Assembly (NCBI GenBank): GCA_027858735.1 | Contig: JAQICC010000266.1 | Span: forward strand, 1-62,326 | Source of the DNA: Salinivirgaceae bacterium | GTDB lineage: Bacteria; Bacteroidota; Bacteroidia; Bacteroidales; SZUA-534 | Direction of reading: 5' to 3' | DNA length: 62,326 bases | Shown here: one piece after another, positions 1 to 62,326 of the stretch | Layout of the letters: each line of letters starts with the position of its first letter | Position numbering within the stretch: position 1 is the first letter of the stretch | The notes under the pieces: generated by a model | The model's input: only the letters and a program-made list of their open reading frames with translations | Told to the model about the DNA's origin: nothing | The model's database searches: none | Program-made: the position numbers and the translations under genes

Positions 1-74
1 ATGGGAGCTGTTTGTGCCCAAACTTGCAATTGGCTTGCAAGAATGATGGCTAGTATTTTTAGTGTTGTTTTCAT
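1..74 (-). CDS. 5' end of an exported protein running off the window (MKTTLKILAIILASQLQVWAQTAP...)
   Basis: ATG at 74-72 opens a frame with a Sec-type signal peptide (basic N-terminus, hydrophobic core, VWA-Q cleavage); not in the ORF track. Confidence 0.7.
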   Translation of the reverse strand, partial: MKTTLKILAIILASQLQVWAQTAP

Positions 75-112
75 AACTTTACGTTTTAAGTTTATCATTT
101 CACAATTATAGA

Positions 113-128
113 TTCAAAAGCCATGCCA
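113..128 (-). promoter_or_regulatory. candidate sigma54 -24/-12 promoter
   Basis: minus strand TGGCATGGCTTTTGAA versus consensus TGGCACG-N4-TTGC; correct spacing, one mismatch at the -12 C; immediately downstream of a sigma54 activator gene. Confidence 0.5.
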
Positions 129-203
129 CAAAACACATAGCGCTGAAAATATGACCGTTACATGATTTATATTAAAAAATTAAATGATGTTTGTCACGAC
201 ATA

Positions 204-217
204 TCGTAACGTTACGA
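204..217. promoter_or_regulatory. perfect 14-bp palindrome, candidate enhancer (bEBP binding site)
   Basis: TCGTAACGTTACGA is its own reverse complement, about 76 bp upstream of the -24 element. Confidence 0.35.
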
Positions 218-224
218 AAAACCG

Positions 225-1712
225 TTACTTAAAGGAGGTGTGTTTTTTTATGTTCAGTTTCTGCATACGCGAACGCAAAGTATTGGGATGAATTTTCAAT
301 AAATTAGCCGCTCCATTTTCACCAGATATTGACCAGTTAACTGATTCCAATACCTGCAAAATATAATCGCGTTCAAATTCATCTAACGATTTAATTACTA
401 AACTTTTGTTTTTTTCAATATTAAAAAAATCAGGATCAAGCTTTAATTGTTTTCCTGTACTTAAAATAATGGCACGCTCCAAAAGGTTTTCCATTTCGCG
501 AACATTACCGGGCCAAGAATAATCGCATAATATTTTAGTTTGAGCTTCTGAAATATCAATTGAATTTTTACCAAACTTTTTAGTATAATTATTCATAAAA
601 TACCTTACCAAAGGTTTTATATCCTCAACCCTTTCTCTTAATGGGGCTATTTCAATAGGAAACGCATTTAAACGATAAAATAAATCAGCTCTAAAACCTC
701 CTTCGTCAACCATTTTATTTATGTTGCGGTTTGTGGCTGAAATTAATCGCACATTAACCTTAATTATTTTATTACTACCCACACGCTCTATTTCTCCTTC
801 CTGAATAACTCGCAACAATTTTGGCTGTAGACTAAGTGGCAACTCCCCTATTTCATCTAAAAAAAGTGTTCCGTTATGGGCAATCTCAAACTTACCCTTA
901 CGTGTGGCAATAGCGCCGGTAAAAGCCCCTTTTTCATGACCAAAAAGCTCGCTTTCAATTAAGCTTTCGGGTATAGCAGCACAATTAAGTTTTATGAGAG
1001 GCTGGTCTTTACGCTTACTTAAATTGTGAATAGAACGGGCTATTAACTCTTTACCTGTACCTGTTTCCCCTTTTATTAATACCGTAGAATTAGTTGAAGC
1101 CACTTGCTGTACATTTTTTAAAGTACTTTTAAGTGATTTACTTTCACCAATAATTTCCTCAAAATTATTATTAAGTTTTATTTCTTCTTGCATGTACTGG
1201 TTTTCATCATGCAGTTTATTCTTTAATATTTCAACTTGAAGAAGCTGCTTTTTGAGTTCTAATTGTGATATTTCCAGCTCTGTGGTTCTTGTTTTAATAA
1301 TAGTTTCTACGTTTTTTTGCATTTTATATAACAACAAATGCGTTTCAACACGAGCCAATAAAATCTCTTCATCAAACGGCTTGGTAATATAGTCCTGAGC
1401 TCCCAAATTGAAGCCTTTTAAAATATCATCCCGATCGGTTTTTGAGGTTAAAAATATAATGGGAATATCTTTATACTCCTTTTGCCTTCTAATTAATGTA
1501 CACACTTCATAGCCATCCATCTCTGGCATTGTAATATCCAATAAGATTAGATCAAACGGTTTTTTATCAAGCCAATCAAATGCGGCTTTACCACTTGTAG
1601 CAAAATCGGTTTTATAATTCTTTAATTTTAAAAAATTACCAAGAACTTGTAAATTATTTAAATTATCGTCAACAATAAGTATTAAAGAAGATTCTATCAA
1701 GCTTTTATTCAT
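225..1712 (-). CDS. sigma54-dependent response regulator (REC + AAA+ + Fis-type HTH; NtrC family)
   Basis: REC (LILIVDD, LLDITMP, TKPF), Walker [15 protein letters not shown] loop, [26 protein letters not shown]-terminal HTH. Confidence 0.95.
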
Positions 1713-1872
1713 GTAAAAGTATTATTTATTTAAATTTACCTACTTTAAAATTAAAAAGCAATTCATACCACTATATTGTTAAAAAGTGCACAAACAATCA
1801 ACTAATTATAAGGAAAATATTTAGTCCTAACTCATATATTATCATTAAAATAAAAGAAACCTCAAAAGCTTG

Positions 1873-2530
1873 TTAACTTTGAGAGTTCTTAAAAACTACT
1901 AACTGCCAATTTATTACATAAATACAAATCCACTTTGTCAATTTTTTATATTCTATTCTGGCCATAATAAAGGGTCCTACTGCCTTAGGATCGTTTTCGC
2001 GTAATTGTTCATTCACATAATATTCATAACTACCGTCATGGTATGGATTACCACCCAAGCCAGCTACTACACATACCATCGAAATTATTATAGTTGAATA
2101 TCTGGAAACTTTTACCATGGTTTTTACCGTGCCTTGATAAGCGTTTACTGCAGCATTTTAATAGGTTTCCTTATCAATACAATCCTTATTTATTGCCTTT
2201 AACAGAAAATATGAAAACATTGAACTAACCAATCCTTCCAAAAAATTACCTTTCCACTTGTCTTGATCTAAAACCTGATACCAAGTACCTGTTTCTGCAT
2301 CCTGAAATTTAATAATGGTAGCCGCAAGGTTTTTCGTAATTTTTACAATCTCATTATAATCGGATTGCTCTTTTGGAAAGTAATCAAGTACATCAACCAA
2401 AGCCATTACATACCATCCCATAACGCAACCCCAAAAATAAGGTGAGCAACCTGTATCTTTATTTAACCATGCTTGTTCTTTCGATTCATCCCAGGCATGA
2501 TATAAATAATCCAGTTTTTTCGTTTTAGGT
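1873..2530 (-). pseudogene. GH105 unsaturated rhamnogalacturonyl/glucuronyl hydrolase remnant (C-terminal part only)
   Basis: one frame reads YLYHAWDESKEQAW..CSPYFWGCVMGWYVMALVDVLDYFP..TWYQVLD..AGLGGNPYHDGSYEYY..NDPKAVGPFIMA, with an in-frame TAA at 2158-2160; N-terminal part absent. Confidence 0.85.
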
Positions 2531-2607
2531 TACTTTTGCCACGTTCTTCATCCAGAATGCAATTTCAATTCGTTATTTACTAAGGAGCATAATGAGCGTA
2601 AAAGGGA

Positions 2608-2748
2608 ACTCCCATAACCACACCATAATGGCCTTCTACCATCATGCAATTCTGAACAATTATATTTTTACTAGGAACACCAATACGTCTTCCATCGTTA
2701 TTTTTTCCTAATTTAATGGCAATACAATCATCGCCAGTACTAAAAAAA
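2608..2748 (-). pseudogene. GH28 polygalacturonase fragment
   Basis: translates to FFSTGDDCIAIKLGKNNDGRRIGVPSKNIIVQNCMMVEGHYGVVMG, matching the GH28 GDD / GHG catalytic region; no start or full ORF. Confidence 0.8.
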
Positions 2749-2902
2749 GCAACGCTCCATTTAATAAACCTTGCAAGACCAAACTTTGAATATAGTATGC
2801 AAGACCTATTTTCTTGAATACAACATTTATTTTATTTTTTGCCATGATTAGTATATAGCTATACCATGATTATAAATTACTTTGTAACAAAAAATATACG
2901 AA

Positions 2903-5437
2903 ATGATAAAGTCTTTTTTTATAGTAATATTATTGTTAGCTAATGCTACAAGTCAATTAACTGCACAAAGTCATAAAATATTATCGGAACGCCACCTTGG
3001 TTCTGACGGGCAGGAAGGAATTGAAACCTATGCATTAATTAAAAGTGTTTTAGGTCCCAACCCTATTGAAGCACCGGATTTATATTCTGACAATCATCCT
3101 GATGTTAAACACATTATTGAAGAAAACGATTCCATTGTAGGCAATCATTTTACCTTTTTAATTCACCGCGATATTGATAAAGATAGAGATACTGACAACA
3201 CAGATAGACAGCGTAATGAAATAAAAGCATATAGTGGTTCCGATGATGAACTAAAAGCTTTTTCCGGTGAATCGCTACGTTACCATTGGTATTTTCAGCT
3301 TGAAAAAAATTTTTCCATATCAAATAACTTTAGCCACTTTTTTCAGTTAAAAGCTGTAGGTGGTAGCTATTCAAGTCAACCAGTTGTTACTATTAGTGGT
3401 AGTATAAACAGTAGTAAACAGCAATTTGAAATTATACATAGCCGATTAACCGGTAGCGAAGATGAGCAATTGGCAAATACTAATTGGGACAGGGCAAATA
3501 CCGGAGAATGGATGGAGATTGAAGTATTAGCTACCTACAAAGATAGCGGATACCTGAAAGTTTCCATAACCAACCTTAACGGTGACACCATATTATCAAC
3601 CGAAAACAAAAAAATTGATATGTGGCGTGAAGGCAGTGAATTTGTTCGTCCAAAATGGGGGATTTACCGAAGTTTATCCACCAAACAGTTTTTAAATGAG
3701 GATGAAGAACGGGCACGTTTTGCCAATTTTACGGTGCAAAAAGTAATTTTAAATTACATTCCAACTCCTCCTTATGCGGCAATCAATCCGTACCCTTTAA
3801 ACAATGGTGAATATATTGATACGGCTTTTACTTTTAATTGGATAACCGGCACAAATACCACTTATAGTAAATTATTTTTGGGGAAATCAAATGAATTGAA
3901 CCTTAGCAATTTAGTTGATAGCACCTTTAATTCGATGCTTAGCATTGATGCTTTAGTGCCTAATACCAATTATTATTGGAGAGTTGATGTTGTGAATGAA
4001 GATGGTATAACAAAAGGGGAACTTTGGCACTTTAAAACTGCACCCAAAGCTACAAACTGCAGCGAGTCTAATATTCTAGCCATCAATGAAGTAAATGCAT
4101 CTACAGAATTAACCGAATATCCGAAAATAAGCATTACCGATAATAATTTGGAAACAGGTTGGGGTTTTGCTGGTGAACAGCAATGGATTGAACTAAACCT
4201 AGGCATTGAGGCTAACTTAAGTTATTTAATGCTTGCATTTTACCAAGGCGATGAGCGCTACCATAATTTTGAAATTCATGCCTCTTCCGATCAGGTAAAC
4301 TATAGCACCTTGGCAACCTACAGAAGTTTTGGTATAAGTTTAAACTTACAAAAAGTGCTTGTACCGGAAACAAGTGCTCAATTTATTCGCTTTGTAAGTA
4401 CTGATACTTTTAGTACTGCTGAACCACTTGTTATGGAAATGTATGCCTTTGGCTGTGGTGGACAAATTGACAAACCAACCCATTCTGAACTAATTTACCC
4501 CGAACAAAATGCCGAAAATATAGCAACAAGCATAATCTTAAGTTGGAATGCGGGCATTGGTGCCAAAAGTCATAAACTATATTTAGGTACTAATGAAACG
4601 TTAACTGATAACGATTTAGCAAGTGAAACAAACAACACTTTTTTTGATATTAAAGACCTTAACCCCAAACAAACCTACTATTGGCGTGTTGACGAGCTAA
4701 ATGAAGCAGGTACTACTACCGGAGAAATATGGAGTTTTACCACTACCTATGAAATTACCGAGTTGCTTATTCAGGAAAATGAAGCAGGATTTATTTCGCT
4801 TGACGGTACTATAGAAAACACACACACAGGCTACACAGGAGATGGCTACGCAGACAGTAATGATGAATCGGGTGCAAGTATTTCATGGAAAGCTATTGCT
4901 GTTGATAATACTTATATGCTTAAATGGAATTATGCCAATGCAAGTTCAAGTAATGCAAGTGCCTTTGTGAAAATAAACGATAAGGCAGTCGGAATTATAA
5001 ATTTTGTACTAACCGAAAACTGGAATACTTGGGCTCTTGATTCAGTAAACGTATCGCTGGTTGAAGGTGAAAACACCATTACATTAAGTGCACTTGGTTC
5101 TGCCGGTTTAGCAAATATTGATTACCTACTTATTCGTGGAGAAAATATTACGTCAGTAACTCCGGTGGATTTAAATATCACAACACGCTCACTCATAAAT
5201 CCTTACCCCAACCCATGTACAAGCATACTTAACATTGCACATAATGGGCTAAACAACAGCAATGCGCAAATTGAGATATATGACCTTTCTGGAAAAATAA
5301 TGTATAATAAAAATGTTACGACCGGCACTGTTAAAAATGAAATATCAATAAACATTAACCACCTTGAGAAGGGCTTGTATATAATATTTGTAAAAACTGC
5401 AGAGCAAAGTGTTAGCAGAAAATTTATAAAAAAATAA
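2903..5437 (+). CDS. T9SS-secreted putative beta-jelly-roll polysaccharide lyase (PF14099/heparin-lyase-I-like) + Fn3-like + F5/8C (CBM32) + Fn3-like + CBM35/CBM6-like + T9SS CTD
   Basis: signal peptide; DRQRNEIK, HFFQLKAVGG, RPKWGIYRSL; two YYWRVD repeats; TGYTGDGY..WNYANAS..GENTITL..NIDYL module; YPNP..GLYIIFV tail. Confidence 0.65.
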   Translation: MIKSFFIVILLLANATSQLTAQSHKILSERHLGSDGQEGIETYALIKSVLGPNPIEAPDLYSDNHPDVKHIIEENDSIVGNHFTFLIHRDIDKDRDTDNTDRQRNEIKAYSGSDDELKAFSGESLRYHWYFQLEKNFSISNNFSHFFQLKAVGGSYSSQPVVTISGSINSSKQQFEIIHSRLTGSEDEQLANTNWDRANTGEWMEIEVLATYKDSGYLKVSITNLNGDTILSTENKKIDMWREGSEFVRPKWGIYRSLSTKQFLNEDEERARFANFTVQKVILNYIPTPPYAAINPYPLNNGEYIDTAFTFNWITGTNTTYSKLFLGKSNELNLSNLVDSTFNSMLSIDALVPNTNYYWRVDVVNEDGITKGELWHFKTAPKATNCSESNILAINEVNASTELTEYPKISITDNNLETGWGFAGEQQWIELNLGIEANLSYLMLAFYQGDERYHNFEIHASSDQVNYSTLATYRSFGISLNLQKVLVPETSAQFIRFVSTDTFSTAEPLVMEMYAFGCGGQIDKPTHSELIYPEQNAENIATSIILSWNAGIGAKSHKLYLGTNETLTDNDLASETNNTFFDIKDLNPKQTYYWRVDELNEAGTTTGEIWSFTTTYEITELLIQENEAGFISLDGTIENTHTGYTGDGYADSNDESGASISWKAIAVDNTYMLKWNYANASSSNASAFVKINDKAVGIINFVLTENWNTWALDSVNVSLVEGENTITLSALGSAGLANIDYLLIRGENITSVTPVDLNITTRSLINPYPNPCTSILNIAHNGLNNSNAQIEIYDLSGKIMYNKNVTTGTVKNEISININHLEKGLYIIFVKTAEQSVSRKFIKK

Positions 5438-5473
5438 CACCTATATCAGAGAAATTCAATTCTAATTTTGAAT

Positions 5474-5740
5474 CCCACATTGTGGGTTTTATTCCCCGCA
5501 GCTTGCTGCGTATAAAAGTTATTTTTACCATTGCGATACCTCGTCTGCTTGCAGCACAATGTCAATAAGTTTGTGTTTTTAAAACGCCAGCCGGAATGAC
5601 TCAGTCAGGCAGGCAGAAAGATCTAAAGATGCTTTCTGGTTTTGGCTTAATTCGACCTTTCATCGTTGAACGACATGAAAGCGTGAATACAACAAACAGC
5701 TTAACTTATTGACATTAGCTTGCAGCGAGGTTATTCATTT
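5474..5740. repeat. small palindromic non-autonomous repeat element hosting a MITE
   Basis: hairpins CCCACA-T-TGTGGG (5474-5486), CGCAGC-TT-GCTGCG (5497-5510) and a CCTCG...CGAGG pair split by the insertion. Confidence 0.45.
5558..5716. mobile_element. MITE, about 160 bp, non-coding
   Basis: perfect 14-bp TIR AATGTCAATAAGTT (5558-5571) / AACTTATTGACATT (5703-5716); direct repeat GCTTGCAGC at 5547-5555 and 5718-5726. Confidence 0.75.
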
Positions 5741-6017
5741 TTCAGTTTATTAGATGCCGAGAATTGATAATCAGATTAAGCTAAAGCCAATTCAGACAGA
5801 ATAATATCTTCCTGATTGAAATACCTCTACATTTCGTGGTATGAAAAATTTCGCATCCTATATTGAAATTATTGCTTACGACTATTTTATCATGATTACC
5901 GTAACATGAGGCTAATGCCCGGGTAAGAATAAGATTATTCAAATACAAAAATGATGTATAATTCAGTTAATGATAATAAACATATCATTTGCTTTAATAC
6001 ATCTGACGTTAATAAAA

Positions 6018-6050
6018 AAGGGCTGAATCAAATAAATTGAAACAGCCCTT
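6018..6050 (-). terminator. intrinsic terminator after the receptor-1/partner unit
   Basis: AAGGGCTG...CAGCCCTT stem, with an adjacent A-run on + giving a U-tail on -. Confidence 0.7.
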
Positions 6051-6075
6051 AACCTTAAAACCAAACTATTAACTA

Positions 6076-7653
6076 TTATTTTAAAACCATTTTCTTGGTA
6101 GCAACTTTAGTACCTGCTTCAACTTTGTAAAAGTAAATACCCGATGTTAAACCCGATGCATTTAATTCAATGGTATGATCGCCTGCATTAAGCTCTGAAT
6201 TCAATACGGTTTGAACCTCAGCACCCGTAATATCGTAGACCGAAATCGTAACTTTTGATGCATTTGCCAAACTAAACTGAATGTTTGTTTTGTTTAAAAA
6301 TGGATTTGGATAACATGTCACATTGAAACCGGAAGCCCCTTTATTAGTGAAAATATTAGTGCCATCATCAAAATGCAATTGACAACCAACAGGTTCTCCA
6401 TTATCATCAGCTTTATACGAAGCATAGGTGCTCGCATACGACACATCAATTTCATCGTAATACAAACCGCCATCGCCTCCAACACACCAACTATCAGGCA
6501 GTTCTAAACTCAAAGGGTTTGCATAATAATTAGCAACATACCCTGCAATATTTCCACAGGTATTTGCAAAAACTAAAGGCTCTGAAAAATATGCCTTTTC
6601 AACATTTGCTTCACCAATAGCTGCTTTTACAGTTGAGCAAATATAATTTGGCGATTCAACAGTGTCATATAAGCTCCAGGCATTATGAATGGCCTCATCC
6701 CAAAAAATATTGTTATTTCTAACTTCAATACTTTGCCCACTATAAATTGTATCGAGTGCAATTACTGCAAAATGACCATCGGCCTGGTTTTGTTCCGCAG
6801 CATTAGCATCGGTATGCCCAATACTAATTACATTGGCAAAAACATTATTGGTAATTATTGCCTTACGCGCATTAGCCAAATCAAGACCTCCATTCCTTCC
6901 TACCGTATTAAGTGCGGTTAAATGGTCAACTTTCAAATAATTAACTAACGATCCTTCGTTACGAATTATTCTGTCGGTTAAATTATAGGTTAAACAATTC
7001 TCAATAATCAAGGTATCTACGTAGGACAATACATCGCTTCGTATTTCAATAAACCTACCATTACCATTCATTACATAGCGGTGCCCTAAGTTTCCCATTA
7101 CTGAATTTCGAACATAAACTTTTAGCGAATCAGCTTTAAGCAAAACTGCCCCAGAGTTATCGCCGGTTAATGCACAACCATCAATTATAAATCTGGAATT
7201 CGATTTGCGCATTTCAATCATGCGGTGTAAGTAAGCACCCCCGCCTTCATCACCATTAAAATATATATTCTTCAAAGTTAAATCGCTATATGAATCAATA
7301 TAATCGTTACCTGTAGTACCATCGCTTTTTAGTCCCACTATTATTTCAGGTAGAAAGCCATCATCATTAGTACCTTCACCTTCAATGTGCAAAGGGAAGT
7401 TATTTGAAATAATTTTCCCCAAGGGGTAAACATGATTTCTCTTAAGCATATATATGGTGTTTGGGTTTTCTGCTCTACCTAAAGTATCACCATAAATAAT
7501 ATCCCAAAGCACATTGTTATAATCATCAACTTCACCAACGGGGTTGTTTAAATCGTAACCTGAAACCTCAACTATTCTAGGTTCCTGCGCCTGAATTGTT
7601 GAAAAGCTCAACAGCAAACAAACACTCACTAATAATTTGTAAATATTTTTCAT
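6076..7653 (-). CDS. T9SS-secreted right-handed beta-helix protein (DUF4957/DUF5123-like), partner of receptor 1
   Basis: signal peptide, Asn/Ile/Val-rich coil repeats, C-terminal YPNPF..IYDITG..GIYFYKV; 24 bp after the receptor stop. Confidence 0.75.
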   Translation of the reverse strand: MKNIYKLLVSVCLLLSFSTIQAQEPRIVEVSGYDLNNPVGEVDDYNNVLWDIIYGDTLGRAENPNTIYMLKRNHVYPLGKIISNNFPLHIEGEGTNDDGFLPEIIVGLKSDGTTGNDYIDSYSDLTLKNIYFNGDEGGGAYLHRMIEMRKSNSRFIIDGCALTGDNSGAVLLKADSLKVYVRNSVMGNLGHRYVMNGNGRFIEIRSDVLSYVDTLIIENCLTYNLTDRIIRNEGSLVNYLKVDHLTALNTVGRNGGLDLANARKAIITNNVFANVISIGHTDANAAEQNQADGHFAVIALDTIYSGQSIEVRNNNIFWDEAIHNAWSLYDTVESPNYICSTVKAAIGEANVEKAYFSEPLVFANTCGNIAGYVANYYANPLSLELPDSWCVGGDGGLYYDEIDVSYASTYASYKADDNGEPVGCQLHFDDGTNIFTNKGASGFNVTCYPNPFLNKTNIQFSLANASKVTISVYDITGAEVQTVLNSELNAGDHTIELNASGLTSGIYFYKVEAGTKVATKKMVLK

Positions 7654-7677
7654 TTCTTAAGTTTTATTTGTTTTTAA

Positions 7678-10586
7678 TTAAAATTTATATTGAAGACCCA
7701 TATTAAATGAAGCACCATAACGATTTTCACGTGTCCAATGTTTTTCTACATATTGATAACTCCGCTCACTCTCGCTGGTAATATTGGCCAAATTAGCTGT
7801 TACCGTTACATGTTTACCAATTTTTTGACTCAAACTGGCATCAAAGCGAAGGAACATTGCTGTGAAACCTTCATGCTGCTCTTTAAAGTCTTTTGCAGTA
7901 CCTAGTTTCTTTAAAGAAGGAGACTGGTAAATCATAGAAAAACGACAGGAGAAACCTTTGTAATCGTAACCTATGGAAACATTGCCTGCTAATTCAACCT
8001 GATCGGGTAATACCGATTTATCTAAATATCCAACCGTATCATAAATACGAGATGTTACGCGATTCTCAATTACCGTAATTGGTTTTTCAAACCTTGGATT
8101 AAAGGTTTCAGACCATAAACGGGTTATGTTGGCATTAAATACTATTCCATTGAATGGCTTTGGTAGAAAAGATAAATTGGTTTGTAAATCAATTTCAAAT
8201 CCATAAACCTTCGAACCATCAAAATTTGCATAATCCTCATTCACGCTATAAGCTCCTCTCGGATAACCTTCTTTAATCGCTTGATCTTCTGTTAAGGTAT
8301 AATCAATTTCTGCAAAGAAATTATCGAACTCCTTATAAAAGCCCCCAACGGTAAATAAGCCCAAACGGTTTGCAAAAAACGAAGTCGTAACATCATAACT
8401 CCAGGCTTCAGCATGTTTTAAATTTGGGTTTCCTCTGAATAATTCGCTTTTATTTAAATTAAGCCAATAACGAGGGGTAACCATTGAATAGTCAGGACGG
8501 GCCAATGTTTTAACTGCCGACATACGCACATCGAACCATTGCACCGGTTTAATTTTTAAATGAAAACTTGGTAATAAAACCCCATATTTTTGGTACGAAC
8601 TTGTATCACGAATTGATCCGTTTTCAATAAAACCTGCAATATTCTGAATAATATCTGAATAATAACTATGGTAATCGTTATTGGAATATTCATAGCGTAA
8701 TCCAGGAATAAATGTTAACCAGGAACTATAATTAATTTTTGTCATTATATAAGCCGCAGAAACACGTTCTGTTAAAGTATAATTCTTATAGGCTTTATCT
8801 AACTGAGGGTAAAGTTCTCCCTGATTACGACTGTGCCATAAATCTACATAATCCATATCTATTTCTGGATTTATAAGGTATTCACCATCCCATATTTGAA
8901 GATCGGTTGGTTTGCTATAAAAATTTTGCATGCTAATCCCAGGATCAAGAGTAACTAACTCTTGAGGGAGCATATTTTGTACTGCTTTATCACTTACACT
9001 TGCATCATTATAGTAACTTAATACGGTTTGGTGATTGTGTTTATTTGAACGATCTTCAATTCTATACTTTCCCCCTACCTTTACAAAACCAGCAATTTTA
9101 TCTCCAAAAGAATAATCGGTTTTAAAATCGAGTGCTGCTGTAGTGTTATTTTGCTTGCTTTTTTCAGGTTCCCAATTGTATTGATTTAAATAACCCTTTT
9201 CATAATTATAAACTCGTGTTTGTAATAATTCTTCTGTTGATATTACATATTGTTCTTCAGCCGTTGTACCACGTGACGATCCTTCAGGTTCAAGCAAATA
9301 CATATTTACATCATATAAATTATCATTAACTGTTTGGCTTCTGGCTAAGGTCCAATCCATTGAAACAATACTAACCCTTTGCTGACCCGACAATACTCCT
9401 TGATACGTATACTGTTCTGACTTAGTATGACTTGGCAAATGACGTATTTCTTCGCCATGGTAAATTCTATTCTCGTTCTTTAAGGTTTCCCCATTACGCT
9501 GCGAGAAAAAACCTTGTCCAACAACAAAACCCGAATTGTATTTATAATCGGCAGTTAAATTTCCACCCATTCTTTTAATGGTTCTTAAGTCTTGACGTAT
9601 GGTAGCACTTTTAAATGCCCACTCCTCATATTCATACTGGCTATCATCAAAGAAGTTTGATATTGTTTGAGAACTACGATTCACATTTTCATAACTCAAT
9701 TGTCCAATTAAACCCAGTTTTCCTTCGTAAAAACGTTTGCTTAAATCAACTGAACCTTTATAATTTGAAAATTTATTGGTTAAACCGTTATAACCACCAC
9801 TAGTGCGTATTTTAGCACCGGGTTTATCTGGGGCTTTCGATACTCCAAGGTTCACAATACCTCCAATGGCATCACCATCCATATCGGCCGTAGGCGATTT
9901 ATATACTTCAATGCTCGATAGTAATTCAGGCGATATCATACTTAAATCAACCGATCGGTCACTATCATCTACTCCATTTGAGGTAGATGCAACTTTAACT
10001 CCGTTAATGGTTATTGAGGTTAATTTTGGGCTTAATCCGCGAACCGTAACCTTACTCGCCTCTCCACCCGAACGAGTTACTGATATACCCGGCAAACGAC
10101 CAATGGCCTCGGCAGCATTCACATCGGGTAATTCTTCCATTTTGTCGGACGACACTACACTAACCAAAGCATCGGAATTTAACTGTTGATTTAATGCCTT
10201 AGCCTGTCCTAGTATTTGTACTGATACTACCACCTCGCCTATATCTACAGCATCAAAAACCAGGCTCATATCAAATTTTTTTATTTCACCTGCTCCAATT
10301 TCAATTTCTGTTTTCTCGGTTAAAAAACCGATGTATGAAAATGCCAAAGTATATTTACCTGGCTTAATATTGGTAACGCGGTATTCACCATCCATATTGG
10401 TAATGGTACCTATACTGCTACCTACAATTGCAACGGTGGCTCCTGGTAGACATCGTTGCTCATACCATCTTTCACTACTCCATATATTTCAGCATTTTGA
10501 GCAAAAGCTCCCACTGAAAATATCAGAAATAAACCTATGGTAAATAATTTCTTCGGTTTCTGTGATTTTATAAAATTTAAATTCAT
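7678..10586 (-). pseudogene. TonB-dependent receptor 1 (non-SusC type) with a 1-nt frameshift near 10450
   Basis: ATG 10586 frame (signal peptide, GVVKDG) stops at 10422; the shifted frame continues LPGATVAIVGSSIGTITNMDGEY into the 905-aa ORF with plug and barrel ending in F. Confidence 0.85.
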
Positions 10587-10702
10587 TTTCCTTTTGATTT
10601 TTTTGTTCAAAAAAATATAAACACTCCACTCTTGAGGCTTTACAAACATAAAAAACAATACATTGATTATAAGAATTATAAGCAAGCGATTTTTATTATT
10701 AT

Positions 10703-10731
10703 TGTCTCAATTTTTAGAATATTTGTTGCAA
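10703..10731 (-). promoter_or_regulatory. tandem half-site motif (candidate HTCS site) upstream of receptor 1
   Basis: + strand TGTCTCAA (10703) and TGTTGCAA (10724), 21 bp apart; -7 box TATGTTTG on - strand at 10650-10643. Confidence 0.6.
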
Positions 10732-10967
10732 ATGACTTAAAAAATGAAATAGAAATTTCATTAAATGAATTTTGCTAAATTTAATAATAAAATTCTGCTT
10801 TATTAATAATGAATTTTGATGATTACCCCAATTAGATTTGGCCTGTTAATCATAGCTAACAACATAGCAAAATGAAATGTTAGTAATAACCCACTTAGGC
10901 TGAAAATAAAAGAAGGTGCCCATAATTGGACACCCTCCTTTGATTAAAAAATGACTTGACACTAATT

Positions 10968-13169
10968 TTATAATTTATTGAACAGTTTCGAGGTACGCTG
11001 ATTCTCACCATTTATAATAAGAATGTAGCTACCAGTTTTAAGTGACCTTACATCAATGGTATTTTGATTTTTATTAGCTTTTGTAGTAAACATGGTTTTT
11101 CCTAACATATCAAAAACCATAACTTGAACAGGTGCTTCCGATAAACCTGAAATAGTTACATAACTATCGCTACTTGAATTAGGATACAAACTAATTTCAT
11201 TTGCAATATCTCTGGTTACACTAACCATCCCGTTTTTAAGCCCATCGCAAGGCGAGGTAGCAGAAGTACTGAAATAAATGGTGTAAGCTCCCGTTTTTTC
11301 GGCTAGTACAAAGTTATCGCCATCCATTATGGCATAGTAATCGCCATCAAAACCTGAGAAAACACTACCTGATATCGAAATTTCAGGCTGGCTGCTATTC
11401 AATGTATGCGTTACGGCACCCAACATACTTACATACCAATTTGGAACACCGTTATCGGTATTAAAGGCAAATGTATATAAGCCATTGTTTTCAAGACTCC
11501 AGTTTATACTGAACTTTCTTATGTTGCCTAAGTCCGGTCCATTATCTGATACAAAAATATTGCTATACGAAGTATTTATTGTTGGCAAAGCCGATGTCAT
11601 TGGTGCAAAATTGCAATCATCGTTACCACCATCACTTGTTACTGTTACAGCACAATTATCGGTTTTGTTGCCATCGGCAGTTGTTACCGATATTGTAGTA
11701 CTACCCGCACTAACAGCTGTTATTAAACCTGAACTATTTACTGTAGCTACAGCAGTATTGTTTGAACTGTATGATACTGTTTGGTTTGTAGCATCTGAAG
11801 GCGATACCGTAACTGAAAGCGACTGTGTTTCACCTACAAGAAGCGATACCGAAGAAGGACTTAAACTAACTGCGGTAACAGGAACTGTAGTAGCTTCACC
11901 TTCAACAATCTCAAGCTCGGTAAAACTTACCCAGTCACCAGTATAACCTGTTGCTCCAGTAACAGTTAATTCTAAATATCTACCACTTGTTGCTGTAAAA
12001 GAATGTTCAATAGGCTGATCTGCAGCAGTTCCTGACTGATCTACTACAGTTGTAAAACCACTTGAAGGAGAATCAGAAATACCAATTGTATAATGATAAG
12101 ACCTGTCTTGATACGTCCATACTTTTGTTCCGGTTATCGATTTTGTTTCACCATAATCAATTACTACCGATTTTGGAAATCCATTTGCACTCCAACGTGA
12201 AGCATCATCGGGGTTGCCATCAAATAAATTTTCGCCAACATTTGGATCTTGTTCAGCATCAACAGATTCAACAGTAATAGTAGACTGATCGACATCTCCA
12301 CCACCGGGGTAACCTATGCGTGAGGTGGAAACAATGATGTCGTCAAAATACGCATACTCGTCTTTTTGGGGCTGAAATGTTTCATCAGTTCCACCAAAAA
12401 AGGTCGATAAATAAATGATATTCATTTTAATATCACCTTCACCGGGTTGTCTATAATCACCATGATCGGTAATGTCAATCGCCAACTTACCGTCTAGCCA
12501 ACCACGCATAATACCGTCGTTTTGACCTGGTGTATTAAGCTTATAATATAATTCCACATGATTCCATGCACCCTTTTTAAACTTAACTTGATCGGGCTGA
12601 GGTTGTCCATCGGGTTCGTCATTAGGATTTATAAGACTCCAGTTAATTGATGCCTTAAAATCTTCACGTGAGGGTTCTGTGTTATAATGTACATAATATT
12701 CAACCAATCCATTATAACGCCACATTAGGCGAAGAGACATATTTCTGTCTTCGGTTTGGTAGGCTAATCCAGGTAATTTACCACCTGCTCTAAATTCGAA
12801 ATTTGCAGGAAAGTAAATCGAGTAACTCATATAAAGTTCATCGTGCTCCTGTCCATCCTGAAAAGTAACCTTTGTGTGCATACCACTATTGGCAGTTTTT
12901 ACGCCACCTTTCGGGTATTTTACATCAAGCACATTACCATGTCCAGAAGCACTAGAAATATACACACGTCCTTCGTCCGCTCCATTGCAAAATTTCACAT
13001 CAAGCCCCTCTTTTACGGCATCTTCATCATACTGTCCTGTGCTTAGGTTGTTAAAATCGAACTTGTGCACGTCCTGTGCAAAGCTATTGGTGCTAGTTGT
13101 AAATATTGCAACGGCAATAAATAACAGAACACCTATGTATTTAGTATTTATTTTATCGAAATATCTCAT
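10968..13169 (-). CDS. T9SS-secreted PL14-family polysaccharide lyase + F5/8C (CBM32) + Big_2 + unclassified module + T9SS CTD
   Basis: VKYPKG, FEFRAGGKLPGL, MRGWLDG, YLSTFFGG typical of PL14; DASRWSA F5/8C; VPVTAVSL Big_2; LYPN..GSYILII tail. Confidence 0.8.
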   Translation of the reverse strand: MRYFDKINTKYIGVLLFIAVAIFTTSTNSFAQDVHKFDFNNLSTGQYDEDAVKEGLDVKFCNGADEGRVYISSASGHGNVLDVKYPKGGVKTANSGMHTKVTFQDGQEHDELYMSYSIYFPANFEFRAGGKLPGLAYQTEDRNMSLRLMWRYNGLVEYYVHYNTEPSREDFKASINWSLINPNDEPDGQPQPDQVKFKKGAWNHVELYYKLNTPGQNDGIMRGWLDGKLAIDITDHGDYRQPGEGDIKMNIIYLSTFFGGTDETFQPQKDEYAYFDDIIVSTSRIGYPGGGDVDQSTITVESVDAEQDPNVGENLFDGNPDDASRWSANGFPKSVVIDYGETKSITGTKVWTYQDRSYHYTIGISDSPSSGFTTVVDQSGTAADQPIEHSFTATSGRYLELTVTGATGYTGDWVSFTELEIVEGEATTVPVTAVSLSPSSVSLLVGETQSLSVTVSPSDATNQTVSYSSNNTAVATVNSSGLITAVSAGSTTISVTTADGNKTDNCAVTVTSDGGNDDCNFAPMTSALPTINTSYSNIFVSDNGPDLGNIRKFSINWSLENNGLYTFAFNTDNGVPNWYVSMLGAVTHTLNSSQPEISISGSVFSGFDGDYYAIMDGDNFVLAEKTGAYTIYFSTSATSPCDGLKNGMVSVTRDIANEISLYPNSSSDSYVTISGLSEAPVQVMVFDMLGKTMFTTKANKNQNTIDVRSLKTGSYILIINGENQRTSKLFNKL

Positions 13170-13184
13170 AGTTTTTTGTTTGTA

Positions 13185-13212
13185 AAAAGGGGCAGAGTAA
13201 ACTGCCCCTTTT
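13185..13212. terminator. hairpin between the PL31-GH8 and PL14 genes
   Basis: AAAAGGGGCAG-AGTAAA-CTGCCCCTTTT, perfect 11-bp stem. Confidence 0.75.
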
Positions 13213-13237
13213 AGGTTTCATAATTAGATTTCAAGTT

Positions 13238-16200
13238 TTACAACTTGTTGAAGAATTTTGATGTCCGCTTACTCTCACCTTTTATAATTAGGATATAAGT
13301 GCCTGCTTTTAGCATGCTAACGTCAATCTGATTCATATCGCTATTAACATTCTCAATAAGCATTGTTTTACCAAGTATATCGCTAACAATAACTTGAACA
13401 TTTGCTTCATCTAGTCCTGCAATGTTTAAGTAATCCTGGCTAACAGGATTTGGATAGATTGAAACAGCACTTAGTTCACTGTTTTCAATTCCTGATGCTG
13501 ATTTAAACGAATCGCAATCAGGAGCTGTACTGCTAGTACTAAAGTAAATTGAATATGAACCAGATTTCTCTGCCAGCACAAAGTTATTGCCATCCATTAT
13601 AGCATAATAATCGCCATCGAAGCCTGAAAATCCGCTACCCGAAACTGATAGTTCTGGTTGGCTGCTATTCAGATTATGGCTTACTGCTCCAAGCATGTTA
13701 ACATACCAGTCTGGAGATCCATTTTCTGTATTAAATGCAAAGGTATATAAGCCATTATTAGTAAGGTTCCAGTTGATACTAAACTTTCTAATATTGCTTA
13801 GATCAGGACCATTATCAGATACAAATATATTGCTATAGTCAGTATTTAATGTTGGTAATGCTGAGGCCATTGGTTCATAATTACAACTAGTTCCACCATC
13901 ATCAATTGTAACATTCACAGCACAATTGTCGGTTTTGCTACCATCGGCAGTAGTTACAGTAATTGTTGCACTACCTGCACTTACTGCAGAAATAACCCCT
14001 GAACTATTTACTGTAGCTACAGTTGTATTGTTTGAACTGTATGATACTGTTTGGTTTGTAGCATCTGAAGGCGATACCGTAACTAAAAGCGACTGTGTTT
14101 CACCTACAAGAAGCGATACCGAAGAAGGACTTAAACTAACTGCGGTAACAGGAACTGTAGTAGCTTCACCTTCAACAATCTCAAGCTCGGTAATACTTAC
14201 CCAGTCACCAGTATAATCTGTTGCTCCTGTAACAGTTAATTCTAAATATCTACCACTTGTTGCTGTAAAAGAATGTTTAATTGGTTGAGTTGGAGCAGTG
14301 CCCGATTGATCAACTACAGTTGCAAATCCACTTGCAGGTGAACTAGAAATTCCAATTGTATAGTGGTAAGATCTGTCTTGATACGTCCACACTTTAGTTC
14401 CGGTAATCGATTTTGTTTCACCATAATCAATTACTACCGATTTAGGAAAACCGTTTGCACTCCAACGCGATGCATCATCAGTGTTACCGTCGAATAAGTT
14501 TTCGGCCACATTTGGTGATTGCTCTGCATCAACAGATTCAACAGTAATAGGATCAACTGTACCCGTTTGTTTCGTAAAGCTTATATCTTCTAAGTTGAAG
14601 CTACTACCATCCATGTAAACACGCATTACCTGCTGGCCTCCACTTAGGTTCACATCAGAAATTGTAATGGTATAATATGTACCCCAGGCACCTGTATTGT
14701 TTACCGTTTGAACACCCGTTTTGTCTACGCCGCCAAACTCAATATGGAATTTACCATTGGCAGTTGCAGAAGCTACGTCTACATCGATATCGTAAGTTCC
14801 TGCTTCAACATTAACAGTATACTCAACCCATTCGCCGGTTGATATCCAACCGATATTGTTGGTACCTAAATCTACATCTTCATCCTGACGAGGACCACTA
14901 CCTGCATTTCCTGCAGAAGCATCGTAGTAAGCTACATTTTGCCCACCATTATCATAATTTATTGATGCGATAGTTCCAGGGATAGCGTGAGGTACACCGC
15001 TTGGGTAAGGGGTTTGATCTGTTGGTGTTGGAGTAACGGTAACATTACATGTTGCGGTTTTATCACCATCATCAGTTGTTACTGTTATTACAGTACTACC
15101 CGCATTTACAGCTGTAACAAGCCCTGAACTGTTTACGGTTGCTACAGAAGTATTACTTGAAGTCCACGATACACTTTTGTTTGATGCATTCGATGGAGCT
15201 ATTGTAGCATTCAGATCCAGAGTTGCACCTTCGACTAAGGTTGCAGTGGTTTGACTCATAGATACGCCTGTTACAGGTACAATTGTAACGCCGCCTTCAA
15301 GTGGATTGGTATAAATACCAGACATCATTGTACGCGCAAATACATCAAATAAGTAATCGAAATAACCTACTGGAGGAGTTGCTACTATTTCTTCGTAGTA
15401 TGTGTCAAATTCAGCTTGTAATGTTAGTGTTACACCTGCACAAGCAAAATTACTTACGAAAGTATTGTTATGATAACGATCGCCAGCAATAAGGTCGCCA
15501 TTTTGTTGGTAACCATCTTTTACATTTTGTATACCATTAATTGTGTTTTGAACAAAATTGTTGGTTTTGTCGAGGTAACTTTTTGCACGCGTATCTCCAA
15601 ACCAAATATAATCGGTAGCAATACGCCATGGTGTTCTGCTGGCATCATAAGAGTAATTTAATGATTTACCGCTAGCCTCAGTACCATCAGCTTTACACCA
15701 GTCGGATACAAGACCACCTACAGCATTATTCTCATCCAGATTATTGTCGATAATAACATAACATTTATCAACAACACTATTCCAGAAAGCCTCGTCGTTT
15801 GTAAATTGACCGAATAGCTTATAAGTTCCTGTCGCAAAGTATGAAATGTTTGTAACATCACTTCCACCAAATGCATCGCCTGGTTTTAGCACGTAAGTAC
15901 CACTTTCCACCTCGTACTGCTTAATTAGAGCAATCATATCTTTCGCATCGTTCGCATAATCCACCGAACCAGAACTGCCAAATACTTTGTCGGCAATTAT
16001 TAGAGCCATGGCTGCATCTTGATCAGAGTCGGTAGCTCCATTTTGCTCCAATACAGTATTACAACCTTCAGTATGCCAATGCATAAATCCATTACCATTA
16101 GGGAAAGCTTTGTAATAGTTCCAAAGTCCATCAAAATGTGTTTGATCGTTAAAGTAAGCTGCTAAAATCATTCCATAAGCGATACCTTCAGAAACAGTCT

Positions 16201-17803
16201 CGTCCGGAGACTCCCACGAATTAGCTGACAATCCCCAGCGAATACGACCTTTACCATCACCGCAATCTTCATAAAATTTATCGATGAAAGTTGCATAAGC
16301 AGCTTCGGCATCAGACGCATTTGCATTAGCAGGAACAATACCATAAGCATAAGGACTTTCAATGGATACAGCATCTTCTACTGTAAAGTTTACGCCTGTA
16401 GAAGTAGTTGTTGCACCTTCATTATCTGTTGCTTTTGCAGTAACAGTATAAGTGCCATTTGCAACGTTATTCTTTGTGTAATTATATACTTCTGAGTCAT
16501 CTTCACCGATTTTTGTTCCATCTAAATAGAACTCAACCTTAGTTACGGTACCATCGGAATCGGTAGCATTTGCTGTAAATGTAATGTTACTTCCTGTTAC
16601 AAAAACGTCGTTGTAATCGGGAGATGCAATGCTTACTGAAGGCGCACGGTTTGTAAGTTCTCCACCGTCGCAGGAAACAATATTCCATGATGGACATTCG
16701 TATGTAATTTCATCAGAATAATAATTAACTGGCTCAGGAGAATCTGGCACACGCGTATTATCCCAATAATGGGTTTCTAACGGATCGCCTTGCTTAAAGC
16801 GTACTCCTGGAATATCATCATTCCCAGAGCCCATATTATACACATTATTAAAAATGGCATTTCTATAGCCTGTATTATCGTCAGTACCTCTATCTAAAAT
16901 ATCAATACCTGCAGCTAAAATAGAAGACCCATCCACATTAAATGTATTGTTGTATATAAAAGCATAAACACCTTTTAAATCAATAAAAGCATCAGCGCTA
17001 TTTTCACCTGAAATACCGTCTGCTGAGAATTCACAATCACGAATAATTATGTTCTTAGTTCCTTCTTTTATATCAGCTCCTTCGGCACTAACATTAGGTC
17101 CAACCTTACAATTTTGAATGGTGTTATCAAAGCAGTAAGGATTATAGTCTGTTGAATTTGGATCGGTTGTGTGCTGACCTTTGTCGGAACCAATGTAAAA
17201 ACCTTCACCATAGTTTGGTTGTATTACGCCTGAATTAAAAATTTCGCAATTATCAACTAAATTATTGCTTGAGCCATCACGTAAGTGAATACCTTCATCA
17301 CCAATGTTATGCACTAATACATTGTTTATTTCGCAGTAACTTGATCTGTCAAGCACCAAACCTTTCGAACCTTCTGTGATTACAAGGTCTTTAATAATCC
17401 AGTAATCACCAAAAATACGCATGGTGTAACCATTATAATCACCAACTGGCCCTTGTAAAATTGGACGACTTGATGAACTGGCACCTCTTACAATGATGGG
17501 GTCAGACGAATTCCCATCACCCATACCAACATATCGAGCCCATTTTCCGCGATTATCAGGAGCCTCGGTTTTCTTTGTTGCGGTATACGTACCTGTTGCA
17601 ATAATAATTTCATCACCAGGTTCTGCATTTGCCATGGCATAAAGAATTTGATCGGCTGTATTGCAATAAATTGTTCCGTGAGTGCCCTGCGGCGATTGAG
17701 CATTTAAATTAAACACAAAACCCATAAAAAGCAATGCTAAAACAATTATGCGTTGCCCAATACTGAGTTTACAAAAAGATTTTTGATTTTTAGTTTTTTT
17801 CAT
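13238..17803 (-). CDS. T9SS-secreted multimodular enzyme: PL31-like beta-helix lyase + Ig + GH8 + Big_2 + CBM6 + F5/8C + Big_2 + unclassified module + T9SS CTD
   Basis: GEGFYIGSDK, GPNVSAEGADIKEGT, AFIDLKG (PL31-like); TVSEGIAYGM, ATDSDQDAAMAL, YDASRTPWRI (GH8); YDNGGQ..WISTGEWVEYTV (CBM6). Confidence 0.8.
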   Translation of the reverse strand: MKKTKNQKSFCKLSIGQRIIVLALLFMGFVFNLNAQSPQGTHGTIYCNTADQILYAMANAEPGDEIIIATGTYTATKKTEAPDNRGKWARYVGMGDGNSSDPIIVRGASSSSRPILQGPVGDYNGYTMRIFGDYWIIKDLVITEGSKGLVLDRSSYCEINNVLVHNIGDEGIHLRDGSSNNLVDNCEIFNSGVIQPNYGEGFYIGSDKGQHTTDPNSTDYNPYCFDNTIQNCKVGPNVSAEGADIKEGTKNIIIRDCEFSADGISGENSADAFIDLKGVYAFIYNNTFNVDGSSILAAGIDILDRGTDDNTGYRNAIFNNVYNMGSGNDDIPGVRFKQGDPLETHYWDNTRVPDSPEPVNYYSDEITYECPSWNIVSCDGGELTNRAPSVSIASPDYNDVFVTGSNITFTANATDSDGTVTKVEFYLDGTKIGEDDSEVYNYTKNNVANGTYTVTAKATDNEGATTTSTGVNFTVEDAVSIESPYAYGIVPANANASDAEAAYATFIDKFYEDCGDGKGRIRWGLSANSWESPDETVSEGIAYGMILAAYFNDQTHFDGLWNYYKAFPNGNGFMHWHTEGCNTVLEQNGATDSDQDAAMALIIADKVFGSSGSVDYANDAKDMIALIKQYEVESGTYVLKPGDAFGGSDVTNISYFATGTYKLFGQFTNDEAFWNSVVDKCYVIIDNNLDENNAVGGLVSDWCKADGTEASGKSLNYSYDASRTPWRIATDYIWFGDTRAKSYLDKTNNFVQNTINGIQNVKDGYQQNGDLIAGDRYHNNTFVSNFACAGVTLTLQAEFDTYYEEIVATPPVGYFDYLFDVFARTMMSGIYTNPLEGGVTIVPVTGVSMSQTTATLVEGATLDLNATIAPSNASNKSVSWTSSNTSVATVNSSGLVTAVNAGSTVITVTTDDGDKTATCNVTVTPTPTDQTPYPSGVPHAIPGTIASINYDNGGQNVAYYDASAGNAGSGPRQDEDVDLGTNNIGWISTGEWVEYTVNVEAGTYDIDVDVASATANGKFHIEFGGVDKTGVQTVNNTGAWGTYYTITISDVNLSGGQQVMRVYMDGSSFNLEDISFTKQTGTVDPITVESVDAEQSPNVAENLFDGNTDDASRWSANGFPKSVVIDYGETKSITGTKVWTYQDRSYHYTIGISSSPASGFATVVDQSGTAPTQPIKHSFTATSGRYLELTVTGATDYTGDWVSITELEIVEGEATTVPVTAVSLSPSSVSLLVGETQSLLVTVSPSDATNQTVSYSSNNTTVATVNSSGVISAVSAGSATITVTTADGSKTDNCAVNVTIDDGGTSCNYEPMASALPTLNTDYSNIFVSDNGPDLSNIRKFSINWNLTNNGLYTFAFNTENGSPDWYVNMLGAVSHNLNSSQPELSVSGSGFSGFDGDYYAIMDGNNFVLAEKSGSYSIYFSTSSTAPDCDSFKSASGIENSELSAVSIYPNPVSQDYLNIAGLDEANVQVIVSDILGKTMLIENVNSDMNQIDVSMLKAGTYILIIKGESKRTSKFFNKL

Positions 17804-18022
17804 CTTATTAAGAATTTATTTAGTTATAGTTAGTAATTACATTGGTTTAATTGTAAAAACAACCATTCATAAAAAGATTATACTGTAAAGTATTCAAAAA
17901 CTCCCCTATCCGATCCCACTATTTTTTACCCTTTAAAAAAAACACCCTTTATGTGGTTTACACAAACTTATGCATTTATGTCACCTGTAAACGCTAATCA
18001 GGCTTTCTAAAAATCGTAAATA

Positions 18023-18051
18023 AGTCCCAAATTATGCCACATTTGTTTCAC
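18023..18051 (-). promoter_or_regulatory. tandem half-site motif upstream of the PL31-GH8 gene
   Basis: AGTCCCAA (18023) and TGTTTCAC (18044), 21 bp apart; -7 box TAAGTTTG on - strand at 17970-17963, same offset as at receptor 1. Confidence 0.45.
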
Positions 18052-18226
18052 CAAAACATATCAAAATCGTCGCAATATTATTACATACGGCTGTTTAGTA
18101 GTGCGTTATACCAAATCAAGGACTTCCATTATTCAAAGTGTTAATTATACAACATGAAATAGTTGATTAATAAAAGCACCGCTTTTTATCTAAATTTGAA
18201 AATAAAATCAAAAAAATATTTGCACA

Positions 18227-19408
18227 ATGAATTATAATTCGATACAAAAATCACTTCTATGTACTTTCATTCTATTTTTGTTTTTTTCAATAATAACAAA
18301 AGGTCAAAACTATAAGCAAAACACAATTGAAGTTTTAACCGAGAATGTATTAACAGAGGCTGCGAAAAACTTAAATGAAAAACCCATAACAATAACTTCT
18401 TATACCTGCGATAGAAGTGCTGGATCTAAAAATGATTTTTACTCTGAGGGCGATTACTGGTGGCCAAATCCTAATGATATAAATGGCCCATATATTCGCA
18501 AGGATGGCTTAACAAATCCGGATAATTTTACAGAACACCGCAAAGCCATGCTCCGCTTAAGTATTATTGTAGGTAATTTAACATCGGCCTACCTAATTAC
18601 AAAAGATACAAGTTATGTTAGCGCAGCTAAAACGCATTTGAAAGCCTGGTTTATTAGCGATAGTACCCAAATGAATCCTAACCTATTATATGCTCAGGCT
18701 ATAAAAGGCCGACATACCGGACGAGGCATTGGTATTATTGATGCTATACATTTAATTGAAGTAGTGAAATCGGTAATGATTTTTGATAATAATTCTTTAA
18801 TTTCAGAGCAAGAATTAGCAAATATTAACAATTGGTTTACAGAATTCACCCTATGGCTAAGCACTCATAAATACGGACTAGATGAGATGGTACATCCCAA
18901 CAACCATGGTACATGTTGGAATATGCAAGTAGCTATGTTTGCTAAATTCACACAAAACGATACAATTCTAAATTTCTGCCGAGAAAATTTCAAAAACAAA
19001 TTAATGCCTAATCAAATGGCTACAAATGGCAGCTTTCCATTGGAATTAAAACGCACAAAACCTTATGGTTATTCACTTTTTAACCTCGATGCCATGGTTA
19101 TGAATTGTATGATACTTTCCGACGAACAAAATGACCTATGGAATTTCGAATTAGCAGATGGTAGAAGTATTCAAAAAGCTATTGCTTATATGGCACCTTA
19201 TGTAAAAGATAAAACCAGCTGGCCTTTAGAACCTGACGTTATGTATTGGGAAAACTGGCCCGTTGCTCAACCTGCATTTATATTTGGTGCCCTAAAGTTC
19301 AATAATGAATTGTGGTTTGAATTGTGGAAAAATAACAAACATAGCCTAGAAGTTGAAGAGGTTTTAAGAAATGTACCGATTCGTAATCCTTTGCTTTGGT
19401 TGGAATAA
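18227..19408 (+). CDS. alginate/glucuronan lyase family protein (PF05426 alpha-toroid, PL38-like), Sec signal only
   Basis: DFYSEGDYWWPNP..PYIRKDG..NP, MNPNLLYAQ, GRGIGIID, NNHGTCW, TKPYGYSLFNL. Confidence 0.8.
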   Translation: MNYNSIQKSLLCTFILFLFFSIITKGQNYKQNTIEVLTENVLTEAAKNLNEKPITITSYTCDRSAGSKNDFYSEGDYWWPNPNDINGPYIRKDGLTNPDNFTEHRKAMLRLSIIVGNLTSAYLITKDTSYVSAAKTHLKAWFISDSTQMNPNLLYAQAIKGRHTGRGIGIIDAIHLIEVVKSVMIFDNNSLISEQELANINNWFTEFTLWLSTHKYGLDEMVHPNNHGTCWNMQVAMFAKFTQNDTILNFCRENFKNKLMPNQMATNGSFPLELKRTKPYGYSLFNLDAMVMNCMILSDEQNDLWNFELADGRSIQKAIAYMAPYVKDKTSWPLEPDVMYWENWPVAQPAFIFGALKFNNELWFELWKNNKHSLEVEEVLRNVPIRNPLLWLE

Positions 19409-19474
19409 AATATTGGGCTAATTTTCAGGGAATCTTTTAGTTGAACAATCAAATTAATTCTGAGCTGATTGATG

Positions 19475-19505
19475 CTTTCTAAGCATCTTTGCGATGCTTA
19501 GAAAG
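19475..19505. terminator. hairpin between the convergent PL38-like and GH88 genes
   Basis: CTTTCTAAGCATC-TTTGC-GATGCTTAGAAAG, perfect 13-bp stem. Confidence 0.6.
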
Positions 19506-19600
19506 TTAGTACAGCCAACTTATGGAATAAAAAAAAGGACACTAAAACTAGCATCCTTCTTTTCTGGAATTATTGATTTTACAAAACGGCTCGATTCACC

Positions 19601-20797
19601 TTAGTTTATTAATTCCAGATTCTTTTTTCTTAACAATGCCTCTAAAAAGTAATAATCGGCATATATTATAGGACAATCAATTTCTGAATTACTCGGCCAA
19701 TTACCTGTTGAATGTTCCAACAAGAAGTGGTGTGGTGCATCATTTGCTGCAAAATAACTATCAGAACTTAAAGTGTTTAGCATTTCATCTGCCATATCTT
19801 TATAAAACACGGCATTATTTTTTGTGTGGGTACTTAATTCATATAAGGCTGAACAAATTACTGCAGCTGCTGAAGCATCGCGTGGTTCGTCAGGAATATT
19901 TGGTGCATTAAAGTCCCAATAAGGAATTAAATCGTCAGGCAAATTCGGATGGTTTAATATGAATGCTGCAATTTCTTCAGCTTGCACTAAATATTTTTCA
20001 TCACTAGTTTCTCGATACATTAAGGTGTATCCATAAAGCCCCCATGCTTGCCCACGAGCCCAAGAAGTTTCATCACCGTATCCCTGATGGGTTTGTTTAT
20101 TTATAGCATTACCTGTAATTGTATCGTAGTTTACAACATGATAGGTGCTAAAATCGGCTCTAAAATGATTTTTCATGGTTGTATTGGCATGCGAAACCGC
20201 AATATTATAGTAAGTGGAATCACCTGTTTCATGAAAAGCCCAAAAAATAAGTTCAAGGTTCATCATATTATCAATAATAACAGGAAATTGCCATTGATCT
20301 TCGTGATGATCCCAAGAACGAATACAACCAACGGTAGGATTAAAACGTGTGATTAAAGTTTTTGCACTTTGCAGCAGAACTTCTTTGTAAGTCTGATTCT
20401 TTGTAAGTCTATATCCATTGCCATAGCTGCAATAAACTTTAAAACCCATATCGTGTGTCACACTATTCAGTTTTTCCTTTTCCAATATCTCAGTACGATT
20501 TTGAGCTTCGGTCTTAAAAATAGAGTCGCCACTTAGCTCATACATATACCAAAGTGCTCCTGGGTAGAATCCCGAAGTCCAATCACCGGAGGCTACTGAT
20601 CGTAACTCGCCATTTTTTTCGATATTACGTGGATTTTCTTGCTTATTCGTATAAGCTTCTATACCGGTTTTATATTTTTTAACAACCTTAGTAATTATTG
20701 TAATATTATTGGTATTGATTGATGTATTTGAGCACGAAAGCATTACCAATAATATAGAAACAAAACTTACTCTATAAGCAATTTGAGATATTTTCAT
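19601..20797 (-). CDS. GH88 unsaturated glucuronyl hydrolase, lipoprotein
   Basis: lipobox MLSC; DWTSGFYPG, HDMGF, VIIDNMMNLE, SWARGQAWG, RDASAAAV, YADYYFLEAL. Confidence 0.92.
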   Translation of the reverse strand: MKISQIAYRVSFVSILLVMLSCSNTSINTNNITIITKVVKKYKTGIEAYTNKQENPRNIEKNGELRSVASGDWTSGFYPGALWYMYELSGDSIFKTEAQNRTEILEKEKLNSVTHDMGFKVYCSYGNGYRLTKNQTYKEVLLQSAKTLITRFNPTVGCIRSWDHHEDQWQFPVIIDNMMNLELIFWAFHETGDSTYYNIAVSHANTTMKNHFRADFSTYHVVNYDTITGNAINKQTHQGYGDETSWARGQAWGLYGYTLMYRETSDEKYLVQAEEIAAFILNHPNLPDDLIPYWDFNAPNIPDEPRDASAAAVICSALYELSTHTKNNAVFYKDMADEMLNTLSSDSYFAANDAPHHFLLEHSTGNWPSNSEIDCPIIYADYYFLEALLRKKNLELIN

Positions 20798-20933
20798 TCT
20801 TGTAAAAGTTTGATCGGTTATTTGTTTATTAGGTTAAACAATGTTGGTTAATCGATAAAGTTTATTGTTGATATCGAATACGCTTAATATCGTATTCACT
20901 AAGTAATTGATTAGATAGTCTTTTTTTGAAATA

Positions 20934-20960
20934 CGCTACCTGCATGTTTAACAGGTAGCG
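20934..20960 (-). terminator. hairpin after the receptor-2 partner gene
   Basis: CGCTACCTG...CAGGTAGCG 9-bp stem. Confidence 0.55.
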
Positions 20961-20983
20961 CAAAATTCAAACACTAATCTTAT

Positions 20984-22531
20984 TTATTTATTCAATGTAA
21001 CTTTACCGCTAAAGGTTTTATCATTACTCTTAAGCATGTAAATATAAAGTCCATTATTTAACTTACTTCCATCCCATTGCAATTGATAACTACCCGCTGC
21101 TTGGAAATCAGATTTTAAAGTGCTAACCGCTTTACCAGTAACATCAAATACTTTAAGCTCAACATTTGAAGCTTTAGTTAAGGTATAATCAAAAGTTGCT
21201 ACAGCTTTTACCGGGTTAGGATAAACACTAATTTTTAATGCAGTACTAACACCACTATTATTTATAGAAACCGGTCCTGTTCCTGTCCAATTTAAATCAC
21301 CTAATTGTCCACCTGTAGTTGAACCTGTAATAAGATCATTATTATCGGTAGTAAAATCAAGATTAATATTAAATATGGTTACATCATCAGGCATTGGCCA
21401 GTTTTCTGGTGTTGGATCAGCAGTAGGATCAGTAAATAAACCATCTAAATAATCGTAATTAATAGTTGGAATAGGATTATCAAAAGTAAAAGGAATATCC
21501 CATCCTGCATTGGCTGCATCATCACCCATTTCTGTAGCTACAATAGGAGCTAAAACTTCTGCTCTACTTACGGTATCATATCTACCATAAAAAGCTAAAA
21601 CATCATCATCATAATAAAAGTTGTTATTGCTAATTACAAACTCAGTGTCAGCATCAATGGTATCAGCTGTAACAAGGTAATGGTTTTCATTATCAGGTGA
21701 TGGACCTGTTTGCTCACTTACATTTGTCCAGTTACCCATGTACTTAGGATTTAAGAATAGGTTGTTGGTAATTGTTGCAGAACCAACGTAACCTAAATGG
21801 AATAAACCGTGGTATCCTTGTATTTGCAAACCTGTATTTTGATCAAAAATAAAAGTATTGATTTTACCACCCGACATGTTACGAACAATACGGTCAGCAA
21901 GGTGATACAAGGTTGTATTACGTACTTCAATTTTTTCTACATCAAATTCACGACAGTCAATTAAGCGGCCATTACCATTGTTACGGTTATAGTCACCCGA
22001 TTTACCGACGATACAATCTTCGATTAAAATGTCTTGACCATTTTCACGAACCTGAAGAGCACAAGCTTTATCCATTTCAATTAAACATTTTCTCAAAACG
22101 ATAGTAGTATTTGCTCCTTCTGATCTAAATCCACCCCATTTAGGTTGGCTTCCTTCTCCATTGGCATTCGATAAATAAACGTCTTCTAATAGAATATCAC
22201 CGCGTGTACGGATAGTTTGGGGGTAATCACCTTCATCATTAGGCTTTGCAACCATAATTGCAGGTATACCATCACCTGGTGCTGATTTAATTTGCAATGC
22301 AACATTTAAGCGTATGTAGTTACTGATTTCATAAACCGTACCTCGCTCCAATACATAAACTGTATTATCATCATTTCTTTCTCCATTAGCGGTAGTATCG
22401 CCATGTATAAATTCATTCAAAAGACTTCCGGCAGGCACTGCTTTTTCTACTTGCGCCATTAGGTTAACAGTACTTGCCGATAACAGTGTTATCAGACATG
22501 CCATTTTTAAATTTCTGTAAAATTGTTTCAT
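20984..22531 (-). CDS. T9SS-secreted right-handed beta-helix protein (DUF4957/DUF5123-like), partner of receptor 2; paralog of 6076-7653
   Basis: shared GDT..Y.L.R..VY, NGNGR.I, YHLADRIVRN versus YNLTDRIIRN; ends GQLGDLNW then a YPNP T9SS CTD. Confidence 0.75.
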   Translation of the reverse strand: MKQFYRNLKMACLITLLSASTVNLMAQVEKAVPAGSLLNEFIHGDTTANGERNDDNTVYVLERGTVYEISNYIRLNVALQIKSAPGDGIPAIMVAKPNDEGDYPQTIRTRGDILLEDVYLSNANGEGSQPKWGGFRSEGANTTIVLRKCLIEMDKACALQVRENGQDILIEDCIVGKSGDYNRNNGNGRLIDCREFDVEKIEVRNTTLYHLADRIVRNMSGGKINTFIFDQNTGLQIQGYHGLFHLGYVGSATITNNLFLNPKYMGNWTNVSEQTGPSPDNENHYLVTADTIDADTEFVISNNNFYYDDDVLAFYGRYDTVSRAEVLAPIVATEMGDDAANAGWDIPFTFDNPIPTINYDYLDGLFTDPTADPTPENWPMPDDVTIFNINLDFTTDNNDLITGSTTGGQLGDLNWTGTGPVSINNSGVSTALKISVYPNPVKAVATFDYTLTKASNVELKVFDVTGKAVSTLKSDFQAAGSYQLQWDGSKLNNGLYIYMLKSNDKTFSGKVTLNK

Positions 22532-22566
22532 GTTTTTCTTTTTTAATTAATTAAACATTAGGTATA

Positions 22567-25494
22567 TTAAAAGTTAAATCGGAATCCGTAAGTGAATACT
22601 CTTCCTGTATATATTTGTTCTGGATATGCTTTTGCAGCTGGATTAGTGAATCGGTAATTACTCACCAAAGTTTCTTCTACCATATTCGTCAAATTAGCAG
22701 CATTAAAGTAAAACTCAATATTATCAGTTATTTTTTGCTTATAAGCTAAATCCCATCTGAAGAATGCTAATCTATACTCATCTCTAAGTCCTTCAGTTTC
22801 TAATTGAGGTGCATCCAAATAATCTCCCTGATGTGTACCTGACAAGCGCATGGAGAACCCCTTGTATTCATAGCCAATTGACACATTAAATATTAAATCA
22901 ACCTGACCAGGAATGCTAATATTTCTTTCAACATAAACATCCTTTGCATTGGGGTATTCATAGCCGCCGATTGAAGGATTAAAAACACGATCCCCTAGAA
23001 CTGGTTCATAACCAGACATTGTAGTTTCAGAAAATAAGCGTGTGAAATTAGTACCAAGTACAACACCATTGAGTGGTTTTGGTAAAAATTTTAAACTGGT
23101 TTGTAAATCAACTTCAAGGCCATAAACAACTGCTTCCGGGCTATTCGCGTAAGAATCAAGCCTGATACCTTTATAATCAGGATAGCCATAAGCACTTGCC
23201 AAAGAATCAGTACGAAGTTTAAGACCATCTCTAGGATAGAAAATATTTTCAATATCCTTGTAAAATCCTCCAATGGTTAGTAAACCGTATTTAAAACTAT
23301 GAAATGACATACTCAAATCATAATTCATAGCTGTCATATGTTTTAATTCAGTATTACCCTGCCTCACGTTTTCATTCCCATCGGCTCTGTTAACAAAGGT
23401 ACTTTTGGCCACATAGTTGTAATCAGGGCGTGCCAATGTTTTTGCTACCGAAAATCGGAATTTATACCACTCTACCGGCTCCACTTTCAGGTGAAAGTGA
23501 GGAAGAATTTCCGTATAATTTTGCGAATTAGTTACTGGGGTAGTTTTCTGATTAATTGCATAATCAGAAAATTTCTCTGTAATAAAAGAATTATAAAGAT
23601 TATCAGAATTTTCAATTCTAACACCTGGTATAATGGTAATTAAATTTTGATATTTAATTTTTGCCATAAAATAACCTGCAGCCAAATTTTCGGTCGCATC
23701 TAAATTATCCGCTTGTTCTTCAAAATTTTCGATATAACCGTTTTCAGGTTTATTATAGGTATCAATAAAATCTGCCACCTTATCTACATTATAAGGGTTG
23801 TAAAAATCAAATCCGTTTACTGATTCGCCGGTATAGTTATCATTAAAAAAAGTCTGGTTATAGATATCATAACTTTCTCCTGTACCTGTTACCGCACCAG
23901 GAAAGTCATTTCCATGTTCAACACCCTGATAATACCAAAAATTATAGTCGCCGGTATTGTCTCTTACTCTATTTAACACATTGAATTTACCTCCCAACTT
24001 TAAAGACATCGACCACTCTTCTCCAACATTCAGAGGGAGCTCGAAATTTAATGCAGCGGTAACATTACTTTCTGAAATATTTCTGCTATTAACTTCAAAT
24101 TGTCTAGTTTCCACATTGTCCTGAGCAAAATTTCCCTCATTAAACCATGTTCTAATATCATGTTCGTTAAAATTTTCAGCATTTGTATTACTGAGAATAC
24201 GCCATTCCCCCTCATACATTTTAGGAGAACTGTTATTAGTTTTGGCGTATGATAGATTTCCATCCGCTTTTACAATCCCTAAATTGTAGTCACAATTTAA
24301 CATAAGAGAGGTTACATCGTTTTTCAAATGACGCCTCGAAACAAAGTGTTTTAGTTCTGAAGCATCTTTAACATGATTACGTCGTTGATCAATGTCTCTT
24401 GTGGTTTGGTTGTAAAAACCATACAAAGATATGCTACCATTATTTAATTGGTAATCGATATTTGTACTTACACCATTTCTTTTTCTTATTTCTTCAGTTT
24501 TTCTTATATCTCCATTTACTGCAGTAGTATAATTAGCGGTATCAGGAATATAATATTCCGTTTGGTTGTAAGTGGTAGCTATGTCATCTGAGCTCCTGTT
24601 TACACGCTCTGTATTGGCCTGAACAACCAAACCTAGCTTACTATCCATAAACCGGCGACTATACAAACCTGAGAAGTAATAATCTTTAAAATTGTTGCGA
24701 AGTTGACTGTAACCACTCCCCGTTTTTAGTTTAATTTTGGGATCATTCGAAGCTTTGTTGATACGTAGGTTCACTGTACCTCCAACCGCATCTCCATCCA
24801 TATCGGGTGTTGGCGATTTAAATACTTCAATACCCTGTAACATTTCAGGCGAAATCATAGATAAATCAACCGAACGATCATCGGGATCATTCGAAGGTAG
24901 TTTTACACCATTAACGGTAATGTTGCTAAACTTTGGCTCAAGACCACGCATTACAACTTTTGACCCTTCTCCCTGATTTCTTTGCAAAGAAATTCCCGAT
25001 ATACGACCAATAGCTTCCGCTGCATTAGCGTCAGGCAATTGTTTCATTTTCTCTTCAGAAACAATGCTTACATTACCATCGGCATTTAACTGCTCATTAA
25101 TAGCTTTGGTTTGCCCTAGCAATAGTCCTGAAATAACAATTTCACCAAGTGATACCATATCCAAAATAAGCATTTGATTCTTCTCTATAACGGCACCGGC
25201 AGTAACTTCTATATCCGTAAGCTCATCATTGTAACCTACATAGGAGAATTGCATTTTTACGGTACCTGCAGGCACTCCTGTTAAGGTATATTTACCATAA
25301 GGATCGGTAATGGTTCCAATGCTTGTTCCTTGAATGATAACTGTTGCACCGGGCAGTGAAGTACCACTTTCAGCTTCGGTAATTACACCAGAAATAGTTC
25401 CTTTACCTTGCGCCATACTTACAGTACTTATAAATATACTTAAAAAAAGCATGCTCAATATTAGCTGTAATCGTTTGCGTATATTAATCTTCAT
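22567..25494 (-). CDS. TonB-dependent receptor 2 (non-SusC type), intact
   Basis: likely start ATG 25494 (MKINIRKRLQ + signal peptide); carboxypeptidase-regulatory-like N-domain; plug LPDANAAEAIGRISG..RSVDLSMISPEMLQGIEVFKSPTPDMDGDAVGG; ends FRFNF. Confidence 0.9.
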   Translation of the reverse strand: MKINIRKRLQLILSMLFLSIFISTVSMAQGKGTISGVITEAESGTSLPGATVIIQGTSIGTITDPYGKYTLTGVPAGTVKMQFSYVGYNDELTDIEVTAGAVIEKNQMLILDMVSLGEIVISGLLLGQTKAINEQLNADGNVSIVSEEKMKQLPDANAAEAIGRISGISLQRNQGEGSKVVMRGLEPKFSNITVNGVKLPSNDPDDRSVDLSMISPEMLQGIEVFKSPTPDMDGDAVGGTVNLRINKASNDPKIKLKTGSGYSQLRNNFKDYYFSGLYSRRFMDSKLGLVVQANTERVNRSSDDIATTYNQTEYYIPDTANYTTAVNGDIRKTEEIRKRNGVSTNIDYQLNNGSISLYGFYNQTTRDIDQRRNHVKDASELKHFVSRRHLKNDVTSLMLNCDYNLGIVKADGNLSYAKTNNSSPKMYEGEWRILSNTNAENFNEHDIRTWFNEGNFAQDNVETRQFEVNSRNISESNVTAALNFELPLNVGEEWSMSLKLGGKFNVLNRVRDNTGDYNFWYYQGVEHGNDFPGAVTGTGESYDIYNQTFFNDNYTGESVNGFDFYNPYNVDKVADFIDTYNKPENGYIENFEEQADNLDATENLAAGYFMAKIKYQNLITIIPGVRIENSDNLYNSFITEKFSDYAINQKTTPVTNSQNYTEILPHFHLKVEPVEWYKFRFSVAKTLARPDYNYVAKSTFVNRADGNENVRQGNTELKHMTAMNYDLSMSFHSFKYGLLTIGGFYKDIENIFYPRDGLKLRTDSLASAYGYPDYKGIRLDSYANSPEAVVYGLEVDLQTSLKFLPKPLNGVVLGTNFTRLFSETTMSGYEPVLGDRVFNPSIGGYEYPNAKDVYVERNISIPGQVDLIFNVSIGYEYKGFSMRLSGTHQGDYLDAPQLETEGLRDEYRLAFFRWDLAYKQKITDNIEFYFNAANLTNMVEETLVSNYRFTNPAAKAYPEQIYTGRVFTYGFRFNF

Positions 25495-25672
25495 TGAGTT
25501 TGATATTAAATGTTTAGAAAAATTATGAACAGTATTAACAATAGTACCATTAGGTATAAAAATAACTCTACTATTATCGTGAGTTGTTTGCTGCGTTTTA
25601 GCCATCTAAAATTCATTTTGTAAATGTTTACGATAAAAGTACTCGTAATGTATCGTTCAATGATTTTGATGG

Positions 25673-25743
25673 TGTTTCAATAAATTTAAATTTTAGTTCA
25701 AATAATTTAACATATGTTGTATTTGATATTACACAAGTTGCAT
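25673..25743 (-). promoter_or_regulatory. four 21-bp-spaced half-sites upstream of receptor 2
   Basis: TGTTTCAA 25673, TAGTTCAA 25694, TGTTGTAT 25715, AGTTGCAT 25736; -7-like TACTTTTA on - strand at 25641-25634. Confidence 0.5.
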
Positions 25744-26038
25744 CCTAGAATGCTATTTATCTAACTTACTGCATATTACATAACAATCCAGCGATTACAA
25801 AAAATGAAACAAATTTCTTTCTTAAATCTGTCTTTTTATGATTATACAGACCTTAAACATGAATAAAAGAGGTTGAATTATTGTTTTTAGAGCAAAAACA
25901 TTTTCTATTTAATAACCCGAGTTAATAAGTTTTCAAAGCAGAGGGCGAAGGAAGGACCAAATTATAATTCATTTGGTTCTACTACCAATTTAGTGAGTGT
26001 TTTTATAAGATGAACATATTTAAATTTTAAGATCAACA

Positions 26039-26115
26039 GCCCGACTGAACGATTAGTCGGGCAGGTTCCCAGTCTTCAGTACTCAGTCAATTTACAGACT
26101 GAGAACTGCAGACTG
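26039..26115. repeat. REP-like hairpin pair
   Basis: GCCCGACT-N8-AGTCGGGC, followed by an imperfect long stem CAGTCT..CTCAGTC/GACTGAG..AGACTG. Confidence 0.45.
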
Positions 26116-26234
26116 TCGACGATATTTCATTGATAGAATTGTACTATTTATAAGTTTTTCCACTAAATTCGTAGTAATACCATTCATTTTAATTAGTAAA
26201 AAAAACAACCTTTCGCCGGTGGTATAATTAGCAA

Positions 26235-29200
26235 CTATTTTTTTAAAATAAACTCAAGAGGGGTTTTCCCGTAGTACTTTTTAAATGAAGTAATAAAATA
26301 TGAAGCGCTTTTGAAACCTACCAGATCAGAAATTTCATTTACATTATAATTACGTTCAACCAAAAGCTTTTTGGCATGTTTGAGTCTCTCATTTCTTATA
26401 AACTCGCTTGGTTTAAGCTCATAAATTGACTTAAACTTTCTAAAAAGTTGGCTACGACTTAGTCCCAATTCAAAACCCAAAGTTTCAACTGAAAAGTCAG
26501 GATTGCTCATGTTTTTCTCAATTAAGCTTTTGGTTTTATCTACAAACTTTTTCTCATGTATATTCAATACTAAATCATCTAATTCCACATCGGTTTCGTT
26601 TGCATAACGCTTTCGTAATACTTTTCTTTGCAGCAATAAATTTTCAACTCTTGCATTTAAATACTTAATATCAAAAGGTTTTTCTATATAGGCATCGGCA
26701 CCAATTTCAATCCCTTCAGTTTTTTGCGAAATTTCAGCTTTAGCAGTTAGTAATATAATGGGTATATGCGAAGTTGCAAAATGGGTTTTGAGTTTGGCAC
26801 ATAAATCAAGTCCATTTAGTTCCGGCATCATAATATCGCTAATAATTAGATCGGGCATTTTGGTATTTGCTATTTGATAGCCTGCTTTACCATTTTCGGC
26901 ACTTAACACATTAAAACTACAAAAGTGACTTTCTAAAAACTCACGCAAATCTTTATTATCTTCAACAATTAATAAGGTTTCGGAACGATGCCCTTTATCG
27001 TGATTAAAAACCTCTATTGCTAACGTTTTTTCTGGTTTTATTTCGTCATCGCACACAAAAACCTTTTTAAAAATTTCATTTTCGCTAAATGCATTCTTAT
27101 GCACGGGAATGGTAAATGTAAAAGTTGTACCCTTCCCTATTTCACTATCTACATTTATTTCTCCATAATGCATTTCAACAATGCGTTTCGCAAATGCCAA
27201 GCCAATACCAGTTCCTTGAATATTTACCTCACCATCAACCTGATAAAAACGCTCAAAAACATCATTTAGTTTGTCTTTGGGAATGCCTTTTCCCGAATCA
27301 GAAACGCTTAATTCGGCATGATTATCAATAACTCTAAGGTTCACCTTTATACTACCATTAGTAGGTGTATACTTAAAAGCGTTTGACAGTAAATTAACAA
27401 TAATTTTATCAATCACGCTTTTATCAAACCAAAACAAACTATTCCCATCTGTATTGTAGGTGAAACTCAAATTAATTTGATTCTGTTGTGCTTTTTCATC
27501 AAAACAATCAATCACCTGCTGAACAAATTCTACCAAATCGGCTTCAGCTACTCTAAGGCTTAATTGTCCGTGCTCTGCTTTACGAAAATCCATTAATTCG
27601 TTAACAAGCTTAAGTAAGCGTCGTACGTTATTTTGTACAATATCAAATAAATATTTTTGCTCGGGATTATCATTCTTATAACCGGCTAATTTATTTAATG
27701 GCCCAGCAATTAAGGTTAAAGGTGTTCGAAATTCGTGTGAAATATTGGTAAAAAAGCGCAATTTCAACCGATTAACTTCCTGAATTCGCTGTTTATCAAA
27801 ACGTTCCATCCTTAACAAATTCTGTTGCTCAATTCTAAACACCAAAACTTTACGAATAAGGTATACCAAAACGATTAAAATCAACACATATATAAAGTAA
27901 GCCCATATTGTTCGCCATAACGGATTAAGAATAATTATTTGAATTGATGCCCCTTCATAATTCCAATAATTATCGTTATTTGAACCTATAACTTGAAACG
28001 AGTATTTACCAGGAGGAATATTGGTATAAACTGCACTGGTTTTAATCCCAGCCTTTATCCACTCATTGTCAAAACCTTTCAACTTATAGGCGTATTGATT
28101 TTTTTCAGGCGACGTATAATTTAAAGCCACATATTCAAAGGTTATAGCCGATTGATTATATTTAAGCACGATTTTATCGGTAAATCCAATGTGCATGTTT
28201 AACGGAGAATTATTGATTCCTATAGGAAGTTCTTTATTAAATAGTTTAAAACCAGTTAAGGCAATATTCGGTATACGCTTATTATCTGTTATCTCATCCG
28301 GATGAAACATATTAAAACCATTTCTTCCTCCAAATAAAAGCATATTATCGTAAGTTTTTAAAGTCACATAGGCTTCAAATTCATTCCCTTGTAGCCCATC
28401 TCTAACATCGTAGTTTTTGAATGTAGCCTTCTGTTTATTATATTTAGAAATACCATTACCTGTACTTAACCATATATTATTGCTATTATCAACCAATACA
28501 CCACAAATTCTATTGGATGAAAGCCCATCAGATTCCGTAAAATGAATAAATTCCTCTTTTTTAAAATCAAATTTATCGAGGCCGTTCTTGGTTCCTATCC
28601 ATAAATCGCCATCTAAGTCCTTTGTAACTGCAATTATATCATTACTGCTTATTGACTTTAAATTATCTGCATCGTGCAAATAATTAATATATTTACCTGA
28701 TATCTTATTATACAAATACAAACCATGTTCCTTTGATCCTACCCAAATTCTATCTTCATCTTCATCGCAGAAACAGCGAGGCCTTTGAATATTTGCAATG
28801 GTTGTAAATTCATTTTTATCAACATTAAAAAGCTGTAAATTAGAATAATTTGCTACCCATATTAAATTTTGTTGGTCTTTGTATAAAGTATAAATTCGAT
28901 TATCGAAAAGTGATTTTGGATTGGCTGGATTATGCGTATAATAAGTAAAATATTCCGTTTGTTTGTTAAACAGAGCTAAGCCTTTTCTGAAGGTACCAAT
29001 GAGTAATTCATTTTTATTCAATTCTGTAATAGCAAAAATATAATCGTCGGTAAGACCCGTTTTCCTATTGCTTTGTTTATAGTTTTTAAACGCCCCTGTT
29101 TTGCGATCAAAACGGCTTAAACCCCCTCCTTCTTTAGTACCCACCCATACATAATGTTCGCTATCTTCAAACAGTACTCGAATATTGTTATTAAATAGTC

Positions 29201-30284
29201 CATTTTTTTTAAAATTAACCCTATAATGATAAAATTTCTTCTCAGCCCTGTCAACATAGTTTATTCCACTATTATAGGTGCCTAACCAAACAATTCCGTC
29301 AGAGCTTTTATAACCCGAAATTATAGCTGCGCTGTTAATACTATTTGGATTATAAATATCATGACCAAAAAAGCTTAGCTTATCGCTATCCTGATCAAAA
29401 TAATACAGCCCACCGTCGCGTATAATAAAATAAAATTTACCGGGTTCATCTTCAATTACGCCATGAACTCTATTAACAACAAAATCGCCATTCTTTTTAT
29501 TAAAAAATCTACTTACACCATTTTTCGGATGTCCTTTTATAAAATATAAACCTGAATTATCTGATCCTACCCAATAGTTATTATAGCTATCTTGTAAAAT
29601 TGTTTGCACCACTTTAATATTATACTCATCAAGAAAACTTACAAAAGTGCTATCGGCTTTATTGAACATCAGCAAGCCATTATTGTACCCAACCCACATT
29701 ACATTTGAGTTGTCTTTATACAAACAATGAATTCTGTTACTTTTAGGATCTTGCGATTTATTGTTATGTATGTATTTAAGTCTTTTTAAATTTCTGGTTT
29801 CAGGATCATAAATAAACAAACCTGTAAAAGTGCTAATCCACAATTTATGTTGATCGTCAAAACATAAACTGGTGATGTTAATATTTCCTGTCTCTTCATC
29901 ATTTAAAACCTCACTAACTACCAATTCAAAACTTTGATGTATCCTGTCAAAATAAACAACCCCTTTTCGAGTAGCTAACCATAAATTATTTTTTATATCC
30001 TCTAAAATAACATCAATTGAATTGTCAGATAGACTTCCATCATTATTTTGATGATTACCATAACTATGAAATTTGTACCCATCGTATTTATTTAGACCAT
30101 CTTCGGTACCAAACCACATAAAGCCCTGACTATCTTCAATAATACAATTTACTTTATTGGATGACAGACCATTATCGCGTGTTAGATGCTTAAATTTCTG
30201 AGTACTCTTTTGGGCATAACCTGAGCCGATTTGCATGAACCAAAACAATAGAAACAAAACAGGTGTAATAACTTTCTGAAGCAT
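26235..30284 (-). CDS. hybrid two-component system sensor-regulator 1 (beta-propeller, Y_Y_Y, HisKA, HATPase, REC, AraC HTH)
   Basis: GLSSN, FGTEDGLNKYDG, FTNISHEFRTPLTLI, GTGIGLA, ISDIMMP, GLSRSQLFRKFK, YFITSFKKYYG. Confidence 0.97.
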   Translation of the reverse strand: MLQKVITPVLFLLFWFMQIGSGYAQKSTQKFKHLTRDNGLSSNKVNCIIEDSQGFMWFGTEDGLNKYDGYKFHSYGNHQNNDGSLSDNSIDVILEDIKNNLWLATRKGVVYFDRIHQSFELVVSEVLNDEETGNINITSLCFDDQHKLWISTFTGLFIYDPETRNLKRLKYIHNNKSQDPKSNRIHCLYKDNSNVMWVGYNNGLLMFNKADSTFVSFLDEYNIKVVQTILQDSYNNYWVGSDNSGLYFIKGHPKNGVSRFFNKKNGDFVVNRVHGVIEDEPGKFYFIIRDGGLYYFDQDSDKLSFFGHDIYNPNSINSAAIISGYKSSDGIVWLGTYNSGINYVDRAEKKFYHYRVNFKKNGLFNNNIRVLFEDSEHYVWVGTKEGGGLSRFDRKTGAFKNYKQSNRKTGLTDDYIFAITELNKNELLIGTFRKGLALFNKQTEYFTYYTHNPANPKSLFDNRIYTLYKDQQNLIWVANYSNLQLFNVDKNEFTTIANIQRPRCFCDEDEDRIWVGSKEHGLYLYNKISGKYINYLHDADNLKSISSNDIIAVTKDLDGDLWIGTKNGLDKFDFKKEEFIHFTESDGLSSNRICGVLVDNSNNIWLSTGNGISKYNKQKATFKNYDVRDGLQGNEFEAYVTLKTYDNMLLFGGRNGFNMFHPDEITDNKRIPNIALTGFKLFNKELPIGINNSPLNMHIGFTDKIVLKYNQSAITFEYVALNYTSPEKNQYAYKLKGFDNEWIKAGIKTSAVYTNIPPGKYSFQVIGSNNDNYWNYEGASIQIIILNPLWRTIWAYFIYVLILIVLVYLIRKVLVFRIEQQNLLRMERFDKQRIQEVNRLKLRFFTNISHEFRTPLTLIAGPLNKLAGYKNDNPEQKYLFDIVQNNVRRLLKLVNELMDFRKAEHGQLSLRVAEADLVEFVQQVIDCFDEKAQQNQINLSFTYNTDGNSLFWFDKSVIDKIIVNLLSNAFKYTPTNGSIKVNLRVIDNHAELSVSDSGKGIPKDKLNDVFERFYQVDGEVNIQGTGIGLAFAKRIVEMHYGEINVDSEIGKGTTFTFTIPVHKNAFSENEIFKKVFVCDDEIKPEKTLAIEVFNHDKGHRSETLLIVEDNKDLREFLESHFCSFNVLSAENGKAGYQIANTKMPDLIISDIMMPELNGLDLCAKLKTHFATSHIPIILLTAKAEISQKTEGIEIGADAYIEKPFDIKYLNARVENLLLQRKVLRKRYANETDVELDDLVLNIHEKKFVDKTKSLIEKNMSNPDFSVETLGFELGLSRSQLFRKFKSIYELKPSEFIRNERLKHAKKLLVERNYNVNEISDLVGFKSASYFITSFKKYYGKTPLEFILKK

Positions 30285-30337
30285 GGACTATTTTCAAATT
30301 AAAAGCATATAAACTTACAATAATATGAGTTTAAAAC

Positions 30338-31744
30338 CTACGAATTAACAATCTTGCTTGATGGCAATATTAAACTAAAAAACGACCCATTTCCTAACCT
30401 TGATTCAACCCTTAAATCAGCACCCAAGCGATTTGCCAGATTGATTGAAATGGCTAGACCTAAACCAGCACCCCGATAAAGCTCAGACCTATGATCTTCA
30501 ATTTTTGTAAAACGATCAAAAATATAATTGAGCTGGGACTTTGGAATACCGATGCCTGTATCGCGAACGCAGAATACAAGATTTGTTTCAATAATTTTAA
30601 CTCTGAGTTCAATTACTCCACGTTCGGTAAATTTATTCGCATTATTCAATAAGTTTACTAATATTTGATTAAGACGATGCATATCACTCATTATCAATAG
30701 ATTTTTACTTTCTTCATTATTAACAACCGTAAAGTTCACCAATGGGTTCGTTATTTTTATAGAGTAAATTGCTTTAATCGTATCCATTAATTGATTTAAA
30801 CTAAATTCTTTTTCATGAATAATAAGTTGGTCTGAATGAATAAGAGAAAGATCAAGAATATCATCAATTAAAGTTAATAATGAATTGGCACTGACATTAA
30901 TAAGTTCAATGTAGCTTTTAAAATCTTGCTTTGTAACTCTGGGACTGTTTAATAGGTGCGAAAATCCAACAATTGAGTTCATGGGCGTTCGTATTTCATG
31001 CGACATATTTGCTAAAAAAGCCGATTTTAACCCATCTGATTCTTCTGCTTTGCGCTTTGCAACTGTTAATTCAGAAGTACGTTCATCTACGAGTTTTTCT
31101 AAATTATTTTTATGACTTTCAAGAATTTTGTTTTGTTCCAATATTTTAGCTGATTGTTCTTCAATTTGATCTTTTTGTCGAATGAGTTCTTCCTGCACCG
31201 TTTGCAATTCCTCAATAGTTTGATGCAGCTCCTCCTCGGCCGCAAGCAATTCTTCATTTTTTTGCACTAAAGAAAGTTCCATTTCTTTCATAGCAGTAAT
31301 ATCGCGACCTACACCAAATAGACCAACAATATTTCCACCTTTATCTTTTAAGGGCAATTTAGTTGACACCATCCAATGTATACTATTATCAGGTCGCACC
31401 AGCTTTTCAATAATATCAATTAGAGGTTTTTCAGTTTTAATTACATTTTGCTCCTCTTGAAAAGCCTTATTTGCATGCTCTGGAAAATGGTAGTCAAAAT
31501 CCGATTTTCCGATCATATTTTCCGGATTGCCTGCTTTAAAAACATCGGCCATAAACTTGCTGGCTCTAATAAATTTCGAATCTTTATCTTTAAAATAAAT
31601 GGCTATTGGAATGTTATTTAGAAGAGTATCTAAATAGTTTTGATTGTTTTCGAGTTCTTTTATTCTATTTTTGAGTTGTTTGATTTCCTCTTGCGAATCG
31701 GCCATTTTTTCATATTTCCCATTCGTTTTTTCATTGTCACTCAT
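30338..31744 (-). CDS. cytoplasmic PAS-domain sensor histidine kinase
   Basis: PAS (IYFKDKDSKF..GKSDFD..STKLPL), coiled coil, FLANMSHEIRTPMN, NLLNNANKFT, GAGLGLAI, GSFF. Confidence 0.92.
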   Translation of the reverse strand: MSDNEKTNGKYEKMADSQEEIKQLKNRIKELENNQNYLDTLLNNIPIAIYFKDKDSKFIRASKFMADVFKAGNPENMIGKSDFDYHFPEHANKAFQEEQNVIKTEKPLIDIIEKLVRPDNSIHWMVSTKLPLKDKGGNIVGLFGVGRDITAMKEMELSLVQKNEELLAAEEELHQTIEELQTVQEELIRQKDQIEEQSAKILEQNKILESHKNNLEKLVDERTSELTVAKRKAEESDGLKSAFLANMSHEIRTPMNSIVGFSHLLNSPRVTKQDFKSYIELINVSANSLLTLIDDILDLSLIHSDQLIIHEKEFSLNQLMDTIKAIYSIKITNPLVNFTVVNNEESKNLLIMSDMHRLNQILVNLLNNANKFTERGVIELRVKIIETNLVFCVRDTGIGIPKSQLNYIFDRFTKIEDHRSELYRGAGLGLAISINLANRLGADLRVESRLGNGSFFSLILPSSKIVNS

Positions 31745-32091
31745 AAAGTAAATTTAGTAACTGCATCCCCATACAGCAAAATTGGTTTTTGAAAATAGTG
31801 AAATATAATGGCTTAAACAACTTAGCTCATATTATCACTGGATAATTGTATTAAAAACAATATAAATATCACTAAAATAATGTGTTTTTATAAACACTAA
31901 AGATGCTAAAATAGCGAATCACAATAATTGCTTTTAATTTATTATTGATTGCTCATTATTTTCATGACTTTTGTTGTAATTAATTCAGCAATAATATTTC
32001 AAATGCAATTGCCCTGATGCTATTGCTATTTTAATGCAATTAGAAAACAACGAAAATAGCCATCTTGTTAACTAAGAATCCATAAAAAAAA

Positions 32092-32111
32092 GGCTCGGAA
32101 TAAACCGAGCC
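32092..32111 (-). terminator. intrinsic terminator after the 3206-aa gene
   Basis: GGCTCGG-AATAAA-CCGAGCC with an A-run on + (U-tail on -). Confidence 0.75.
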
Positions 32112-32136
32112 CTTTTAAATTTAAAATCAAACAATT

Positions 32137-35100
32137 TTATTCAATCACAATTCTTTTCGTTTGAATATTGTTTTCACGCTTAACCTTAATTATGTATACA
32201 CCTTCTGTTAAATATATTTCGGTGCGAGAACTCTGAGCTTTGTTGAAATACTCAATAGCACCTTTAACATTAAATACAGTAATTTCGGTTTGCTCAAACT
32301 TTTCTGTTTCAACATACGCTGTGTTTTTATAAGCAAATATTTTAACATTCTTATTGCTTAAACTTGAAATACCAACATACATTTCGATTTGAATTGGTAC
32401 AATGCATTTCTCAGATATTGAATCACCACTTGTGGCATAAGCCCTATATCTTCCGGGGTTTACTCCTTCAATCGAAATTTCAAGATCTTCAAATGCATCA
32501 ACAACATTGGCGCTTGTACCATCATTGTTATCAACAGCACCTGATAAATCACTTATAGTGGTAACATCAATAGAATCGGCTACTAAATAAACTATAGCAT
32601 TTATTTCGTAGGTCGATTGTGCCACTACCGTTTCACCGGGACCATTAGTCTTACTTAACTGGATTTCCATATCCACTTCTAATCCACGAATTTCGGCAGC
32701 ATTAACACTTCGCTGCGACCATTCTGTTTCATTAGCATTTACGGCATATCCATAATACATGCCCGGCATAATATCAGTAACATCAATTCCCACGATCACG
32801 CCTGCTTCAGCAACAATTGCCTTGCGTGCGTCACCAGAATCGGCTAGTGTAATTAAATCGTTAACTGAAAGTATTATAGCCTGCTCAGGTACCAAATAAA
32901 TAGTACTTCCGGTTGAACCACATGTAGCCTTTACCGTTTGCCCGGCTTCGTTGGCTAAAAGTTGGCCTTTCATTGAAATGGCAATTGGTATAATGTAAGT
33001 CGCTGTATTTGCAGCATCCTGAACCGAATCACCCATAACATTAACAACTTCAGCAACTTCAGCAATAATGGTTGCAAAATCGACTGCAGAACCAAAATCA
33101 GCAACCGTAAGTACTACCTCGTTTGGTGAGACCACGCTCACTGCTTCCGGATTACCTGTTAAGCCAACAGTACCTGAAAGTGTATAATTAGTTGCAACAG
33201 CAGCAGATACTGTATCAACAGCCTGACTGAATATTAACTTAAGCTCTGTATTGCTAACATATACCATGTCTGGTTCAACCATTAAATCATCAGTTGCCAA
33301 CCAGCGCAAGTCACCTAATTGTTTACCATCGTTACCTGCACCTAAAATACTAGCATTTGTTGGTGCATAATTAAAGTTCGCACGATCGTAATAAGCTGGG
33401 TTGTAAACCGTAGTATTACTAACCTGACTCATTCCGTGCATTGCAATGCTTGGTGTTAAGTAAAGGTTGTTATGTGTTAGCTTTGATGAACCATAAGCTA
33501 CTAAAGCAGTATCGGTAGCCACTTGCGATGCTGAATTACTTACAATGCTATTCGACATGCTTAAGTATGAAAGATTATCAGGAGTAATGATCCTTGCTGA
33601 AGGACTATTTACACCTATGCTATCAAATGTACAATGGTCAATTTGTATTGTTGATTTTGTATCGGCTAAAGGAGCTGATACGTTTAATACAGAAGGTACA
33701 TCAACGAAAGTACAATTTGTAATGCGTAAGGAACCAAAATATTCTTTATTAACCGTATTTCTGAAATATATGGCTTGATTGTAAGTATTTTTCACAATAC
33801 AATTGTTGAATACCACACTATCGGCCATAACATTATTTGCCTGACGGAATACATAACCATCGGTAGATTCAACACCTGATGAATTAAGGTTTTGCGTATT
33901 AAAATCATGAATGTAACAGTCATCAAAAACCACAGAATAACCATAGTCAAAATCAACATCTTCACGAACGCGTAAAGCCCAAGTTGAGTTACCTGCAAAA
34001 TCATCATTGGCACCACCATCAAACTCAATACCTTCAATATGAAGTAAACCACCTGGAGGATAATACTCAATTAAGCGCATAAAATGACGTACATCTTCAT
34101 CGCCTACGGCTGGGTTATAGAACAAGACAGGCTTTTCGGCCAAACCTTTTTGTGCGTGTAAATAAACACCACCATAAACTCTAAAGTAGGTTTTGAAATT
34201 ATACACACCACCTGAAGTTGTAAGAATAACTTCGTCACCGGTTGTAATGCTGGCATTGTAAAATGCACTACGCATATCTTCAGCTTGTTCGGCAGTATAA
34301 TAGTATACTCTAGGAATACGCACAGTTACTGCATCAGCAGCAGGATCGGAAATTTGTGAACCTACTACCATGTAGAAATGATATTTACCTGCCTCTAAAC
34401 CTGCTGTTGAAACTTTAAAGTCAACTTCGGCTGTAGCTACTGTATCTTTTGCAGCCAAATTATTTACTACTGCTTCTTCAAGTATTTCAACAGTTAAATT
34501 ATCTGAATTAACATCATCATTTAATAAATAAACATGTCCGCCAATTGATCCCCCCATTACATAAGCATAGCTCCAGTTACCTTCAACATTTGTTGCGGTT
34601 TGTACTTTATTGTTAGCATAAATTGCTGAATTGATATAAACTGGATTTTCACCGCGTAACGAAATATTCGTATCGGAAACGGCATAACCATAGTAGGTTC
34701 CTGTTTGTAAGCCTTCTACTGAAATTTCAACAGCAACATCAGCCAAAGCATTTGCTTTATTACCACGTTTTCCGGTAACAGCACTTTCCAAATCAGCTAT
34801 TGAAGTGTAATCGCCTTCTTTTACAATGTACACAATACCATCAACGCTTGTAGTAACTGATACCAGTTTGCCAACACCATTGGTCACTATTTGCTCGTCG
34901 TACTGAATGTTTAACCAATCAAGTACAACACTTGCATATTGCGATGGAGCTGAAATTACACCTTTGCTATCTAAAACATAAGCATAATAGCTACCGCTAT
35001 AAAGTCCTGTAACTGAAATTTCAACATCGGTATTAGCCGCAACTATAGAAGCTGAATCTCCCTTATTGGCAGCAACAGCAGCATTTAAATCGTCTACAGT

Positions 35101-38100
35101 AGCAACACTTAAACCTTCGCGAATAATGTAAAGCATACCATTTGCAACATTGGCTTGAACCACTATTTTATCGCCTACCAAATTCGTTGTTGTTTGAGGA
35201 TACATAATCGCAATTACACTATCGGCCTTAACATACCAATTTAAGTCACCCACAGTCTCGCCATCGGCACATACATAACTGGTATCGTTTAATAAAGCAA
35301 AGTTGTAATTTGCAGAATCGGCAAATATTGGAACGGTTGTAAAAGTATTTGTTCCTGCATCCGCTGCTAACAATTCAACGTCAAGATAGTTGTAATCAAT
35401 AACATCAACATTTAAGCTATCGCTCACCTGATCGAATAAACTATTGGTTACAGAAATACTTCCTGCAATTCTGTCTTTATCGTAACGGAATATATTACCG
35501 CCAATTTGCGAGAAAGTACAATGGTTAATAGTTAAATCATCACCACCGGCATAAGCACCGCTTGAGCGATAGAATACTACGCCTTCACCTTCTAATTTCA
35601 CAAAGCTTGAGTTAGAAATAGAAATATCGCCATAATCGGCTGTATTGTTATACAAATTGATAACACGTTGCTTACTGTCAGTTACCAAACAATTCTCCAT
35701 AACAACTTTACTACCAGCAGTATTCAGGCGGAAACTACCGTTGCTATTTGTATTGTTATGCGAATAACAATTGCGAATTACTAAATTCGTTTTGCTATCG
35801 GAACGCAATACATTGTTAGGTATACCTGTACAATCAAATTCAATACCATCAATGGTTAAATCAACATCGTCGGTTGCATTACGAACACGCAACATACCAA
35901 ACGAAGCACTTGTACCAGCCGAATATGTAATAACTGGTTTTGCAGCCAGTCCTGGCTTAGCCATTAACACAGCACTCTTACTAAAATCGGGCTTGCTTGG
36001 TAAATCATAAACTCCACCCGAAGTTGAAAGAATATACATATCGTATAAACCGGCTGTGATATCATCTACTAAAGCTTGAACTTCACCGGCTGCATACTCC
36101 TTAAATGGAGAAGTACTGCTTACTACTGCTAGTTTAGCTATACCTTTAGTAGAAATATTCCCTACAGCATCAACGGAATAGGCATAATAAACGCCTACCG
36201 CTAAACCTGTAGTTGAAATATTTACATCGTTAAGTTTGGCAGTTACCGTATCAACAGCACCTTTACCAGCTGCAATAGCTGCATCAAACAAGGCTACAGT
36301 TGGAGCTACAGTATCGGCAATTACACCATCAAGAATAATATAAACCTTACCGCTACTTTCGCTACTTTGAACAGCTACAAACTGATCAGCAGCATCGGAA
36401 GCCGTTTGTGCACTTGCATAAACTTCAGGTGCTCCTTTAATTACAGTTATGGCGCTATCACCTTTTGCTGATAAATTGCCATCACCATCAACTGCATAAG
36501 CGTAATACGTACCTAAAGCAAGGCTATCGGTAGCTACACTAATGTCAGTATCGTTTGCTATTATTGTGGCCGAATCGGCTTTAGAAGCTGCAACAGCTGC
36601 GTTAAGTTCTGCAATTGTTGTTTGCGCTTCGCCGCTTAATACAATATAAACCGTACCAGTTGGCTTATTACTTTGAACAAGAGCTACAGCACCTTTTGCA
36701 TTGGTAACCGTTTGAACCGTATTTATAACAGCAACAGGAATACTTGCATCAAGAATAGTAATGGCTGCACTGCCTTTTACAGAGATGTTTCCTTCACCAT
36801 CAACAGCATAAGCATAATAAGTACCTGCTGCTAATCCTGCAGTTGAAATAGTAACTGAAGTGTTTGCAACAGTAACTGTATCTTTAGCACCTATAGCGGC
36901 AGTAACTGCAGCGTTAAGTTCTGCCAAAGTACTTTGTGCTTCACCATCTAAAATTACATAAATATAACCTGCATCTTTATTACTCATGGCTAGAACTTCC
37001 TGACCAACGGCATTTGTTACCGATTGTTCTTCGCAAACCACCATTACATCCTCAGGTCCTTTTTCGTGCCAACGCGGATCACCAATTGGTGTAGTTCCAT
37101 CGCTACCTAATAAAAAGCCTTGGTTGGTTAAGCTTAAGTCAAGCGTTGCACTGTCTTTATAAACCGGTGCAGTTGTTATAGCGTTTGTTACTACCAATGC
37201 TGAAGGTAAAACTCCACCAAAACCAGCTACATAAGAGTAGTTAATAGAATCGGTTGTACCTGGTGTATTAAACTCAATGGTATCTTTTACCGCTTCAAAA
37301 ATTGAGTTTGTTACTTTAAACGATTCTGTTAAAGTACCTATCTTAAATACATTATCCTCAATATTTATGAAATTACACTGGTCAACAGTAATACTATTGG
37401 CTGTACTACTTGATGCCGTAATCCAATGTATTACAGGATCGTTGGTAATATTAGCGAATGTTGAATTTGTAATTTTAACATCACCAAATAATAAATCGTT
37501 CTTATCTAAACGGATTAATCGTCCGTAACAATCATGTACAAAACAATCATCCATGGTTAAAGCAGTTCCTGCTTTATCTAAACGAACAATACCACTTGAG
37601 GTTGTGAAATTTTTAATCTCACAATTTTTAACAACTGCAGTAGCGCTATCTTTACGTAAGCGAACAACTCCCGCCATTGCTTCAGTCGCAGTACCATCAA
37701 GTATAACACCTTCAAGCTGTAAGGCAAATTTACCATTCTGTATATCGAAAAAGCTACGGTAGGTGCTTGCATTCGCAGCATCAGTAAACATTGGTTTTGC
37801 AGCCAAACCGGCTTTTGCCATAACAGTAATGTCAGATGCAATATCGATATCGGAAGCCACATAGTTACCACCTGAAGTGCTTAATATATACGTATCGTAT
37901 AAGGCAGCTTCAATATCGGCAACTAAAGCGTCAATATCAGTATCGGCATATTCTTTAGAACTAATTGTACTGCTTGTTACAGTAATTTTATTGGCACCTT
38001 TTGCCGATACATTACCAACAGAATCGGTAGCATATGCATAATAAACGCCAACTGCCAAACCTTCGGTTGAAACCGAAATGTTTGTTAAAGATGCAGTTAC

Positions 38101-41100
38101 CGTATCAACCGCACCTTTACCAGCTGCAACAGCAGCTTCAAAAGCTGGAATTGAATCTTGCAACTCGCCTGAAAGTATAATATAAACTTTACCATGATTG
38201 TCGCTACTTTGAACCAAAACGGTTTGACCAGCAGCATCGGTTGCTGACTGCACATCGGCATAAACCTCAGGCGAACCTTTAATTATTGTGATGGCATTGG
38301 TTCCTTTAGCAGAAATATTTCCATCAACGTCAACCGCATAAGCATAGTACGAACCTAAAGCTAAGCTATCGGTTGGCACACTCATATCGGAATCGTTAGC
38401 CGTTACCGTAGCCGAATCGGCTTTATTGGCAGCTATAGCAGCTTTTAATTCTGTAACAGAAGATTGGGCAACACCATCAAGTACAATATAAACAGTACCT
38501 GTTGGCTTGTTGCTTTGAACTAGAGCCACAGCATCTTTTGCATTGCTCACTGTTTGAATTGCATTACTTACTGCAACCGGAATGGCTGCATTTAATACCG
38601 TAATGGCGTTGGTTCCTTTTGCTGAAATGGCATTCGAACCATCAACGGCATAAGCATAATACGTACCCCCAACTAAACCTTCGGAGGATATAGTTTCTAA
38701 TTTATAAGCTTCGGTTACCGTAACTTTAACTCCTTTTGAATCCGCTACTGCAGCATCAAAATCGGCAATAGTAACTTGTGTTTCACCATCAAGTATTATA
38801 TAAATTGAACCAGCTGCTTTGTTACTTTTAACCATAACTTGCTGTCCGGCAGCATTGGTTACCGACTGCACTTCATAAATTGCCAGTACAGACGAAGCTG
38901 CCTGATTGTGCCAGCGTGGGTCACCAATTGGTGTTTTACCAGTGCTTCCCAAAACAAAATCAGGATTTGTTAGGTTAAAATCAAGAGCTGCAGCATCGGT
39001 ATAAACCGGAGCTGTTGTAATTGTATTTTTCAATTTAAAATAGTCAGGTAATTCTTTACCGAAACCTGCTATATATGAATAATTAATAGAATCTGTAGTA
39101 CCTGGAGCGTTAAACTCTGTACTATCTTGAATAAGATCGAAAATTGAATTCGTAATTAAAACAGGTTCAACAACCGAACCTAGTTTAAATACGTTATCCT
39201 TAACATCGTAAAAATTACATTGATCAATGGTTATGTTATTAACCGTGCTACTTGCAGCAGTAACCCATTGAATTATAGGTTCACCAGTGATTTTAGCAAA
39301 GGTTGAATTGCTAATACTTATATCACCAAAAGCTGATGCATTGTTATTAATACGAACAAAACGTCCATGGCAATCATGTACAAAACAGCTATCCATTGTT
39401 AGTGAGGCTCCAGGATTACTTAACCTTAATGCCCCATTACTTGTTGTATAATTGTAAATCTCACATTGTTTAATAACCATACCGCTATTATCACCTCTAG
39501 CTCTAACAACGGCACCCATCGGTATACCATTTGTTGTTGCATCAAACTTTAATCCAATAAGAGTTAACGTGTATGCATCTCCAATATCGAAATATGTTTG
39601 CCATGTTTTTGTATTCTGTGAGGCCTTTATGATTGGCATAGCAGCTAAACCAGCTTTTGCTTTTACCACGATATCGGCTGATAAGTCAATATCTAAAAAC
39701 GAATAAACACCACCCGAAGTACTCAAAATGTATGTTTCATATACAGCCGCTTCCATTTCATTAGCTAGAGTTACAGTATCAACAACTGCATATTCTTTTT
39801 CGGTAATCGTTGTACTTGTTACAACAATTTTATTGCTTCCTTTTGTTGAAAGCGCATCATCGGCATCAACTGCATAAGCATAGTAAACACCTGGTGCTAA
39901 ACCTGTTGTTGAAAGTGCCACATCGGTATTTGCTGAAACAACACTTGCTGAAGCACCTTTATTGGCAGTTACGGCAGCATCTAAGTCAGCAATGGTTGTT
40001 TGCACCTCACCATCAAGAATAATATATACTTTTCCGGCACCTTCACTACTTTGCACATTAACTAGCTGTCCTGCAGCATCGGTTACCCTTTGCGCATCAG
40101 CTGTTACTGATGGTGCCGCATTACTAATGGTAATTGCATTTGTTCCTTTAACCGACATGTCGGTACCTTCAACAGCATAGGCATAATAGGTTCCTACTGC
40201 AATATCGCTTACAGAAATAGCCATATCGGTATTGGCACCAGTTACAGCAACTTTTGCTCCTTTTTTAGCGGCCACTGCAGCATCTAAATCTGCAATAGTA
40301 GCCTGTGTTTCACCATCAAGAATTACATATACAAAACCTGTTGCTTTTGTACTTTGAACAAGTACCTCATCACTTACACCATTTTCTGATGCTTGCACTG
40401 TATTTGACACCACCGGTAGTGGCACATATAGATTAACAGTAATTGCATTGCTTCCTTTTGCAGAAACTACATTGCTACCATCTACCGCATAGCCATAATA
40501 AGTACCAACATCGATACCTGAAGTTGAAACAGCTGTATGTGTAAAAGCTGCTGTTACGCCAGCTTTAGCGCCCTTCAAGGCAGTAACTGCCGCATCAAGT
40601 TCCGTTAAATTACTTTGGGCTTCACCATCAAGAATCATATATACAAAACCAGTAGCTTTGTTACTTTTAAGTTGAGCATTTGAAGTAGAACCGTTATCGA
40701 CAGTGTGTACATCATTATATTCCGCAACAGCAGGTGCTGGCGCTGTCGGATCCCAAAGTGGGTCTCCAATAGGTTTAGCAGCTGAGCCTGTCAATGAACC
40801 CGCATTTGTTAAAGTTAAATCCAAATTGCCGGCATCAACATAAGTTGGCGCCGTTGCTATCGAATTCGTTTCTGTTATATCAGAATCTAAAGTACCTGTA
40901 AGACCTGCAGTATAACAATAATCCATAGTACTTGATGTACCTGCTGTTGCCAATGTAATAGTACCCGTAATGGCATCAAAATTACTGTTGGTAATAGTTA
41001 AATTACCTACAACTGTTCCAAGGTTCATGGCCTTATCGGCAACATTGTAAAAGGTACATTGATCAACAGTAATATTTGTAACTGTACTACTACCAGTGCT

Positions 41101-41757
41101 AACCCAATGCAAAACAGGATCATCGGTAATATTTGCGAAAGTTGAATTCGTTACCGAAATATCTCCCATCGCAACTCCACTATTGTCAATACGTAAAAGT
41201 CGACCATAAGAATCATGTATGTAACTACCATCTACAGTAAGAGCAACTCCAGCATTTGCAAGACGAGCAACTCCATTTGCGGTACTAAAATCATACATCT
41301 CACAATTATTAATAGTAACACTTGCATTATCGCTCCTGGCACGCACTACACCAGACATTGCTTCAGTAGCAGCAGTACCATCAAATTTAATCCCTTCAAC
41401 GGTTAAGGAGAAAGCTCCTTGAATATCGAAGAAATATCTATAGGTTGAAGTATTACCAGTATTCGAAATTATTGGTTTCGCAGCCAAAAATTCCTTGGCT
41501 TTTACTATAATATTACTTGCTAAGTCGACATCAGACATGTCATAAATTCCACCTGAGCTAGACAGAATGTACTCATCATAAGTACCCCCTTCAATATCGG
41601 TTATTAAGTCGGCCACCTCTGAATCGGCATACTCTTTTGATGTTGCAAAACTCGGTAGGGCTAAACCCAAAAAGAGCGTGCAAAACACCACCAGATTCAA
41701 AGCTGTTTTTAACAGATTGAATCTCATTTTCAATAAATTGCAATGTGTTTTTTTCAT
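32137..41757 (-). CDS. giant T9SS-type exported repeat protein: five DUF4957/DUF5123-like beta-helix modules interleaved with 14 Ig-like repeats
   Basis: signal peptide; module starts (KEYA..YILSTSGG) near 41640, 39800, 37960, 36105, 34310, each ending in GDP(R/L)W or GDL(N/R)W; repeats VQS.K..G.VYIILDG..YYAYAVD; CTD-like tail GVYIIKV..KRIVIE. Confidence 0.8.
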   Translation of the reverse strand: MKKTHCNLLKMRFNLLKTALNLVVFCTLFLGLALPSFATSKEYADSEVADLITDIEGGTYDEYILSSSGGIYDMSDVDLASNIIVKAKEFLAAKPIISNTGNTSTYRYFFDIQGAFSLTVEGIKFDGTAATEAMSGVVRARSDNASVTINNCEMYDFSTANGVARLANAGVALTVDGSYIHDSYGRLLRIDNSGVAMGDISVTNSTFANITDDPVLHWVSTGSSTVTNITVDQCTFYNVADKAMNLGTVVGNLTITNSNFDAITGTITLATAGTSSTMDYCYTAGLTGTLDSDITETNSIATAPTYVDAGNLDLTLTNAGSLTGSAAKPIGDPLWDPTAPAPAVAEYNDVHTVDNGSTSNAQLKSNKATGFVYMILDGEAQSNLTELDAAVTALKGAKAGVTAAFTHTAVSTSGIDVGTYYGYAVDGSNVVSAKGSNAITVNLYVPLPVVSNTVQASENGVSDEVLVQSTKATGFVYVILDGETQATIADLDAAVAAKKGAKVAVTGANTDMAISVSDIAVGTYYAYAVEGTDMSVKGTNAITISNAAPSVTADAQRVTDAAGQLVNVQSSEGAGKVYIILDGEVQTTIADLDAAVTANKGASASVVSANTDVALSTTGLAPGVYYAYAVDADDALSTKGSNKIVVTSTTITEKEYAVVDTVTLANEMEAAVYETYILSTSGGVYSFLDIDLSADIVVKAKAGLAAMPIIKASQNTKTWQTYFDIGDAYTLTLIGLKFDATTNGIPMGAVVRARGDNSGMVIKQCEIYNYTTSNGALRLSNPGASLTMDSCFVHDCHGRFVRINNNASAFGDISISNSTFAKITGEPIIQWVTAASSTVNNITIDQCNFYDVKDNVFKLGSVVEPVLITNSIFDLIQDSTEFNAPGTTDSINYSYIAGFGKELPDYFKLKNTITTAPVYTDAAALDFNLTNPDFVLGSTGKTPIGDPRWHNQAASSVLAIYEVQSVTNAAGQQVMVKSNKAAGSIYIILDGETQVTIADFDAAVADSKGVKVTVTEAYKLETISSEGLVGGTYYAYAVDGSNAISAKGTNAITVLNAAIPVAVSNAIQTVSNAKDAVALVQSNKPTGTVYIVLDGVAQSSVTELKAAIAANKADSATVTANDSDMSVPTDSLALGSYYAYAVDVDGNISAKGTNAITIIKGSPEVYADVQSATDAAGQTVLVQSSDNHGKVYIILSGELQDSIPAFEAAVAAGKGAVDTVTASLTNISVSTEGLAVGVYYAYATDSVGNVSAKGANKITVTSSTISSKEYADTDIDALVADIEAALYDTYILSTSGGNYVASDIDIASDITVMAKAGLAAKPMFTDAANASTYRSFFDIQNGKFALQLEGVILDGTATEAMAGVVRLRKDSATAVVKNCEIKNFTTSSGIVRLDKAGTALTMDDCFVHDCYGRLIRLDKNDLLFGDVKITNSTFANITNDPVIHWITASSSTANSITVDQCNFINIEDNVFKIGTLTESFKVTNSIFEAVKDTIEFNTPGTTDSINYSYVAGFGGVLPSALVVTNAITTAPVYKDSATLDLSLTNQGFLLGSDGTTPIGDPRWHEKGPEDVMVVCEEQSVTNAVGQEVLAMSNKDAGYIYVILDGEAQSTLAELNAAVTAAIGAKDTVTVANTSVTISTAGLAAGTYYAYAVDGEGNISVKGSAAITILDASIPVAVINTVQTVTNAKGAVALVQSNKPTGTVYIVLSGEAQTTIAELNAAVAASKADSATIIANDTDISVATDSLALGTYYAYAVDGDGNLSAKGDSAITVIKGAPEVYASAQTASDAADQFVAVQSSESSGKVYIILDGVIADTVAPTVALFDAAIAAGKGAVDTVTAKLNDVNISTTGLAVGVYYAYSVDAVGNISTKGIAKLAVVSSTSPFKEYAAGEVQALVDDITAGLYDMYILSTSGGVYDLPSKPDFSKSAVLMAKPGLAAKPVITYSAGTSASFGMLRVRNATDDVDLTIDGIEFDCTGIPNNVLRSDSKTNLVIRNCYSHNNTNSNGSFRLNTAGSKVVMENCLVTDSKQRVINLYNNTADYGDISISNSSFVKLEGEGVVFYRSSGAYAGGDDLTINHCTFSQIGGNIFRYDKDRIAGSISVTNSLFDQVSDSLNVDVIDYNYLDVELLAADAGTNTFTTVPIFADSANYNFALLNDTSYVCADGETVGDLNWYVKADSVIAIMYPQTTTNLVGDKIVVQANVANGMLYIIREGLSVATVDDLNAAVAANKGDSASIVAANTDVEISVTGLYSGSYYAYVLDSKGVISAPSQYASVVLDWLNIQYDEQIVTNGVGKLVSVTTSVDGIVYIVKEGDYTSIADLESAVTGKRGNKANALADVAVEISVEGLQTGTYYGYAVSDTNISLRGENPVYINSAIYANNKVQTATNVEGNWSYAYVMGGSIGGHVYLLNDDVNSDNLTVEILEEAVVNNLAAKDTVATAEVDFKVSTAGLEAGKYHFYMVVGSQISDPAADAVTVRIPRVYYYTAEQAEDMRSAFYNASITTGDEVILTTSGGVYNFKTYFRVYGGVYLHAQKGLAEKPVLFYNPAVGDEDVRHFMRLIEYYPPGGLLHIEGIEFDGGANDDFAGNSTWALRVREDVDFDYGYSVVFDDCYIHDFNTQNLNSSGVESTDGYVFRQANNVMADSVVFNNCIVKNTYNQAIYFRNTVNKEYFGSLRITNCTFVDVPSVLNVSAPLADTKSTIQIDHCTFDSIGVNSPSARIITPDNLSYLSMSNSIVSNSASQVATDTALVAYGSSKLTHNNLYLTPSIAMHGMSQVSNTTVYNPAYYDRANFNYAPTNASILGAGNDGKQLGDLRWLATDDLMVEPDMVYVSNTELKLIFSQAVDTVSAAVATNYTLSGTVGLTGNPEAVSVVSPNEVVLTVADFGSAVDFATIIAEVAEVVNVMGDSVQDAANTATYIIPIAISMKGQLLANEAGQTVKATCGSTGSTIYLVPEQAIILSVNDLITLADSGDARKAIVAEAGVIVGIDVTDIMPGMYYGYAVNANETEWSQRSVNAAEIRGLEVDMEIQLSKTNGPGETVVAQSTYEINAIVYLVADSIDVTTISDLSGAVDNNDGTSANVVDAFEDLEISIEGVNPGRYRAYATSGDSISEKCIVPIQIEMYVGISSLSNKNVKIFAYKNTAYVETEKFEQTEITVFNVKGAIEYFNKAQSSRTEIYLTEGVYIIKVKRENNIQTKRIVIE

Positions 41758-41913
41758 ATAATTTAGTTTAAGTTAATTTGTTTATTAAGCAATACACTAG
41801 CTGTTTAAGGGGATTTTACAAGCCCTTAAATCAATATTTTATTCACTTATATTTAGTTAGTTTTTATCTACATAATCCCTATTTATTTGTGTCAAAAAGT
41901 GTTTGTTAAATCT

Positions 41914-44355
41914 TTATAATTCTACCTTTAAAAAAGTTGCTTTCACCTTAGCCGATTTTACACTAATTATGGCATTCCCCTTTTTAAGTATTATTTTCAT
42001 AAATGCTCGACCATTGTACAATTGAATTTTTCGTGAACCGTCCCATGTTCCCAAATCATCAATAAGCTCGGCATTTCCTGCAGTTTCAAATTCAACCATT
42101 TCCTTTGAATCGGCACAATACACGCCATTTTTATCATAAACTTTAGCACAAACAGTAAGAACGTTTCCTTCGCGTAAAACCTCCTCTATTTTCAGTTCAC
42201 TTTCCGCTCCCCATTCTGCTGTTTGATACACTTGTGTAATTTCATCAACCACTTCAACTTTACCTTGCTTTGCTATAACTTTTAAATGGTTTTCACCTTC
42301 TTTAAATTGCACTTTCCAACGTAAACCGGCAGCAGGATAATCTTGAGAATTTCTAGTTCTTTTACCTAAACTTTCACCATTGAAAAATAACTCAGCTTCG
42401 CTACAATTTGAATATACCTTAATCAATTTATCCTCCCCTTTTTTACCCCATCGCGTTTCCCAAGTATGGCCATAAATATGAGCCATAGGTTTGCTTGTCC
42501 AATACGACTGAAATACATAATACGATTCTTTAGGAGTAAGATCGCGTTGCACCACGCCTTTTTGATTTACATAAGGCACCGGATTTTCAGGACGCAATGG
42601 AGTAGAAAAATCTTTAAAAGGCCAGTAAGCAGTTCCTGTAAGCCACTCCATGTTTTCCTGTTCCTTCAAATGCCAGTCTATTAGATTACAGGCATAAGTT
42701 TCAGACCAATCGCCATCTTTCGAAACACGAGGATCGCCACCTGACATCAGGAAATCACCAGCACGCTCATCAGCATCACCTTCAATAATAGATACTAAAC
42801 CTTTGTCGGGATTTTCAGAATGACGCCCAGCATGGTGACTGGCTCCCCACTCAACATGCAGAAAGTGATCAACGTCCATGGCTTCTTCATAACTCACTTC
42901 TTGATATTTGGTAAATTTACCCCGATACCAACCTGCCCAAATGGAAGGTGAGTACACATCAATAATATCTTTACAGAAATTGCAACGACGAATAGCCGTA
43001 AGGCGTTCGGGATCTTTCTTGTGTGACAAGTCGTTTAATTCTGACATAAAGCCTCTGATTTTCTCCTCATCAAATTCGGTAAAATCACCAGGCCAATCGT
43101 TCTCATTACCCAAGCCCCAAACCAATACAGAAACATGGTTTTGATGCTGATCAATCATATTCACCAACATTCGGCGTGCTTGTTCTTTGTATACTTCTCC
43201 ACCTAAACCTCCACGGCACCAGGGGATTTCTTCCCATACAAAAATACCTAATGAATCACACAACTCTAGTACCAAACGTGATTGCTGATAATGACCTAAG
43301 CGGATAAAGTTTATACCAATATCTTTCATCATTTGCATTTCTTGACGAATAAGATTATCGGTCATGGCAGCCGCCATACCAGCATGATCTTCGTGGCGAT
43401 GTGTACCTCGTAATAAAAGACGTTTGCCGTTTACCATTAAAGGTCCTTTTTTAATAAACTCAGTATGGTTAAAACCAACTTTTTGCGTTGTATTATGTGT
43501 TTGACCGTTTACGGTTACACTTACATTTAATGTATATAAATAAGGATTTTCGGGATGCCATAATACGGGTTTGCTAAGGCTTAGCTTTGCAATTTCAAGC
43601 TCACCCTTCCATGTTTTTTTGCTTGTATTATATTTACTAACTACCTTACCTTGTGCATCACTAATTGTTAATTCAAGTTGAGCGTCTGCTATTGAAGGCA
43701 TTTCATTTTTTAATACTGCACTTATTACAATATCAACCTTTTTAAAGTTCTCATCAAGCTTATAGTTAAACTGAACTTGTTCAAGTGAAACGGGTGGCAA
43801 ATACACCAAATTTACATGACGATATAATCCTCCATAAACATTAAAATCGCTTAAGTCTGACGGTATCATCTCAGCATCGCGCGAATTGTCGCAGCGTATA
43901 GCAATGGGTATTAATGAATCTGCCAAAGAAGAGCTTTGCTTGTATTCCTGAATGGCATCGCTTATGTCAATGCTAAATTCATCGTATCCACCAACATGAG
44001 ATCCTATTTTCTTTGTAAGCAAGTAAATATCAGTCTTTTGTCCAGCACCTTCAAAATGCAATATGGTTCTACCATTTTCGTAAGGATTAGTAATTGCAAT
44101 ATGGTTTCGATACCAACCAGGTCCTTGATAATAGGCAACATCGGGATCAACCGCATCAAAAGCATTAAAACAATGGGGCATATTAACAGGGACCCACACA
44201 GGCAATTTACTCTGACTTTCCGGTCGAAATGCCTCCCATGGCGATCCTAGATCACCTTTCACATAATCCCATCCGTTTGTTAAGCGTGTGCTTTTTTGAG
44301 CCATTACATTAAAACTCAAAAAGCTTATTATTAATCCTAAAAATAGTTTATTCAT
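41914..44355 (-). CDS. GH2 glycoside hydrolase (beta-galactosidase/beta-glucuronidase clan), Sec signal only
   Basis: LHFEGAG, HVGGYDEF, YGGLYRHV, GTHRHED, RLGHY, WEEIPW, WGLGNE (acid/base), HVEWG (nucleophile). Confidence 0.92.
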   Translation of the reverse strand: MNKLFLGLIISFLSFNVMAQKSTRLTNGWDYVKGDLGSPWEAFRPESQSKLPVWVPVNMPHCFNAFDAVDPDVAYYQGPGWYRNHIAITNPYENGRTILHFEGAGQKTDIYLLTKKIGSHVGGYDEFSIDISDAIQEYKQSSSLADSLIPIAIRCDNSRDAEMIPSDLSDFNVYGGLYRHVNLVYLPPVSLEQVQFNYKLDENFKKVDIVISAVLKNEMPSIADAQLELTISDAQGKVVSKYNTSKKTWKGELEIAKLSLSKPVLWHPENPYLYTLNVSVTVNGQTHNTTQKVGFNHTEFIKKGPLMVNGKRLLLRGTHRHEDHAGMAAAMTDNLIRQEMQMMKDIGINFIRLGHYQQSRLVLELCDSLGIFVWEEIPWCRGGLGGEVYKEQARRMLVNMIDQHQNHVSVLVWGLGNENDWPGDFTEFDEEKIRGFMSELNDLSHKKDPERLTAIRRCNFCKDIIDVYSPSIWAGWYRGKFTKYQEVSYEEAMDVDHFLHVEWGASHHAGRHSENPDKGLVSIIEGDADERAGDFLMSGGDPRVSKDGDWSETYACNLIDWHLKEQENMEWLTGTAYWPFKDFSTPLRPENPVPYVNQKGVVQRDLTPKESYYVFQSYWTSKPMAHIYGHTWETRWGKKGEDKLIKVYSNCSEAELFFNGESLGKRTRNSQDYPAAGLRWKVQFKEGENHLKVIAKQGKVEVVDEITQVYQTAEWGAESELKIEEVLREGNVLTVCAKVYDKNGVYCADSKEMVEFETAGNAELIDDLGTWDGSRKIQLYNGRAFMKIILKKGNAIISVKSAKVKATFLKVEL

Positions 44356-44370
44356 TGTTACAATTTTATT

Positions 44371-47300
44371 TTATTCTGTTAAGTATATTTTTTTTGTTAT
44401 GCTCATATTATCATAGCTCACCTTTGCAAAGTATAAAGACTCTTGTAAACCAAGTTCAATGGTGTTTTTGCTTTCAAAAATGCGTTGCCTATGAATTAAC
44501 TTACCCCCGCTATTATAAATATGAACACTTGCTTTATTAAAATTTACATTGGAAAAATTCACATATACTGTACTATTAAAACAATACACGCTGGGTTTTG
44601 CTTGCTCACTTTGATTGACAGAAACAATACTTTTTATAAAGGCTGACTTTGAACTTTTTTCAGATATTCTCCCTTCGGTATCGGCTGCAAAAGCGTAATA
44701 ATATCCTTCTTTTAAATTAAAAGTAGATATCTCAATAGTATCATTTGCATTAACATTTCTAACTACAGTGCCTAATCCATTGCTAAGCGCTTGTTCCATA
44801 TCCTTTACATTTTTGGGTACCTGAGTAATAAACAATAGAAAAACATCACCCTTTTTGCTACTTTTTGCAATAACAAAATCCGTTTCGCCACTTGATACTT
44901 CTTGCGATGCCATAGTAACTATCGGTCGTAAATCGGGTACTTGAACGCTAGTTTGGCTTATTCCATTAATTAATGCCCCATTGTTTGCTTTTACATATTG
45001 CACCTCTATAATAATCAGTGAATTATAAGGTAAAAATCCTATGGAACTAAAATTAAGGGATACGGTCACTGAATCAACTTCATTTACTATTTTTGGGCTA
45101 CCTGTTAATCCGGCACTGCCATTAGCTATGTAATTGGTGTTTTTTAGTGCTGAAACCCTTTCAAATGGTTGATTAAACTTTAATTCAACTGTTGAATCAT
45201 TAATATAGAAACCCTGATTCCCCTGCAATCCAAAATCGGTATAAATACCCCTATCTGATTTTTGTGCTAAATAGAGTGATAACGGGTTTAACCCATCAAC
45301 ATTAGCACCATCCCATTCACCACGAGGACGGTCACCAAATGTATCATCATTAACATAGCTGCCTTTAAATCCGATACAATAGTTTTTAGCCGACACCCAT
45401 GGATTTTGGCAAATTGCTGTTTTTCCTTTACAATTCCACATTACCTGATTAACACCGGCCCAACCATGACCAGTCCCATAATTTGAACGGTCACGCACAT
45501 TCAGCTCATTATCTGAGGTAACTACATCGTACAGCGTTCCTACTGCCCACCGGTGATGTGGACCAATATCATTACTTGCTTTGGTGGCAGTACAATAACT
45601 AAATACATTTGGACCACAAACTCGTGATCCGGTTACATAATCGTGCCGACCTTCGCTTGCCGAGCAATTTGAAATTAAACTGGTTTGACCATTGCAATTA
45701 AATGAGTATCGACGTCCACCAGTAACCACTGATTTTGGACTAAGTGATGTGCAATTTGTAACGGTAATATACCTTGCATACGAGCTAATATTTGCACAGG
45801 AATAGGCAAAGTATTTAGCTGTTATATTTTTAGCCCAACAATGTTCTGCTCTGTTAAAATAAACTGCATTCCATGCATGATTTTCATCGGTTTCACTTGC
45901 ATAAACTGATTGCAGTTGCATATTCTCAATGCCACAATTTTGAATGCGCTCGTTAAAAGTACATTTGTAAACTTTTCGCGAATCGTTATAATTAACATCC
46001 AAAGCCATAACAATAGGATTGTAAAAAAATATACTGTCTCCTGTTGATCCTGAAGCAATGCGTTTCACTTCTCGTTCAAAATTAAAAGCATAATCGGATG
46101 CTACCCATTGGTTAACATCACCATCATCAGGAATTTGATCCATTTTAAGATCGTTAACCCAAGCTTTATTAAACTGTTGGTAAATACAAATATGATCGCT
46201 TGTGCTAAATTCATGACCTTTGGGTACTATAACATACTTTGCTCCTACAGGAATATACGATGGTACAATGTTTTGAACACTACTGGCTATTTTGTTTAAT
46301 GATCCGCTTGCTGCACCAACCTTTATTAAGGATGAACCTTCGCTTTTACTTGTTGCAATTAAAATAGTTCCATCATTCCCTTGCCCTTCGCCTCTTAAAA
46401 CAATTCCTTGTGAACGAAGAGAAATATCGGATGAAAATTCATAAGTACCTGCCTTAATTAAAATGGTCCCTTTAAAACCTTCGCTATTTAGGTTTGTATT
46501 TTGAGCTACCGAATCAATAATATGTTGAATATAGCTTGTAGCATCTCCCTCTATTGGACTAACACTTGCCAATACCGCTAATTCAGGTAATTTTTTTTCA
46601 CCTCGTCTATAACCCACATGGCTAAAATCGGGAATTACATCGCCCTTTTTATCGGCTCGGTATTTTAATTTTCCGTTTTGATTATATTTTAAAAAATACG
46701 ATTCCCATTTTCCATTATCATCAGGTGTTGGAACTACCCAAACCCCTTGATTTTCATAGTTATTAGGATTATCACCGATATCAATCGAATCTTCGGGTTC
46801 AGCATTATATTCCCATGGCAAAATTCCTATATTATCACCATCGTTGGCCTTAGAAAAAAGTGACTCGTTGGTAACAAAATAGTTGGCATCGTATTTAGGA
46901 TTATAGTATAAACAGCTTTGTCCTGTTGAACTTCCTAAATCCGCACAACGATAAAAGTCGCAATAATCTAGTTTAGCTCCAGCAATTAATTTAAAAGGAT
47001 TGGCACTTTTTGAATTCGAAAAAACAGAGTTTTCAATGCTAAGATCGCTAGCATTTTCTATACCTATAATTGGAAAAGAATCTGCTACAGAAATACTATC
47101 AAAAACACAGTGATTAATAGAAATTGACCCGTTGGTGAGGTTAGCATTTTCAGAAAAACAAATAACTTCTTTTGCGTAGTTTGCAAAAACGCAACTCTTA
47201 AATTCAAGAGACGCAAAAGAAGCTTCTTTGTTAAACTCACTTACTACTAACTCTATTGATCTACTATTATGAAATAAACAATTATTAAAAAATATTTTAT

Positions 47301-47796
47301 CTGCAAATGTACCAGCTAAGCATTTAACGACACATTCTGGTATATTTTTGAATTCACAATTTTGCATAAATAAGTTATACTGGCTTGGAGCTATATTTTC
47401 AGAACCTATTTCAATGGCATTTGCGATAGAAACTTCGTTCGCACTATTTGAAAAAATAAGACTAATTACCTCAACCGTGCAGTTATTTAATATTTGAAAC
47501 ACCGACTTATTAACAGAATCGGCTGTTTGAAGAATTGGTTTATCAACCATATCCTCTCCCATTATGGTAATACTTGCGGATAATAAAACTTGGTTTTCAA
47601 AACAATAATTTGCTCCTGATGATGTAAGAATAAAAATATCACCATCAGAAGCATTCGATATTGCAATAGCAAGATCGTTTGCATAAAATCCATTAATGGG
47701 TGCAGTAAACCTGTAGGTATTAGCCAATGAGGTTTGAGCTAATGCTATAGCAAATAATGGTACAAATATTTTAAATAGCTTTATAATTATTCTCAT
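44371..47796 (-). CDS. T9SS-type exported protein: DUF4957-like beta-helix + unclassified pectate-lyase-3-like beta-helix + Ig domains + CTD
   Basis: N-module GDIFILTSSGANY..KPIL..NIGILPW; central IPDFSHVGY, GRRYSF, GRHDYVTG, GPHHRWAVG, GHGWAG; Ig modules shared with the giant protein. Confidence 0.65.
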   Translation of the reverse strand: MRIIIKLFKIFVPLFAIALAQTSLANTYRFTAPINGFYANDLAIAISNASDGDIFILTSSGANYCFENQVLLSASITIMGEDMVDKPILQTADSVNKSVFQILNNCTVEVISLIFSNSANEVSIANAIEIGSENIAPSQYNLFMQNCEFKNIPECVVKCLAGTFADKIFFNNCLFHNSRSIELVVSEFNKEASFASLEFKSCVFANYAKEVICFSENANLTNGSISINHCVFDSISVADSFPIIGIENASDLSIENSVFSNSKSANPFKLIAGAKLDYCDFYRCADLGSSTGQSCLYYNPKYDANYFVTNESLFSKANDGDNIGILPWEYNAEPEDSIDIGDNPNNYENQGVWVVPTPDDNGKWESYFLKYNQNGKLKYRADKKGDVIPDFSHVGYRRGEKKLPELAVLASVSPIEGDATSYIQHIIDSVAQNTNLNSEGFKGTILIKAGTYEFSSDISLRSQGIVLRGEGQGNDGTILIATSKSEGSSLIKVGAASGSLNKIASSVQNIVPSYIPVGAKYVIVPKGHEFSTSDHICIYQQFNKAWVNDLKMDQIPDDGDVNQWVASDYAFNFEREVKRIASGSTGDSIFFYNPIVMALDVNYNDSRKVYKCTFNERIQNCGIENMQLQSVYASETDENHAWNAVYFNRAEHCWAKNITAKYFAYSCANISSYARYITVTNCTSLSPKSVVTGGRRYSFNCNGQTSLISNCSASEGRHDYVTGSRVCGPNVFSYCTATKASNDIGPHHRWAVGTLYDVVTSDNELNVRDRSNYGTGHGWAGVNQVMWNCKGKTAICQNPWVSAKNYCIGFKGSYVNDDTFGDRPRGEWDGANVDGLNPLSLYLAQKSDRGIYTDFGLQGNQGFYINDSTVELKFNQPFERVSALKNTNYIANGSAGLTGSPKIVNEVDSVTVSLNFSSIGFLPYNSLIIIEVQYVKANNGALINGISQTSVQVPDLRPIVTMASQEVSSGETDFVIAKSSKKGDVFLLFITQVPKNVKDMEQALSNGLGTVVRNVNANDTIEISTFNLKEGYYYAFAADTEGRISEKSSKSAFIKSIVSVNQSEQAKPSVYCFNSTVYVNFSNVNFNKASVHIYNSGGKLIHRQRIFESKNTIELGLQESLYFAKVSYDNMSITKKIYLTE

Positions 47797-48052
47797 AATT
47801 GTGTCTATATCACTTCTAACTCAAATGATCTTGTATTTCTTCATATCACACCTTAGTAATCAAATAAACCAATAATTGTTTTATTCTATTTTAAACCATA
47901 CTAATTAGGAGAAATGATAGTCCGGCAATTATTGCACAAAACAATAGCACCTCTATAAATATTTCTTTTCTACGTAAATCTTTTGCTTCCATTTTTCCTT
48001 GTTTAATACAATGATAAAAGTATGTACTTAGCTCTTGGAAGTATATTCTACA

Positions 48053-48081
48053 AATCTCAAAAACTATCATATTTGTTGCAA
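48053..48081 (-). promoter_or_regulatory. tandem half-site motif upstream of the 1141-aa / GH2 / giant-protein unit
   Basis: TCTCAA-N8-ATATTTGTTGCAAATG, same fixed bases and spacing as at 10705-10734; -7-like TACTTTTA at 48022-48015. Confidence 0.6.
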
Positions 48082-48204
48082 ATGCGATGTTTTAATGAGC
48101 TTATGGTTAATAGCATATGATTTTCTTTAGATTTTAATTAAAAAACACGCTATTGTTTTTTTATTAAAAAACCGGTTTGAATACAATCACTTAAATGAAA
48201 ATGC

Positions 48205-51200
48205 CTATTGCTTTTTTGAATTAATTAGGTTGGCATATTCCTTTGGTGTTTTATTGTAGTACTTTTTAAAACTGGCTATAAAATGCGAAGCACTTGAGAA
48301 ACCACATTCAAATGTTATTTGGTTAACATTTAATTCGCCTTTCACCATTAACTCGGTGGCATATTTTAAGCGAACAACTTTTATAAACTCATTGGGTGAA
48401 TGATTGGTTAAAGCTTTAAATTTTCTGAATAACTGGCTTCTGCTTAATCCTAACTTATCACCCAAATATTCAACCGTTAAATCCGGATCACTTTTTTTAT
48501 CGAAAATTATTTCCTGCACCTTTTTAATGAATTCATCTTCCATGGTGTAAAACTCTCCTTCTGGGATATCGCTTACTATATGTCCGGCAAATCTTTCTTG
48601 TAAGGCTTTTCTCTGCAGCAACAGGTTACACACATTGGCATTAAGCAATTCAATGTTAAATGGTTTTTCCATATAAATATCGGCACCAGAGTTCGTTCCT
48701 TCTACTTTATGTTCAATATTTGCTTTTGCGGTAAGTAGAATTACTGGAATATGGCTGGTTATTTGATTGCTCTTTACTGCTTTACACAGTTCCATTCCAT
48801 CCATAACCGGCATCATTACATCTGAAATTATTAAATCGGGCAAATATTTTTTCGCAAGTTTAAATGCATCTTTTCCATTTTCGGCATCGTATAGCATGTA
48901 ATGCCTAAAATGGCTTTTAATAAATTCCCTTAATTCCAAATTATCTTCAACAACCAAAATCGATTCATTATTTTCTGCATCAGTTTGGGAACTGAACTGG
49001 GGTATAACTTCGGGCACCGGCTTATGCTGAGCATCGAGAATATATTTACTTTTCGTTTTTATTTCGTCGGGAGCGTACCCCATTTTGCTTATGGGTATTT
49101 TTATAGTAAATGTTGTTCCCTTATTTTCTTCACTTTCAACGGTTATTTCACCTTTATGCAATTCAACCAGGCTTTGTGCAAAGGAAAGACCAATACCGGT
49201 TCCCATACTTTTGGTATATTTCAAACTATCATCACTATAAAAACGCTCAAAAATCCAGGCTAGCTTTTCTTTTGTTATTCCTATTCCTGTATCAACTACC
49301 TTAATTTCAGCTATTTCATTGTCACATTTCAAGCTTACCGATATTTGACCTGATGCTTGTGTAAACTTTATTGCATTGGATAAAAGTATGAAAATAACAT
49401 TGTCCACCACATTTTTATCAAACCAATAATTTGAGCTATTTTCACCATCCGTTATTACTTTCAGTTCAATATCTTTTTGTTTACAAAACTCACTAAAACC
49501 CTGAACTACATCTTGTAAAAATATAGCTAAATTACCTGATGAAACATTCAGTTTCATCTTTTTATTTTCAAGCTTGCGAAAATCCATTAATTGATTGATT
49601 AGTCGGTGCAAACGCGACATGTTTTTATGCATTAAAGCATATAGGTAGTTTTTTTCTTCAGCAGGTATGGAGGGAATTTTCATTAGCTTTTCAAGTGGAC
49701 CCGAAATAAGTGTTAAGGGCGTACGGAATTCGTGCGAAATATTTGTAAAAAATCGCAATTTCATTTGATTAAGCTCCTCTATGCGCTGTTTTTCAAGGCG
49801 TTCATTTTCAAGTAAGTTTTTTTGATTTGTACTAAACACTACTATTTTTCTAAAAGCCAGCAATAGTAGCGCTATTAAAACTATATAAATAACAAATGCT
49901 AATCGGGTTCTCCAAAAGGGCGGTAATACCGTAATTTTAATCTGCGTTCCTTCGTTATTCCATAGGTTATCGTTATTTGAAGCTTTAACTTTAAATATAT
50001 ATTCACCCGGAAAAATATTTGTATAGGTAGCCCGGTGATTTTTACCGGCATTTACCCAATCACTATCAAAACCTTGGAGCATATAGGCATACTGATTCTT
50101 TTGGGGTTTGTCGTAATTCAGCGATACAAACTCAAAACTAAACGACGATTGCCTATGCGTAAGTATGAGTTGTTTAGTTTTGCTAATATGTTTGCTAAGA
50201 GGTGAGTTGTTACCATATTTTTCAATTTTAGTGTTTGCAAGGTAAAAACCCGTGATTACTACTGGCGGCTTTGTTGCATTGCGAGATATTTTTAAAGGGT
50301 TAAAAGCATTAAAGCCTTTTAATCCACCAAAATAAAAAGTACTGTCGATTGAAACAAATGAGGCTCCCCTATTAAATTCATTGCTTTGTAATCCATCGCT
50401 TACATCGTAATTCACGATTAAAGTGTCGGTTTTAAAAGGCAAATTATAATGTTTTGATAATGGGAATTTTATTAAACCATTATTTGTGCTTACCCAAAGA
50501 TTATGTTTAACATCGCACTTTATACCGTAAATAACAAAACCTTGAATACCTTGTTTCTGTGTGTATTGCACTACCTTTTCACTATCAGGATCAACAGAAA
50601 ACATTCCACTACCTTCCGTTCCAACCCAAATGGTTCCAAAATTATCATATCCTAACGATAAGGTATTTATCGTTTCATTGCCGTTCAATATATCAATCCA
50701 TCTAAACGTTTTATTATTATATACTAAAAGGCCTATATCAGTAGCAAACCAAACATTGCCATTCTCATCTTCAATAATGTCATTAATCGTTTCTCCGTTT
50801 ATAAGGTCACCTTCTTTTGTATACAATGGAACACGACTAAACTTATTGCTTTGAGGGTTAAACATATTAATGCCCCCCATATTGGCGCCTATCCAAATAC
50901 GATCTTTTGTATCGTGATAAATAGAATAAATATAGTTGCTGGAAATAGTAGTTGAATCAAGAGGATTATTCTGATAATTTATAAACTGCTTCCGTTTAAT
51001 ATCATAAATATCGAGACCTCCACCATAGGTGCCTATCCATAATTTATCGTTATTATCAATATATAAAGCCTTAACATTATTATTTACCAAACTATTTTGA
51101 TTTGGCTTATTCAAAAGCGTAGTAAACTTATTTGTTTTTTTGTTAAGCATATTAACACCACCACCTTCGGTGCCTACCCAAATAGTATTTTTTGAGTTTT

Positions 51201-52311
51201 GTGCAAAAGAGCTAACAATATGGTAACTTAAACCATTGTTAATGTAAACATTGGGCTTATATAGCGTAAAATTATTACTCGATCCATAAATTACGTTAAT
51301 ACCTCCATAATAAGTACCAAACCATAAATTACCACTATTGTCTTGTATTATAGAACGAATGGAATTATTTGATAAGCTATTGTCATTTAACTCTTCATTA
51401 TAAAAATAGCTAATTTCACCTGTATAACCGTCAACTAAATTTAATCCAACTCTAGTACCAATCCAAATATTGCCCTCTGCATCTTCACAAATGGCACGTA
51501 CCGCATTGTGACAAAGTTGCGGATCAGTATTCATTGAATAATGCTTATATGTTTGGCTTTTAAGATTGAATTTTGTTAAGCCGTGTTCATCGGATCCAAT
51601 CCACAAATTATTTTTTAAGTCGCTATATATAAGTCGAATAGAATTTGAAAGCAATCCACAAAAATTATTACTATTGGTTAAAACATAGCTTAAGTTTCCT
51701 TTTGAGTAAATAGCTATTCCATCACCTTTTGTACCTATCCATATTTGACCATCGGGCAACTCAACGATAGTTCTCACCTTTGCCTTTTCAAGATTTTGAT
51801 TGCCATCAAAAAGAGGTTCAAAAGTTTGTTGTTCAATATAAAACACACTTACTCCACCTCCATCAGTTCCTGCCCAAATATTTCCTCTGGAATCGGCCAA
51901 TAGTGCATAAACATGATTGTTGTTTAATGATTGTTTATTGGTCTCGCTGTGCACAAACCGGGTGAACGAATCGGTATTTTTATTATAAACGTTAAGGCCA
52001 TAGTTCGTACCTACCCATATTTGACCATGCTGGTCTTCAACTATTGAAAAAACTTGATTGTCTGAAATTGATGTTGTATCGGCATCATCGGTTCTATAAA
52101 TTTTAAACTCATAACCATCATATCTGTTTAATCCATCACGTGTACCTATCCATATAAATCCATCAGAATCTTGCAGCATACAGTATACGGTACTTTGCGA
52201 CAAACCATTTTGAACCAACAAATGGTTAAATACCGCCTTGGACTGGCTTTTAACTGCAAAATTTTGCCCCATTACAATTAAGAGCAGAATCAGTAATTTG
52301 AGTATCTTCAT
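48205..52311 (-). CDS. hybrid two-component system sensor-regulator 2
   Basis: GLSQSTV, IGTRDGLNRYDG, FTNISHEFRTPLTLI, GTGIGLS, ISDVMMP, GLSRSQLFRKFK. Confidence 0.97.
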   Translation of the reverse strand: MKILKLLILLLIVMGQNFAVKSQSKAVFNHLLVQNGLSQSTVYCMLQDSDGFIWIGTRDGLNRYDGYEFKIYRTDDADTTSISDNQVFSIVEDQHGQIWVGTNYGLNVYNKNTDSFTRFVHSETNKQSLNNNHVYALLADSRGNIWAGTDGGGVSVFYIEQQTFEPLFDGNQNLEKAKVRTIVELPDGQIWIGTKGDGIAIYSKGNLSYVLTNSNNFCGLLSNSIRLIYSDLKNNLWIGSDEHGLTKFNLKSQTYKHYSMNTDPQLCHNAVRAICEDAEGNIWIGTRVGLNLVDGYTGEISYFYNEELNDNSLSNNSIRSIIQDNSGNLWFGTYYGGINVIYGSSNNFTLYKPNVYINNGLSYHIVSSFAQNSKNTIWVGTEGGGVNMLNKKTNKFTTLLNKPNQNSLVNNNVKALYIDNNDKLWIGTYGGGLDIYDIKRKQFINYQNNPLDSTTISSNYIYSIYHDTKDRIWIGANMGGINMFNPQSNKFSRVPLYTKEGDLINGETINDIIEDENGNVWFATDIGLLVYNNKTFRWIDILNGNETINTLSLGYDNFGTIWVGTEGSGMFSVDPDSEKVVQYTQKQGIQGFVIYGIKCDVKHNLWVSTNNGLIKFPLSKHYNLPFKTDTLIVNYDVSDGLQSNEFNRGASFVSIDSTFYFGGLKGFNAFNPLKISRNATKPPVVITGFYLANTKIEKYGNNSPLSKHISKTKQLILTHRQSSFSFEFVSLNYDKPQKNQYAYMLQGFDSDWVNAGKNHRATYTNIFPGEYIFKVKASNNDNLWNNEGTQIKITVLPPFWRTRLAFVIYIVLIALLLLAFRKIVVFSTNQKNLLENERLEKQRIEELNQMKLRFFTNISHEFRTPLTLISGPLEKLMKIPSIPAEEKNYLYALMHKNMSRLHRLINQLMDFRKLENKKMKLNVSSGNLAIFLQDVVQGFSEFCKQKDIELKVITDGENSSNYWFDKNVVDNVIFILLSNAIKFTQASGQISVSLKCDNEIAEIKVVDTGIGITKEKLAWIFERFYSDDSLKYTKSMGTGIGLSFAQSLVELHKGEITVESEENKGTTFTIKIPISKMGYAPDEIKTKSKYILDAQHKPVPEVIPQFSSQTDAENNESILVVEDNLELREFIKSHFRHYMLYDAENGKDAFKLAKKYLPDLIISDVMMPVMDGMELCKAVKSNQITSHIPVILLTAKANIEHKVEGTNSGADIYMEKPFNIELLNANVCNLLLQRKALQERFAGHIVSDIPEGEFYTMEDEFIKKVQEIIFDKKSDPDLTVEYLGDKLGLSRSQLFRKFKALTNHSPNEFIKVVRLKYATELMVKGELNVNQITFECGFSSASHFIASFKKYYNKTPKEYANLINSKKQ

Positions 52312-52439
52312 TTTTAGTACATTAAGAAATAGTTTAAACCTTCCTTCATATTTTACTTGAACAACTTGTTTTATTATGCATTTTCACCACTATTCTCATC
52401 ACAAATAAATATTCAACCTACTGTAAATTACTTTCATTT

Positions 52440-53285
52440 TTATAACTTCTTCCATTGCCACTGCCAATATAAATAACCAATAGGTCCAGTAATACTTTCG
52501 TTTGCATCGGCAAAATTTGCGTGTAAAAATGCAAGCTCTACTCTAAATGAATTTAAAAAACCCTTAGTGCTATTTATAAATGGAGCAATTCTGCTAGCTA
52601 TTAAAATTTGTTGTTTCCTAATAATATTATCGGCGTATAAAAACGTAGATCCATAGGAGGCCGTAGTATGCAGAGTAATCCATTTCTTTAAGAAATAATC
52701 AAGCCCAATAGAAAAATCAGGACTAATATAATTTTGAAACGTTTTACCTATAATATTTATACTATCGCCATTTGAAATAGATATAAAATCGGTATAGCTA
52801 GCACCACCTGATAAATGAAGATGAATATTGTTATTTAGCTGCCAACTCATGTTTATTCGATTATACCAATTATTTCCTTCTCGTAGAATTTTTAAATAAT
52901 CAAGGTTATGAAACTGGTCTAATTCATTATCCAAAAACTGATACATTGTTTCAAATGCAATGGCAGGGCGAGCGTTATTTTGATTGGCAAGTGCAAAACG
53001 AAAATTAAAGCTGGGCACTCCACCTAACCAACACTCAAAATCTAATTCAGCCGTAATTCTATCGGTAATTCCCCACCAAGCCCAACTCGGATATGGAGTT
53101 AATGCCTGATTATAAATCCACGCCCCTTTATTTAAAGTATAGCCTGTAAAGGCATCAGCAGGATGAAGCATCGTTTCATTTATCAAGCTTTTGTGAGATG
53201 ATTGAGTAGACTTATTCTGGGAATAAGCATAACAATCCAGCAATAAAAATGCAAATACATAAGCTATAAAGTACTTGTATGCCAT
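52440..53285 (-). CDS. hypothetical exported protein, aromatic-rich, possibly an outer-membrane beta-barrel
   Basis: signal peptide; alternating hydrophobic strands; ends GYLYWQWQWKKL; no family recognised. Confidence 0.6.
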   Translation of the reverse strand: MAYKYFIAYVFAFLLLDCYAYSQNKSTQSSHKSLINETMLHPADAFTGYTLNKGAWIYNQALTPYPSWAWWGITDRITAELDFECWLGGVPSFNFRFALANQNNARPAIAFETMYQFLDNELDQFHNLDYLKILREGNNWYNRINMSWQLNNNIHLHLSGGASYTDFISISNGDSINIIGKTFQNYISPDFSIGLDYFLKKWITLHTTASYGSTFLYADNIIRKQQILIASRIAPFINSTKGFLNSFRVELAFLHANFADANESITGPIGYLYWQWQWKKL

Positions 53286-53374
53286 AAATTATTTTTAGCC
53301 CTTTTAATATTCATTCTATTAAGAATACCCATTTCTCAAAAGTAAATACTATAGGATTAAAGCTATTATGATGA

Positions 53375-53403
53375 AGTGTCAAATAGTTTCACTTATGTTG
53401 CAA
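53375..53403 (-). promoter_or_regulatory. tandem half-site motif upstream of the 281-aa gene
   Basis: AGTGTCAA (53375) and TGTTGCAA (53396), 21 bp apart; perfect -7 box TACTTTTG on - strand at 53344-53337. Confidence 0.5.
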
Positions 53404-53483
53404 AATTGAAATTAGTGCGTTCCTAATGAACATTAAATATTGATATCGCAATTAAATTTTAACACCTCACTATCCAAATTAAA

Positions 53484-54020
53484 TTAGGCAATAATATAAG
53501 CAATCTTTATTATTTTACTTGGTTGTTTATCATTTTGTATCATTACTGGAGAGTAGTGTTCCTCAAGTTTATGGTTTACTCCATTAACCAAAACATTAAT
53601 TTTAACCACTTGTGTTGCACCTCCTATTAGTGCTGACCATAACGCATCAGTTTGAGTACTTGAATCGCCAAGTAATTCGAACTCTTGTTTCAAAGATTTA
53701 TCAATTAATTTTTCAGTATCCACATTTAAAAAATTCGCGTATTTATTGTTAGCACTTGTAATTTTCCCCCTTATATCGTATTCTACTTTAAATACCGAAT
53801 TATCAATCACATTCAATACTCCAATCATTTCCTGTTCTCTTCTTGCCGCCTCTTCCTGAGTAGCCTGTAGCTCTTCCATGTTCTGGCACATTTCTTCTTG
53901 TGCAGCTAGTTCTTCACTTTGCATTTTTGATTGTTCAAGCAACTTTAAGATACGCTGATTTATTTGAGCAGAAGCTAATGTAGATGCAATACTCTCAGCT
54001 AGTTTTTCAACAAAGGCTCC
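53484..54020 (-). pseudogene. 5'-truncated remnant of a GAF/coiled-coil/PAS signalling protein
   Basis: frame reads GAFVEKLAESIASTL..QINQRILKLLEQSKMQSEELAAQEEMCQNMEELQATQEE then a PAS-like domain; begins right after a stop with no GAF N-terminus. Confidence 0.7.
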
Positions 54021-54639
54021 TTAAAAGTGTGGCGTAAAATCAAAACCATGCCTTAGGCGCTGTATGTTACTATATATCAATCACATAAAATCTTAAATTG
54101 AATTCAATACAAAAAAACACAGTTTATACAATGCTGATATTTAGATATATACAGGTCAGAAATGCTCATTAATATATAAAACAGACTGTATTATACAAAG
54201 CCAATACTTGCTTCTATTATAAAGCAAATTAAGCCCGATTTGCATTTACAAGTTGCTTTTTTGAGGAACCCCATCTTCATAAAAAACCAAAATAACTAAA
54301 TCAAATAAATGCAACAACCCTAACAAAAAAAACAATTACTATTTTAAAAACCCACTTGATCTAACACAATTAGATAATGGTCTAATATTTAGCTTGTTGA
54401 AACACCCAATTAAGCTAATTAATTCATAAACTTTGTCATTTGATAGACAGTTATTGATTATTAATAAGGTTCTACTACCAATTTTGTGGGTAATCAATAT
54501 TTTTAACAAATGTTCTCTCCTTATTTTTTCTTTTTCTTGATAAAAAGAAACAAAAAACAACCGAAATTTCCGAATTATGATAATTTGATTCAGCTTAATT
54601 GTTTGACTATTCTATCTCATGAATGTGCAAACATTACAC

Positions 54640-55020
54640 CTAAGTTGAGCGATTCGAACAAAGTGAAGAGGCGCTTTACTTAGGTATAACCCTCCCGACC
54701 TCCGGTACGAGACAGGCTGACCTAGGAATTGTTGGTTTTCACATTTTGAGTAGCCTGCCCCGATTATTTCGGGGAAACGAAAAGTATGAAATCCTTACAA
54801 GACCTCAGTCGATTGAGCAGATTTGCGATAGCGAATCGCTCAATTTGGGTAAAATTTGACAAAATAATTTTAACACTTAACTCGCATTATTCATCAAATT
54901 ACGTTATGATGAATTGATATGCGGGTTACTCCGACATAGCCGAACCCAAATTTGAGCATCAAATTTGGATGTGAGACTTAGTCGCTGTCGGAGACAGCAA
55001 TTATTCTTAAGAATAATTGG
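54640..55020. repeat. cluster of stem-loops / REP-like palindromes
   Basis: TTGAGCGATTCG/CGAATCGCTCAA inverted pair, CCCCGA-TTATT-TCGGGG, CCAAATTTGA-GCA-TCAAATTTGG, GCTGTC-GGA-GACAGC, perfect 22-bp palindrome at 54998-55019. Confidence 0.6.
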
Positions 55021-55339
55021 GGTTAAAAATTATAAGGTTTAGATAGTGAAAAAGATATGTGCTTTTTGCAAAATTTTATGAATTAACCAGTCCTCTAACA
55101 AGCGAGCTTTTTTCTATTATAAAAATACATTAAGTTAGCAACGCTGTGCAGTGAAGGCTGGTTTTATTACTTGAAAAACAATTGATTGATTTGAAACAAG
55201 TTGCATGATGTATGTATAAGGTAGGTTAGGTAAAAAACCTTTTAATTTAGGTATATAACCACACATTTGGACAACCAATACATTTTTTAACTAAATTCGA
55301 AGCTTGAAACTAATTACCAATACGTTAAACCAAGTGTTC

Positions 55340-56293
55340 ATGTATAAAAAAGATATTAAAGTACTTGATTGTACTATCCGCGATGGCGGCCTAATGAATA
55401 AATGGCAGTTCAGCAAAGAGCTGGTTAAAAGTGTGTATGAATCGTGCCTTGCAGCAGGGGTTGATTATATGGAAATTGGCTATATAAGTAGCGAAGACCA
55501 ATTTTCACGCGACGAATATGGTGCCTGGAAATTTTGTAGCGAAGCTGATGTTCGTGAGATTGTTGGCGAAAACAATACCAATATGAAACTTTCGGTTTTG
55601 GCAGATATTGGTCGTATTAGTTTTGATGATATCCGTCCAAAATCGGAAAGCTTAATTGATATGTTCCGTGTGGCATGTTATGATCATCAAATAGACAAAG
55701 CCATTGAACTTGCTCATCATGTTATTGATAAAGGTTATGAAGCTACTATTAACCTAATGGCCGTTTCAAAAGTTACCGAGCGTAGTTTAAACGAGGTGTT
55801 ATCAGATGTTGGCAAATCAAGAGTGGAGATATTTTATTTGGTGGATAGTTTCGGCAGCATGTATTCTGAAGATATACAGAGTTTAATGAAAAAATATACC
55901 GAGGCTTTGCCAGGTAAAACCATTGGTTTTCATGGGCACAACAATATGCAGCTAGGTTTTGCAAATACTATAGAATGTATAATACAAGGTGCGCGCATGC
56001 TTGATGCTACTATGCTCGGCATGGGTCGTGGAGCCGGTAATTGCCCATTAGAATTGTTACTTTCGTTCTTGAAAAATCCGAAATACAAGGTTAAACCGGT
56101 ATTGCAAACCATTCAGGATTATATCAATCCACTTCAAAAACAAATTGACTGGGGATATTTTATGCCTTATATGGTTTCTGGTTCTTTAAATGAGCATCCG
56201 CGTGCAGCAATGGCATGGATGGATTCTGATAAAAAGGATGATTATGTAGGATTTTATGAAGAAATTATGGATACAAGAGAAGATTTAAAATAA
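55340..56293 (+). CDS. HMGL-like (DRE-TIM) aldolase-family protein, 4-hydroxy-2-oxovalerate aldolase-like
   Basis: likely start ATG 55340; LDCTIRDGG, YLVDSFG, GFHGHNN, GMGRGAGN. Confidence 0.85.
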   Translation: MYKKDIKVLDCTIRDGGLMNKWQFSKELVKSVYESCLAAGVDYMEIGYISSEDQFSRDEYGAWKFCSEADVREIVGENNTNMKLSVLADIGRISFDDIRPKSESLIDMFRVACYDHQIDKAIELAHHVIDKGYEATINLMAVSKVTERSLNEVLSDVGKSRVEIFYLVDSFGSMYSEDIQSLMKKYTEALPGKTIGFHGHNNMQLGFANTIECIIQGARMLDATMLGMGRGAGNCPLELLLSFLKNPKYKVKPVLQTIQDYINPLQKQIDWGYFMPYMVSGSLNEHPRAAMAWMDSDKKDDYVGFYEEIMDTREDLK

Positions 56294-56316
56294 TATTTCA
56301 GGATATAAAACTTTAG

Positions 56317-56344
56317 AAAGGGAGGCTTTGGTCTCCCTTTTTTT
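56317..56344 (+). terminator. intrinsic terminator
   Basis: AAAGGGAGGC-TTTG-GTCTCCCTTT followed by a T-run. Confidence 0.8.
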
Positions 56345-56373
56345 TATTTCTTTTTCACAGTACTATGTAACTG

Positions 56374-56649
56374 TTGTTAATACAACAGAAAAAAATTGTC
56401 GATAAAGGATTCTCACCCAGCGTTGATGGCATTGGAGATAACTTTTTGATCAAGAATGTTGAAGACTATCCGAACAACGAGATAATTATTTACAACCGTT
56501 GGGGAACCAAAGTTTTTGATATGAAAAACTATGATAATTCAAGGGGTGGAAAATTTACTCAAACACAAGGTATTTTGCCCGCAGGAGCCTATTTCTACGT
56601 ACTATTTACAGAAGATGGTAAAAGCCAGTTAAAGGTAATGTATTCTTAA
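56374..56649 (+). pseudogene. isolated T9SS type-B (gliding-motility-associated, CHU_C) C-terminal domain remnant
   Basis: GFSP..DG..DNFLI.N...YPNNEIIIYNRWG..VF....Y.N..LPAGAYFYVL with no upstream cargo or signal peptide. Confidence 0.7.
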
Positions 56650-56969
56650 AGTACGAATCAAACTATAATAGTTGAAACGGATAAAAAATTTTAGCATAAA
56701 GGTTTTTAATAAAATGCGGTGGTAAATGATGATTTTGAATTGCAACCAACATTTGCAGTCATTTCTTCAATGGTTATTTTTTATCTTTTTAAAAACCGTT
56801 TGGGCATGTTCAATTCTATATTATGCTAGTAATTCGAATTTTTTCCCCCAGTTTGCTTAATAATATACGAAAGAGTGTGGTACTTTCATGAATTGTATTT
56901 GCAAGGTTCGATAAGAGGCTAAATTGTGCGTAAAGTAAAAATTATTTTGCATTTTCGCTTCAATTTTAT

Positions 56970-57674
56970 TTAATTATGGTAAACCTTATCTTTTACACAA
57001 CGTATACTGCAGCCTCCTGATTTATGTCGTTGGTCTCTATAAAATTTATAGTGGTTGTACACCAGACGGTAGCATACGGCTTCAACACTATTTTCAGGTG
57101 TAGCGCTCCACCACTCACCATAATAACCTTCAAGGCGATATAAGCCAATTTTTCCAAGATCGCGATTACCACCAGGAAGGGCCGAAAAGCCAAATTCGTT
57201 ATCGCCATTACCCTTGGCTTTCCAGCCTGTTTTAGTCTTTAGCGCTATGGCCTCTTTTCCGTAATAGTTAATATTACCCACGTAATACCTCAATTTTACC
57301 CATTCCTCATCCGATGGTAAATGCCAGCCATCAGGGCAGACATCTTTTGCTGCACTATAAGTGTATAAAGCTCCGTAGGCATCCTTTTCGCCATTTGCAT
57401 TGTTGTTATAAACGCTATAGGCCTTGTCTGTATCGTTATCGGCTAAACTCACCCAAATGGAATCATTGCTTACTAATTTAATCTCTTTACCATTGGGGTA
57501 ATGTGTAACTTTTAGGTTTTCTGCCATCCAGGTTTGGGGACCAATGGTTGCTATTCGGTAAGTATTTCCATCATAATCACTGATAAATGGCATTTCTAAT
57601 TCTTCAGGTTTATCACAGCTAAACAAGAATGTCAAAAATATACTAAACACTAAATTATATCTTATTTTTTTCAG
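56970..57674 (-). CDS. FISUMP (Fibrobacter succinogenes major paralogous domain) lipoprotein
   Basis: DYDGNTY..IGPQTWMAENL, YGALYT, CPDGWHLPSDEEW, FGFSALPGG, WWSAT, SIRCVKD; lipobox LFSC; in-frame CTG-KKIRYN start candidate at 57674. Confidence 0.85.
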   Translation of the reverse strand: MKKIRYNLVFSIFLTFLFSCDKPEELEMPFISDYDGNTYRIATIGPQTWMAENLKVTHYPNGKEIKLVSNDSIWVSLADNDTDKAYSVYNNNANGEKDAYGALYTYSAAKDVCPDGWHLPSDEEWVKLRYYVGNINYYGKEAIALKTKTGWKAKGNGDNEFGFSALPGGNRDLGKIGLYRLEGYYGEWWSATPENSVEAVCYRLVYNHYKFYRDQRHKSGGCSIRCVKDKVYHN

Positions 57675-57919
57675 AACCCTTCAAATTTAAGGTTTAATAC
57701 ACCCTTATAAATTTAAAACAATCTCAACATCTTAAACCCCTAAAAGCTATTTTTTTTCAATTTTCTGAAATTTAGCAAAAATCATTTTTTTAAATTACAA
57801 AAATAACTATCCCGTTAATATGTTAATAATGAGAAAGGTTGTTTGGGATATCTTTTTAGATAATACGAATTATTTTTCTGAAATTGCATTCTTATTAAAA
57901 CCCTTAAAACAGTTTACTT

Positions 57920-59098
57920 ATGAATTTAAAAACAATTTGCCTTGCAATTTCCAGCATGTCAATGTATGGCATTTTTGCTCAAACCGTAACTCCTGAAGTC
58001 GACGGTTCCATCTACTCTTTAAACTTTAAAAACACTGAATTTAAAGTGGATGCATCGCGCGGGGCTAAAGTTAGGTCGTTTGCCTTAAATGGCAGTGAGT
58101 TTTTAGTTAGCGAAGATCAATCGTCTGGATTTTTATGGGGTTCAACCCTTTGGCCTGCACCTCAAAGCTGGCCTTGGCCGCTACCATTTGAGCAAATTGA
58201 AGACGGTGAATACACTGCCTCAGTGGTTGATAATGTAATGAGTTTTGAAAGTGTTGTTGAGCTGGATATGCAGTTCAAAAAAGAGTTTTGGGCAAATGAA
58301 AGCGATACAACAATTAATATTCGTTATGCCTTAACCAATAAAGGAGCCTCCCAAATGACTGTTGCATTGTGGGAGCTAACCCGTCCGCCAGTTAATGGCT
58401 TAACATTTTGGCCAACTGGGCCTAAAGGCGTGTGGGGTAATCCAAACAATCTGGATATGGATTTATCTACATCAGTAGTGGTACAAGGTGATCACTCATG
58501 GCTTGATATTGATGCTGAAAATCGAAGTGATCTTAAGTTTTTTGCCGATGGAAGTAAAGGTTGGTTTGCCCATGTAGATGCCGATAGGAAACTATTCGTT
58601 AAAACATTTGATGATGTTGATCAGTCTGATTTTGCAGATGGTGAGGCTGAATTGGAACTATGGATAGCAGGAGTCTATATTGAGCTTGAAAATCAAAGTG
58701 CTGCAAAAACACTTGAACCTGATGAAGAGCTAGTATATGAGCTAAAATGGTACATACGCGATTTGCCAGCTAGGATTACTCCTGAAATTGGTAATGCTGA
58801 CTTACTAGCCTATGTTTATTCAGTTATAGGGCTAGATCCACCAGCAGTATCAGTCGCTGACCATAAAATCACACATCGTGTTTATCCGAATCCTGTGAAT
58901 AATTTTGTGCAATTTGGGTTCGATTCAAATGGACAATCGGTTAAGGTAGAAATATATGATATTACTGGTAAGCGATATGCTTCTCAGCAAATTGAAAGCA
59001 ATTCTTCCATTGATATTAGTGAATATGATTCGGGCATCTATATGTATTCAATTTCAATTAATGGTAATATAGAAAAAGGCAAGTTTATAAAACAATAG
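57920..59098 (+). CDS. DUF4380-like (mutarotase-fold) protein with T9SS CTD
   Basis: signal peptide; GAKVRSF, WGSTLWPAPQSWPWP, KFFADGSKGW, YIELENQS; YPNP..IYDITG..GIYMY tail. Confidence 0.7.
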   Translation: MNLKTICLAISSMSMYGIFAQTVTPEVDGSIYSLNFKNTEFKVDASRGAKVRSFALNGSEFLVSEDQSSGFLWGSTLWPAPQSWPWPLPFEQIEDGEYTASVVDNVMSFESVVELDMQFKKEFWANESDTTINIRYALTNKGASQMTVALWELTRPPVNGLTFWPTGPKGVWGNPNNLDMDLSTSVVVQGDHSWLDIDAENRSDLKFFADGSKGWFAHVDADRKLFVKTFDDVDQSDFADGEAELELWIAGVYIELENQSAAKTLEPDEELVYELKWYIRDLPARITPEIGNADLLAYVYSVIGLDPPAVSVADHKITHRVYPNPVNNFVQFGFDSNGQSVKVEIYDITGKRYASQQIESNSSIDISEYDSGIYMYSISINGNIEKGKFIKQ

Positions 59099-59109
59099 CT
59101 TAGCTAAAA

Positions 59110-59142
59110 TGGATAATAATCAATTATATTGATTATTATCCA
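59110..59142. terminator. perfect hairpin after the DUF4380 gene
   Basis: TGGATAATAATCAAT-TAT-ATTGATTATTATCCA, 15-bp stem (AT-rich). Confidence 0.5.
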
Positions 59143-59323
59143 TTACTTACTTCATTATATTAATAAAATTCAGTACCTTTGCAGCCGCAATTATTTGATA
59201 GACAGGTTTTAATTTGAATTTAAGTAATGCTTGATTTATATTCAGAATTTGATTAAAATAAAAAGAGAATTAAACGAATATTTTTCTAATCCACAATAAA
59301 GTTTTATTTACTAAAATTATAAA

Positions 59324-59509
59324 ATGAATAACGGGATTGATATTAATAAATGGAATAATATAAAAGAAGATTTTAAGAGGGAATTCCCTATTTTAACTGA
59401 TTCAGACTTGCTTTGGCGTGATGGAACTTTGCATGATTTGTTAAAACAAATAGCTGTAAGAGTTGGCATATCGTGGAAAGATTTAGAGGCAATTGTAAAA
59501 AAATTATAA
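59324..59509 (+). CDS. CsbD-like general stress protein
   Basis: W..IK..FK..F..LTDSDL....G....LL..I....G.S..DL pattern, 61 aa; a TACCTTTG -7 box lies upstream at 59174-59181. Confidence 0.65.
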   Translation: MNNGIDINKWNNIKEDFKREFPILTDSDLLWRDGTLHDLLKQIAVRVGISWKDLEAIVKKL

Positions 59510-59941
59510 TTTTATTTTTTAGGTGGCCTCAGCATGCAAAGCCTATGAAAATAAGAGATACCCAATTACAATTACTTAACTACAGATTGATATTTTTAAA
59601 ACAAATCATAAATTACTAAATTTGGTATTCATGAGAATTTGAATAGGGAATTAAATTTATTAGATATTGTTTCAATTCTGTATGGTTTTGCATCACTTAT
59701 TCTCATCGTATTTTTGGTAGGACCAATTCTTAAAGACTATTAGGTAATATTTTGCTGTCTTTTTATTTTTTCTTCACATTATTAGATGATGCTTCTCAGT
59801 TTAATTCGTTAGTTATTCTAGCATGATTAATTCATAAGTTTTCTTAAAATTGTTTTAATATTCTGATTATAAATTTTTAAAGGCAGTCTGATAAGGTAAA
59901 ATAATTATTAAAAAAATTATGGGTGCGTTTATTTTAATGCA

Positions 59942-60068
59942 TTCCGCTATTGCGGAACAGGTATCGCTTCACCTGCCTGCTGGCGAGGCAAGTTGCGATC
60001 CCGAAGGCTTTCGGGATGAAATATATCGATATGTCTGCGGTTTCCGACGCTCCCGAAGTAAATTCGGG
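59942..60068. repeat. REP-like hairpin cluster
   Basis: TTCCGC-TATT-GCGGAA, ATCCCGAA-GGCT-TTCGGGAT (59998-60017), CCCGAA-GTAAA-TTCGGG (60052-60068). Confidence 0.55.
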
Positions 60069-60305
60069 CTTTATAGCTACATCAAACTAAACGCATGAAT
60101 TATTCAGATTAGAATATTGCAAGTAATGTTATTTACTACAAAATTCAAAAAATCGCTAGATTTGGCCAAATCGTCAAAATGGGCATGCGCTGATGTAAAT
60201 TTGTTCTCTATGGGTAGCGTTTTTTATGTGTGGTAAAATTGAACATAAAAGTTACAAAAAAAACCTTGTGTTATACTATAAATAAGGGGGGATTAAACAT
60301 ACAAT

Positions 60306-61634
60306 TCATCCGTTATTCGCAGTATTTTCTTTATCGAGTGGCTGTTCAACTTTTAAAGGAAATTCGGGAAATTCTATTCCATCGAGTTGCTGTTTAAGAA
60401 AGTCACGCATTTTAATAAAATTCACTTTGTTAGAATCTTGAATAGGTTTTGAAGGAGGAATGTTAACTTTTAAGGCATCTACCTGAGCACCATTTTTCCA
60501 AAAACGGTAGCATAAATGATTTCCAGTTGCAAGCCCGGTACTACCCACATATCCAATAGTTTGTCCTTGTTTAACTTTGACACCCACTTTTATGCCTTTA
60601 GCTATTTTACTCATGTGAAGGTATTGAGTTGAATATGTAGTATTGTGTTTAAGTTTTACATAATTGCCGTTGTATTGTCCATAGCGAGCTTCTGAAACAA
60701 TGGCATCACCGACTGCTCTGATGGGAGTGCCTCTTGGTGCGGCAAAATCGGTACCACGGTGTGCTTTCCATCTTTTTTGTACAGGGTGGTATCGGTTGCC
60801 AGAATAACGTGAGCTTATACGAGTAAAATCGAGTGGATATTTCAATAGAGCTTTTCGTAAGCTTTTTCCATCGTAGTCAAAATAATCGATTCCGTTGCCT
60901 TGATCAAAAAGGTAGGCATAATAATCGTTTCCAAAATGTTCAAAATAAACCCCTTTAATAGTGCCTACTCCAACGTATTCTCCATCTACTTGCTTTTCAT
61001 CGTAAATAACCTTGAATTTATCGCCTTTTTGTAAACGGTAAAAATCAATTTGCCACGCAAGTACATCAACCAAATCGTTGGTTAATTGAGGGCTGCCACC
61101 TAAATCGTCCAAGGCAATCGCTAAGGAGTATTCAATGGCACCTGCTAACGCTTTCTCAACAACTGCAATTTTGCGTTCAATTCGTTCAACAGTTACCGAA
61201 TCGTCAAAACTGAAAATTACGTATTCCGTAGCGTTGGGTTCGTAAATCATAGCCATGGCAGTTTGCAGGGAATCGGGGTAACAGATTAAGGTATATTTTT
61301 TATGAGGAGCAATTTTACGCACATCAAAAACCTTTTTTTTAGAGGATTTTGATAATTCATGTATTTTCTGATATGGGACGTTATATTTTTGTAAAATTTG
61401 AGAAAGGTATTGGTTTCGCTGAATTTTGCCTTCAATTACAGTCATTGAATCAACCACAAAACCATATAATATTTTAGGTTCAGGTTTTATAATTGCATAT
61501 GAGTCGGTAAGAGCTATTTCGCTAGGTTTATTATATAATAATCCGTTATAGAGTTGGCTAGAATTTCCTATAATGATAAATGCTAGAATTACTACAGCAG
61601 CTAGGGTTATTCCGTATAAAAGTCTCTTTTTCAT
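60306..61634 (-). CDS. M23-family peptidoglycan DD-metalloendopeptidase (MepM-like)
   Basis: likely start MKKRLL at 61634 with an N-terminal TM; ISSRY, HRGTDFAAP, YLHMS, GLATGNHLCY. Confidence 0.93.
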   Translation of the reverse strand: MKKRLLYGITLAAVVILAFIIIGNSSQLYNGLLYNKPSEIALTDSYAIIKPEPKILYGFVVDSMTVIEGKIQRNQYLSQILQKYNVPYQKIHELSKSSKKKVFDVRKIAPHKKYTLICYPDSLQTAMAMIYEPNATEYVIFSFDDSVTVERIERKIAVVEKALAGAIEYSLAIALDDLGGSPQLTNDLVDVLAWQIDFYRLQKGDKFKVIYDEKQVDGEYVGVGTIKGVYFEHFGNDYYAYLFDQGNGIDYFDYDGKSLRKALLKYPLDFTRISSRYSGNRYHPVQKRWKAHRGTDFAAPRGTPIRAVGDAIVSEARYGQYNGNYVKLKHNTTYSTQYLHMSKIAKGIKVGVKVKQGQTIGYVGSTGLATGNHLCYRFWKNGAQVDALKVNIPPSKPIQDSNKVNFIKMRDFLKQQLDGIEFPEFPLKVEQPLDKENTANNG

Positions 61635-62051
61635 TATGCACAAAATCTATAAATTTGACACAAAGGTAAAATTTTGCATTTCATATTCTTACCATTTTTG
61701 AAAAAGTTTGGTAAGTAGATTCTTACTGTATTACTGCTTATTTAAAATACTATATTCTGAAGGTGCACTATCGTTATTTTTTAAAGAAGTTAGTTTTAAA
61801 GGCGAGGTAAATTTAAAAATCTATAATCATCCTGATTAATTCATGCGTTTAGTTTAGTGCAAATACAGCTTGGAATACCTGCCGACGTAGTTCCCTACTT
61901 CAAAAGGGATTGCAAGGTAGTAGATGTGCTGAAATAAATGCATTTTATGAATCAATTGAGGTTATAACCAATGGTTAAAAGAGTTAGACACTTTTATGAG
62001 TTCAATAGGTCTTGATGTTAATGTTGATAATGGCGAAGTGCGCAAGAATTT

Positions 62052-62210
62052 CAGTTTAATAGCAAAGAATATCCAACAGGGCAACCTATTTTAACAAACG
62101 AGGGAAGACTTTTCTATTTTGTATCGAACTCTGGTGGCAAGGACGGTACAGATTTGTATAAATGTTTGCGTCTCGGCAAAAACGAATGGAGCGAGCTGGT
62201 AAACCTCTAG
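62052..62210 (+). pseudogene. PD40/TolB-repeat fragment of an OmpA-family-type protein
   Basis: QFNSKEYPTGQPILTNEGRLFYFVSNSGGKDGTDLYKC..WSELVNL then TAG; matches the FNS..Y..G.P....G..LYF.S..GG.G..D.Y..W..P.NL repeat. Confidence 0.6.
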
Positions 62211-62233
62211 CCCGGATTATTCACGAATAATCC

Positions 62234-62254
62234 CTGTCTCCGACAGCGACTAAG
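62234..62254 (-). repeat. 21-bp dispersed repeat, inverted copy of 54977-54997
   Basis: CTGTCTCCGACAGCGACTAAG is the exact reverse complement of CTTAGTCGCTGTCGGAGACAG. Confidence 0.8.
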
Positions 62255-62326
62255 ATTTAGTAAAAACTTTTGAAAAAAGTTTAACTGCATTTAAGTCTGG
62301 ACTATCCTGACCTTTATGCATATTTT

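Follow-up and report, generated by a model that had tools for sequence, protein, structure and literature searches.

The glucuronan lyase systems of Brevundimonas sp. SH203 and Trichoderma are, to our knowledge, without a described transport or regulation locus. In these systems (CUL-I and CUL-II in the case of Brevundimonas; families PL20, PL7 and PL38 overall) an endo glucuronan lyase, either PL38 or a jelly roll of the PL20 type, acts first, and an exo step on the unsaturated dimer, performed by a lyase, follows (see PMC12423752). In the Bacteroidota, Bacteroides luhongzhouii grows on cellouronate (beta-1,4-glucuronan) and has three PL38 genes, two of them with consecutive accessions; its PL38 enzyme BlCUL1 shows 31.1 U/mg on cellouronate and 3.7 on alginate, a preference of about 8:1 with a side activity of about 12% (PMC12423752). 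The earlier note knew of no glucuronan PUL described from this phylum, and this is valid within the literature searched, where the 2025 study above gives the growth and a glucuronan-preferring PL38 without a locus, and where an experimentally worked-out glucuronan utilisation system is absent. The locus of gut Bacteroides ovatus/vicugnae has the order hybrid two-component sensor-GH88-GH2-PL38a-PL38b (=3NFV)-SusC-SusD, and it was not found described as a PUL in the same literature.

The PL14, PL31 and PL38 families each also include alginate lyases. The founding members of PL31 are glucuronan lyases (PMC6442616). In marine Flavobacteriaceae, PL31 is fused to GH5. One such enzyme, CelAly (GH5+PL31+UKD), is the closest described modular relative; it acts on alginate (polyM and polyMG) and on cellulose, its UKD binds both alginate and cellulose, and its B1 domain binds alginate (PMC13235733). 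Another, ClGP from Cellulophaga, is cited for glucuronan lyase activity in PMC13235733.

Gene content of the locus

The window, that is, the whole stretch of 62,326 nucleotides that was analysed, comes from an uncultured Bacteroidota bacterium in a saline spring metagenome, whose genome is 98.9% complete; the sequencing runs found for this sample are all of DNA. A gene cluster of about 50 kb occupies positions 2903-53285 and contains the following features.

2903..5437, plus strand: 844-aa T9SS cargo; predicted jelly-roll lyase-like domain (aa ~25-300), CBM32-like, FN3, uronate-type CBM35 and T9SS CTD (Pfam)
6076..7653, minus strand: 525-aa T9SS-tailed partner A, immediately downstream of a TonB receptor
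7678..10706, minus strand: TonB-dependent receptor A, TIGR01782 'TonB-Xanth-Caul' type, not SusC
10968..13169, minus strand: 733-aa T9SS cargo; predicted PL14/PL36-type jelly-roll lyase, CBM32, Big_2, UKD (CelAly-type binding domain) and CTD
13238..17803, minus strand: 1521-aa T9SS cargo; PL31, Big_7 (B1-like), GH8, two Big_2, CBM6/35, CBM32, Big_2, UKD and CTD
18227..19408, plus strand: PL38 lyase of the 'PL38a' clade with signal peptide, predicted periplasmic (PF05426, E 1.6e-79)
19601..20797, minus strand: GH88 unsaturated glucuronyl hydrolase with lipoprotein-type signal
20984..22531, minus strand: 515-aa T9SS-tailed partner B, of an uncharacterised family whose place is always between a TonB receptor and GH88
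22567..25605, minus strand: TonB-dependent receptor B, TIGR01782 type, intact
26235..30284, minus strand: hybrid two-component sensor/regulator 1, whose orthologues head the same cassette elsewhere
30338..31744, minus strand: PAS histidine kinase (profile match)
32137..41757, minus strand: 3206-aa exported protein; five beta-helix modules that contain DUF5123
41914..44355, minus strand: GH2 beta-glucuronidase with signal peptide, predicted periplasmic
44371..47796, minus strand: 1141-aa T9SS cargo; core (aa 363-850) an unclassified right-handed beta-helix, depolymerase-like
48205..52311, minus strand: hybrid two-component sensor/regulator 2 (profile match)
52440..53285, minus strand: 281-aa exported protein without family, candidate member only

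The families that the earlier note had listed, i.e., a PL14-type lyase, PL31 (fused to GH8), PL38, a jelly-roll lyase-like domain bordering on PF14099, GH88 and GH2, were all found in their places. No homologue of the 281-aa protein was found in related loci. Relics of GH105- and GH28-like genes are present at 1873-2831.

Predicted secreted lyases

The N-terminal domain of the 844-aa protein reached no Pfam model, and 17 of 33 homologues of this domain matched PF14099 (best 2e-11). AF2 modelling gave a jelly roll (pLDDT 91), for which the top fold match was 2ZZJ, a PL20 glucuronan lyase (E 1.7e-8, TM 0.60 on target), with PL7, PL13, PL36 and PL14 close behind. The motifs R-Q-R-x-E-x-K, H-x-x-Q-x-K and R-P-K-W-G-I-Y-R are invariant. 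The domain is predicted to be a PF14099-related, unclassified jelly-roll lyase-like domain. The CBM35 of this protein matched 2W46, 2W87 and 2W3J (4e-22 to 1e-21), which are uronate binders (PMC9843283).

The 733-aa protein matched Pfam PF21294 'Polysaccharide lyase 14' with an E value of 9e-35. Against structures, PL36 Aly36B (6KCW, 6e-10, 41 bits) and PL14 AkAly30 (5GMT, 3e-9, 39 bits) were matched about equally and vAL-1 with 22 bits, and the enzyme is assigned, as a prediction, to the PL14/PL36 type. Over a tail of 437 aa, it shares 78% identity with the 1521-aa protein. In the latter, the N-terminal beta-helix (residues 44-297) belongs to PL31 with a match to PsAly (6KFN, 9e-47), residues 533-835 match the endoglucanase CelA (1CEM, 7e-72), and the UKD and B1 domains match 9KVN (3e-29) and 9KVU (2e-21), respectively. 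This architecture resembles CelAly and ClGP in that it joins PL31 to a beta-1,4-glucanase, Big_7, UKD and a T9SS tail, as one polypeptide against a glucan-polyuronide composite, but the glucanase is GH8 instead of GH5 and PL31 comes first, and the PL31+GH8 type is outside the four types listed in PMC13235733. PL14, PL31 and PL38 were found on this contig only and nowhere else in the genome, and the remaining GH8 modules of the genome are parts of plain GH5+GH8 cellulases.

For the core of the 1141-aa protein (AF2 pLDDT 83), the best fold matches were 7W1C, a lyase of the Klebsiella K1 capsule, and tailspike depolymerases of phages, at a low TM of 0.3-0.4. Stand-alone orthologues of this protein (45-49% identity) are located less than 10 kb from PL38a in at least five other loci, and further loci have more weakly matching ones. 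The 3206-aa protein may be a multivalent surface protein for binding or depolymerisation.

PL38, GH88 and GH2

The PL38 protein matched 3NFV (3e-55) and BoPL38 (8BDQ, 2e-37) over about 300 residues. The catalytic Tyr, His and Arg of BoPL38 are Y298, H243 and R292. In the phylogenetic tree, the protein was placed with Bacteroides PL38a at 100% support, separately from the 3NFV/BoPL38-like paralogues. Among 57 loci of PL38 orthologues with full flanks, 35 have an orthologue of GH88, of GUS or of both no more than 10 kb away (identity of 45% or higher), and 18 have both; in soil and gut Bacteroidota, the PL38 orthologues are usually neighbours of orthologues of this GH88 and GH2. The enzyme is therefore predicted to belong to the glucuronate-linked clade. 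It may also be related to BlCUL1, a link drawn from synteny, clade membership and the consecutive accessions rather than from direct sequence comparison.

For GH88, the closest structure was 3WIW from Pedobacter (3e-118), the UGLs of Bacillus and Streptococcus followed at about 5e-52, and the Pfam model was weakly matched (29.9 bits; cut-off, 26.6). The GH2 protein matched two gut beta-glucuronidases, PmGUS (6D7J, E=0, 1101 bits) and BuGUS-3 (6D1P, 1e-292), over nearly its whole length, and it contains N417-E418, the catalytic Glu418 and Glu502, and N597-Q-K599-G, as well as W578. The N-x-K motif of GUS reads the carboxylate. These two proteins are predicted to be glucuronate-specific exo/finishing enzymes, in the position where Brevundimonas and Trichoderma use a lyase.

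The gut Bacteroides cluster described above has orthologues of PL38a (54% identity), GH88 (65%) and GH2-GUS (55%) and likewise a hybrid two-component sensor. On the other hand, its lyases are PL38 only, whereas the present locus adds secreted PL31-GH8, PL14-type, PF14099-like and beta-helix enzymes, and its SusC/SusD and TIG-domain surface proteins have non-SusC TonB receptors and T9SS partners as their counterparts here.

Receptors, partner proteins and sensors

Both receptors passed TIGR01782 (353 bits for A and 372 for B; cut-off, 310) and are not of the SusC type; the SusC model TIGR04056 gave 48 bits for receptor B (cut-off, 368). No SusD domain was detected in profile searches of the window ORFs, and the locus lacks the adjacent SusC-like (TIGR04056) and SusD-like genes of a strict-sense Bacteroidota PUL. 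In receptor A, the signal peptide and the first ~45 codons are in another frame, and the gene is therefore frameshifted near 10430-10490; the frameshifted sequence was identical in independent contigs from two runs. Partners A and B are paralogues (26% identity), and the body of partner A matched no family.

In all four other contigs examined, homologues of the receptor partner lie in a cassette in which sensor, receptor, partner and GH88 keep a constant order, sometimes followed by GH2 and two PL38 genes, and alginate markers were never beside the receptor. The orthologues of sensor 1 showed 32-56% identity in three loci with this cassette. Proteobacterial TonB-receptor carbohydrate loci likewise have TIGR01782 'TonB-Xanth-Caul' receptors without SusD; the receptor here is in Bacteroidota, however, and is always followed by a T9SS-anchored protein of about 520 aa from an uncharacterised family.

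Genomic context

Neither PL6 (PF14592) nor PL7 (PF08787) was matched in the window ORFs or the genome (the controls matched PF14592, not PF08787), and PL15/PL17 (PF07940) was likewise without a match in both, with the control matched in two genomes. The endo-alginate lyases (PL6/PL7) and oligoalginate lyases (PL15/PL17) of a canonical alginate locus are thus missing. Within the locus, no KdgF or DEH reductase gene and no free cupin-sized ORF was found, in agreement with the earlier note. Canonical alginate loci (Zobellia, Gramella, B. ovatus CP926) share with the present system uronate lyases, outer-membrane import, a periplasmic oligomer lyase and the KDG route, but differ in having PL6/PL7/PL17 and SusC/SusD and in lacking GH88 and beta-glucuronidase. 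Strains with CelAly also possess full alginate loci, unlike this genome, which has none.

The genome-wide search for kduI and kduD that had been proposed detected both, together with uxaC, uxuB and uxuA, on contig C162 (LacI-uxuB-uxuA-kdgK-...-MFS-kduI-kduD-uxaC-kdgK-eda). In a congener, the same catabolic operon lies 4 kb from a PL38 orthologue. Since the genome also carries GH28/GH105 pectin-type genes, kduI and uxaC are not specific to this locus.

Discussion

In our view, the locus probably serves the utilisation of a GlcA-rich, beta-1,4-linked polysaccharide of the glucuronan/cellouronate type together with an associated beta-1,4-glucan. Glucuronan over alginate, as proposed in the earlier note, is supported by the genome-wide lack of PL6, PL7, PL15 and PL17, the presence of kduI/kduD with uxaC/uxuB/uxuA, the GH88 together with a GH2 bearing N-x-K, the PL38 clade syntenic with GH88/GUS, and a source sample from a saline spring and not a kelp habitat. 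Searches of the window ORFs showed the locus to be free of sulfatases, hexosaminidases, rhamnosidases and fucosidases, and the lack of enzymes for other uronate polymers was counted in the same direction. So were the gut Bacteroides counterpart, the recurring cassette, the glucuronan lyases among PL31 enzymes (the founding members and ClGP), and the PL20-like fold and CBM35 of the 844-aa protein. Counting against it, receptor A carries a frameshift, and we know of no natural glucuronan source for the saline spring habitat.

The main rival, unlikely but with appreciable weight, is a heteropolysaccharide with GlcA in its beta-linked backbone (capsule/EPS, micro-algal or cyanobacterial sheath, alternating Glc/GlcA), where the lyases would cut at GlcA, GH8 at beta-1,4-Glc links, and GH88 and GUS would finish the fragments. 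In the 1141-aa protein, the beta-helix core is similar to capsule depolymerases, and its best match, 7W1C, is specific to the Klebsiella K1 capsule and presumably cuts at GlcA, although these fold matches are weak. The locus also encodes the giant protein of several beta-helix modules, and GH8 and a lyase are fused within one polypeptide; the other GH8s of the genome sit in cellulases, however, and the fused one may be no more than a cellulase module. In Chitinophagaceae, the PL38/GH88/GH2 cluster also contains GH95, GH29 and GH31, a hint that GlcA polymers of higher complexity are the target in some lineages, but glycosidases or esterases removing side chains are absent from this locus, and pure beta-1,4-glucuronan supports the growth of gut Bacteroides that carry this trio (PMC12423752). 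All enzyme activities are predicted, and at this level a homoglucuronan and a GlcA-containing heteropolymer look alike.

Alginate plus cellulose, with the lyases acting on alginate rich in mannuronate, of algal or bacterial origin, and GH8 on cellulose in the same matrix as in CelAly, is retained from the earlier note as an improbable alternative, now a minor one. It would account for the PL31-glucanase fusion with Big_7 and UKD, for CBM32 modules resembling those of the alginate lyase AlyQ, and for lyase families that include alginate-active members, BlCUL1 with its side activity among them; but alginate breakdown involves neither GH88 nor a beta-glucuronidase, the PL38 is not on the BoPL38/3NFV side, the conserved cassettes pair the receptor with GH88/GH2, and neither the habitat nor the lyase content of the genome fits. 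Far less probable still is a glycosaminoglycan, ulvan or pectin locus, the classical contexts of GH88/GH105: the nearest GH88 structure is that of Pedobacter heparinus, which degrades heparin, and the GH105-/GH28-like relics lie nearby, but the locus lacks PL8/12/13/21, PL24/25/28/40 and PL1/9/10 as well as sulfatase, hexosaminidase, rhamnosidase and an intact GH28.

For the glucuronan-type polymer, the T9SS-exported enzymes with uronate- and glucan-binding modules, namely the PL31-GH8 protein, the lyase of PL14/PL36 type, the CBM35-bearing PF14099-like lyase, the 1141-aa beta-helix protein and possibly the 3206-aa protein, would cut the polymer by beta-elimination and the glucan by hydrolysis outside the cell. 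Oligomers with unsaturated GlcA ends would enter through the Xanthomonas/Caulobacter-type TonB receptors, each paired with a T9SS-anchored protein of about 520 aa that would take the place of SusD. In the periplasm, PL38 would shorten the oligomers, GH88 would remove the unsaturated end residue and the GH2 beta-glucuronidase the saturated GlcA, probably in this order. The genes may be induced by the two hybrid two-component sensors. In the cytoplasm, unsaturated monomers would pass through KduI and KduD, and GlcA through UxaC, UxuB and UxuA, both branches leading to KDG and then to KdgK and Eda, encoded on contig C162. Import in this system would be by a TonB receptor and a secreted surface protein, in place of the usual SusC/SusD pair.

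Layout of the locus and its source genome

The window is one entire contig (C427) of a 6.0-Mb genome that is 98.9% complete in 452 contigs. Near-identical sequence was contained in runs labelled 'saline spring metagenome', the habitat being that of the sequencing-run label. Almost every gene of positions 2903-53285 lies on the minus strand, and the locus is arranged as follows.

2903-5437, plus strand: T9SS cargo of 844 aa (unclassified N-domain, CBM32, FN3, CBM35)
7678-10706, minus strand: TonB receptor (receptor A), then a 525-aa T9SS-tailed protein (partner A)
10968-13169, minus strand: PL14-type lyase
13238-17803, minus strand: PL31-GH8 fusion, 1521 aa
plus strand: PL38
GH88
22567-25605, minus strand: second TonB receptor (receptor B) and second T9SS-tailed protein (515 aa, partner B)
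hybrid two-component sensor (HTCS) and PAS kinase
3206-aa protein with five DUF5123 beta-helix modules
GH2
44371-47796, minus strand: 1141-aa T9SS protein
second hybrid sensor
exported orphan, 281 aa

The set of lyases and glycoside hydrolases named in the earlier note was confirmed in the window, by structure matches for PL31, GH8, PL38, GH88 and GH2 and by the Pfam model PF21294 for the PL14-type domain. The PL14-, PL31- and PL38-type domains of the genome are confined to this contig. The 281-aa exported protein gave no informative match in any search made. Outside the locus, positions 56970-57650 and 57920-59098 hold a Fibrobacter 'Fib_succ_major' domain protein (E = 6e-37) and a T9SS-tailed orphan.

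Remnants of minus-strand genes precede the 844-aa gene, at 1873-2831. The frame pieces 2158-2529 and 1873-2157 were assigned to the GH88/GH105 model over its C-terminal half (E = 1.9e-47, with a single internal TAA), and the fragment 2580-2831 was judged by eye to be GH28-like. An intact pectin PUL (GH28 and GH105) adjoins the PL38 orthologue in a congener. Given these remnants and the congener arrangement, the locus may now stand where part of a pectin PUL once was.

Predicted glucuronate-specific exo-enzymes and uronate catabolism

The substrates of GH88 enzymes are 4,5-unsaturated glucuronyl ends. The GH88 of the locus matched 3WIW (3e-118), and the GH2 is related over its full length to PmGUS and BuGUS-3, two beta-glucuronidases of the gut (6D7J, E = 0, 1101 bits; names from bioRxiv 10.64898/2026.06.20.733316). 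The catalytic N-E and E of this GH2 are kept, as is its N-x-K-G motif. By family assignment, the two are exactly the pair needed to finish unsaturated GlcA-(GlcA)n.

Another contig of the genome, C162, carries LacI-uxuB-uxuA-kdgK-(LarA-like epimerase)-gnd-MFS-kduI-kduD-uxaC-kdgK-eda, and its predicted products cover the routes required for saturated as well as for unsaturated GlcA. Since the genome also has GH28/GH105 clusters, this operon is weaker evidence than it looks, and kduI was rejected as locus-specific evidence. A 'nickel-dependent putative hexonate epimerase' (LarA family, 661 bits) and 6-phosphogluconate dehydrogenase lie between kdgK and MFS at 5352-8285 of C162, an arrangement also kept in the congener.

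Secreted lyases and their modules

The PL31 domain matched 6KFN (9e-47). The PL14-type domain passed the Pfam PL14 model (9e-35), the structures of PL36 Aly36B and PL14 AkAly30 being equally close. By itself, the N-domain of the 844-aa protein matched nothing; 17 of its 33 homologues passed PF14099, and the family has the invariant motifs R-Q-R-x-E-x-K, H-x-x-Q-x-K and RPKWGIYR. The CBM35 of this protein falls among the uronate-binding CBM35s described by Montanier et al. (PMC9843283). No solved sequence relative of this N-domain or of the 1141-aa core (aa 363-850) emerged when the PDB was searched with profiles, and fold comparison alone was informative, with the N-domain predicted to be a jelly roll. 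The 1141-aa core was modelled as a right-handed beta-helix (pLDDT 83), and its nearest folds, at low TM, were the Klebsiella K1 capsule lyase and phage capsule depolymerases. Stand-alone orthologues of the core (45-49% identity) occur within 10 kb of PL38a, the window-type PL38, in five other loci, with weaker ones in more; PF14099-type lyases and a PL31-like gene were also repeatedly found near PL38a.

The GH8 domain is closest to the endoglucanase CelA (1CEM, 7e-72), with chitosanases and xylanases far lower. The PL14-type lyase and PL31-GH8 have unrelated catalytic heads and share a tail of 437 aa (CBM32, Big_2, UKD, CTD; 10968-12280 and 13238-14550) that is 78% identical, which points to recent module exchange. 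Two giant T9SS GH5 and GH8 enzymes with CBM64, CBM4_9 and CBM6/35 are encoded elsewhere in the genome (C102:12811-18006 and C262:5492-11134). From these cellulases, the organism looks like a T9SS-based degrader of cellulose or beta-glucan, and PL31-GH8 looks like a cellulase scaffold whose GH5 head was swapped for a lyase. The founding PL31 members are endo-beta-1,4-glucuronan lyases (PMC6442616), and ClGP, a Cellulophaga GH5 and PL31 enzyme 61% identical to CelAly, is cited in PMC13235733 as having glucuronan lyase activity.

Transport cassette

The two receptors are of the TIGR01782 type ('TonB-Xanth-Caul') and fall outside the SusC family, and no SusD domain was found in the window. Each receptor is followed by a member of an uncharacterised family of T9SS cargo of about 500-530 aa. 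BLAST showed no similarity between these partners and PL31, the giant protein or the 1141-aa protein, and such kinship was rejected. The gene order of the window was kept in all four of the partner-homologue contexts examined (TBDR, TonB receptor).

L101: TBDR-partner-GH88
L102: HTCS-TBDR-partner-GH88
L100: HTCS-TBDR-partner-GH88-GH2 (66% identity)
L103: HTCS-TBDR-partner-GH88-GH2-DUF4861-PL38-PL38

From this common order, the importer is tied to the glucuronate-specific enzymes and, in these four contexts, never to alginate markers. The GH88 orthologue of L100 (11623-12810, 52% identity) lies in the DNA between partner and GH2 and is absent from the gene calls of the record. DUF4861 is an uncharacterised family associated with uronate; it lies next to GH88/GH105 genes in the glucuronate cassette of L103 (15558-16535) and in the pectin PUL of the congener (G001, C41:184938-186290).

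Receptor A is frameshifted on the minus strand (10422-10706 versus 7678-10488), with the signal peptide and the first part of the carboxypeptidase-regulatory domain in another frame. Two runs of one study gave independent contigs with the identical sequence and no gaps, so the receptor gene is probably a real pseudogene or population variant and not an assembly slip.

The PL38 clade in other Bacteroidota

The PL38 matched 3NFV (3e-55) and BoPL38 (2e-37). Its orthologues share 53-66% identity with it and are frequent among Chitinophagaceae, Sphingobacteriaceae, Spirosomataceae, Bacteroides and other groups. When loci with full 10-kb flanks were counted (n = 57), an orthologue (at least 45% identity) of the window GH88 and/or GH2 was present in 35, and both in 18. 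In the tree, the window PL38 and the Bacteroides copy beside GH88/GH2 fell in one clade with 100% support, distinct from the paralogue clade with the 3NFV-type protein; 3NFV is nearer to the alginate lyase BoPL38. The PL38a genes on contigs labelled Actinomycetota (a Williamsia MAG, L078) and Bdellovibrionota (a Bacteriovoracaceae MAG, L031) were nested in the Chitinophagaceae and Sphingobacteriaceae clades, which indicates binning contamination or recent transfer.

The Bacteroides locus has the order HTCS-GH88-GH2-PL38a-PL38b(3NFV)-SusC-SusD-TIG-TIG-PL38c. GH88, GH2 and PL38a are common to both loci, whereas the gut locus uses SusC/SusD in place of the TIGR01782 receptors and T9SS partners. 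B. luhongzhouii shows growth on cellouronate as well as glucose and has three PL38 genes, two with consecutive accessions; its BlCUL1 had 31.1 U/mg on cellouronate versus 3.7 on alginate and none on six other polymers, and released an unsaturated dimer, for which Tanaka et al. postulate a missing degrading enzyme (Tanaka et al. 2025, PMC12423752). The GH88 and GUS (beta-glucuronidase) of the same Bacteroides locus would fit this gap. BlCUL1 is presumably orthologous to PL38 of that locus, and the link of these proteins to BlCUL1 and to CUL-I is an indirect one: all accessions in the sequence clusters of the Bacteroides PL38 proteins were from B. ovatus/vicugnae, and the homologue search named 'Bacteroides sp. 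HF-5092' and others.

One Chitinophagaceae MAG contig (L009, 361-17782) holds GH2-GUS, a beta-helix protein, GH95, GH31, PL38, GH29, GH88 and two PF14099 lyases. The fucosidases in this soil cluster suggest a fucosylated GlcA polymer as the substrate of that lineage.

Discussion

The target of the locus is probably a glucuronan-type polyuronide together with beta-glucan. The earlier note had proposed beta-1,4-glucuronan utilisation rather than a standard alginate PUL, and this reading is supported in silico by the exo-enzymes, the lyase absences, the PL38 synteny and the cassette. A GlcA heteropolymer is less likely. PL31-GH8 and the shared tail fit a composite of polyuronide and beta-1,4-glucan, and a Glc/GlcA copolymer would fit them equally. 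GH95, GH29 and GH31 join the PL38/GH88/GH2 trio in Chitinophagaceae, from which some relatives probably handle decorated GlcA polymers.

Alginate with cellulose is less likely still. The PL14, PL31 and PL38 families all contain alginate lyases, and the locus proteins share B1-like and UKD modules with CelAly, the closest described modular enzyme, which degrades kelp alginate and cellulose and whose B1 and UKD bind alginate (PMC13235733). However, PF07940 (PL15/17) and PF14592 (PL6) had no match in the genome, nor had PF08787 (PL7), whose search lacked a positive control and gives a weaker absence. The window likewise held no PL6, PL7 or PL15/17, as the earlier note had claimed, and no free cupin-sized ORF was found in the locus. 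We know of no role for GH88 or GH2 beta-glucuronidase in alginate breakdown. GAG, ulvan and pectin were rejected as substrates, the needed families being absent.

For the favoured glucuronan-type target, secreted or surface endo-enzymes would make oligomers, which would be taken up by the TonB receptor and its T9SS partner, whose synteny is conserved. PL38, GH88 and GUS, which carry signal peptides, would cut them to monomers in the periplasm. An MFS transporter and the KduI/KduD and UxaC/UxuB/UxuA routes, whose genes are present, would then lead to KDG, under regulation by the hybrid sensors.

Beta-1,4-glucuronan is considered scarce in nature, yet its lyases are found in bacteria, fungi, viruses and molluscs. 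To our knowledge, it has no characterised transport and regulation system. No description of a Bacteroidota glucuronan locus was found in the literature searched, where related work was limited to the 2025 lyase paper (PMC12423752) and predicted 'beta-glucuronan' substrate classes (PMC12961874). Tentatively, a system for the use of beta-1,4-glucuronan-type polyuronides could be widespread and as yet undescribed, with the window as its fullest case. The core of this system would be the sensor, PL38, GH88 and GH2-GUS, in two transport versions: SusC/SusD in gut and soil Bacteroidota, and the TonB receptor with a SusD-replacing T9SS-anchored partner. The PF14099-related jelly roll, the beta-helix of about 500 aa and the receptor partner would be new enzyme or binding-protein families.

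The non-SusC TonB receptor with its T9SS-anchored protein would give Bacteroidota a second route of import. Among the secreted enzymes, PL31-GH8, the PL14-type lyase and the unclassified lyase-like proteins could be of practical use in the treatment of TEMPO-oxidised cellulose (cellouronate) and of polyuronides from algae or microbes. The locus and its relatives give a testable gene set of sensor, importer, PL38, GH88 and beta-glucuronidase. If the wider reading is true, bacteria of soil, gut and saline mats would often meet glucuronan-like polymers as a natural carbon source, and such polymers would be no rarity; they would also be the candidate physiological substrate of several orphan gut Bacteroides structures, BuGUS-3, PmGUS and the 'alginate lyase' 3NFV, which were solved or studied for other reasons.

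What the first reader, a model, noticed from the sequence alone, without database searches (positions are those of the whole stretch)
6076..47796. One beta-helix module family deployed eight times in three architectures
Seen: the two receptor partners, the five modules of the 3206-aa protein and the N-terminus of the 1141-aa protein share an N-cap (Y.L.R..VY / YILSTSGGVY / FILTSSGANY, then a P.I strand) and a C-cap (QLGDLNW, PIGDPRW, TVGDLNW, QLGDLRW, NIGILPW, more divergent PVGCQLHF). Established from recall: DUF4957/DUF5123 proteins occur uncharacterised in Bacteroides PULs. Inference: a locus-specific polyuronate-binding or lyase module amplified as single, tandem and enzyme-fused forms.
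Basis: partly seen in the sequence, partly recalled or inferred. Interest (0 to 1): 0.7.

Follow-up and report, generated by a model that had tools for sequence, protein, structure and literature searches.

The report
One beta-helix module, eight copies
Eight stretches in four exported proteins of this sugar-utilisation locus are copies of one beta-helix module related to the non-catalytic helper domain of PL6 alginate lyases, so they most likely bind polysaccharide rather than cut it; two copies belong to a subfamily always encoded next to an outer-membrane import channel.

Summary
Every quoted motif is present. M1-M5 of the 3206-aa protein and the N-terminus of the 1141-aa protein are linked by BLAST (E 1e-4 to 1e-124). 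The 515/525-aa pair (E 1e-42) joins them only through profiles: hhalign gives 98.5%, and the pair's family profile scores 47/49/43/22/9 bits on M1-M5, always in register. Two other beta-helices in the window score nothing.

M1-M5 match DUF5123/DUF4957. The six-module profile matches the C-terminal domain of two-domain PL6 alginate lyases (7DMK, E 1.5e-26). That domain is published as inactive, weakly polyguluronate-binding and shaping the catalytic domain's site. Across 231 related modules only the caps and the Asn ladder are conserved, with no acid/base cluster. Relatives occur single, tandem or fused to unrelated enzymes. This favours a binding or accessory role over lyase activity.

The module is not locus-specific. 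The 515/525-aa proteins belong to a T9SS-tailed subfamily that follows a non-SusC TonB-dependent receptor in 13 of 13 loci, next to varied catabolic genes. This genome has two further members elsewhere.

No function has been tested. A lyase role is not excluded for the 515-aa subfamily, which conserves many charged residues.

The parts
6349..7590 (-). Beta-helix body of the 525-aa protein (aa 22-435): divergent receptor-partner module with a degenerate C-cap (PVGCQLHF)
   Evidence: BLAST to the 515-aa protein 1e-42; scores 525.7 bits on the family HMM; T9SS tail 59.4 bits; lacks several polar residues invariant in the 515-aa subfamily
7678..10586 (-). TonB-dependent receptor 24 bp upstream of the 525-aa gene. 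The called ORF is 7678-10395; the signal peptide lies in another frame from 10586 (apparent frameshift near 10455-10470)
   Evidence: TIGR01782 353.5 bits (cutoff 310) and no SusC match; frames read
21257..22456 (-). Beta-helix body of the 515-aa protein (aa 26-425): receptor-partner module
   Evidence: AF2 model pLDDT 89.5 with beta-helix at aa 58-306 and a helical region at 309-420; hhalign to the six modules 98.5%; T9SS tail 44.2 bits
22567..25605 (-). TonB-dependent receptor (1012 aa) 35 bp upstream of the 515-aa gene
   Evidence: TIGR01782 371.8 bits; SusC/RagA model only 48.4 bits against a cutoff of 368; 35% identical to the other receptor
40738..41643 (-). M1 of the 3206-aa protein (aa 39-340)
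   Evidence: DUF5123 33.6 bits; 47.1 bits on the 515-aa family HMM
38896..39804 (-). M2 (aa 652-954)
   Evidence: DUF5123 38.7 and DUF4957 33.1 bits, both above cutoff; 49.2 bits on the 515-aa family HMM
37054..37962 (-). M3 (aa 1266-1568)
   Evidence: DUF5123 36.2 bits; 55% identical to M2
35221..36108 (-). M4 (aa 1884-2179)
   Evidence: 31-36% identical to M1-M3; 62.5% identical to module 2 of orthologue P0178
33286..34287 (-). M5 (aa 2491-2824)
   Evidence: DUF5123 35.0 bits; closest in-window relative of N1141, 6e-21; 70% identical to module 3 of P0178
46792..47724 (-). N-terminal module of the 1141-aa protein (aa 25-335)
   Evidence: BLAST 6e-21 to M5; only 10.7 bits on DUF5123
45211..46791 (-). 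Central domain of the 1141-aa protein (aa 336-862): a different, unannotated beta-helix, probably the catalytic part
   Evidence: More than 1000 homologues without a Pfam domain and many invariant R/D/E/H/W; AF2 pLDDT 88.6; Foldseek matches capsule lyase 7w1c, phage depolymerases, GH110 and GH141
32371..40695 (-). Fourteen copies of an 87-aa unannotated spacer domain within this span: three after each of M1-M4 and two after M5. One more copy lies at 44641-44889 in the 1141-aa protein
   Evidence: Iterated HMM, 75-111 bits per copy; alignment A5; no convincing Pfam or PDB match
32140..32439 (-). C-terminal 100 aa of the 3206-aa protein: probable T9SS sorting domain
   Evidence: Por_Secre_tail 24.0 bits, below the cutoff of 27

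Best explanation
All eight stretches are copies of one right-handed beta-helix module. Its conserved parts are an N-cap (D..L..GG.Y, then ..KP), a three-rung Asn ladder (N.TF / HCTF / N.IF) and a C-cap (GD.RW). It is the same module as Pfam DUF4957+DUF5123 and as the C-terminal domain of two-domain PL6 alginate lyases. I infer that it is a non-catalytic polysaccharide-binding or accessory module that type IX secretion displays on the cell surface. It is used in three ways here. (1) The 515- and 525-aa proteins belong to a diverged subfamily always encoded directly after a non-SusC TonB-dependent receptor. They probably sit at the receptor and hand it substrate, the place a SusD or surface glycan-binding protein holds in classical loci. 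(2) The 3206-aa protein strings five diverged modules on spacers of 87-aa domains, which would make a long multivalent capture protein. (3) In the 1141-aa protein, one module sits in front of an unrelated, probably catalytic beta-helix, as a binding module would. Shown: homology, domain order, secretion tails, gene neighbourhoods. Inferred: binding, lack of catalysis, contact with the receptor.
For: Homology of all eight: with negative controls. An own-genome paralogue of the receptor partners reaches DUF4957 at 27.3 bits and bridges the two groups. Relation to the PL6 C-terminal domain: six-module profile against 7dmk residues 439-745, E 1.5e-26, also 5gkd and 8bwk; there is no match to the catalytic N-terminal domain. 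Published properties of that domain: inactive on polyG, polyM and polyMG, binds polyguluronate with apparent Kd about 1.4 mM, and remodels the active site of the N-terminal domain (PMC12992946). No conserved catalytic set: in 231 module instances from 149 representative proteins, columns at 60% conservation or more lie in the caps, the Asn ladder or a few isolated core positions; none forms an acid/base cluster. The six window modules share no invariant K, R, D, E or H. The module is combined like a binding module: of the 150 best relatives, 84 have two or more matched stretches and 38 have three or more. Relatives carry T9SS tails, fn3 or Flg_new_2 spacers, and fusions to SASA esterase or CBM9. 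Surface display: T9SS tails at 59.4, 44.2 and 29.1 bits and 24 bits in the giant protein. Receptor pairing: 13 of 13 loci have a homologous receptor directly upstream on the same strand. Single-module relatives of the M type do not. Diverged copies: M1-M3 are 47-55% identical, and each of M1 and M3 is closer to the single orthologous module of P0178 (62-64%) than to the other (52%).
Against: No binding or activity data exist for any of these proteins. The PL6 C-terminal domain binds its substrate only weakly, and its main known role is to shape a partner catalytic domain through a DEST loop. The two acidic residues (DE) of that loop are an insertion absent from the window modules. No PL6 catalytic domain was found in the proteins scanned. 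The close 515-aa subfamily keeps many invariant charged residues (R136, E152, D154, R189, D192, R194, D213, R214, H241). That is more than is usual for a plain binding protein and could be an active site. Foldseek found no close structural match for the 515-aa model (TM about 0.3). I could not map conserved residues onto the models. Contact between partner and receptor rests on gene order alone.
Confidence: 0.6

Rival explanations
1. Some modules, above all the 515-aa subfamily, are enzymes: a new beta-helix polysaccharide lyase or hydrolase family that works at the mouth of the receptor and trims polymer to importable pieces.
For: Eighteen orthologues at 38-72% identity keep 55 invariant columns, including Arg/Asp/Glu/His motifs (PKWGGFR, C..E.D, NGNGRLID.R, DR..RN, QG.HG). 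These recall the acid cluster plus Lys/Arg base of PL1, PL6 and PL9. Close homologues sit beside GH88-like and GH2 genes. Weak Foldseek hits include PL6 chondroitinase B and Pel9A.
Against: Most of those residues are lost in the 525-aa paralogue and in distant family members that keep the receptor pairing. Those distant members sit beside inositol or nucleoside genes, where a lyase makes little sense. The wider module family shows no conserved catalytic set, and its only assayed relative is inactive.
Confidence: 0.2
2. The 3206-aa protein is mainly an adhesin or structural surface fibre, like the giant T9SS proteins used in gliding or attachment. Its beta-helix modules would be rigid building blocks without specific sugar binding.
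For: It is very long and repetitive with a T9SS-like tail. Other giant proteins reuse the same module, Ig and 87-aa domain cassette in another order (P0179). The modules have no conserved polar surface.
Against: Its gene follows a hybrid two-component sensor, the 1141-aa gene and a GH2 gene, and this order is kept in a second organism (L018). The modules are homologous to a domain that binds polyguluronate. Diverged modules suggest differing ligands rather than uniform scaffolding.
Confidence: 0.12
3. The resemblance between the 515/525-aa pair and the other six is only generic beta-helix composition.
For: No convincing BLAST hit links the two groups (best E 0.004 in a database of eight sequences). 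Neither protein reaches DUF4957 or DUF5123.
Against: hhalign gives 98.5% in register from the N-cap. HMM scores up to 49 bits fall on the same profile positions in all five modules, and two other beta-helices in the same window score nothing. A paralogue of the pair hits DUF4957 at 27.3 bits. The three Asn-ladder motifs and both caps correspond.
Confidence: 0.04

Closest known systems
C-terminal domain of two-domain PL6 alginate lyases (BcAlyPL6 7DMK, AlyGC 5GKD, BoPL6)
   Same: Same beta-helix module over its full length (profile E 1.5e-26 to 7dmk residues 439-745). That domain is non-catalytic and binds polyguluronate (PMC12992946). The window locus also carries uronate-directed enzymes: PL31, PL14 and a PF05426 lyase.
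   Different: No PL6 catalytic domain is attached or found in the proteins scanned. The acidic residues (DE) of the DEST loop that dock onto the catalytic domain are missing. Here the module stands alone, in tandem, or before an unrelated beta-helix, and carries a T9SS tail.
Pfam DUF4957 (PF16318) / DUF5123 (PF17161) proteins of Bacteroidota
   Same: M1-M5 match both models in the expected order. This genome also has a 1049-aa member directly after a SusD gene in a GH28/GH88 locus.
   Different: N1141 and the 515- and 525-aa proteins fall below both models. I found only one open-access paper that mentions these families, and only once each, so they give no functional guidance.
SusD and surface glycan-binding proteins that partner SusC transporters
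   Same: The gene lies immediately downstream of a TonB-dependent transporter, the protein is surface exposed, the locus is controlled by a hybrid two-component sensor, and the pairing is kept across distant genomes.
   Different: The fold is a beta-helix, not the helical TPR-like SusD fold, and there is no SusD Pfam match. The sequence suggests anchoring by a T9SS tail rather than a lipid; I ran no lipobox or signal-peptide predictor. The receptor is the TIGR01782 type, not SusC. Physical contact is untested.
Carbohydrate-binding modules in multimodular CAZymes
   Same: Promiscuous appended module, found single, repeated or fused to different catalytic domains (PL6, SASA esterase, the 1141-aa central domain).
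   Different: At about 300 aa it is far larger than typical CBMs and has a beta-helix fold. As far as I know it is not assigned to a CBM family (my own recollection, not checked here).

Membership tests
Pfam DUF5123 (PF17161) | Score at or above the gathering cutoff of 35.1 bits | tested here: met
   The whole 3206-aa protein scores 98.3 bits. Single modules: M2 38.7 and M3 36.2 are above; M5 35.0, M1 33.6 and M4 27.0 are below; N1141 scores 10.7; the 515- and 525-aa proteins have no hit.
Pfam DUF4957 (PF16318) | Score at or above the gathering cutoff of 30.8 bits | tested here: inconclusive
   M2 scores 33.1 (met). M3 22.7, M4 23.6 and M5 21.9 are below. M1, N1141 and the 515- and 525-aa proteins have no hit. 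The own-genome receptor-partner paralogue scores 27.3.
Two-domain PL6 alginate lyase | N-terminal PL6 catalytic beta-helix with a Ca2+ site and a Lys/Arg pair | tested here: not met
   No Chondroitinase_B/PL6 Pfam hit in any protein scanned. The module profile scores only 1.6 bits on the N-terminal domain of 7dmk.
Two-domain PL6 alginate lyase | C-terminal accessory beta-helix domain | tested here: met
   Profile of the six modules against 7dmk residues 439-745: E 1.5e-26, covering profile positions 13-298.
Two-domain PL6 alginate lyase | Conserved DEST loop of the C-terminal domain that contacts the active site | tested here: not met
   In the alignment to 7dmk the two acidic residues (DE) are an insertion relative to the module profile. 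M1-M3 read S-ST at this place.
Beta-helix polysaccharide lyases (PL1/PL6/PL9 type) | Conserved acidic Ca2+-binding cluster plus a Lys/Arg base on the helix face | tested here: not met
   At the sequence level only. No such columns appear among 231 module instances or among the six window modules. The close 515-aa subfamily does keep charged motifs, so the question stays open for that subfamily.
SusD/RagB | Match to the SusD Pfam models | tested here: not met
   No SusD hit in the 515- or 525-aa proteins even at E up to 10. A true SusD elsewhere in the genome scores 86.7 bits.
SusC/RagA transporters (for the two receptors) | TIGR04056 score at or above its cutoff of 368 | tested here: not met
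   48.4 bits for the 1012-aa receptor and no hit for the 905-aa one. Both pass TIGR01782 (371.8 and 353.5 bits against a cutoff of 310).
T9SS type A cargo | C-terminal sorting domain (PF18962 cutoff 27 bits; TIGR04183 cutoff 23 bits) | tested here: met
   PF18962: 525-aa protein 59.4, 515-aa 44.2, 1141-aa 29.1 bits; the 3206-aa protein reaches only 24.0 bits, below cutoff. TIGR04183: 525-aa 56.8, 515-aa 38.8, 1141-aa 26.0 bits, all above 23. Secretion itself is not testable with these tools.

The most novel reading that the evidence does not exclude
The 515/525-aa subfamily is a previously undescribed kind of transporter partner. It would be a T9SS-anchored beta-helix protein, derived from the same module as the PL6 accessory domain, that docks on non-SusC TonB-dependent receptors and captures substrate for them. 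That would be an alternative to the SusC/SusD pair in several Bacteroidota lineages. In the same locus the module has also been built into a five-fold capture protein.
Probability: 0.4. Interest if true: 0.75.

Novelty: new variant of a known kind. Interest (0 to 1): 0.55.

Why it matters
The result gives two uncharacterised Pfam families (DUF4957, DUF5123) a concrete, testable role by tying them to the assayed accessory domain of PL6 alginate lyases. It shows that the module behaves like a large binding module that can stand alone, be repeated, or be fused to different enzymes. It also separates out a subfamily that always follows a non-SusC outer-membrane receptor. If that pairing is physical, some Bacteroidota import glycans and perhaps small sugars with receptor-partner machinery other than SusC/SusD. 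Genome-based searches for polysaccharide utilisation loci that key on SusC/SusD pairs would miss such loci.

Tried and rejected
1. BLAST alone does not link the 515/525-aa pair to the other six modules; profiles were needed.
2. The first attempt to find related loci with the 30-sequence alignment failed for lack of a conserved stretch. The 18-sequence alignment worked but returned only 7 loci.
3. Foldseek of the 515-aa model against the PDB gave only weak, poorly superposed beta-helix hits (TM about 0.3), so it names no family.
4. A sequence-profile search of the PDB with the 515-aa family found only secretion-tail matches.
5. The 87-aa spacer domain has no convincing Pfam or PDB match.
6. The central domain of the 1141-aa protein has no PDB sequence match by phmmer. 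Its family profile gave only a 56-residue match to 7chu at E 1.7e-5.
7. hhalign of the six modules against the 1141-aa central-domain alignment gave 95.9%. The hit falls on the N-terminal modules of the full-length homologues in that alignment, not on the central domain, so it is not a clean control.
8. A ninth module in the N-terminal beta-helix of the 1521-aa protein was considered and rejected. That region is PL31-like (6kfn, 2.8e-47) and scores 1.3 bits on the family HMM.
9. A literature search for a described T9SS beta-helix partner of TonB-dependent receptors found nothing relevant.
10. I could not map conserved residues onto the models because coordinates are not returned.
Full report
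**Layout.** Apart from one lyase gene on the plus strand, the relevant genes lie on the minus strand. In transcription order they are:
- a hybrid two-component sensor (48205-52311);
- the 1141-aa protein (44371-47796);
- a GH2 (41914-44355);
- the 3206-aa protein (32137-41757);
- a PAS histidine kinase and a second hybrid sensor;
- a 1012-aa TonB-dependent receptor (22567-25605);
- the 515-aa protein (20984-22531);
- a GH88-like protein;
- a PF05426 alginate-lyase-like gene on the plus strand;
- a 1521-aa multidomain protein;
- a PL14 protein;
- a second receptor (7678-10395);
- the 525-aa protein (6076-7653).

The N-terminus of the 1521-aa protein matches the PL31 alginate lyase 6kfn (E 2.8e-47), followed by GH8. 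The locus is therefore directed at a uronate-containing polymer.

**Checking the observation.** I cut the modules at these residues:
- M1 39-340, M2 652-954, M3 1266-1568, M4 1884-2179 and M5 2491-2824 of the 3206-aa protein;
- 25-335 of the 1141-aa protein;
- the bodies of the 515- and 525-aa proteins.

BLAST links M1-M5 and N1141 to one another. M1-M3 are 47-55% identical, M4 is 31-36% identical to them, and M5 matches N1141 at E 6e-21. The 515- and 525-aa proteins match each other at E 1e-42. They have no convincing BLAST link to the other six.

**Linking the two groups by profiles.** I collected 54 homologues of the 515-aa protein (E <= 0.001); those matching over most of its length carry no Pfam domain other than the secretion-tail models. 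I aligned 30 sequences: 28 of these plus the two window proteins (A1).
- hhalign of A1 against the six modules (A2) gives probability 98.5% and E 1.7e-15 over 195 columns. It starts exactly at the N-cap, with YVLERGTVY over YILSTSGGVY and IPAIMV over MPIIK.
- An HMM of A1, which contains no 3206-aa sequence, hits M1-M5 at 47.1, 49.2, 42.8, 21.8 and 9.4 bits and N1141 at 9.6 bits. The hits always fall on profile positions about 55-258. A second small hit falls on the C-cap, at most 12.8 bits.
- The same search gives 1.3 bits on the PL31 beta-helix and nothing on the central beta-helix of the 1141-aa protein.
- hhalign of A1 against that central-domain family aligns only the secretion tail, at 31%.
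- A third paralogue of the pair, found elsewhere in the genome, hits Pfam DUF4957 directly at 27.3 bits.

**What the module is.** M1-M5 match DUF5123 at 27-39 bits (cutoff 35.1), and the whole protein scores 98.3 bits. M2-M5 match DUF4957 at 22-33 bits; M2 is above the 30.8 cutoff and M1 has no hit. N1141 and the pair are below both models.

A profile of the six modules matches residues 439-745 of BcAlyPL6 (7dmk) at E 1.5e-26, nearly end to end. It also matches the same region of AlyGC (5gkd) and 8bwk. This region is the C-terminal domain of two-domain PL6 alginate lyases. A 2026 study of BoPL6 reports that this domain alone:
- is inactive on polyG, polyM and polyMG;
- binds polyguluronate weakly (apparent Kd about 1.4 mM);
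- binds the catalytic N-terminal domain and changes its specificity and mode of action through a DEST loop (PMC12992946).

In the alignment, the two acidic residues (DE) of that loop are an insertion that the window modules lack. None of the proteins scanned in the window has a PL6 catalytic domain.

**Is there an active site?** The six window modules share no invariant K, R, D, E or H. A profile search of 1.84 billion representative proteins found 1095 relatives at E <= 0.001 and 567 at E <= 1e-10. I aligned 231 near-full-length module instances from the 149 best representative proteins. The columns conserved at 60% or more lie mostly in the N-cap, the three Asn-ladder rungs (N.TF, HCTF, N.IF) and the C-cap GD.RW. 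The few others are isolated core positions, and none forms an acid/base cluster. The same three rungs appear in the 515-aa family as N.T.Y, HNT and NNL. So the family as a whole keeps its fold and varies its surface, as binding modules do.

**Architectures.** An iterated HMM finds 14 copies of an 87-aa domain in the 3206-aa protein and one in the 1141-aa protein.
- The giant protein reads: signal peptide, then (module plus three spacers) four times, then module, Ig-like domain, two spacers, tail.
- The 1141-aa protein reads: signal peptide, module, about 520 aa of another domain, Ig-like domain, one spacer, tail. It is the last unit of the giant protein with an extra domain inserted.

That extra domain belongs to a family of more than 1000 proteins without Pfam annotation. 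The family has many invariant R, D, E, H and W, and in other proteins it is fused to PF05426, GH88 or GH2 domains. Its model (pLDDT 88.6) resembles the Klebsiella K1 capsule lyase, phage depolymerases and tailspikes, GH110 and GH141. 'Enzyme-fused' is therefore plausible, but the enzyme class is unknown.

Among the 150 best relatives of the module, 84 have two or more matched stretches and 38 have three or more. Ten that I scanned include T9SS-tailed single, double, triple and quadruple forms with fn3 or Flg_new_2 spacers. Others are fused to SASA esterase or CBM9. So the three architectures are a general habit of this family and not peculiar to this locus.

**History of the giant gene.** The only close large homologue (P0178, 1975 aa, 64% identical) lies in the same gene order: sensor, 1141-aa homologue, GH2, giant. 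It has three modules. Its first module is 62-64% identical to M1 and M3, its second 62.5% to M4, and its third 70% to M5. The window protein thus carries the M1-type 614-aa unit three times. M1 and M3 are each closer to the single P0178 module than to each other (52%). The copies have therefore diverged rather than being kept alike, which fits differing ligands or relaxed constraint. A more distant 3179-aa protein (P0179) reuses the same module, Ig and spacer set in another order.

**The receptor partners.** Both receptors pass TIGR01782 (372 and 354 bits, cutoff 310). They fail the SusC/RagA model: 48 bits against a cutoff of 368 for one, no hit for the other. Neither partner matches SusD.

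A homologous receptor (26-46% identical) lies directly upstream on the same strand in all of these:
- ten distinct foreign loci carrying a homologue of the 515-aa protein, from MAGs labelled Bacteroidales, Rikenellaceae, Saprospiraceae and Bacteroidetes and from unlabelled metagenome contigs;
- the two window pairs;
- a third pair on another contig of this genome.

That is 13 of 13. The neighbouring genes differ. Close homologues sit with a hybrid sensor plus a GH88-like or GH2 gene. Distant ones sit with LacI-type regulators and GH28/uronate, inositol or nucleoside-hydrolase/ribokinase genes. Two single-module relatives of the M type are not next to a receptor. The pairing therefore defines the subfamily, and the subfamily is not tied to polyuronates.

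The 515-aa model (pLDDT 89.5) has a beta-helix at residues 58-306, a helical region at 309-420 and the sorting domain at 434-513. Its PDB neighbours are only weak.

One caution applies. The 18 closest orthologues keep 55 invariant columns with many charged residues. Most of these are lost in the 525-aa paralogue and in distant members. Catalysis is thus not excluded for the close subfamily.

**Distribution.** In this genome all six M-type modules lie in the window. Family members outside it are the third receptor partner and a 1049-aa T9SS-tailed protein with DUF4957+DUF5123. The latter lies directly after a SusD gene in a GH28/GH88 locus, a fourth architecture. Among 30 related genomes, only 2 carry M-type modules and only 2 carry the partner subfamily. 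The locus is therefore accessory.

**Verdict.** What has been shown is homology, domain order and gene neighbourhood. Binding, absence of catalysis and receptor contact are inferences.

Notes from the same scan on overlapping stretches reached similar descriptions. I saw them after my own analysis, and they did not change it.

Noticed in passing
window 10396-10586 (minus strand): The 905-aa receptor ORF lacks its signal peptide and the first third of its CarboxypepD_reg domain. These lie in another frame starting at 10586, with the frames meeting near 10455-10470. This is a one-base frameshift, either an assembly error or a real pseudogene.
   Followed up: partly
window 32371-40695 and 44641-44889: An 87-aa domain (consensus G.VYIILDG..Q.T..DL.AAV.A.KG ... 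G.YYAYAVD) occurs 14 times in the giant protein and once in the 1141-aa protein. It recurs in P0178 and P0179. It has no convincing Pfam or PDB match.
   Followed up: partly
window 45211-46791: The central domain of the 1141-aa protein belongs to a large unannotated beta-helix family (more than 1000 proteins, typically about 795 aa) with invariant motifs such as EGRHDYVTG, GPHHRW and GHGWAG. In other proteins the family is fused to PF05426, GH88 or GH2. Its structural neighbours are capsule lyases and phage depolymerases. It is a candidate new carbohydrate-active enzyme family.
   Followed up: partly
window 10968-12278 and 13238-14548: The last 437 aa of the PL31-GH8 protein and of the PL14 protein are 78% identical (F5/8 type C domain, further domains and tail). 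This suggests a fairly recent exchange of the C-terminal block between two enzymes.
   Followed up: no
L016 (own genome, contig C192) 145-4894: A third receptor-plus-partner pair lies on a 5.4-kb contig: a 994-aa receptor, a 55-bp gap, then a 569-aa T9SS-tailed partner that reaches DUF4957 at 27.3 bits.
   Followed up: partly
L017 (own genome, contig C72) 1620-6757: A classical SusD gene is followed by a 1049-aa T9SS-tailed protein carrying one DUF4957+DUF5123 module at aa 647-929, beside GH28 and GH88 genes. The same module is used in the usual post-SusD position.
   Followed up: partly
L018 10001-15928: The orthologue of the giant protein in another organism has three modules instead of five, in an otherwise conserved operon. 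The module number therefore varies by whole 614-aa units.
   Followed up: yes
whole genome G000: More than 100 reading frames in this 6-Mb genome end in a T9SS sorting domain, which appeared as tail-only matches of the A1 profile. This is an unusually large secreted repertoire.
   Followed up: no

Follow-up and report, generated by a model that had tools for sequence, protein, structure and literature searches.

A single gene in the analysed window (62,326 nt, contig JAQICC010000266.1 of a Salinivirgaceae bacterium) probably encodes an exported enzyme with two catalytic heads, a PL31 polyuronate lyase and a GH8 β-1,4-glucanase, that was built separately from the GH5_2+PL31 enzyme CelAly. Dual attack on a polyuronate and a β-1,4-glucan is the best reading of this protein, termed P0001. 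The initial annotation had proposed a bifunctional enzyme for a wall of this kind, which is reasonable, and both heads look competent from their sequences, but the idea itself has already been demonstrated for GH5_2+PL31 proteins. A mixed Glc/GlcA chain, such as oxidised cellulose, would be an alternative substrate, which the data neither favour nor disfavour.

Architecture of the fusion protein

The ORF runs without interruption from an ATG at 17801-17803 to a TAA at 13238-13240. The PL31-like β-helix and complete GH8 domain that the initial annotation had read in this one ORF were both confirmed, within about 30 nt of the positions it gave, as were its CBM6 and CBM32 modules. Beyond that list, the protein carries a Big_7 domain, two Big_2 domains, a UKD and a T9SS C-terminal sorting domain. 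In order from the N-terminus, the features are as follows.

13238-17803, minus strand: whole gene, an intact ORF for a secreted modular enzyme of 1521 aa
17699-17803, minus strand: signal peptide, aa 1-35 (...FNLNA/QSP), with basic N-terminus, hydrophobic core and A-Q read directly from the sequence
16664-17692, minus strand: PL31 β-helix lyase domain, aa 38-380 (6KFN, E=1.9e-47)
17195-17197 and 17066-17068, minus strand: PL31 catalytic Tyr203 and Lys246, by alignment with PsAly and CelAly
16394-16642, minus strand: Big_7 Ig-like domain, aa 388-470 (Pfam PF17957, E=2.9e-18), counterpart of CelAly B2
15296-16372, minus strand: GH8 endo-β-1,4-glucanase domain, aa 478-836 (PF01270, E=1e-44; CelA 1CEM, E=4.4e-73)
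16187-16189, 16028-16030 and 15644-15646, minus strand: GH8 residues Glu539, Asp592 and Asp720, by alignment with Clostridium thermocellum CelA
15041-15277, minus strand: Big_2 domain a, aa 843-921 (PF02368)
14600-14986, minus strand: CBM6/CBM35-type module, aa 940-1068 (PF18099, E=2.5e-8; CBM6 PDB entries 2Y8K/5G56, 1e-16, and 1W9S, 3e-10)
14174-14566, minus strand: CBM32 (F5/8 type C) module, aa 1080-1210 (PF00754/PF22633, Pfam E=5.5e-9; AlyQ CBM32 7D29, E=1.3e-11)
13913-14155, minus strand: Big_2 domain b, aa 1217-1297, a second PF02368 stretch that aligns with the Big_2 of an 803-aa Labilibaculum filiforme protein
13502-13882, minus strand: UKD domain, aa 1308-1434, Cys to Cys (PDB 9KVN, E=7.4e-30; 49% identity to the CelAly UKD)
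13241-13459, minus strand: T9SS type A C-terminal sorting domain, aa 1449-1521 (PF18962, E=2.5e-10; TIGR04183, E=1.9e-10)

The module annotated as CBM6 scores as CBM_35_2 or the CBM6 superfamily, and its PDB matches are CBM6 entries. Export would take the Sec pathway first and the type IX secretion system second, and the protein is therefore predicted to be secreted or surface-tethered.

The genome is a draft in 452 contigs, so that two neighbouring genes could in principle have been joined during assembly or gene calling. The PL31-Big_7-GH8 order recurs, however, in three further protein clusters, which come from a Logan run assembly, an NCBI MAG and metaclust and show identities of 85, 72 and 70%; the fusion is therefore not an assembly artefact. 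The reading frame is continuous through a folded Big_7 linker domain, the same junction is seen in all four clusters, whose sources differ, and two of the four were traced to contigs of other organisms, one from a Logan run and one from a Saccharicrinis MAG. We regard the probability of a chimera as negligible.

Catalytic residues and fold of the two heads

An AF2 model of the PL31 domain (pLDDT 86, pTM 0.89) finds its best Foldseek match in 6KFN, the PL31 alginate lyase PsAly of Paenibacillus sp. FPU-7 (E=8e-20, TM 0.91); the next-best folds are PL6 and are weaker by 13 orders of magnitude. PsAly shares the fold and the catalytic Tyr/Lys pair but is a short stand-alone catalytic chain, with 307 residues in the PDB entry and 33% identity in the structural alignment. 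In the 6KFN alignment, Tyr203 and Lys246 correspond to Tyr184 and Lys221, the named catalytic residues of PsAly (PMC11890756). They also align with Y501 and K538 of CelAly, in which the Y501A mutant loses all alginate lyase activity (PMC13235733). Both residues are invariant in our PL31 alignment (A1).

The GH8 domain scores 153.5 bits on PF01270 against a cut-off of 24. It is about 50% identical, across the full catalytic domain, to C. thermocellum CelA (1CEM/1KWF), and 52% identical to a Cytophaga hutchinsonii GH8. Its TVSEG, ATDxD and YxYDAxR motifs align with those of CelA, and the equivalents of Glu95, Asp152 and Asp278 are kept as E539, D592 and D720. Whereas CelA is a cellulosomal enzyme with a single catalytic domain, the GH8 of P0001 is an internal module within a lyase.

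One head might conceivably be the only catalytic one, with the β-helix serving as a non-catalytic polyuronate-binding module or the GH8 as a decayed binding domain, and the generic Pfam Beta_helix score does fall below its cut-off (24.7 versus 25.9 bits). We consider this very unlikely, as the catalytic residues of both heads are intact in all four PL31+GH8 fusion proteins, some 90 columns are invariant across eight PL31 domains with 46-72% identity to that of P0001 (with the entire GEGxYxGSD and DxKE motifs among them), and the closeness of the GH8 is to an active CelA.

With both heads active, the Tyr203/Lys246 pair would cleave a β-1,4-linked polyuronate by β-elimination, leaving 4,5-unsaturated chain ends, and the GH8 would hydrolyse cellulose or mixed-linkage glucan with inversion, using Glu539 as acid and Asp720 as base. 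The CBM6/35, CBM32, Ig-like and putatively dual-binding UKD domains could keep P0001 attached to an insoluble wall where the two polymers interleave, so that removal of either would expose the other.

A different specificity of the GH8 head is quite unlikely. The family includes chitosanases and xylanases among its members, and the walls of Mucorales contain chitosan. Glucuronan is also present in these walls (PMC12423752), and a chitosanase, xylanase or reducing-end xylose-releasing enzyme could thus serve against another composite, for example fungal chitosan with glucuronan. The chitosanases 7CJU and 1V5C do match the domain in a PDB search, at 2e-24, but C. thermocellum endoglucanase CelA is 50 orders of magnitude ahead of any chitosanase or xylanase, the closest homologues are named endoglucanases of cellulolytic Cytophagia, and the same cassette occurs in a GH5+GH8+CBM64 cellulase.

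Relation to known lyase-glucanases and origin of the GH8 pairing

The principle of joining a lyase to a cellulase is already known from GH5+PL31 enzymes; the GH8 partner is what is new. CelAly (P0041) from Aquimarina sp. 2-A2 is described as a GH5_2+PL31 modular enzyme degrading brown algal cell wall polysaccharides (Xu et al., ISME J 2026; PMC13235733). Bifunctionality has been demonstrated for it and, as cited in the same paper, for ClGP of Cellulophaga lytica (Lisov et al. 2022) as well as for CelA of Cellulophaga sp. RHA 52 (Zhu et al. 2024). For the two CelAly heads, quantification of synergy goes no further than sequential digestion, and the CelAly UKD binds cellulose and alginate alike (PMC13235733). 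Like P0001, CelAly is a single T9SS-secreted chain with a PL31 lyase and an endo-β-1,4-glucanase. The PL31 domains are 56% identical (58.6% if the following Big_7 is included) and have the same Tyr and Lys, Big_7 stands right after PL31 in both, and a UKD precedes both sorting domains. The glucanases differ, CelAly having a retaining GH5_2 TIM barrel and P0001 an inverting GH8 α/α barrel; moreover, P0001 begins with PL31, places its GH internally, and carries the extra Big_2, CBM6/35 and CBM32 modules. ClGP and Cellulophaga CelA, as cited in PMC13235733, are likewise multifunctional endoglucanase-alginate lyases, but of GH5+PL31 rather than GH8 architecture.

Among 5.8 billion protein clusters, only four pair PL31 with GH8. 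We found no description of this pairing in the literature searched, nor is it in the CAZy-wide survey of PL+GH fusions (PMC13235733). The suggestion that the fusion was uncharacterised thus stands for the GH8 version, but the wider class of PL31+glucanase proteins is both widespread and characterised. GH5+PL31 is common in Flavobacteriaceae: among the 71 PL31 loci examined, about 40 have an N-terminal GH5. Other pairings of PL31 with cellulose-directed modules are an internal GH5 (P0188), GH9+CBM3 (P0207) and CBM3 alone (P0150, P0211).

As judged from the tree and alignments, the PL31+GH8 fusion arose independently of GH5+PL31. The four GH8-bearing PL31 domains and the L. filiforme protein (L002:9890-12301) form a single clade (SH-aLRT 99), apart from the main GH5 clade (SH-aLRT 97) and separate from CelAly. 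The L. filiforme protein, the closest PL31 relative outside the fusions, aligns to aa 20-481 of P0001 (72% identity) and then to aa 1210-1521, its Big_2-UKD-CTD tail being 57% identical; it has no GH and lacks the GH8-Big_2-CBM6/35-CBM32 block, and represents the architecture before insertion. Residues 482-1102, conversely, share 61% identity across 626 aa with the GH8-Big_2-CBM block in P0008, the genome's own GH5+GH8 cellulase with CBM64. In P0001, a GH8-Big_2-CBM6/35(-CBM32) block homologous to the cassette of that cellulase lies inside what was an ancestral PL31-Big_7-Big_2-UKD-CTD lyase, flanked by its Big_7 and its Big_2.

Gene context and candidate polyuronates

Several neighbouring genes bear on the identity of the polyuronate.

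10968-13169, minus strand: downstream PL14 lyase-CBM32-Big_2-UKD-CTD protein, 733 aa (PF21294, E=9e-35)
18227-19408, plus strand: divergent PL38-like (α/α) lyase, 393 aa (PF05426, E=1.6e-79; 3NFV, E=3e-55; BoPL38 8BDQ, E=2e-37)
19601-20797, minus strand: GH88 unsaturated glucuronyl hydrolase, 398 aa (PDB 3WIW, E=3e-118; remaining matches UGLs, about 1e-52)
41914-44355, minus strand: β-glucuronidase-like GH2, 813 aa (PDB 6D7J 'Beta-Glucuronidase', E=0, 1101 bits; 6D1P, E=1e-292)

The GH88 lies 2 kb and the GH2 24 kb from P0001, and the GH2 is very strongly similar to solved gut-Bacteroidota β-glucuronidases. No PL6, PL7, PL15 or PL17 was found in the 98.9%-complete genome (no match to PF14592, PF07940 or PF08787), whereas the PF08787 and PF07940 profiles gave matches in the positive controls Zobellia and Aquimarina. 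Because the window holds GH88, the GH2, PL14 and the PL38-like lyase, and the genome lacks those four families, we lean slightly towards β-1,4-glucuronan of green-algal, fungal or bacterial origin, rather than brown-algal alginate, as the polyuronate in this organism. PL14 and PL38 include glucuronan lyases, and PL31 was founded on two endo-β-1,4-glucuronan lyases, one from Saccharophagus degradans and the other from Streptomyces hygroscopicus (Helbert et al. 2019, PMC6442616). Glucuronan lyase activity is also reported for ClGP, and the PL31 lineage can therefore accept both polyuronates. The GH88 and GH2 would finish the oligomers, and KduI, which was found in the genome, would feed the products into KDG metabolism.

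A brown-algal target like that of CelAly, with PL31 acting as a polyM/polyMG alginate lyase and GH8 clearing alginate-embedded cellulose or mixed-linkage glucan, is a somewhat less probable but substantial possibility. All tested relatives (CelAly, ClGP and Cellulophaga CelA) cut alginate, the closest tested PL31 domains, at 56-59% identity, being polyM and polyMG alginate lyases; the CelAly UKD and Big_7 bind alginate gels, and the available part of the CelAly paper mentions no glucuronan assay (PMC13235733). PL14, PL31 and PL38 each contain alginate lyases, and natural β-1,4-glucuronan has been reported in small amounts only (PMC12423752). The CBM32 is nearest that of AlyQ, which its name and closest relatives suggest is an alginate lyase, and together with the UKD it would fit alginate as much as glucuronan. 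Against alginate stand the lack of PL6, PL7, PL15 and PL17, families that are usual in carriers of CelAly-type enzymes, and the presence of the GH88 and GH2. We know of no role for either in the degradation of alginate, whose unsaturated end has the L-erythro form rather than the L-threo form accepted by GH88. PL31-Big_7-UKD proteins also occur in three species of Hymenobacter, a mostly non-marine genus.

P0001 may be co-regulated with the GH88 and GH2 genes, but only a weak motif hints at this. The PL14 neighbour has a tail in common with P0001, its aa 298-733 being 78.5% identical to aa 1086-1521, and the 85%-identical orthologue is adjoined by genes for a GH9+CBM3 cellulase, two PL14 proteins and a PF14099 lyase.

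Domain architecture and catalytic residues of P0001

The open reading frame at 13238-17803 on the minus strand is intact, running from ATG to TAA, and encodes a protein of 1521 aa (P0001) that carries a PL31 lyase head and a GH8 glucanase head. The domain coordinates proposed for it in the initial annotation proved correct to about 30 nt, and the CBM6 and CBM32 modules claimed there were both recovered, as the CBM_35_2 and F5/8 type C domains in the following list.

Domains of P0001 (amino acid positions)
148-307: generic Beta_helix, weak (Pfam, 24.7 bits against a cut-off of 25.9)
388-456: Big_7 (Pfam/NCBIfam, E=2.9e-18)
534-817: GH8 (PF01270, 153.5 bits against a cut-off of 24)
843-921 and a second copy: Big_2 (E=8.4e-35)
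982-1065: CBM_35_2, of CBM6/35 type (E=2.5e-8)
1087-1207: F5/8 type C, CBM32 (E=5.5e-9)
1310-1429: UKD (PDB 9KVN, E=7.4e-30)
1449-1516: T9SS sorting domain (PF18962, E=2.5e-10, 40.9 bits; TIGR04183, 40.6 bits; both above cut-off)

A signal peptide, recognized by eye at the N-terminus, and a type A CTD together give P0001 the features of T9SS cargo. The possibility that the fusion is an assembly chimera was rejected, the same junction being present in four protein clusters, and the PL31+GH8 architecture is real.

Pfam contains no PL31 model, and the generic Beta_helix domain was its sole match to the lyase head. When residues 36-383 were compared with PDB sequences, the single match was 6KFN (E=1.9e-47), the PL31 alginate lyase PsAly of Paenibacillus sp. 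FPU-7. An AlphaFold2 model of residues 38-380, built from an eight-sequence alignment, is a right-handed beta-helix (pLDDT 86.4, pTM 0.89) for which Foldseek again returned 6KFN first (E=7.8e-20, target TM 0.91, rmsd 2.8 Å), followed by PL6 lyases at E values near 1e-6. The catalytic residues proposed for PsAly, Tyr184 and Lys221 (PMC11890756), sit in GEGIYVGS and IDIKEGT in the alignment of P0001 with 6KFN. Their equivalents in P0001, aligned to both PsAly and CelAly, are Y203 in GEGFYIGS and K246 in ADIKEGT. CelAly is the GH5_2+PL31 enzyme of Aquimarina sp. 2-A2 (our P0041), and its Aly31 domain is 56% identical to the PL31 domain of P0001. According to the paper describing it, its counterparts are Y501 and K538 (numbered two higher than in P0041), and the Y501A mutation abolished alginate lyase activity (PMC13235733). 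Both the tyrosine and the lysine are unchanged across eight aligned PL31 domains. These data bear out the earlier assignment of the N-terminal domain to PL31, and from its sequence and model this head looks active.

The GH8 domain matches CelA of C. thermocellum (1CEM/1KWF) at E=4e-73, with about 50% identity over 303 residues, from which we infer an (alpha/alpha)6 barrel. It matches other GH8 entries in the PDB at about 1e-24 (chitosanases) and at roughly 1e-8 to 1e-14 (xylanases), and it is 52% identical to a GH8 domain of the cellulolytic Cytophaga hutchinsonii. By pairwise alignment, Glu95, Asp152 and Asp278 of CelA correspond to E539 (TVSEG), D592 (ATDSD) and D720 (YSYDASR) of P0001. Guerin and colleagues are said to have assigned these roles in 2002, with Glu95 as the acid, Asp278 as the base and Asp152 as the residue that distorts the substrate. 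The domain is thus complete, as had been claimed, and looks like an active endoglucanase; both heads of P0001 are probably active.

Relation to CelAly and rarity of the fusion

The closest functional precedent is CelAly itself, for which Xu et al. (ISME J 2026, PMC13235733) give the order signal peptide, GH5_2, Big_7, PL31, Big_7, UKD and T9SS sorting domain. As described there, cellulase activity and lyase activity on polyM and polyMG alginate were both demonstrated, Laminaria walls were digested, and the UKD (PDB 9KVN) binds insoluble cellulose as well as alginate. The same paper cites ClGP of Cellulophaga lytica, an endoglucanase and alginate/glucuronan lyase, and beside it the CelA of Cellulophaga sp. 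RHA 52. P0001 resembles CelAly over its PL31 and Big_7 stretch (58.6% identity over 415 residues), and in it, too, the PL31 domain precedes Big_7, a UKD and the T9SS sorting domain. In contrast to CelAly, it has no PF00150 domain, and thus no GH5_2 N-terminal to PL31, and its GH8 domain lies on the C-terminal side.

The initial annotation had proposed a single enzyme acting on two polymers and knew of no characterized example. The principle is supported by analogy with CelAly, whose accessory kit P0001 shares, but for the same reason is not new, GH5+PL31 enzymes having already been shown to be bifunctional. The claim that the fusion is uncharacterized holds for the GH8 version but not for the known GH5+PL31 class: the CAZy survey of PL+GH fusions in PMC13235733 gives four types (GH5+PL31, PL14+GH9, PL7+GH16+PL6 and PL7+GH16), and PL31+GH8 is not among them. 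P0001 extends two-polymers-one-enzyme designs past the four types published in 2026. By analogy, we regard it as an enzyme that works like CelAly yet stands outside the GH5+PL31 type, a rare GH8 variant that was assembled independently.

When 5.8 billion protein clusters were searched by word index, only four showed full PL31-Big_7-GH8 coverage, P0001 and three others (P0002-P0004; 85, 72 and 70% identity), while dozens of GH5+PL31 proteins (Aquimarina, Polaribacter, Sungkyunkwania and others) matched over the PL31 half only. Searched with a profile, 1.84 billion cluster representatives yielded 487 PL31 relatives at E<=1e-30, and among the best 150 of these P0001 alone carries GH8. We also scanned 185,579 species, one genome each, with two PL31 motif patterns that miss the founder sequences from S. 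degradans and Streptomyces, and obtained 71 PL31 loci.

Architectures at the 71 PL31 loci of the species scan
PL31-Big_7-GH8: 1 (Saccharicrinis MAG)
GH5-PL31-...-UKD: about 40
PL31-Big_7-UKD-CTD without GH: about 13 (Zobellia uliginosa, Nonlabens, three Hymenobacter, Labilibaculum filiforme and others)
Single-domain PL31: the rest (Paenibacillus, Clostridia, Cellvibrio)

No other PL31 domain or other fusion was found in the family to which the source organism belongs (33 genomes searched, 32 besides its own); the nearest PL31 relatives are in Labilibaculum and Saccharicrinis.

Assembly of the fusion and other PL31 partners

In a maximum-likelihood tree of PL31 domains, the four GH8-bearing domains and a GH-less protein of L. 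filiforme form one clade (SH-aLRT 99), apart from the main clade of GH5-bearing domains (SH-aLRT 97). The L. filiforme protein, of 803 aa, matches P0001 over residues 20-481 (72%) and then over residues 1210-1521 (57%), and this jump in the alignment indicates that P0001 has the same architecture, enlarged by an insert some 730 residues long. Residues 482-1102 of the insert (GH8-Big_2-CBM6/35) are collinear, at 61% identity, with residues 784-1400 of P0008, a double cellulase of 1731 aa (GH5-Big_7-GH8-Big_2-CBM35-CBM64-CTD) encoded on another contig of the same genome (C102, L007). Very large multi-catalytic T9SS enzymes are a speciality of this organism. The tail of P0001 (CBM32-Big_2-UKD-CTD) is 78.5% identical in protein sequence to that of the adjacent PL14 lyase, and the corresponding DNA (10968-12280 against 13238-14550) is 79.5% identical over 1319 nt, the catalytic heads being unrelated. 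Exchange of modules is going on in this genome, and the common 3′ part suggests either such an exchange or a duplication at the locus. A third GH8 of the genome lies within an 1884-aa open frame on contig C262 (L008).

Further PL31 architectures were encountered outside the published survey: P0188 (1284 aa) is PL31-Big_2-GH5-Big_2-CBM32-Big_2-UKD-CTD, P0207 (1399 aa) combines PL31, GH9 and CBM3, and P0150 and P0211 carry PL31 with CBM3 only. Together with P0001, these show PL31 in combination with three cellulase families and with a cellulose-binding module. The joining of a PL31 lyase to a cellulase has thus arisen on more than one occasion, the partners being GH5, GH8 and GH9, and this repetition is evolutionary evidence for a gain from tethering lyase and glucanase. 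It also speaks for a genuine functional connection of the lyase substrate with cellulose. The main added value of P0001 lies in this evidence for convergent fusion, in the reconstruction of its assembly and in a gene context that leans towards glucuronan. As a single enzyme it is a candidate for the saccharification of seaweed or oxidized cellulose.

A 1398-aa protein of Aquimarina addita (P0042, L114) has three catalytic domains, in the order GH5-PL31-Big_7-Big_7-UKD-PL14. The genes flanking the L. filiforme PL31 protein (L002:9890-12301) and the Saccharicrinis PL31-GH8 protein (L001) are housekeeping genes (nrdD, asparagine synthase, PPDK-like), and neither locus has a CAZyme cluster, unlike the window and the orthologue with 85% identity to P0001. 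The latter has a GH9+CBM3 cellulase as a neighbour, together with two PL14 genes and a PF14099 lyase, surroundings that count towards glucuronan as the substrate.

Gene context and the probable polyuronate

Neighbouring genes in the window
Gene carrying 10968-12280: PL14 lyase, adjacent to P0001
18227-19408, plus strand: PL38-like lyase (3NFV, 3e-55; BoPL38, 2e-37)
19601-20797, minus strand: GH88 unsaturated glucuronyl hydrolase (3WIW, E=3e-118)
41914-44355, minus strand: GH2, 813 aa, matching beta-glucuronidases of known structure over almost its full length (6D7J, 1101 bits; 6D1P, E=1e-292)

The PL38-like lyase and GH88 genes lie directly upstream of P0001, the lyase gene being divergent from it. 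A search with the GH88 protein gave 80 homologous loci across Bacteroidota, all at 65% identity or less. A putative lyase head at 2903-3800 had no match in a PDB search.

Among PL31 enzymes, the founding members are endo-beta-1,4-glucuronan lyases (PMC6442616), PsAly and CelAly cleave alginate, and ClGP is reported to act on both polyuronates. Beta-1,4-glucuronan, which occurs in green algae, fungi and some bacteria, has been little studied. The gene context of P0001 leans towards it as the polyuronate attacked; we put its chances a little above even. PL14 and PL38, families that both include glucuronan lyases, are represented in the window, and the GH88 and beta-glucuronidase-like GH2 enzymes together suggest a GlcA-containing substrate for the locus. 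The PL38-like lyase would cleave glucuronan internally, and GH88 would then remove the unsaturated end residue; KduI is encoded elsewhere in the genome. Whereas CelAly-type hosts usually carry an alginate kit (PL6/7/15/17 and others), a search of this 98.9%-complete genome with PF14592 (PL6), PF07940 (PL15/17-type) and PF08787 (PL7) found none of the three. PF08787 and PF07940 were both positive in the controls Zobellia uliginosa and Aquimarina sp. SS2-1, which have PL31-UKD proteins.

Alginate, to which we give distinctly less than an even chance, is favoured by the closest assayed PL31 domains, which are alginate lyases, and by the similarity of the CBM32 of P0001 to that of AlyQ. The UKD of CelAly binds alginate (PMC13235733), and natural glucuronan is reported to be scarce (PMC12423752). 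Against PDB entries, the PL14 neighbour has only weak matches, which make no call on its subfamily or substrate: about equal ones to the alginate-lyase entries 6KCW and 5GMT, and a much weaker one to the glucuronan-type vAL-1. The PL31 tree likewise makes no call on specificity, because characterized alginate- and glucuronan-specific enzymes are scattered over its clades (Firmicutes, Proteobacteria, Bacteroidota). PL31-(Big_7)-UKD-CTD proteins are also present in Hymenobacter psychrophilus, H. rubripertinctus and H. lapidiphilus (L128, L130 and L131). Since Hymenobacter is mostly a non-marine genus, a role confined to brown algae would fit the PL31-UKD pair poorly. If the glucuronan context is right, the brown-alga reading may be too restrictive for the class as a whole.

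It is also conceivable, though we consider it unlikely, that the PL31 glucuronan lyase and the GH8 cellulase attack one beta-1,4-gluco-configured fibre rather than two wall polymers. Such a fibre would consist of cellulose microfibrils to which C6-carboxylated (glucuronan) stretches are joined as a coating, by co-crystallization or by covalent continuity. Were this so, the window would be the first bacterial glucuronan/cellulose utilization locus (PL14, PL31-GH8, PL38-like lyase, GH88 and beta-glucuronidase), and the PL31 fusions with GH5, GH8, GH9 and CBM3 would imply that uronate-decorated cellulose is a substrate common in nature, beyond brown algae.

Upstream of P0001, on the minus strand at about 18000-18060, the sequence GTGAAAC-N14-TTGGGAC bears a weak likeness to TTGCAAC-N14-TTGAGAC, pairs of which are found, in clearer form, ahead of the units near 10703 and 48053. 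Weak as the match is, the motif pair could be a shared regulator site that ties P0001 to receptor and HTCS units.

What the first reader, a model, noticed from the sequence alone, without database searches (positions are those of the whole stretch)
32137..41757. 3206-aa exported protein with a hierarchical super-repeat: (beta-helix + 3 Ig) x4, beta-helix, Ig tail
Seen: module starts are spaced about 1840, 1840, 1855 and 1795 bp. Each of the first four beta-helix modules is followed by exactly three ~95-aa repeats whose identities are position-specific (1st, 2nd, 3rd), showing duplication of a whole ~613-aa unit. The fifth module is followed by a distinct Ig-like domain and two more repeats (14 in total). 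No GH/PL motif, cohesin or RTX repeat is recognisable. Inference: a long multivalent polysaccharide-binding filament or scaffold holding the cell or its enzymes on an insoluble substrate, co-regulated with GH2.
Basis: partly seen in the sequence, partly recalled or inferred. Interest (0 to 1): 0.75.

Follow-up and report, generated by a model that had tools for sequence, protein, structure and literature searches.

The report
Giant multi-module secreted sugar-binding surface protein
A 3206-residue protein exported by the Bacteroidota type IX secretion system strings together five non-catalytic beta-helix modules, related to the polyguluronate-binding accessory domain of PL6 alginate lyases, and 14 copies of an unannotated Ig-like domain. 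It most likely acts as a long multivalent tether for acidic polysaccharides, which makes it an unusually large member of an uncharacterised but recurrent protein family, not a new kind of system.

Summary
Window 32137..41757 (minus strand) is one intact 3206-aa ORF. It has a signal peptide, four units of beta-helix plus three ~100-aa repeats, a fifth beta-helix, a Big_5-like Ig domain, two more repeats and a T9SS type A sorting domain. Module spacings are 1839, 1842, 1854 and 1794 bp.

Each beta-helix is a Pfam DUF4957+DUF5123 module. As a profile, the modules match only the C-terminal non-catalytic beta-helix of the two-domain PL6 alginate lyase BcAlyPL6 (E 4e-22). A homologous PL6 CTD, that of BoPL6, is published as inactive and weakly polyguluronate-binding.

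The repeat is a confidently predicted Ig-like sandwich with one helix. It has no Pfam family and no close solved relative, yet it occurs in 674 protein clusters.

The nearest ortholog has two units instead of four, in the same gene order. Related proteins have multiplied similar units independently.

Best reading (about 0.55): a non-catalytic, avidity-based binder of acidic polysaccharide, co-transcribed with a paralogous putative enzyme and GH2. Nothing has been shown experimentally. It is a new variant of a known kind, of moderate interest.

The parts
41644..41757 (-). N-terminal Sec signal peptide (residues 1-38, predicted cleavage after SFA)
   Evidence: Read directly from the translation: a basic n-region, the hydrophobic stretch ALNLVVFCTLFLGLALPSFA, then TSKEYA. 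The ortholog P0002 has the same layout. No predictor was run.
40723..41637 (-). Beta-helix module 1 (residues 41-345)
   Evidence: Pfam DUF5123 E 1.1e-7 and Beta_helix E 2.8e-5. Local BH HMM.
39817..40728 (-). Repeats R1-R3 (residues 344-647), Ig-like ~100-aa domains
   Evidence: Local REP HMM. Alignment A1.
38881..39798 (-). Beta-helix module 2 (residues 654-959)
   Evidence: DUF5123 38.8 bits and DUF4957 33.2 bits, both above their cut-offs. AF2 model pLDDT 88 shows a right-handed beta-helix. Best beta-helix fold match is 7DMK.
37975..38889 (-). Repeats R4-R6 (residues 957-1261)
   Evidence: The AF2 model of the unit shows three beta-sandwiches with one helix each. A single repeat (R5) is predicted at pLDDT 97.7.
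37039..37956 (-). Beta-helix module 3 (residues 1268-1573)
   Evidence: DUF5123 36.2 bits..
36121..37047 (-). Repeats R7-R9 (residues 1571-1879)
   Evidence: R8 is 75% identical to R5 and R9 is 62% identical to R6.
35206..36102 (-). Beta-helix module 4 (residues 1886-2184), orthologous to module 2 of P0002
   Evidence: DUF5123 E 1e-5 and DUF4957 E 5.5e-5. In the tree, W_M4 pairs with H_M2 at 100/99.
34318..35217 (-). Repeats R10-R12 (residues 2181-2480), divergent, each orthologous to one repeat of P0002 unit B
33271..34314 (-). Beta-helix module 5 (residues 2482-2829), a distinct longer subtype
   Evidence: DUF5123 best stretch at residues 2704-2819; 38.4 bits. A separate M5-type clade also holds the neighbour's beta-helix.
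32983..33282 (-). Big_5-like bacterial Ig domain (residues 2826-2925)
   Evidence: This copy has no Pfam hit of its own. Homologous copies found with an HMM built from this copy and its P0002 ortholog hit PF13205 Big_5, E 8.5e-5 to 0.012, one of them at the gathering score.
32383..32985 (-). Repeats R13-R14 (residues 2925-3125)
   Evidence: They are orthologous to the last two repeats of P0002.
32140..32370 (-). T9SS type A C-terminal sorting domain (about residues 3130-3206)
   Evidence: TIGR04183 at residues 3149-3205, 24.8 bits against a cut-off of 23. PF18962 E 2.3e-5.
32084..32111 (-). Intrinsic terminator directly after the stop codon (GGCTCGG-TTTATT-CCGAGCC followed by T8)
41914..44355 (-). 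GH2 gene immediately upstream (156-bp gap), probably in the same transcription unit
   Evidence: Pfam GH2 N, middle and TIM-barrel domains. No terminator-like site in the gap. The order is conserved in L001.
44371..47796 (-). Paralog P0158 (1141 aa): M5-type beta-helix, a conserved ~500-aa unknown domain, a Big_5-like Ig domain, one repeat and a T9SS CTD. It is the first gene of the putative operon.

Best explanation
The gene encodes a non-catalytic carrier of glycan-binding modules.

Proposed mechanism:
- It is exported by the Sec pathway and then across the outer membrane by the type IX secretion system, through its type A C-terminal domain.
- It either stays attached to the cell surface or is released close to it.
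- Five parallel beta-helix modules descend from the same domain as the accessory C-terminal beta-helix of two-domain PL6 alginate lyases. Each offers a weak, extended binding face for an acidic (uronate-containing) polysaccharide.
- Triplets of Ig-like domains hold the modules apart, so the protein could reach roughly 85-90 nm if extended (my estimate).
- Single modules of this kind bind only at millimolar affinity, so multiplying them gives avidity for a polymer or gel. This would keep the cell, its T9SS-secreted lyases and hydrolases, and its TonB-dependent transporters on the substrate.

Shown here: the architecture, the homology, the secretion signal, the conserved gene order and the variation in unit number.

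Inferred: binding itself, the ligand, surface retention, co-transcription with the upstream paralog and GH2, and the avidity rationale.
For: - Architecture: 5 BH modules, 14 REP domains, 1 IG domain and a CTD.
- T9SS type A CTD above the curated cut-off.
- A profile of the modules matches residues 454-729 of 7DMK BcAlyPL6, its non-catalytic C-terminal domain, at E 4e-22. This is the only real PDB hit. It is also the best beta-helix fold match.
- PMC12992946: the homologous BoPL6 CTD has no lyase activity on polyG, polyM or polyMG, and binds polyguluronate with Kd,app of about 1.4 mM.
- DUF4957/DUF5123 genes of B. thetaiotaomicron (BT1026; one in BT4109-14) lie next to TonB-dependent receptors in pectin loci.
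- No GH or PL catalytic family is found in the protein.
- Between orthologs the beta-helices (62-69% identity) are no more conserved than the Ig-like repeats (51-64%). In the neighbouring paralog, between the same two genomes, the central putative catalytic domain is 66% identical against 37-49% for its flanks.
- Basic residues are conserved across 48 family modules at R125 (83%) and R146 (81%). H193 (81%) and R101 (62%) are conserved too. R125 and H193 are shared with the PL6 CTD.
- The locus encodes PL14, a PL5-type alginate lyase, GH88, GH2, GH8 and two hybrid two-component sensors.
- The ortholog P0002 has 2 units instead of 4 in the same gene order, next to a PL5-type lyase. Related proteins multiplied their units independently. 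This fits selection on valency or length rather than on a fixed active site.
Against: - No binding or localisation experiment exists for any member of this family.
- The protein is strongly acidic (pI 4.3, every module pI 4.0-4.7). That is awkward for binding a polyanion unless cations bridge the two, although acidic proteomes are usual in saline habitats.
- The acidic DEST loop, which matters functionally in PL6 CTDs, is not conserved (alignment).
- Conserved Arg and His residues could also belong to an unrecognised active site.
- The Ig-like repeat also occurs in unrelated extracellular proteins of other phyla, so it says nothing about the ligand.
- Type A CTD proteins are not always retained on the surface.
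- The substrate of the locus is not identified.
Confidence: 0.55

Rival explanations
1. It is a multi-headed enzyme. Each DUF4957/DUF5123 beta-helix would be an active lyase or hydrolase of a family not yet recognised, so the protein carries five catalytic heads on one chain.
For: - The parallel beta-helix is the fold of the PL1, 3, 6, 9 and 31 lyases and of GH28.
- Arg and His positions are conserved across 48 modules.
- The gene lies in a locus full of lyases.
- Distant relatives also lie beside GH2 and GH28 genes.
Against: - Homology is to the accessory PL6 domain, not the catalytic one. For BoPL6 that domain was inactive on three alginate substrates.
- No catalytic Pfam or NCBIfam family matches.
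- There is no conserved acidic cluster for a Ca2+ site.
- The modules are no more conserved than the spacer domains between orthologs, unlike the neighbour's central domain.
Confidence: 0.12
2. It is a general adhesin or biofilm-matrix protein. It would be a long stalk for attachment to surfaces or to other cells, with no specific role in polysaccharide capture. The beta-helices would be structural or would bind non-glycan targets.
For: - Tandem Ig-like arrays match giant adhesins and stalks (GhpA, SiiE, fibronectin) in the fold search.
- The repeat occurs in many unrelated extracellular proteins across phyla.
- The gene is absent from the four other species of the genus and from the rest of the family searched, as accessory adhesins often are.
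Against: - The gene order with GH2, a paralog carrying a putative enzyme domain and a hybrid two-component sensor is conserved in the only ortholog locus.
- A shared exact 15-mer lies upstream of the operon and of a TonB-dependent transporter.
- The beta-helix family is tied to uronate-polysaccharide loci and to PL6 lyases.
Confidence: 0.2
3. It is a docking scaffold. The PL6-CTD-like modules would bind, and perhaps tune, separately secreted catalytic beta-helix domains in trans, assembling a multi-enzyme complex on one chain.
For: The isolated BoPL6 CTD binds its catalytic NTD in trans (Kd 6.9 uM) and changes its specificity and mode of action. The locus encodes several T9SS-secreted beta-helix-containing enzymes.
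Against: - The genome has no PL6 catalytic domain (PF14592).
- The DEST loop that mediates NTD binding is not conserved.
- CTD-NTD pairing was enzyme-specific even between two Bacteroides PL6s.
- No cohesin- or dockerin-like pair was found.
Confidence: 0.07
4. It is an assembly artefact or a decaying gene. The repeat number would be inflated by misassembly of a metagenome bin.
For: The genome is a 452-contig metagenome bin.
Against: - The units are only 50-67% identical in DNA.
- The frame stays open for 9.6 kb.
- Contigs from three samples tile the gene and bridge all unit junctions with no differences.
- The ortholog and the wider family show the same kind of architecture.
Confidence: 0.02

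Closest known systems
C-terminal domain (CTD) of two-domain PL6 alginate lyases (BcAlyPL6 PDB 7DMK, AlyGC, BoPL6)
   Same: Both are homologous ~300-residue parallel beta-helices (profile E 4e-22 over residues 454-729 of 7DMK; best beta-helix fold match). The CTD is non-catalytic and binds polyguluronate weakly (PMC12992946). The basic positions R125 and H193 are shared.
   Different: - Here the domain is not fused to a PL6 catalytic domain, and the genome has none.
- It occurs five times in one chain.
- The DEST loop that contacts the active site is absent.
- The protein is a T9SS cargo.
Pfam DUF4957/DUF5123 proteins of Bacteroides polysaccharide utilisation loci (for example BT1026 and a gene in BT4109-14 of B. 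thetaiotaomicron)
   Same: They belong to the same Pfam families and are encoded beside TonB-dependent transporters in loci for uronate-rich polysaccharides.
   Different: From my own knowledge, not checked here, the Bacteroides proteins are single-module proteins of about 500 aa. This protein has five modules, 15 Ig-like domains and a T9SS sorting domain, and is not adjacent to a SusC/SusD pair.
Uncharacterised T9SS family BH / Big_5 / REP / CTD found here (P0002, P0011-P0017, P0019, P0021, P0028, P0045, P0057)
   Same: The domain vocabulary and order are the same. Super-repeats of whole units recur, for example P0011 (3179 aa with five BH modules) and P0013 (two identical-type units).
   Different: The window protein uses a BH+REP3 unit without Big_5. 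It has the most repeats (14) among the 150 best-scoring proteins examined. The duplications are lineage-specific.
Surface glycan-binding proteins of Bacteroidota (SusE/F-like, e.g. B. ovatus MLG SGBP-B, PDB 6E57)
   Same: Both are extended chains of Ig-like domains presenting glycan-binding sites outside the cell. 6E57 appears among the fold matches to the repeat array.
   Different: SGBPs are lipoproteins encoded next to SusC/D, and their binding sites lie in beta-sandwich domains. Here there is no lipoprotein signal, export is by T9SS, and the presumed binding modules are beta-helices.
Giant T9SS or type I secreted stalk adhesins (Aureispira GhpA, Salmonella SiiE)
   Same: Both are long arrays of Ig-like domains. 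These are the top Foldseek matches for the three-repeat segment (E 5e-9 to 1e-6).
   Different: The similarity is at fold level only (12-16% identity, TM 0.12-0.14 over the unit). Those proteins have no beta-helix modules, and no hook or RTX elements are present here.

Membership tests
Pfam DUF5123 (PF17161) / DUF4957 (PF16318) beta-helix | Score above the Pfam gathering threshold | tested here: met
   For the whole protein, DUF5123 scores 98.3 bits against a cut-off of 35.1, in 4 stretches. Tested singly, M2 scores 38.8 and M3 36.2 (above), M5 34.9 (38.4), M1 33.4 and M4 27.1 (below). DUF4957 scores 33.2 against 30.8 for M2, and the other modules fall below.
CAZy PL6 polysaccharide lyase | Catalytic N-terminal beta-helix (Pfam Chondroitinas_B, PF14592) with the Lys/Arg and Ca2+ site | tested here: not met
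   There is no PF14592 hit in the protein or anywhere in the genome. The PDB profile match covers only residues 454-729 of 7DMK, its C-terminal domain.
PL6 C-terminal accessory domain | Sequence homology to the CTD of two-domain PL6 enzymes | tested here: met
   hmmsearch of profile A2 against the PDB gives 7DMK at E 4.3e-22, query positions 31-289 to chain residues 454-729. The neighbour's beta-helix also matches, at E 6.7e-18.
PL6 C-terminal accessory domain | Conserved acidic DEST loop that contacts the catalytic domain | tested here: not met
   In the HMM alignment the loop NDesTSG of 7DMK aligns to shorter, non-acidic loops: AASST in M2, and TGSST, ASSST, SGAYAGG and PLADT in the other four modules.
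T9SS type A cargo | C-terminal sorting domain TIGR04183/PF18962 at the extreme C-terminus, plus an N-terminal signal peptide | tested here: met
   TIGR04183 scores 24.8 bits against a cut-off of 23 at residues 3149-3205. PF18962 gives E 2.3e-5. The signal peptide was judged by inspection. The T9SS machinery genes of the genome were not searched. At least nine other ORFs in the window carry the same CTD.
SusE/F-type surface glycan-binding lipoprotein | Lipoprotein signal and a position directly downstream of a SusC/SusD pair | tested here: not met
   No canonical lipobox is present (VVFC followed by a long hydrophobic stretch and an SFA cleavage site; inspection). The neighbours are GH2 and a histidine kinase, not SusC/D.
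Cellulosome-type scaffoldin | Cohesin modules, with dockerin partners | tested here: not met
   No cohesin or dockerin Pfam hit at E up to 0.1. One weak fold hit to a cohesin has probability 0.38.
RTX / type I secreted giant adhesin | RTX nonapeptide repeats and a C-terminal T1SS signal | tested here: not met
   No RTX family in the Pfam scan. The C-terminus is a T9SS CTD.
Immunoglobulin-like beta-sandwich (the ~100-aa repeat) | Predicted fold matches Ig-like domains, or the repeat belongs to a curated Ig-like family | tested here: inconclusive
   AF2 gives pLDDT 97.7, with seven strands plus one helix. The Foldseek PDB hits are all Ig-like or FN3-like but weak (best E 0.028, TM 0.4-0.59). There is no Pfam family: only chance-level hits to TadZ-like_ARD (38.7 bits summed over the repeats, no single stretch significant), VirK and the PL4 CBM-like domain. 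So it is Ig-like at fold level and a member of no described family.
Pfam Big_5 (PF13205) for the single Ig domain after module 5 | Score above the gathering threshold | tested here: inconclusive
   The window copy has no hit. Five of six homologous copies from family members hit Big_5 at E 8.5e-5 to 0.012, one at 23.7 bits against a cut-off of 23.6.

The most novel reading that the evidence does not exclude
The five PL6-CTD-like beta-helices could be docking and tuning sites, not merely binders. They would recruit separately secreted catalytic beta-helix domains in trans, as the isolated BoPL6 CTD does for its own catalytic domain. Candidates are the conserved central domain of the neighbouring paralog and the beta-helix head of the GH8 protein. 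The result would be a T9SS-exported multi-enzyme 'lyasome' on one chain, a Bacteroidota counterpart of the cellulosome built on a different pairing principle.
Probability: 0.06. Interest if true: 0.85.

Novelty: new variant of a known kind. Interest (0 to 1): 0.45.

Why it matters
If the reading is right, it shows a way for bacteria to obtain strong attachment to gel-forming acidic polysaccharides. They multiply a weakly binding lyase-derived beta-helix on a long Ig-like stalk, instead of evolving a high-affinity module.

It also gives a testable function to two widespread Pfam domains of unknown function (DUF4957 and DUF5123) that sit in Bacteroides pectin loci, by linking them to the recently characterised PL6 accessory domain.

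It defines an unannotated ~100-aa Ig-like domain present in at least 674 protein clusters across several phyla.

The family is also a clean example of repeated, lineage-specific duplication of whole multi-domain units (2 against 4 units between orthologs). That is useful for studying how the length and valency of surface proteins evolve.

Tried and rejected
- A sequence search of the whole protein against the PDB found nothing. Only the profile of aligned units found 7DMK.
- The repeat profile's PDB hits to the designed WD40 proteins Tako8 and Ika8 are rejected. Each stretch scores only about 10 bits, and the total is inflated by repetition in both partners.
- The Pfam hits to TadZ-like_ARD and VirK and to the PL4 CBM-like domain are rejected. 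None has a significant single stretch, VirK and CBM-like score below their cut-offs, and TadZ-like_ARD exceeds its cut-off only as a sum over the repeats.
- The word-based homolog search found a single giant relative and six ~450-aa beta-helix+CTD proteins.
- A scan of JGI metagenome contigs with the C-terminal 1321 residues found no relative.
- No relative exists in 40 genomes of the same genus, family and order, apart from CTD-only matches.
- A literature search for the two DUF names and their Pfam and InterPro accessions gave one incidental mention.
- CBM96 was considered as a possible beta-helix alginate-binding module and dropped. The full-text term count of its paper shows no 'beta-helix'.
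- The PL6 trans-partner idea was weakened by the absence of PF14592 in the genome.
- No -7 box (TAnnTTTG) and no copy of the locus 15-mer lie in the 156-bp gap before the gene. An own promoter is therefore not supported, but it is not excluded.
The claim that the basic residues form one surface stripe therefore rests on sequence register and DSSP strand periodicity only.
Full report
**The observation**

Window 32137..41757 holds one uninterrupted minus-strand ORF of 3206 codons. Landmark motifs and local HMMs place five beta-helix modules at residues 41-345, 654-959, 1268-1573, 1886-2184 and 2482-2829. There are 14 copies of a ~100-residue repeat, three after each of the first four modules and two near the C-terminus. 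One different ~100-residue domain lies at 2826-2925.

**How far the position-specific pattern holds**

The 'position-specific' pattern is correct for the three N-terminal units and not beyond.
- In a maximum-likelihood tree of the 14 repeats plus the 8 repeats of the ortholog, position 3 of units 1-3 forms a clade with support 98/99.
- Position 2 of units 2-3 forms a clade with support 99/99.
- The position-1 repeats, together with repeat 2 of unit 1, are unresolved.
- Each repeat of unit 4 and of the tail pairs one-to-one with a repeat of the ortholog, not with units 1-3.

**Is the sequence real?**

The four units are 50-67% identical in DNA, too divergent for assembly collapse or expansion. 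Contigs from three saline-spring metagenome samples of one study tile the gene with no differences. Contigs from at least two samples bridge each unit junction. These samples are not fully independent of the assembly.

**What the parts are**

- *N-terminus.* It reads as a Sec signal peptide (inspection).
- *C-terminus.* The last ~75 residues are a T9SS type A sorting domain (TIGR04183, 24.8 bits against a cut-off of 23; PF18962). At least nine other ORFs in the window carry the same domain.
- *Beta-helix modules.* Every module hits Pfam DUF5123, and four of them also hit DUF4957. For the whole protein DUF5123 scores 98.3 bits against a cut-off of 35.1.
- *Structure of one unit.* An AlphaFold2 model of unit 2 (pLDDT 88) shows a right-handed parallel beta-helix followed by three beta-sandwiches, each with one helix.
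- *The repeat.* On its own it is predicted with pLDDT 97.7. It gives only weak, generic Ig-like and FN3-like fold matches (best E 0.028). It has no credible Pfam match. It is therefore an Ig-like domain of an undescribed family.
- *The single domain after module 5.* It is a divergent Big_5-type bacterial Ig domain. This rests on its homologs in related proteins, not on the window copy itself.

**The key homology**

A profile of the aligned units has one real match in the PDB. It is residues 454-729 of BcAlyPL6 (7DMK), at E 4e-22. The same chain is the best beta-helix fold match.

That stretch is the C-terminal, non-catalytic beta-helix of a two-domain PL6 alginate lyase. A 2026 study of the homologous BoPL6 (PMC12992946) reports the following:
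- The isolated CTD has no activity on polyG, polyM or polyMG.
- It binds polyguluronate weakly (Kd,app about 1.4 mM).
- It binds its own catalytic domain in trans (Kd 6.9 uM) through an acidic DEST loop.

In the window protein the loop aligned to DEST is shorter and not acidic. No PL6 catalytic domain exists in the protein or in the 6-Mb genome.

The only literature mention of the two DUF names places B. thetaiotaomicron members (BT1026 and a gene in BT4109-14) next to TonB-dependent receptors in pectin loci. Those are also uronate polysaccharides.

**Relatives and evolution**

Among 5.8 billion proteins, the word-indexed search found one giant relative, P0002 (1975 aa, 61% identity). It has the same plan but two BH+REP3 units instead of four. 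Its locus has the same order: hybrid two-component sensor, 1146-aa T9SS protein, GH2, giant. A PL5-type lyase follows.

The four other species of the genus and 36 further genomes of the family and order lack the gene.

An exhaustive profile search with the repeat found 674 representative proteins at E <= 1e-3. I mapped my three HMMs onto the best 150. The mapping shows a coherent, unnamed family whose minimal form is BH, Big_5-like, REP2 and CTD (about 720 aa: P0045, P0057). Whole units have been multiplied in different ways:
- P0013 has two such units.
- P0012 and P0014 have BH-BH-Big_5-REP2 followed by an M5-type unit.
- P0017 has BH-BH-REP3 plus the M5 tail.
- P0011 (3179 aa) has five BH modules in units that also carry an extra small domain.

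A tree of beta-helix modules separates an M5 type from an M1-M4 type. It places the duplicated modules of each protein together (P0017 100/100, P0013 100/100, W_M2+W_M3 81/88). The expansions are therefore lineage-specific.

The repeat alone also occurs in a clostridial-type ChW/Big_2 protein and in FG-GAP/RTX-like proteins. It is a general extracellular building block, not a marker of the ligand.

**Binder or enzyme?**

No catalytic family is detectable. The homologous solved domain is an accessory domain. Across 48 family modules there is no conserved acidic cluster that could hold a catalytic Ca2+.

What is conserved is a set of basic positions: R125 83%, R146 81%, H193 81% and R101 62%. 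By strand periodicity in the model (strands at about 96-100, 124-126, 148-150, 176-178 and 204-209) several of these positions appear to lie on one sheet. I could not verify this in three dimensions.

Between the two orthologs the beta-helices are 62-69% identical and the Ig-like repeats 51-64%. In the neighbouring gene, between the same two genomes, the central unknown domain is 66% identical against 37-49% for its beta-helix, Ig and repeat parts. The giant's modules thus lack the extra constraint that a catalytic core shows next door.

Against a simple binding model, the whole protein and every module are acidic (pI 4.0-4.7). Binding of a polyanion would need local basic patches or bridging cations. 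The saline habitat may explain the overall acidity.

**Context and expression**

On the minus strand the order is as follows:
1. A hybrid two-component sensor (48205-52311).
2. P0158 (44371-47796).
3. GH2 (41914-44355), after a 15-bp gap.
4. The giant, after a 156-bp gap.
5. A strong intrinsic terminator (32084-32111).

No terminator-like site lies between GH2 and the giant.

The exact 15-mer ATTTGCAACAAATAT occurs twice in the window. One copy is upstream of P0158 (48069-48083) and one is upstream of a TonB-dependent transporter (10719-10733). Looser matches are at chance level.

The rest of the window encodes a PL14 lyase, a PL5-type alginate lyase, GH88, and a GH8 fused to a beta-helix. It also encodes a second hybrid sensor and two transporter/T9SS-protein pairs.

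This fits a locus for an acidic polysaccharide, with the giant as the last gene of an operon. No RNA data were available, because only DNA metagenomes hold the sequence.

**Conclusion**

The most likely function is a T9SS-exported, non-catalytic, multivalent binder of an acidic polysaccharide. Weak lyase-derived beta-helix modules would gain avidity by being repeated along an Ig-like stalk. I estimate about 85-90 nm if extended, from 5 x ~6 nm plus 15 x ~3.8 nm. I give this reading about 0.55.

The rivals are a general adhesin (0.2), a multi-headed enzyme of an unrecognised family (0.12), a docking scaffold for secreted enzymes (0.07) and an artefact (0.02).

It is not categorically new. It is the largest example seen here of an uncharacterised but recurrent family, and a new variant of the known theme of surface glycan-binding proteins. 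The useful by-products are the link between DUF4957/DUF5123 and the PL6 accessory domain, and an undescribed Ig-like domain family.

Noticed in passing
window 44371-47796 (-): The neighbour P0158 (1141 aa) is built from the same parts as the giant: an M5-type beta-helix that also matches the PL6 CTD at E 6.7e-18, a Big_5-like Ig domain, one repeat and a T9SS CTD. It carries an extra ~500-residue central domain with no Pfam, NCBIfam or PDB sequence match. That domain is the best-conserved part against its ortholog (66% against 37-49%). It is a candidate new catalytic domain.
   Followed up: partly
window 7678-10395 + 6076-7653 and 22567-25605 + 20984-22531 (-): Two SusC-like TonB-dependent transporters are each followed by a ~520-aa protein with a T9SS sorting domain and no SusD family hit. 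This is an unusual pairing for a Bacteroidota polysaccharide locus.
   Followed up: partly
window 48069-48083 and 10719-10733 (-): The exact 15-mer ATTTGCAACAAATAT occurs upstream of the P0158/GH2/giant operon and upstream of the first transporter gene. Similar TTTGCAACA-type words lie upstream of the 281-aa ORF at 52440-53285, which also has a TACTTTTG -7 box 59 nt before its start. This may be the operator of the locus regulators.
   Followed up: partly
window 41804-41830 (-): A hairpin with an 8-bp stem (TTTAAGGG / CCCTTAAA) and an 11-nt loop, without a T tail, lies in the 156-bp gap between GH2 and the giant gene. Its role is unknown.
   Followed up: no
P0010, P0025, P0027, P0029 (proteins): The same ~100-aa Ig-like repeat occurs in tandem arrays in proteins of quite different make-up. 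Examples are ChW plus Big_2, FG-GAP/VCBS-like with an RTX-like end, and putative cell-wall-binding repeats. In all, 674 representative clusters have it, and no Pfam model covers it.
   Followed up: partly
P0011 (3179 aa): A protein from another organism has independently built a super-repeat with five beta-helix modules. Its unit is BH, Big_5-like, a small CarboxypepD_reg-like-looking domain and one repeat. It ends with the same two repeats and CTD.
   Followed up: partly
G000 contig C72:32097-32393 (+), locus L033: The genome has only one other DUF5123-bearing ORF (1054 aa). Its architecture and neighbourhood were not examined.
   Followed up: no
window 13238-17803 (-): A 1521-aa T9SS protein combines an N-terminal beta-helix, GH8, Big_2, CBM35-like and F5/8-type-C modules. 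With the PL14 and PL5 genes, it suggests a mixed uronate and glucan substrate.
   Followed up: no
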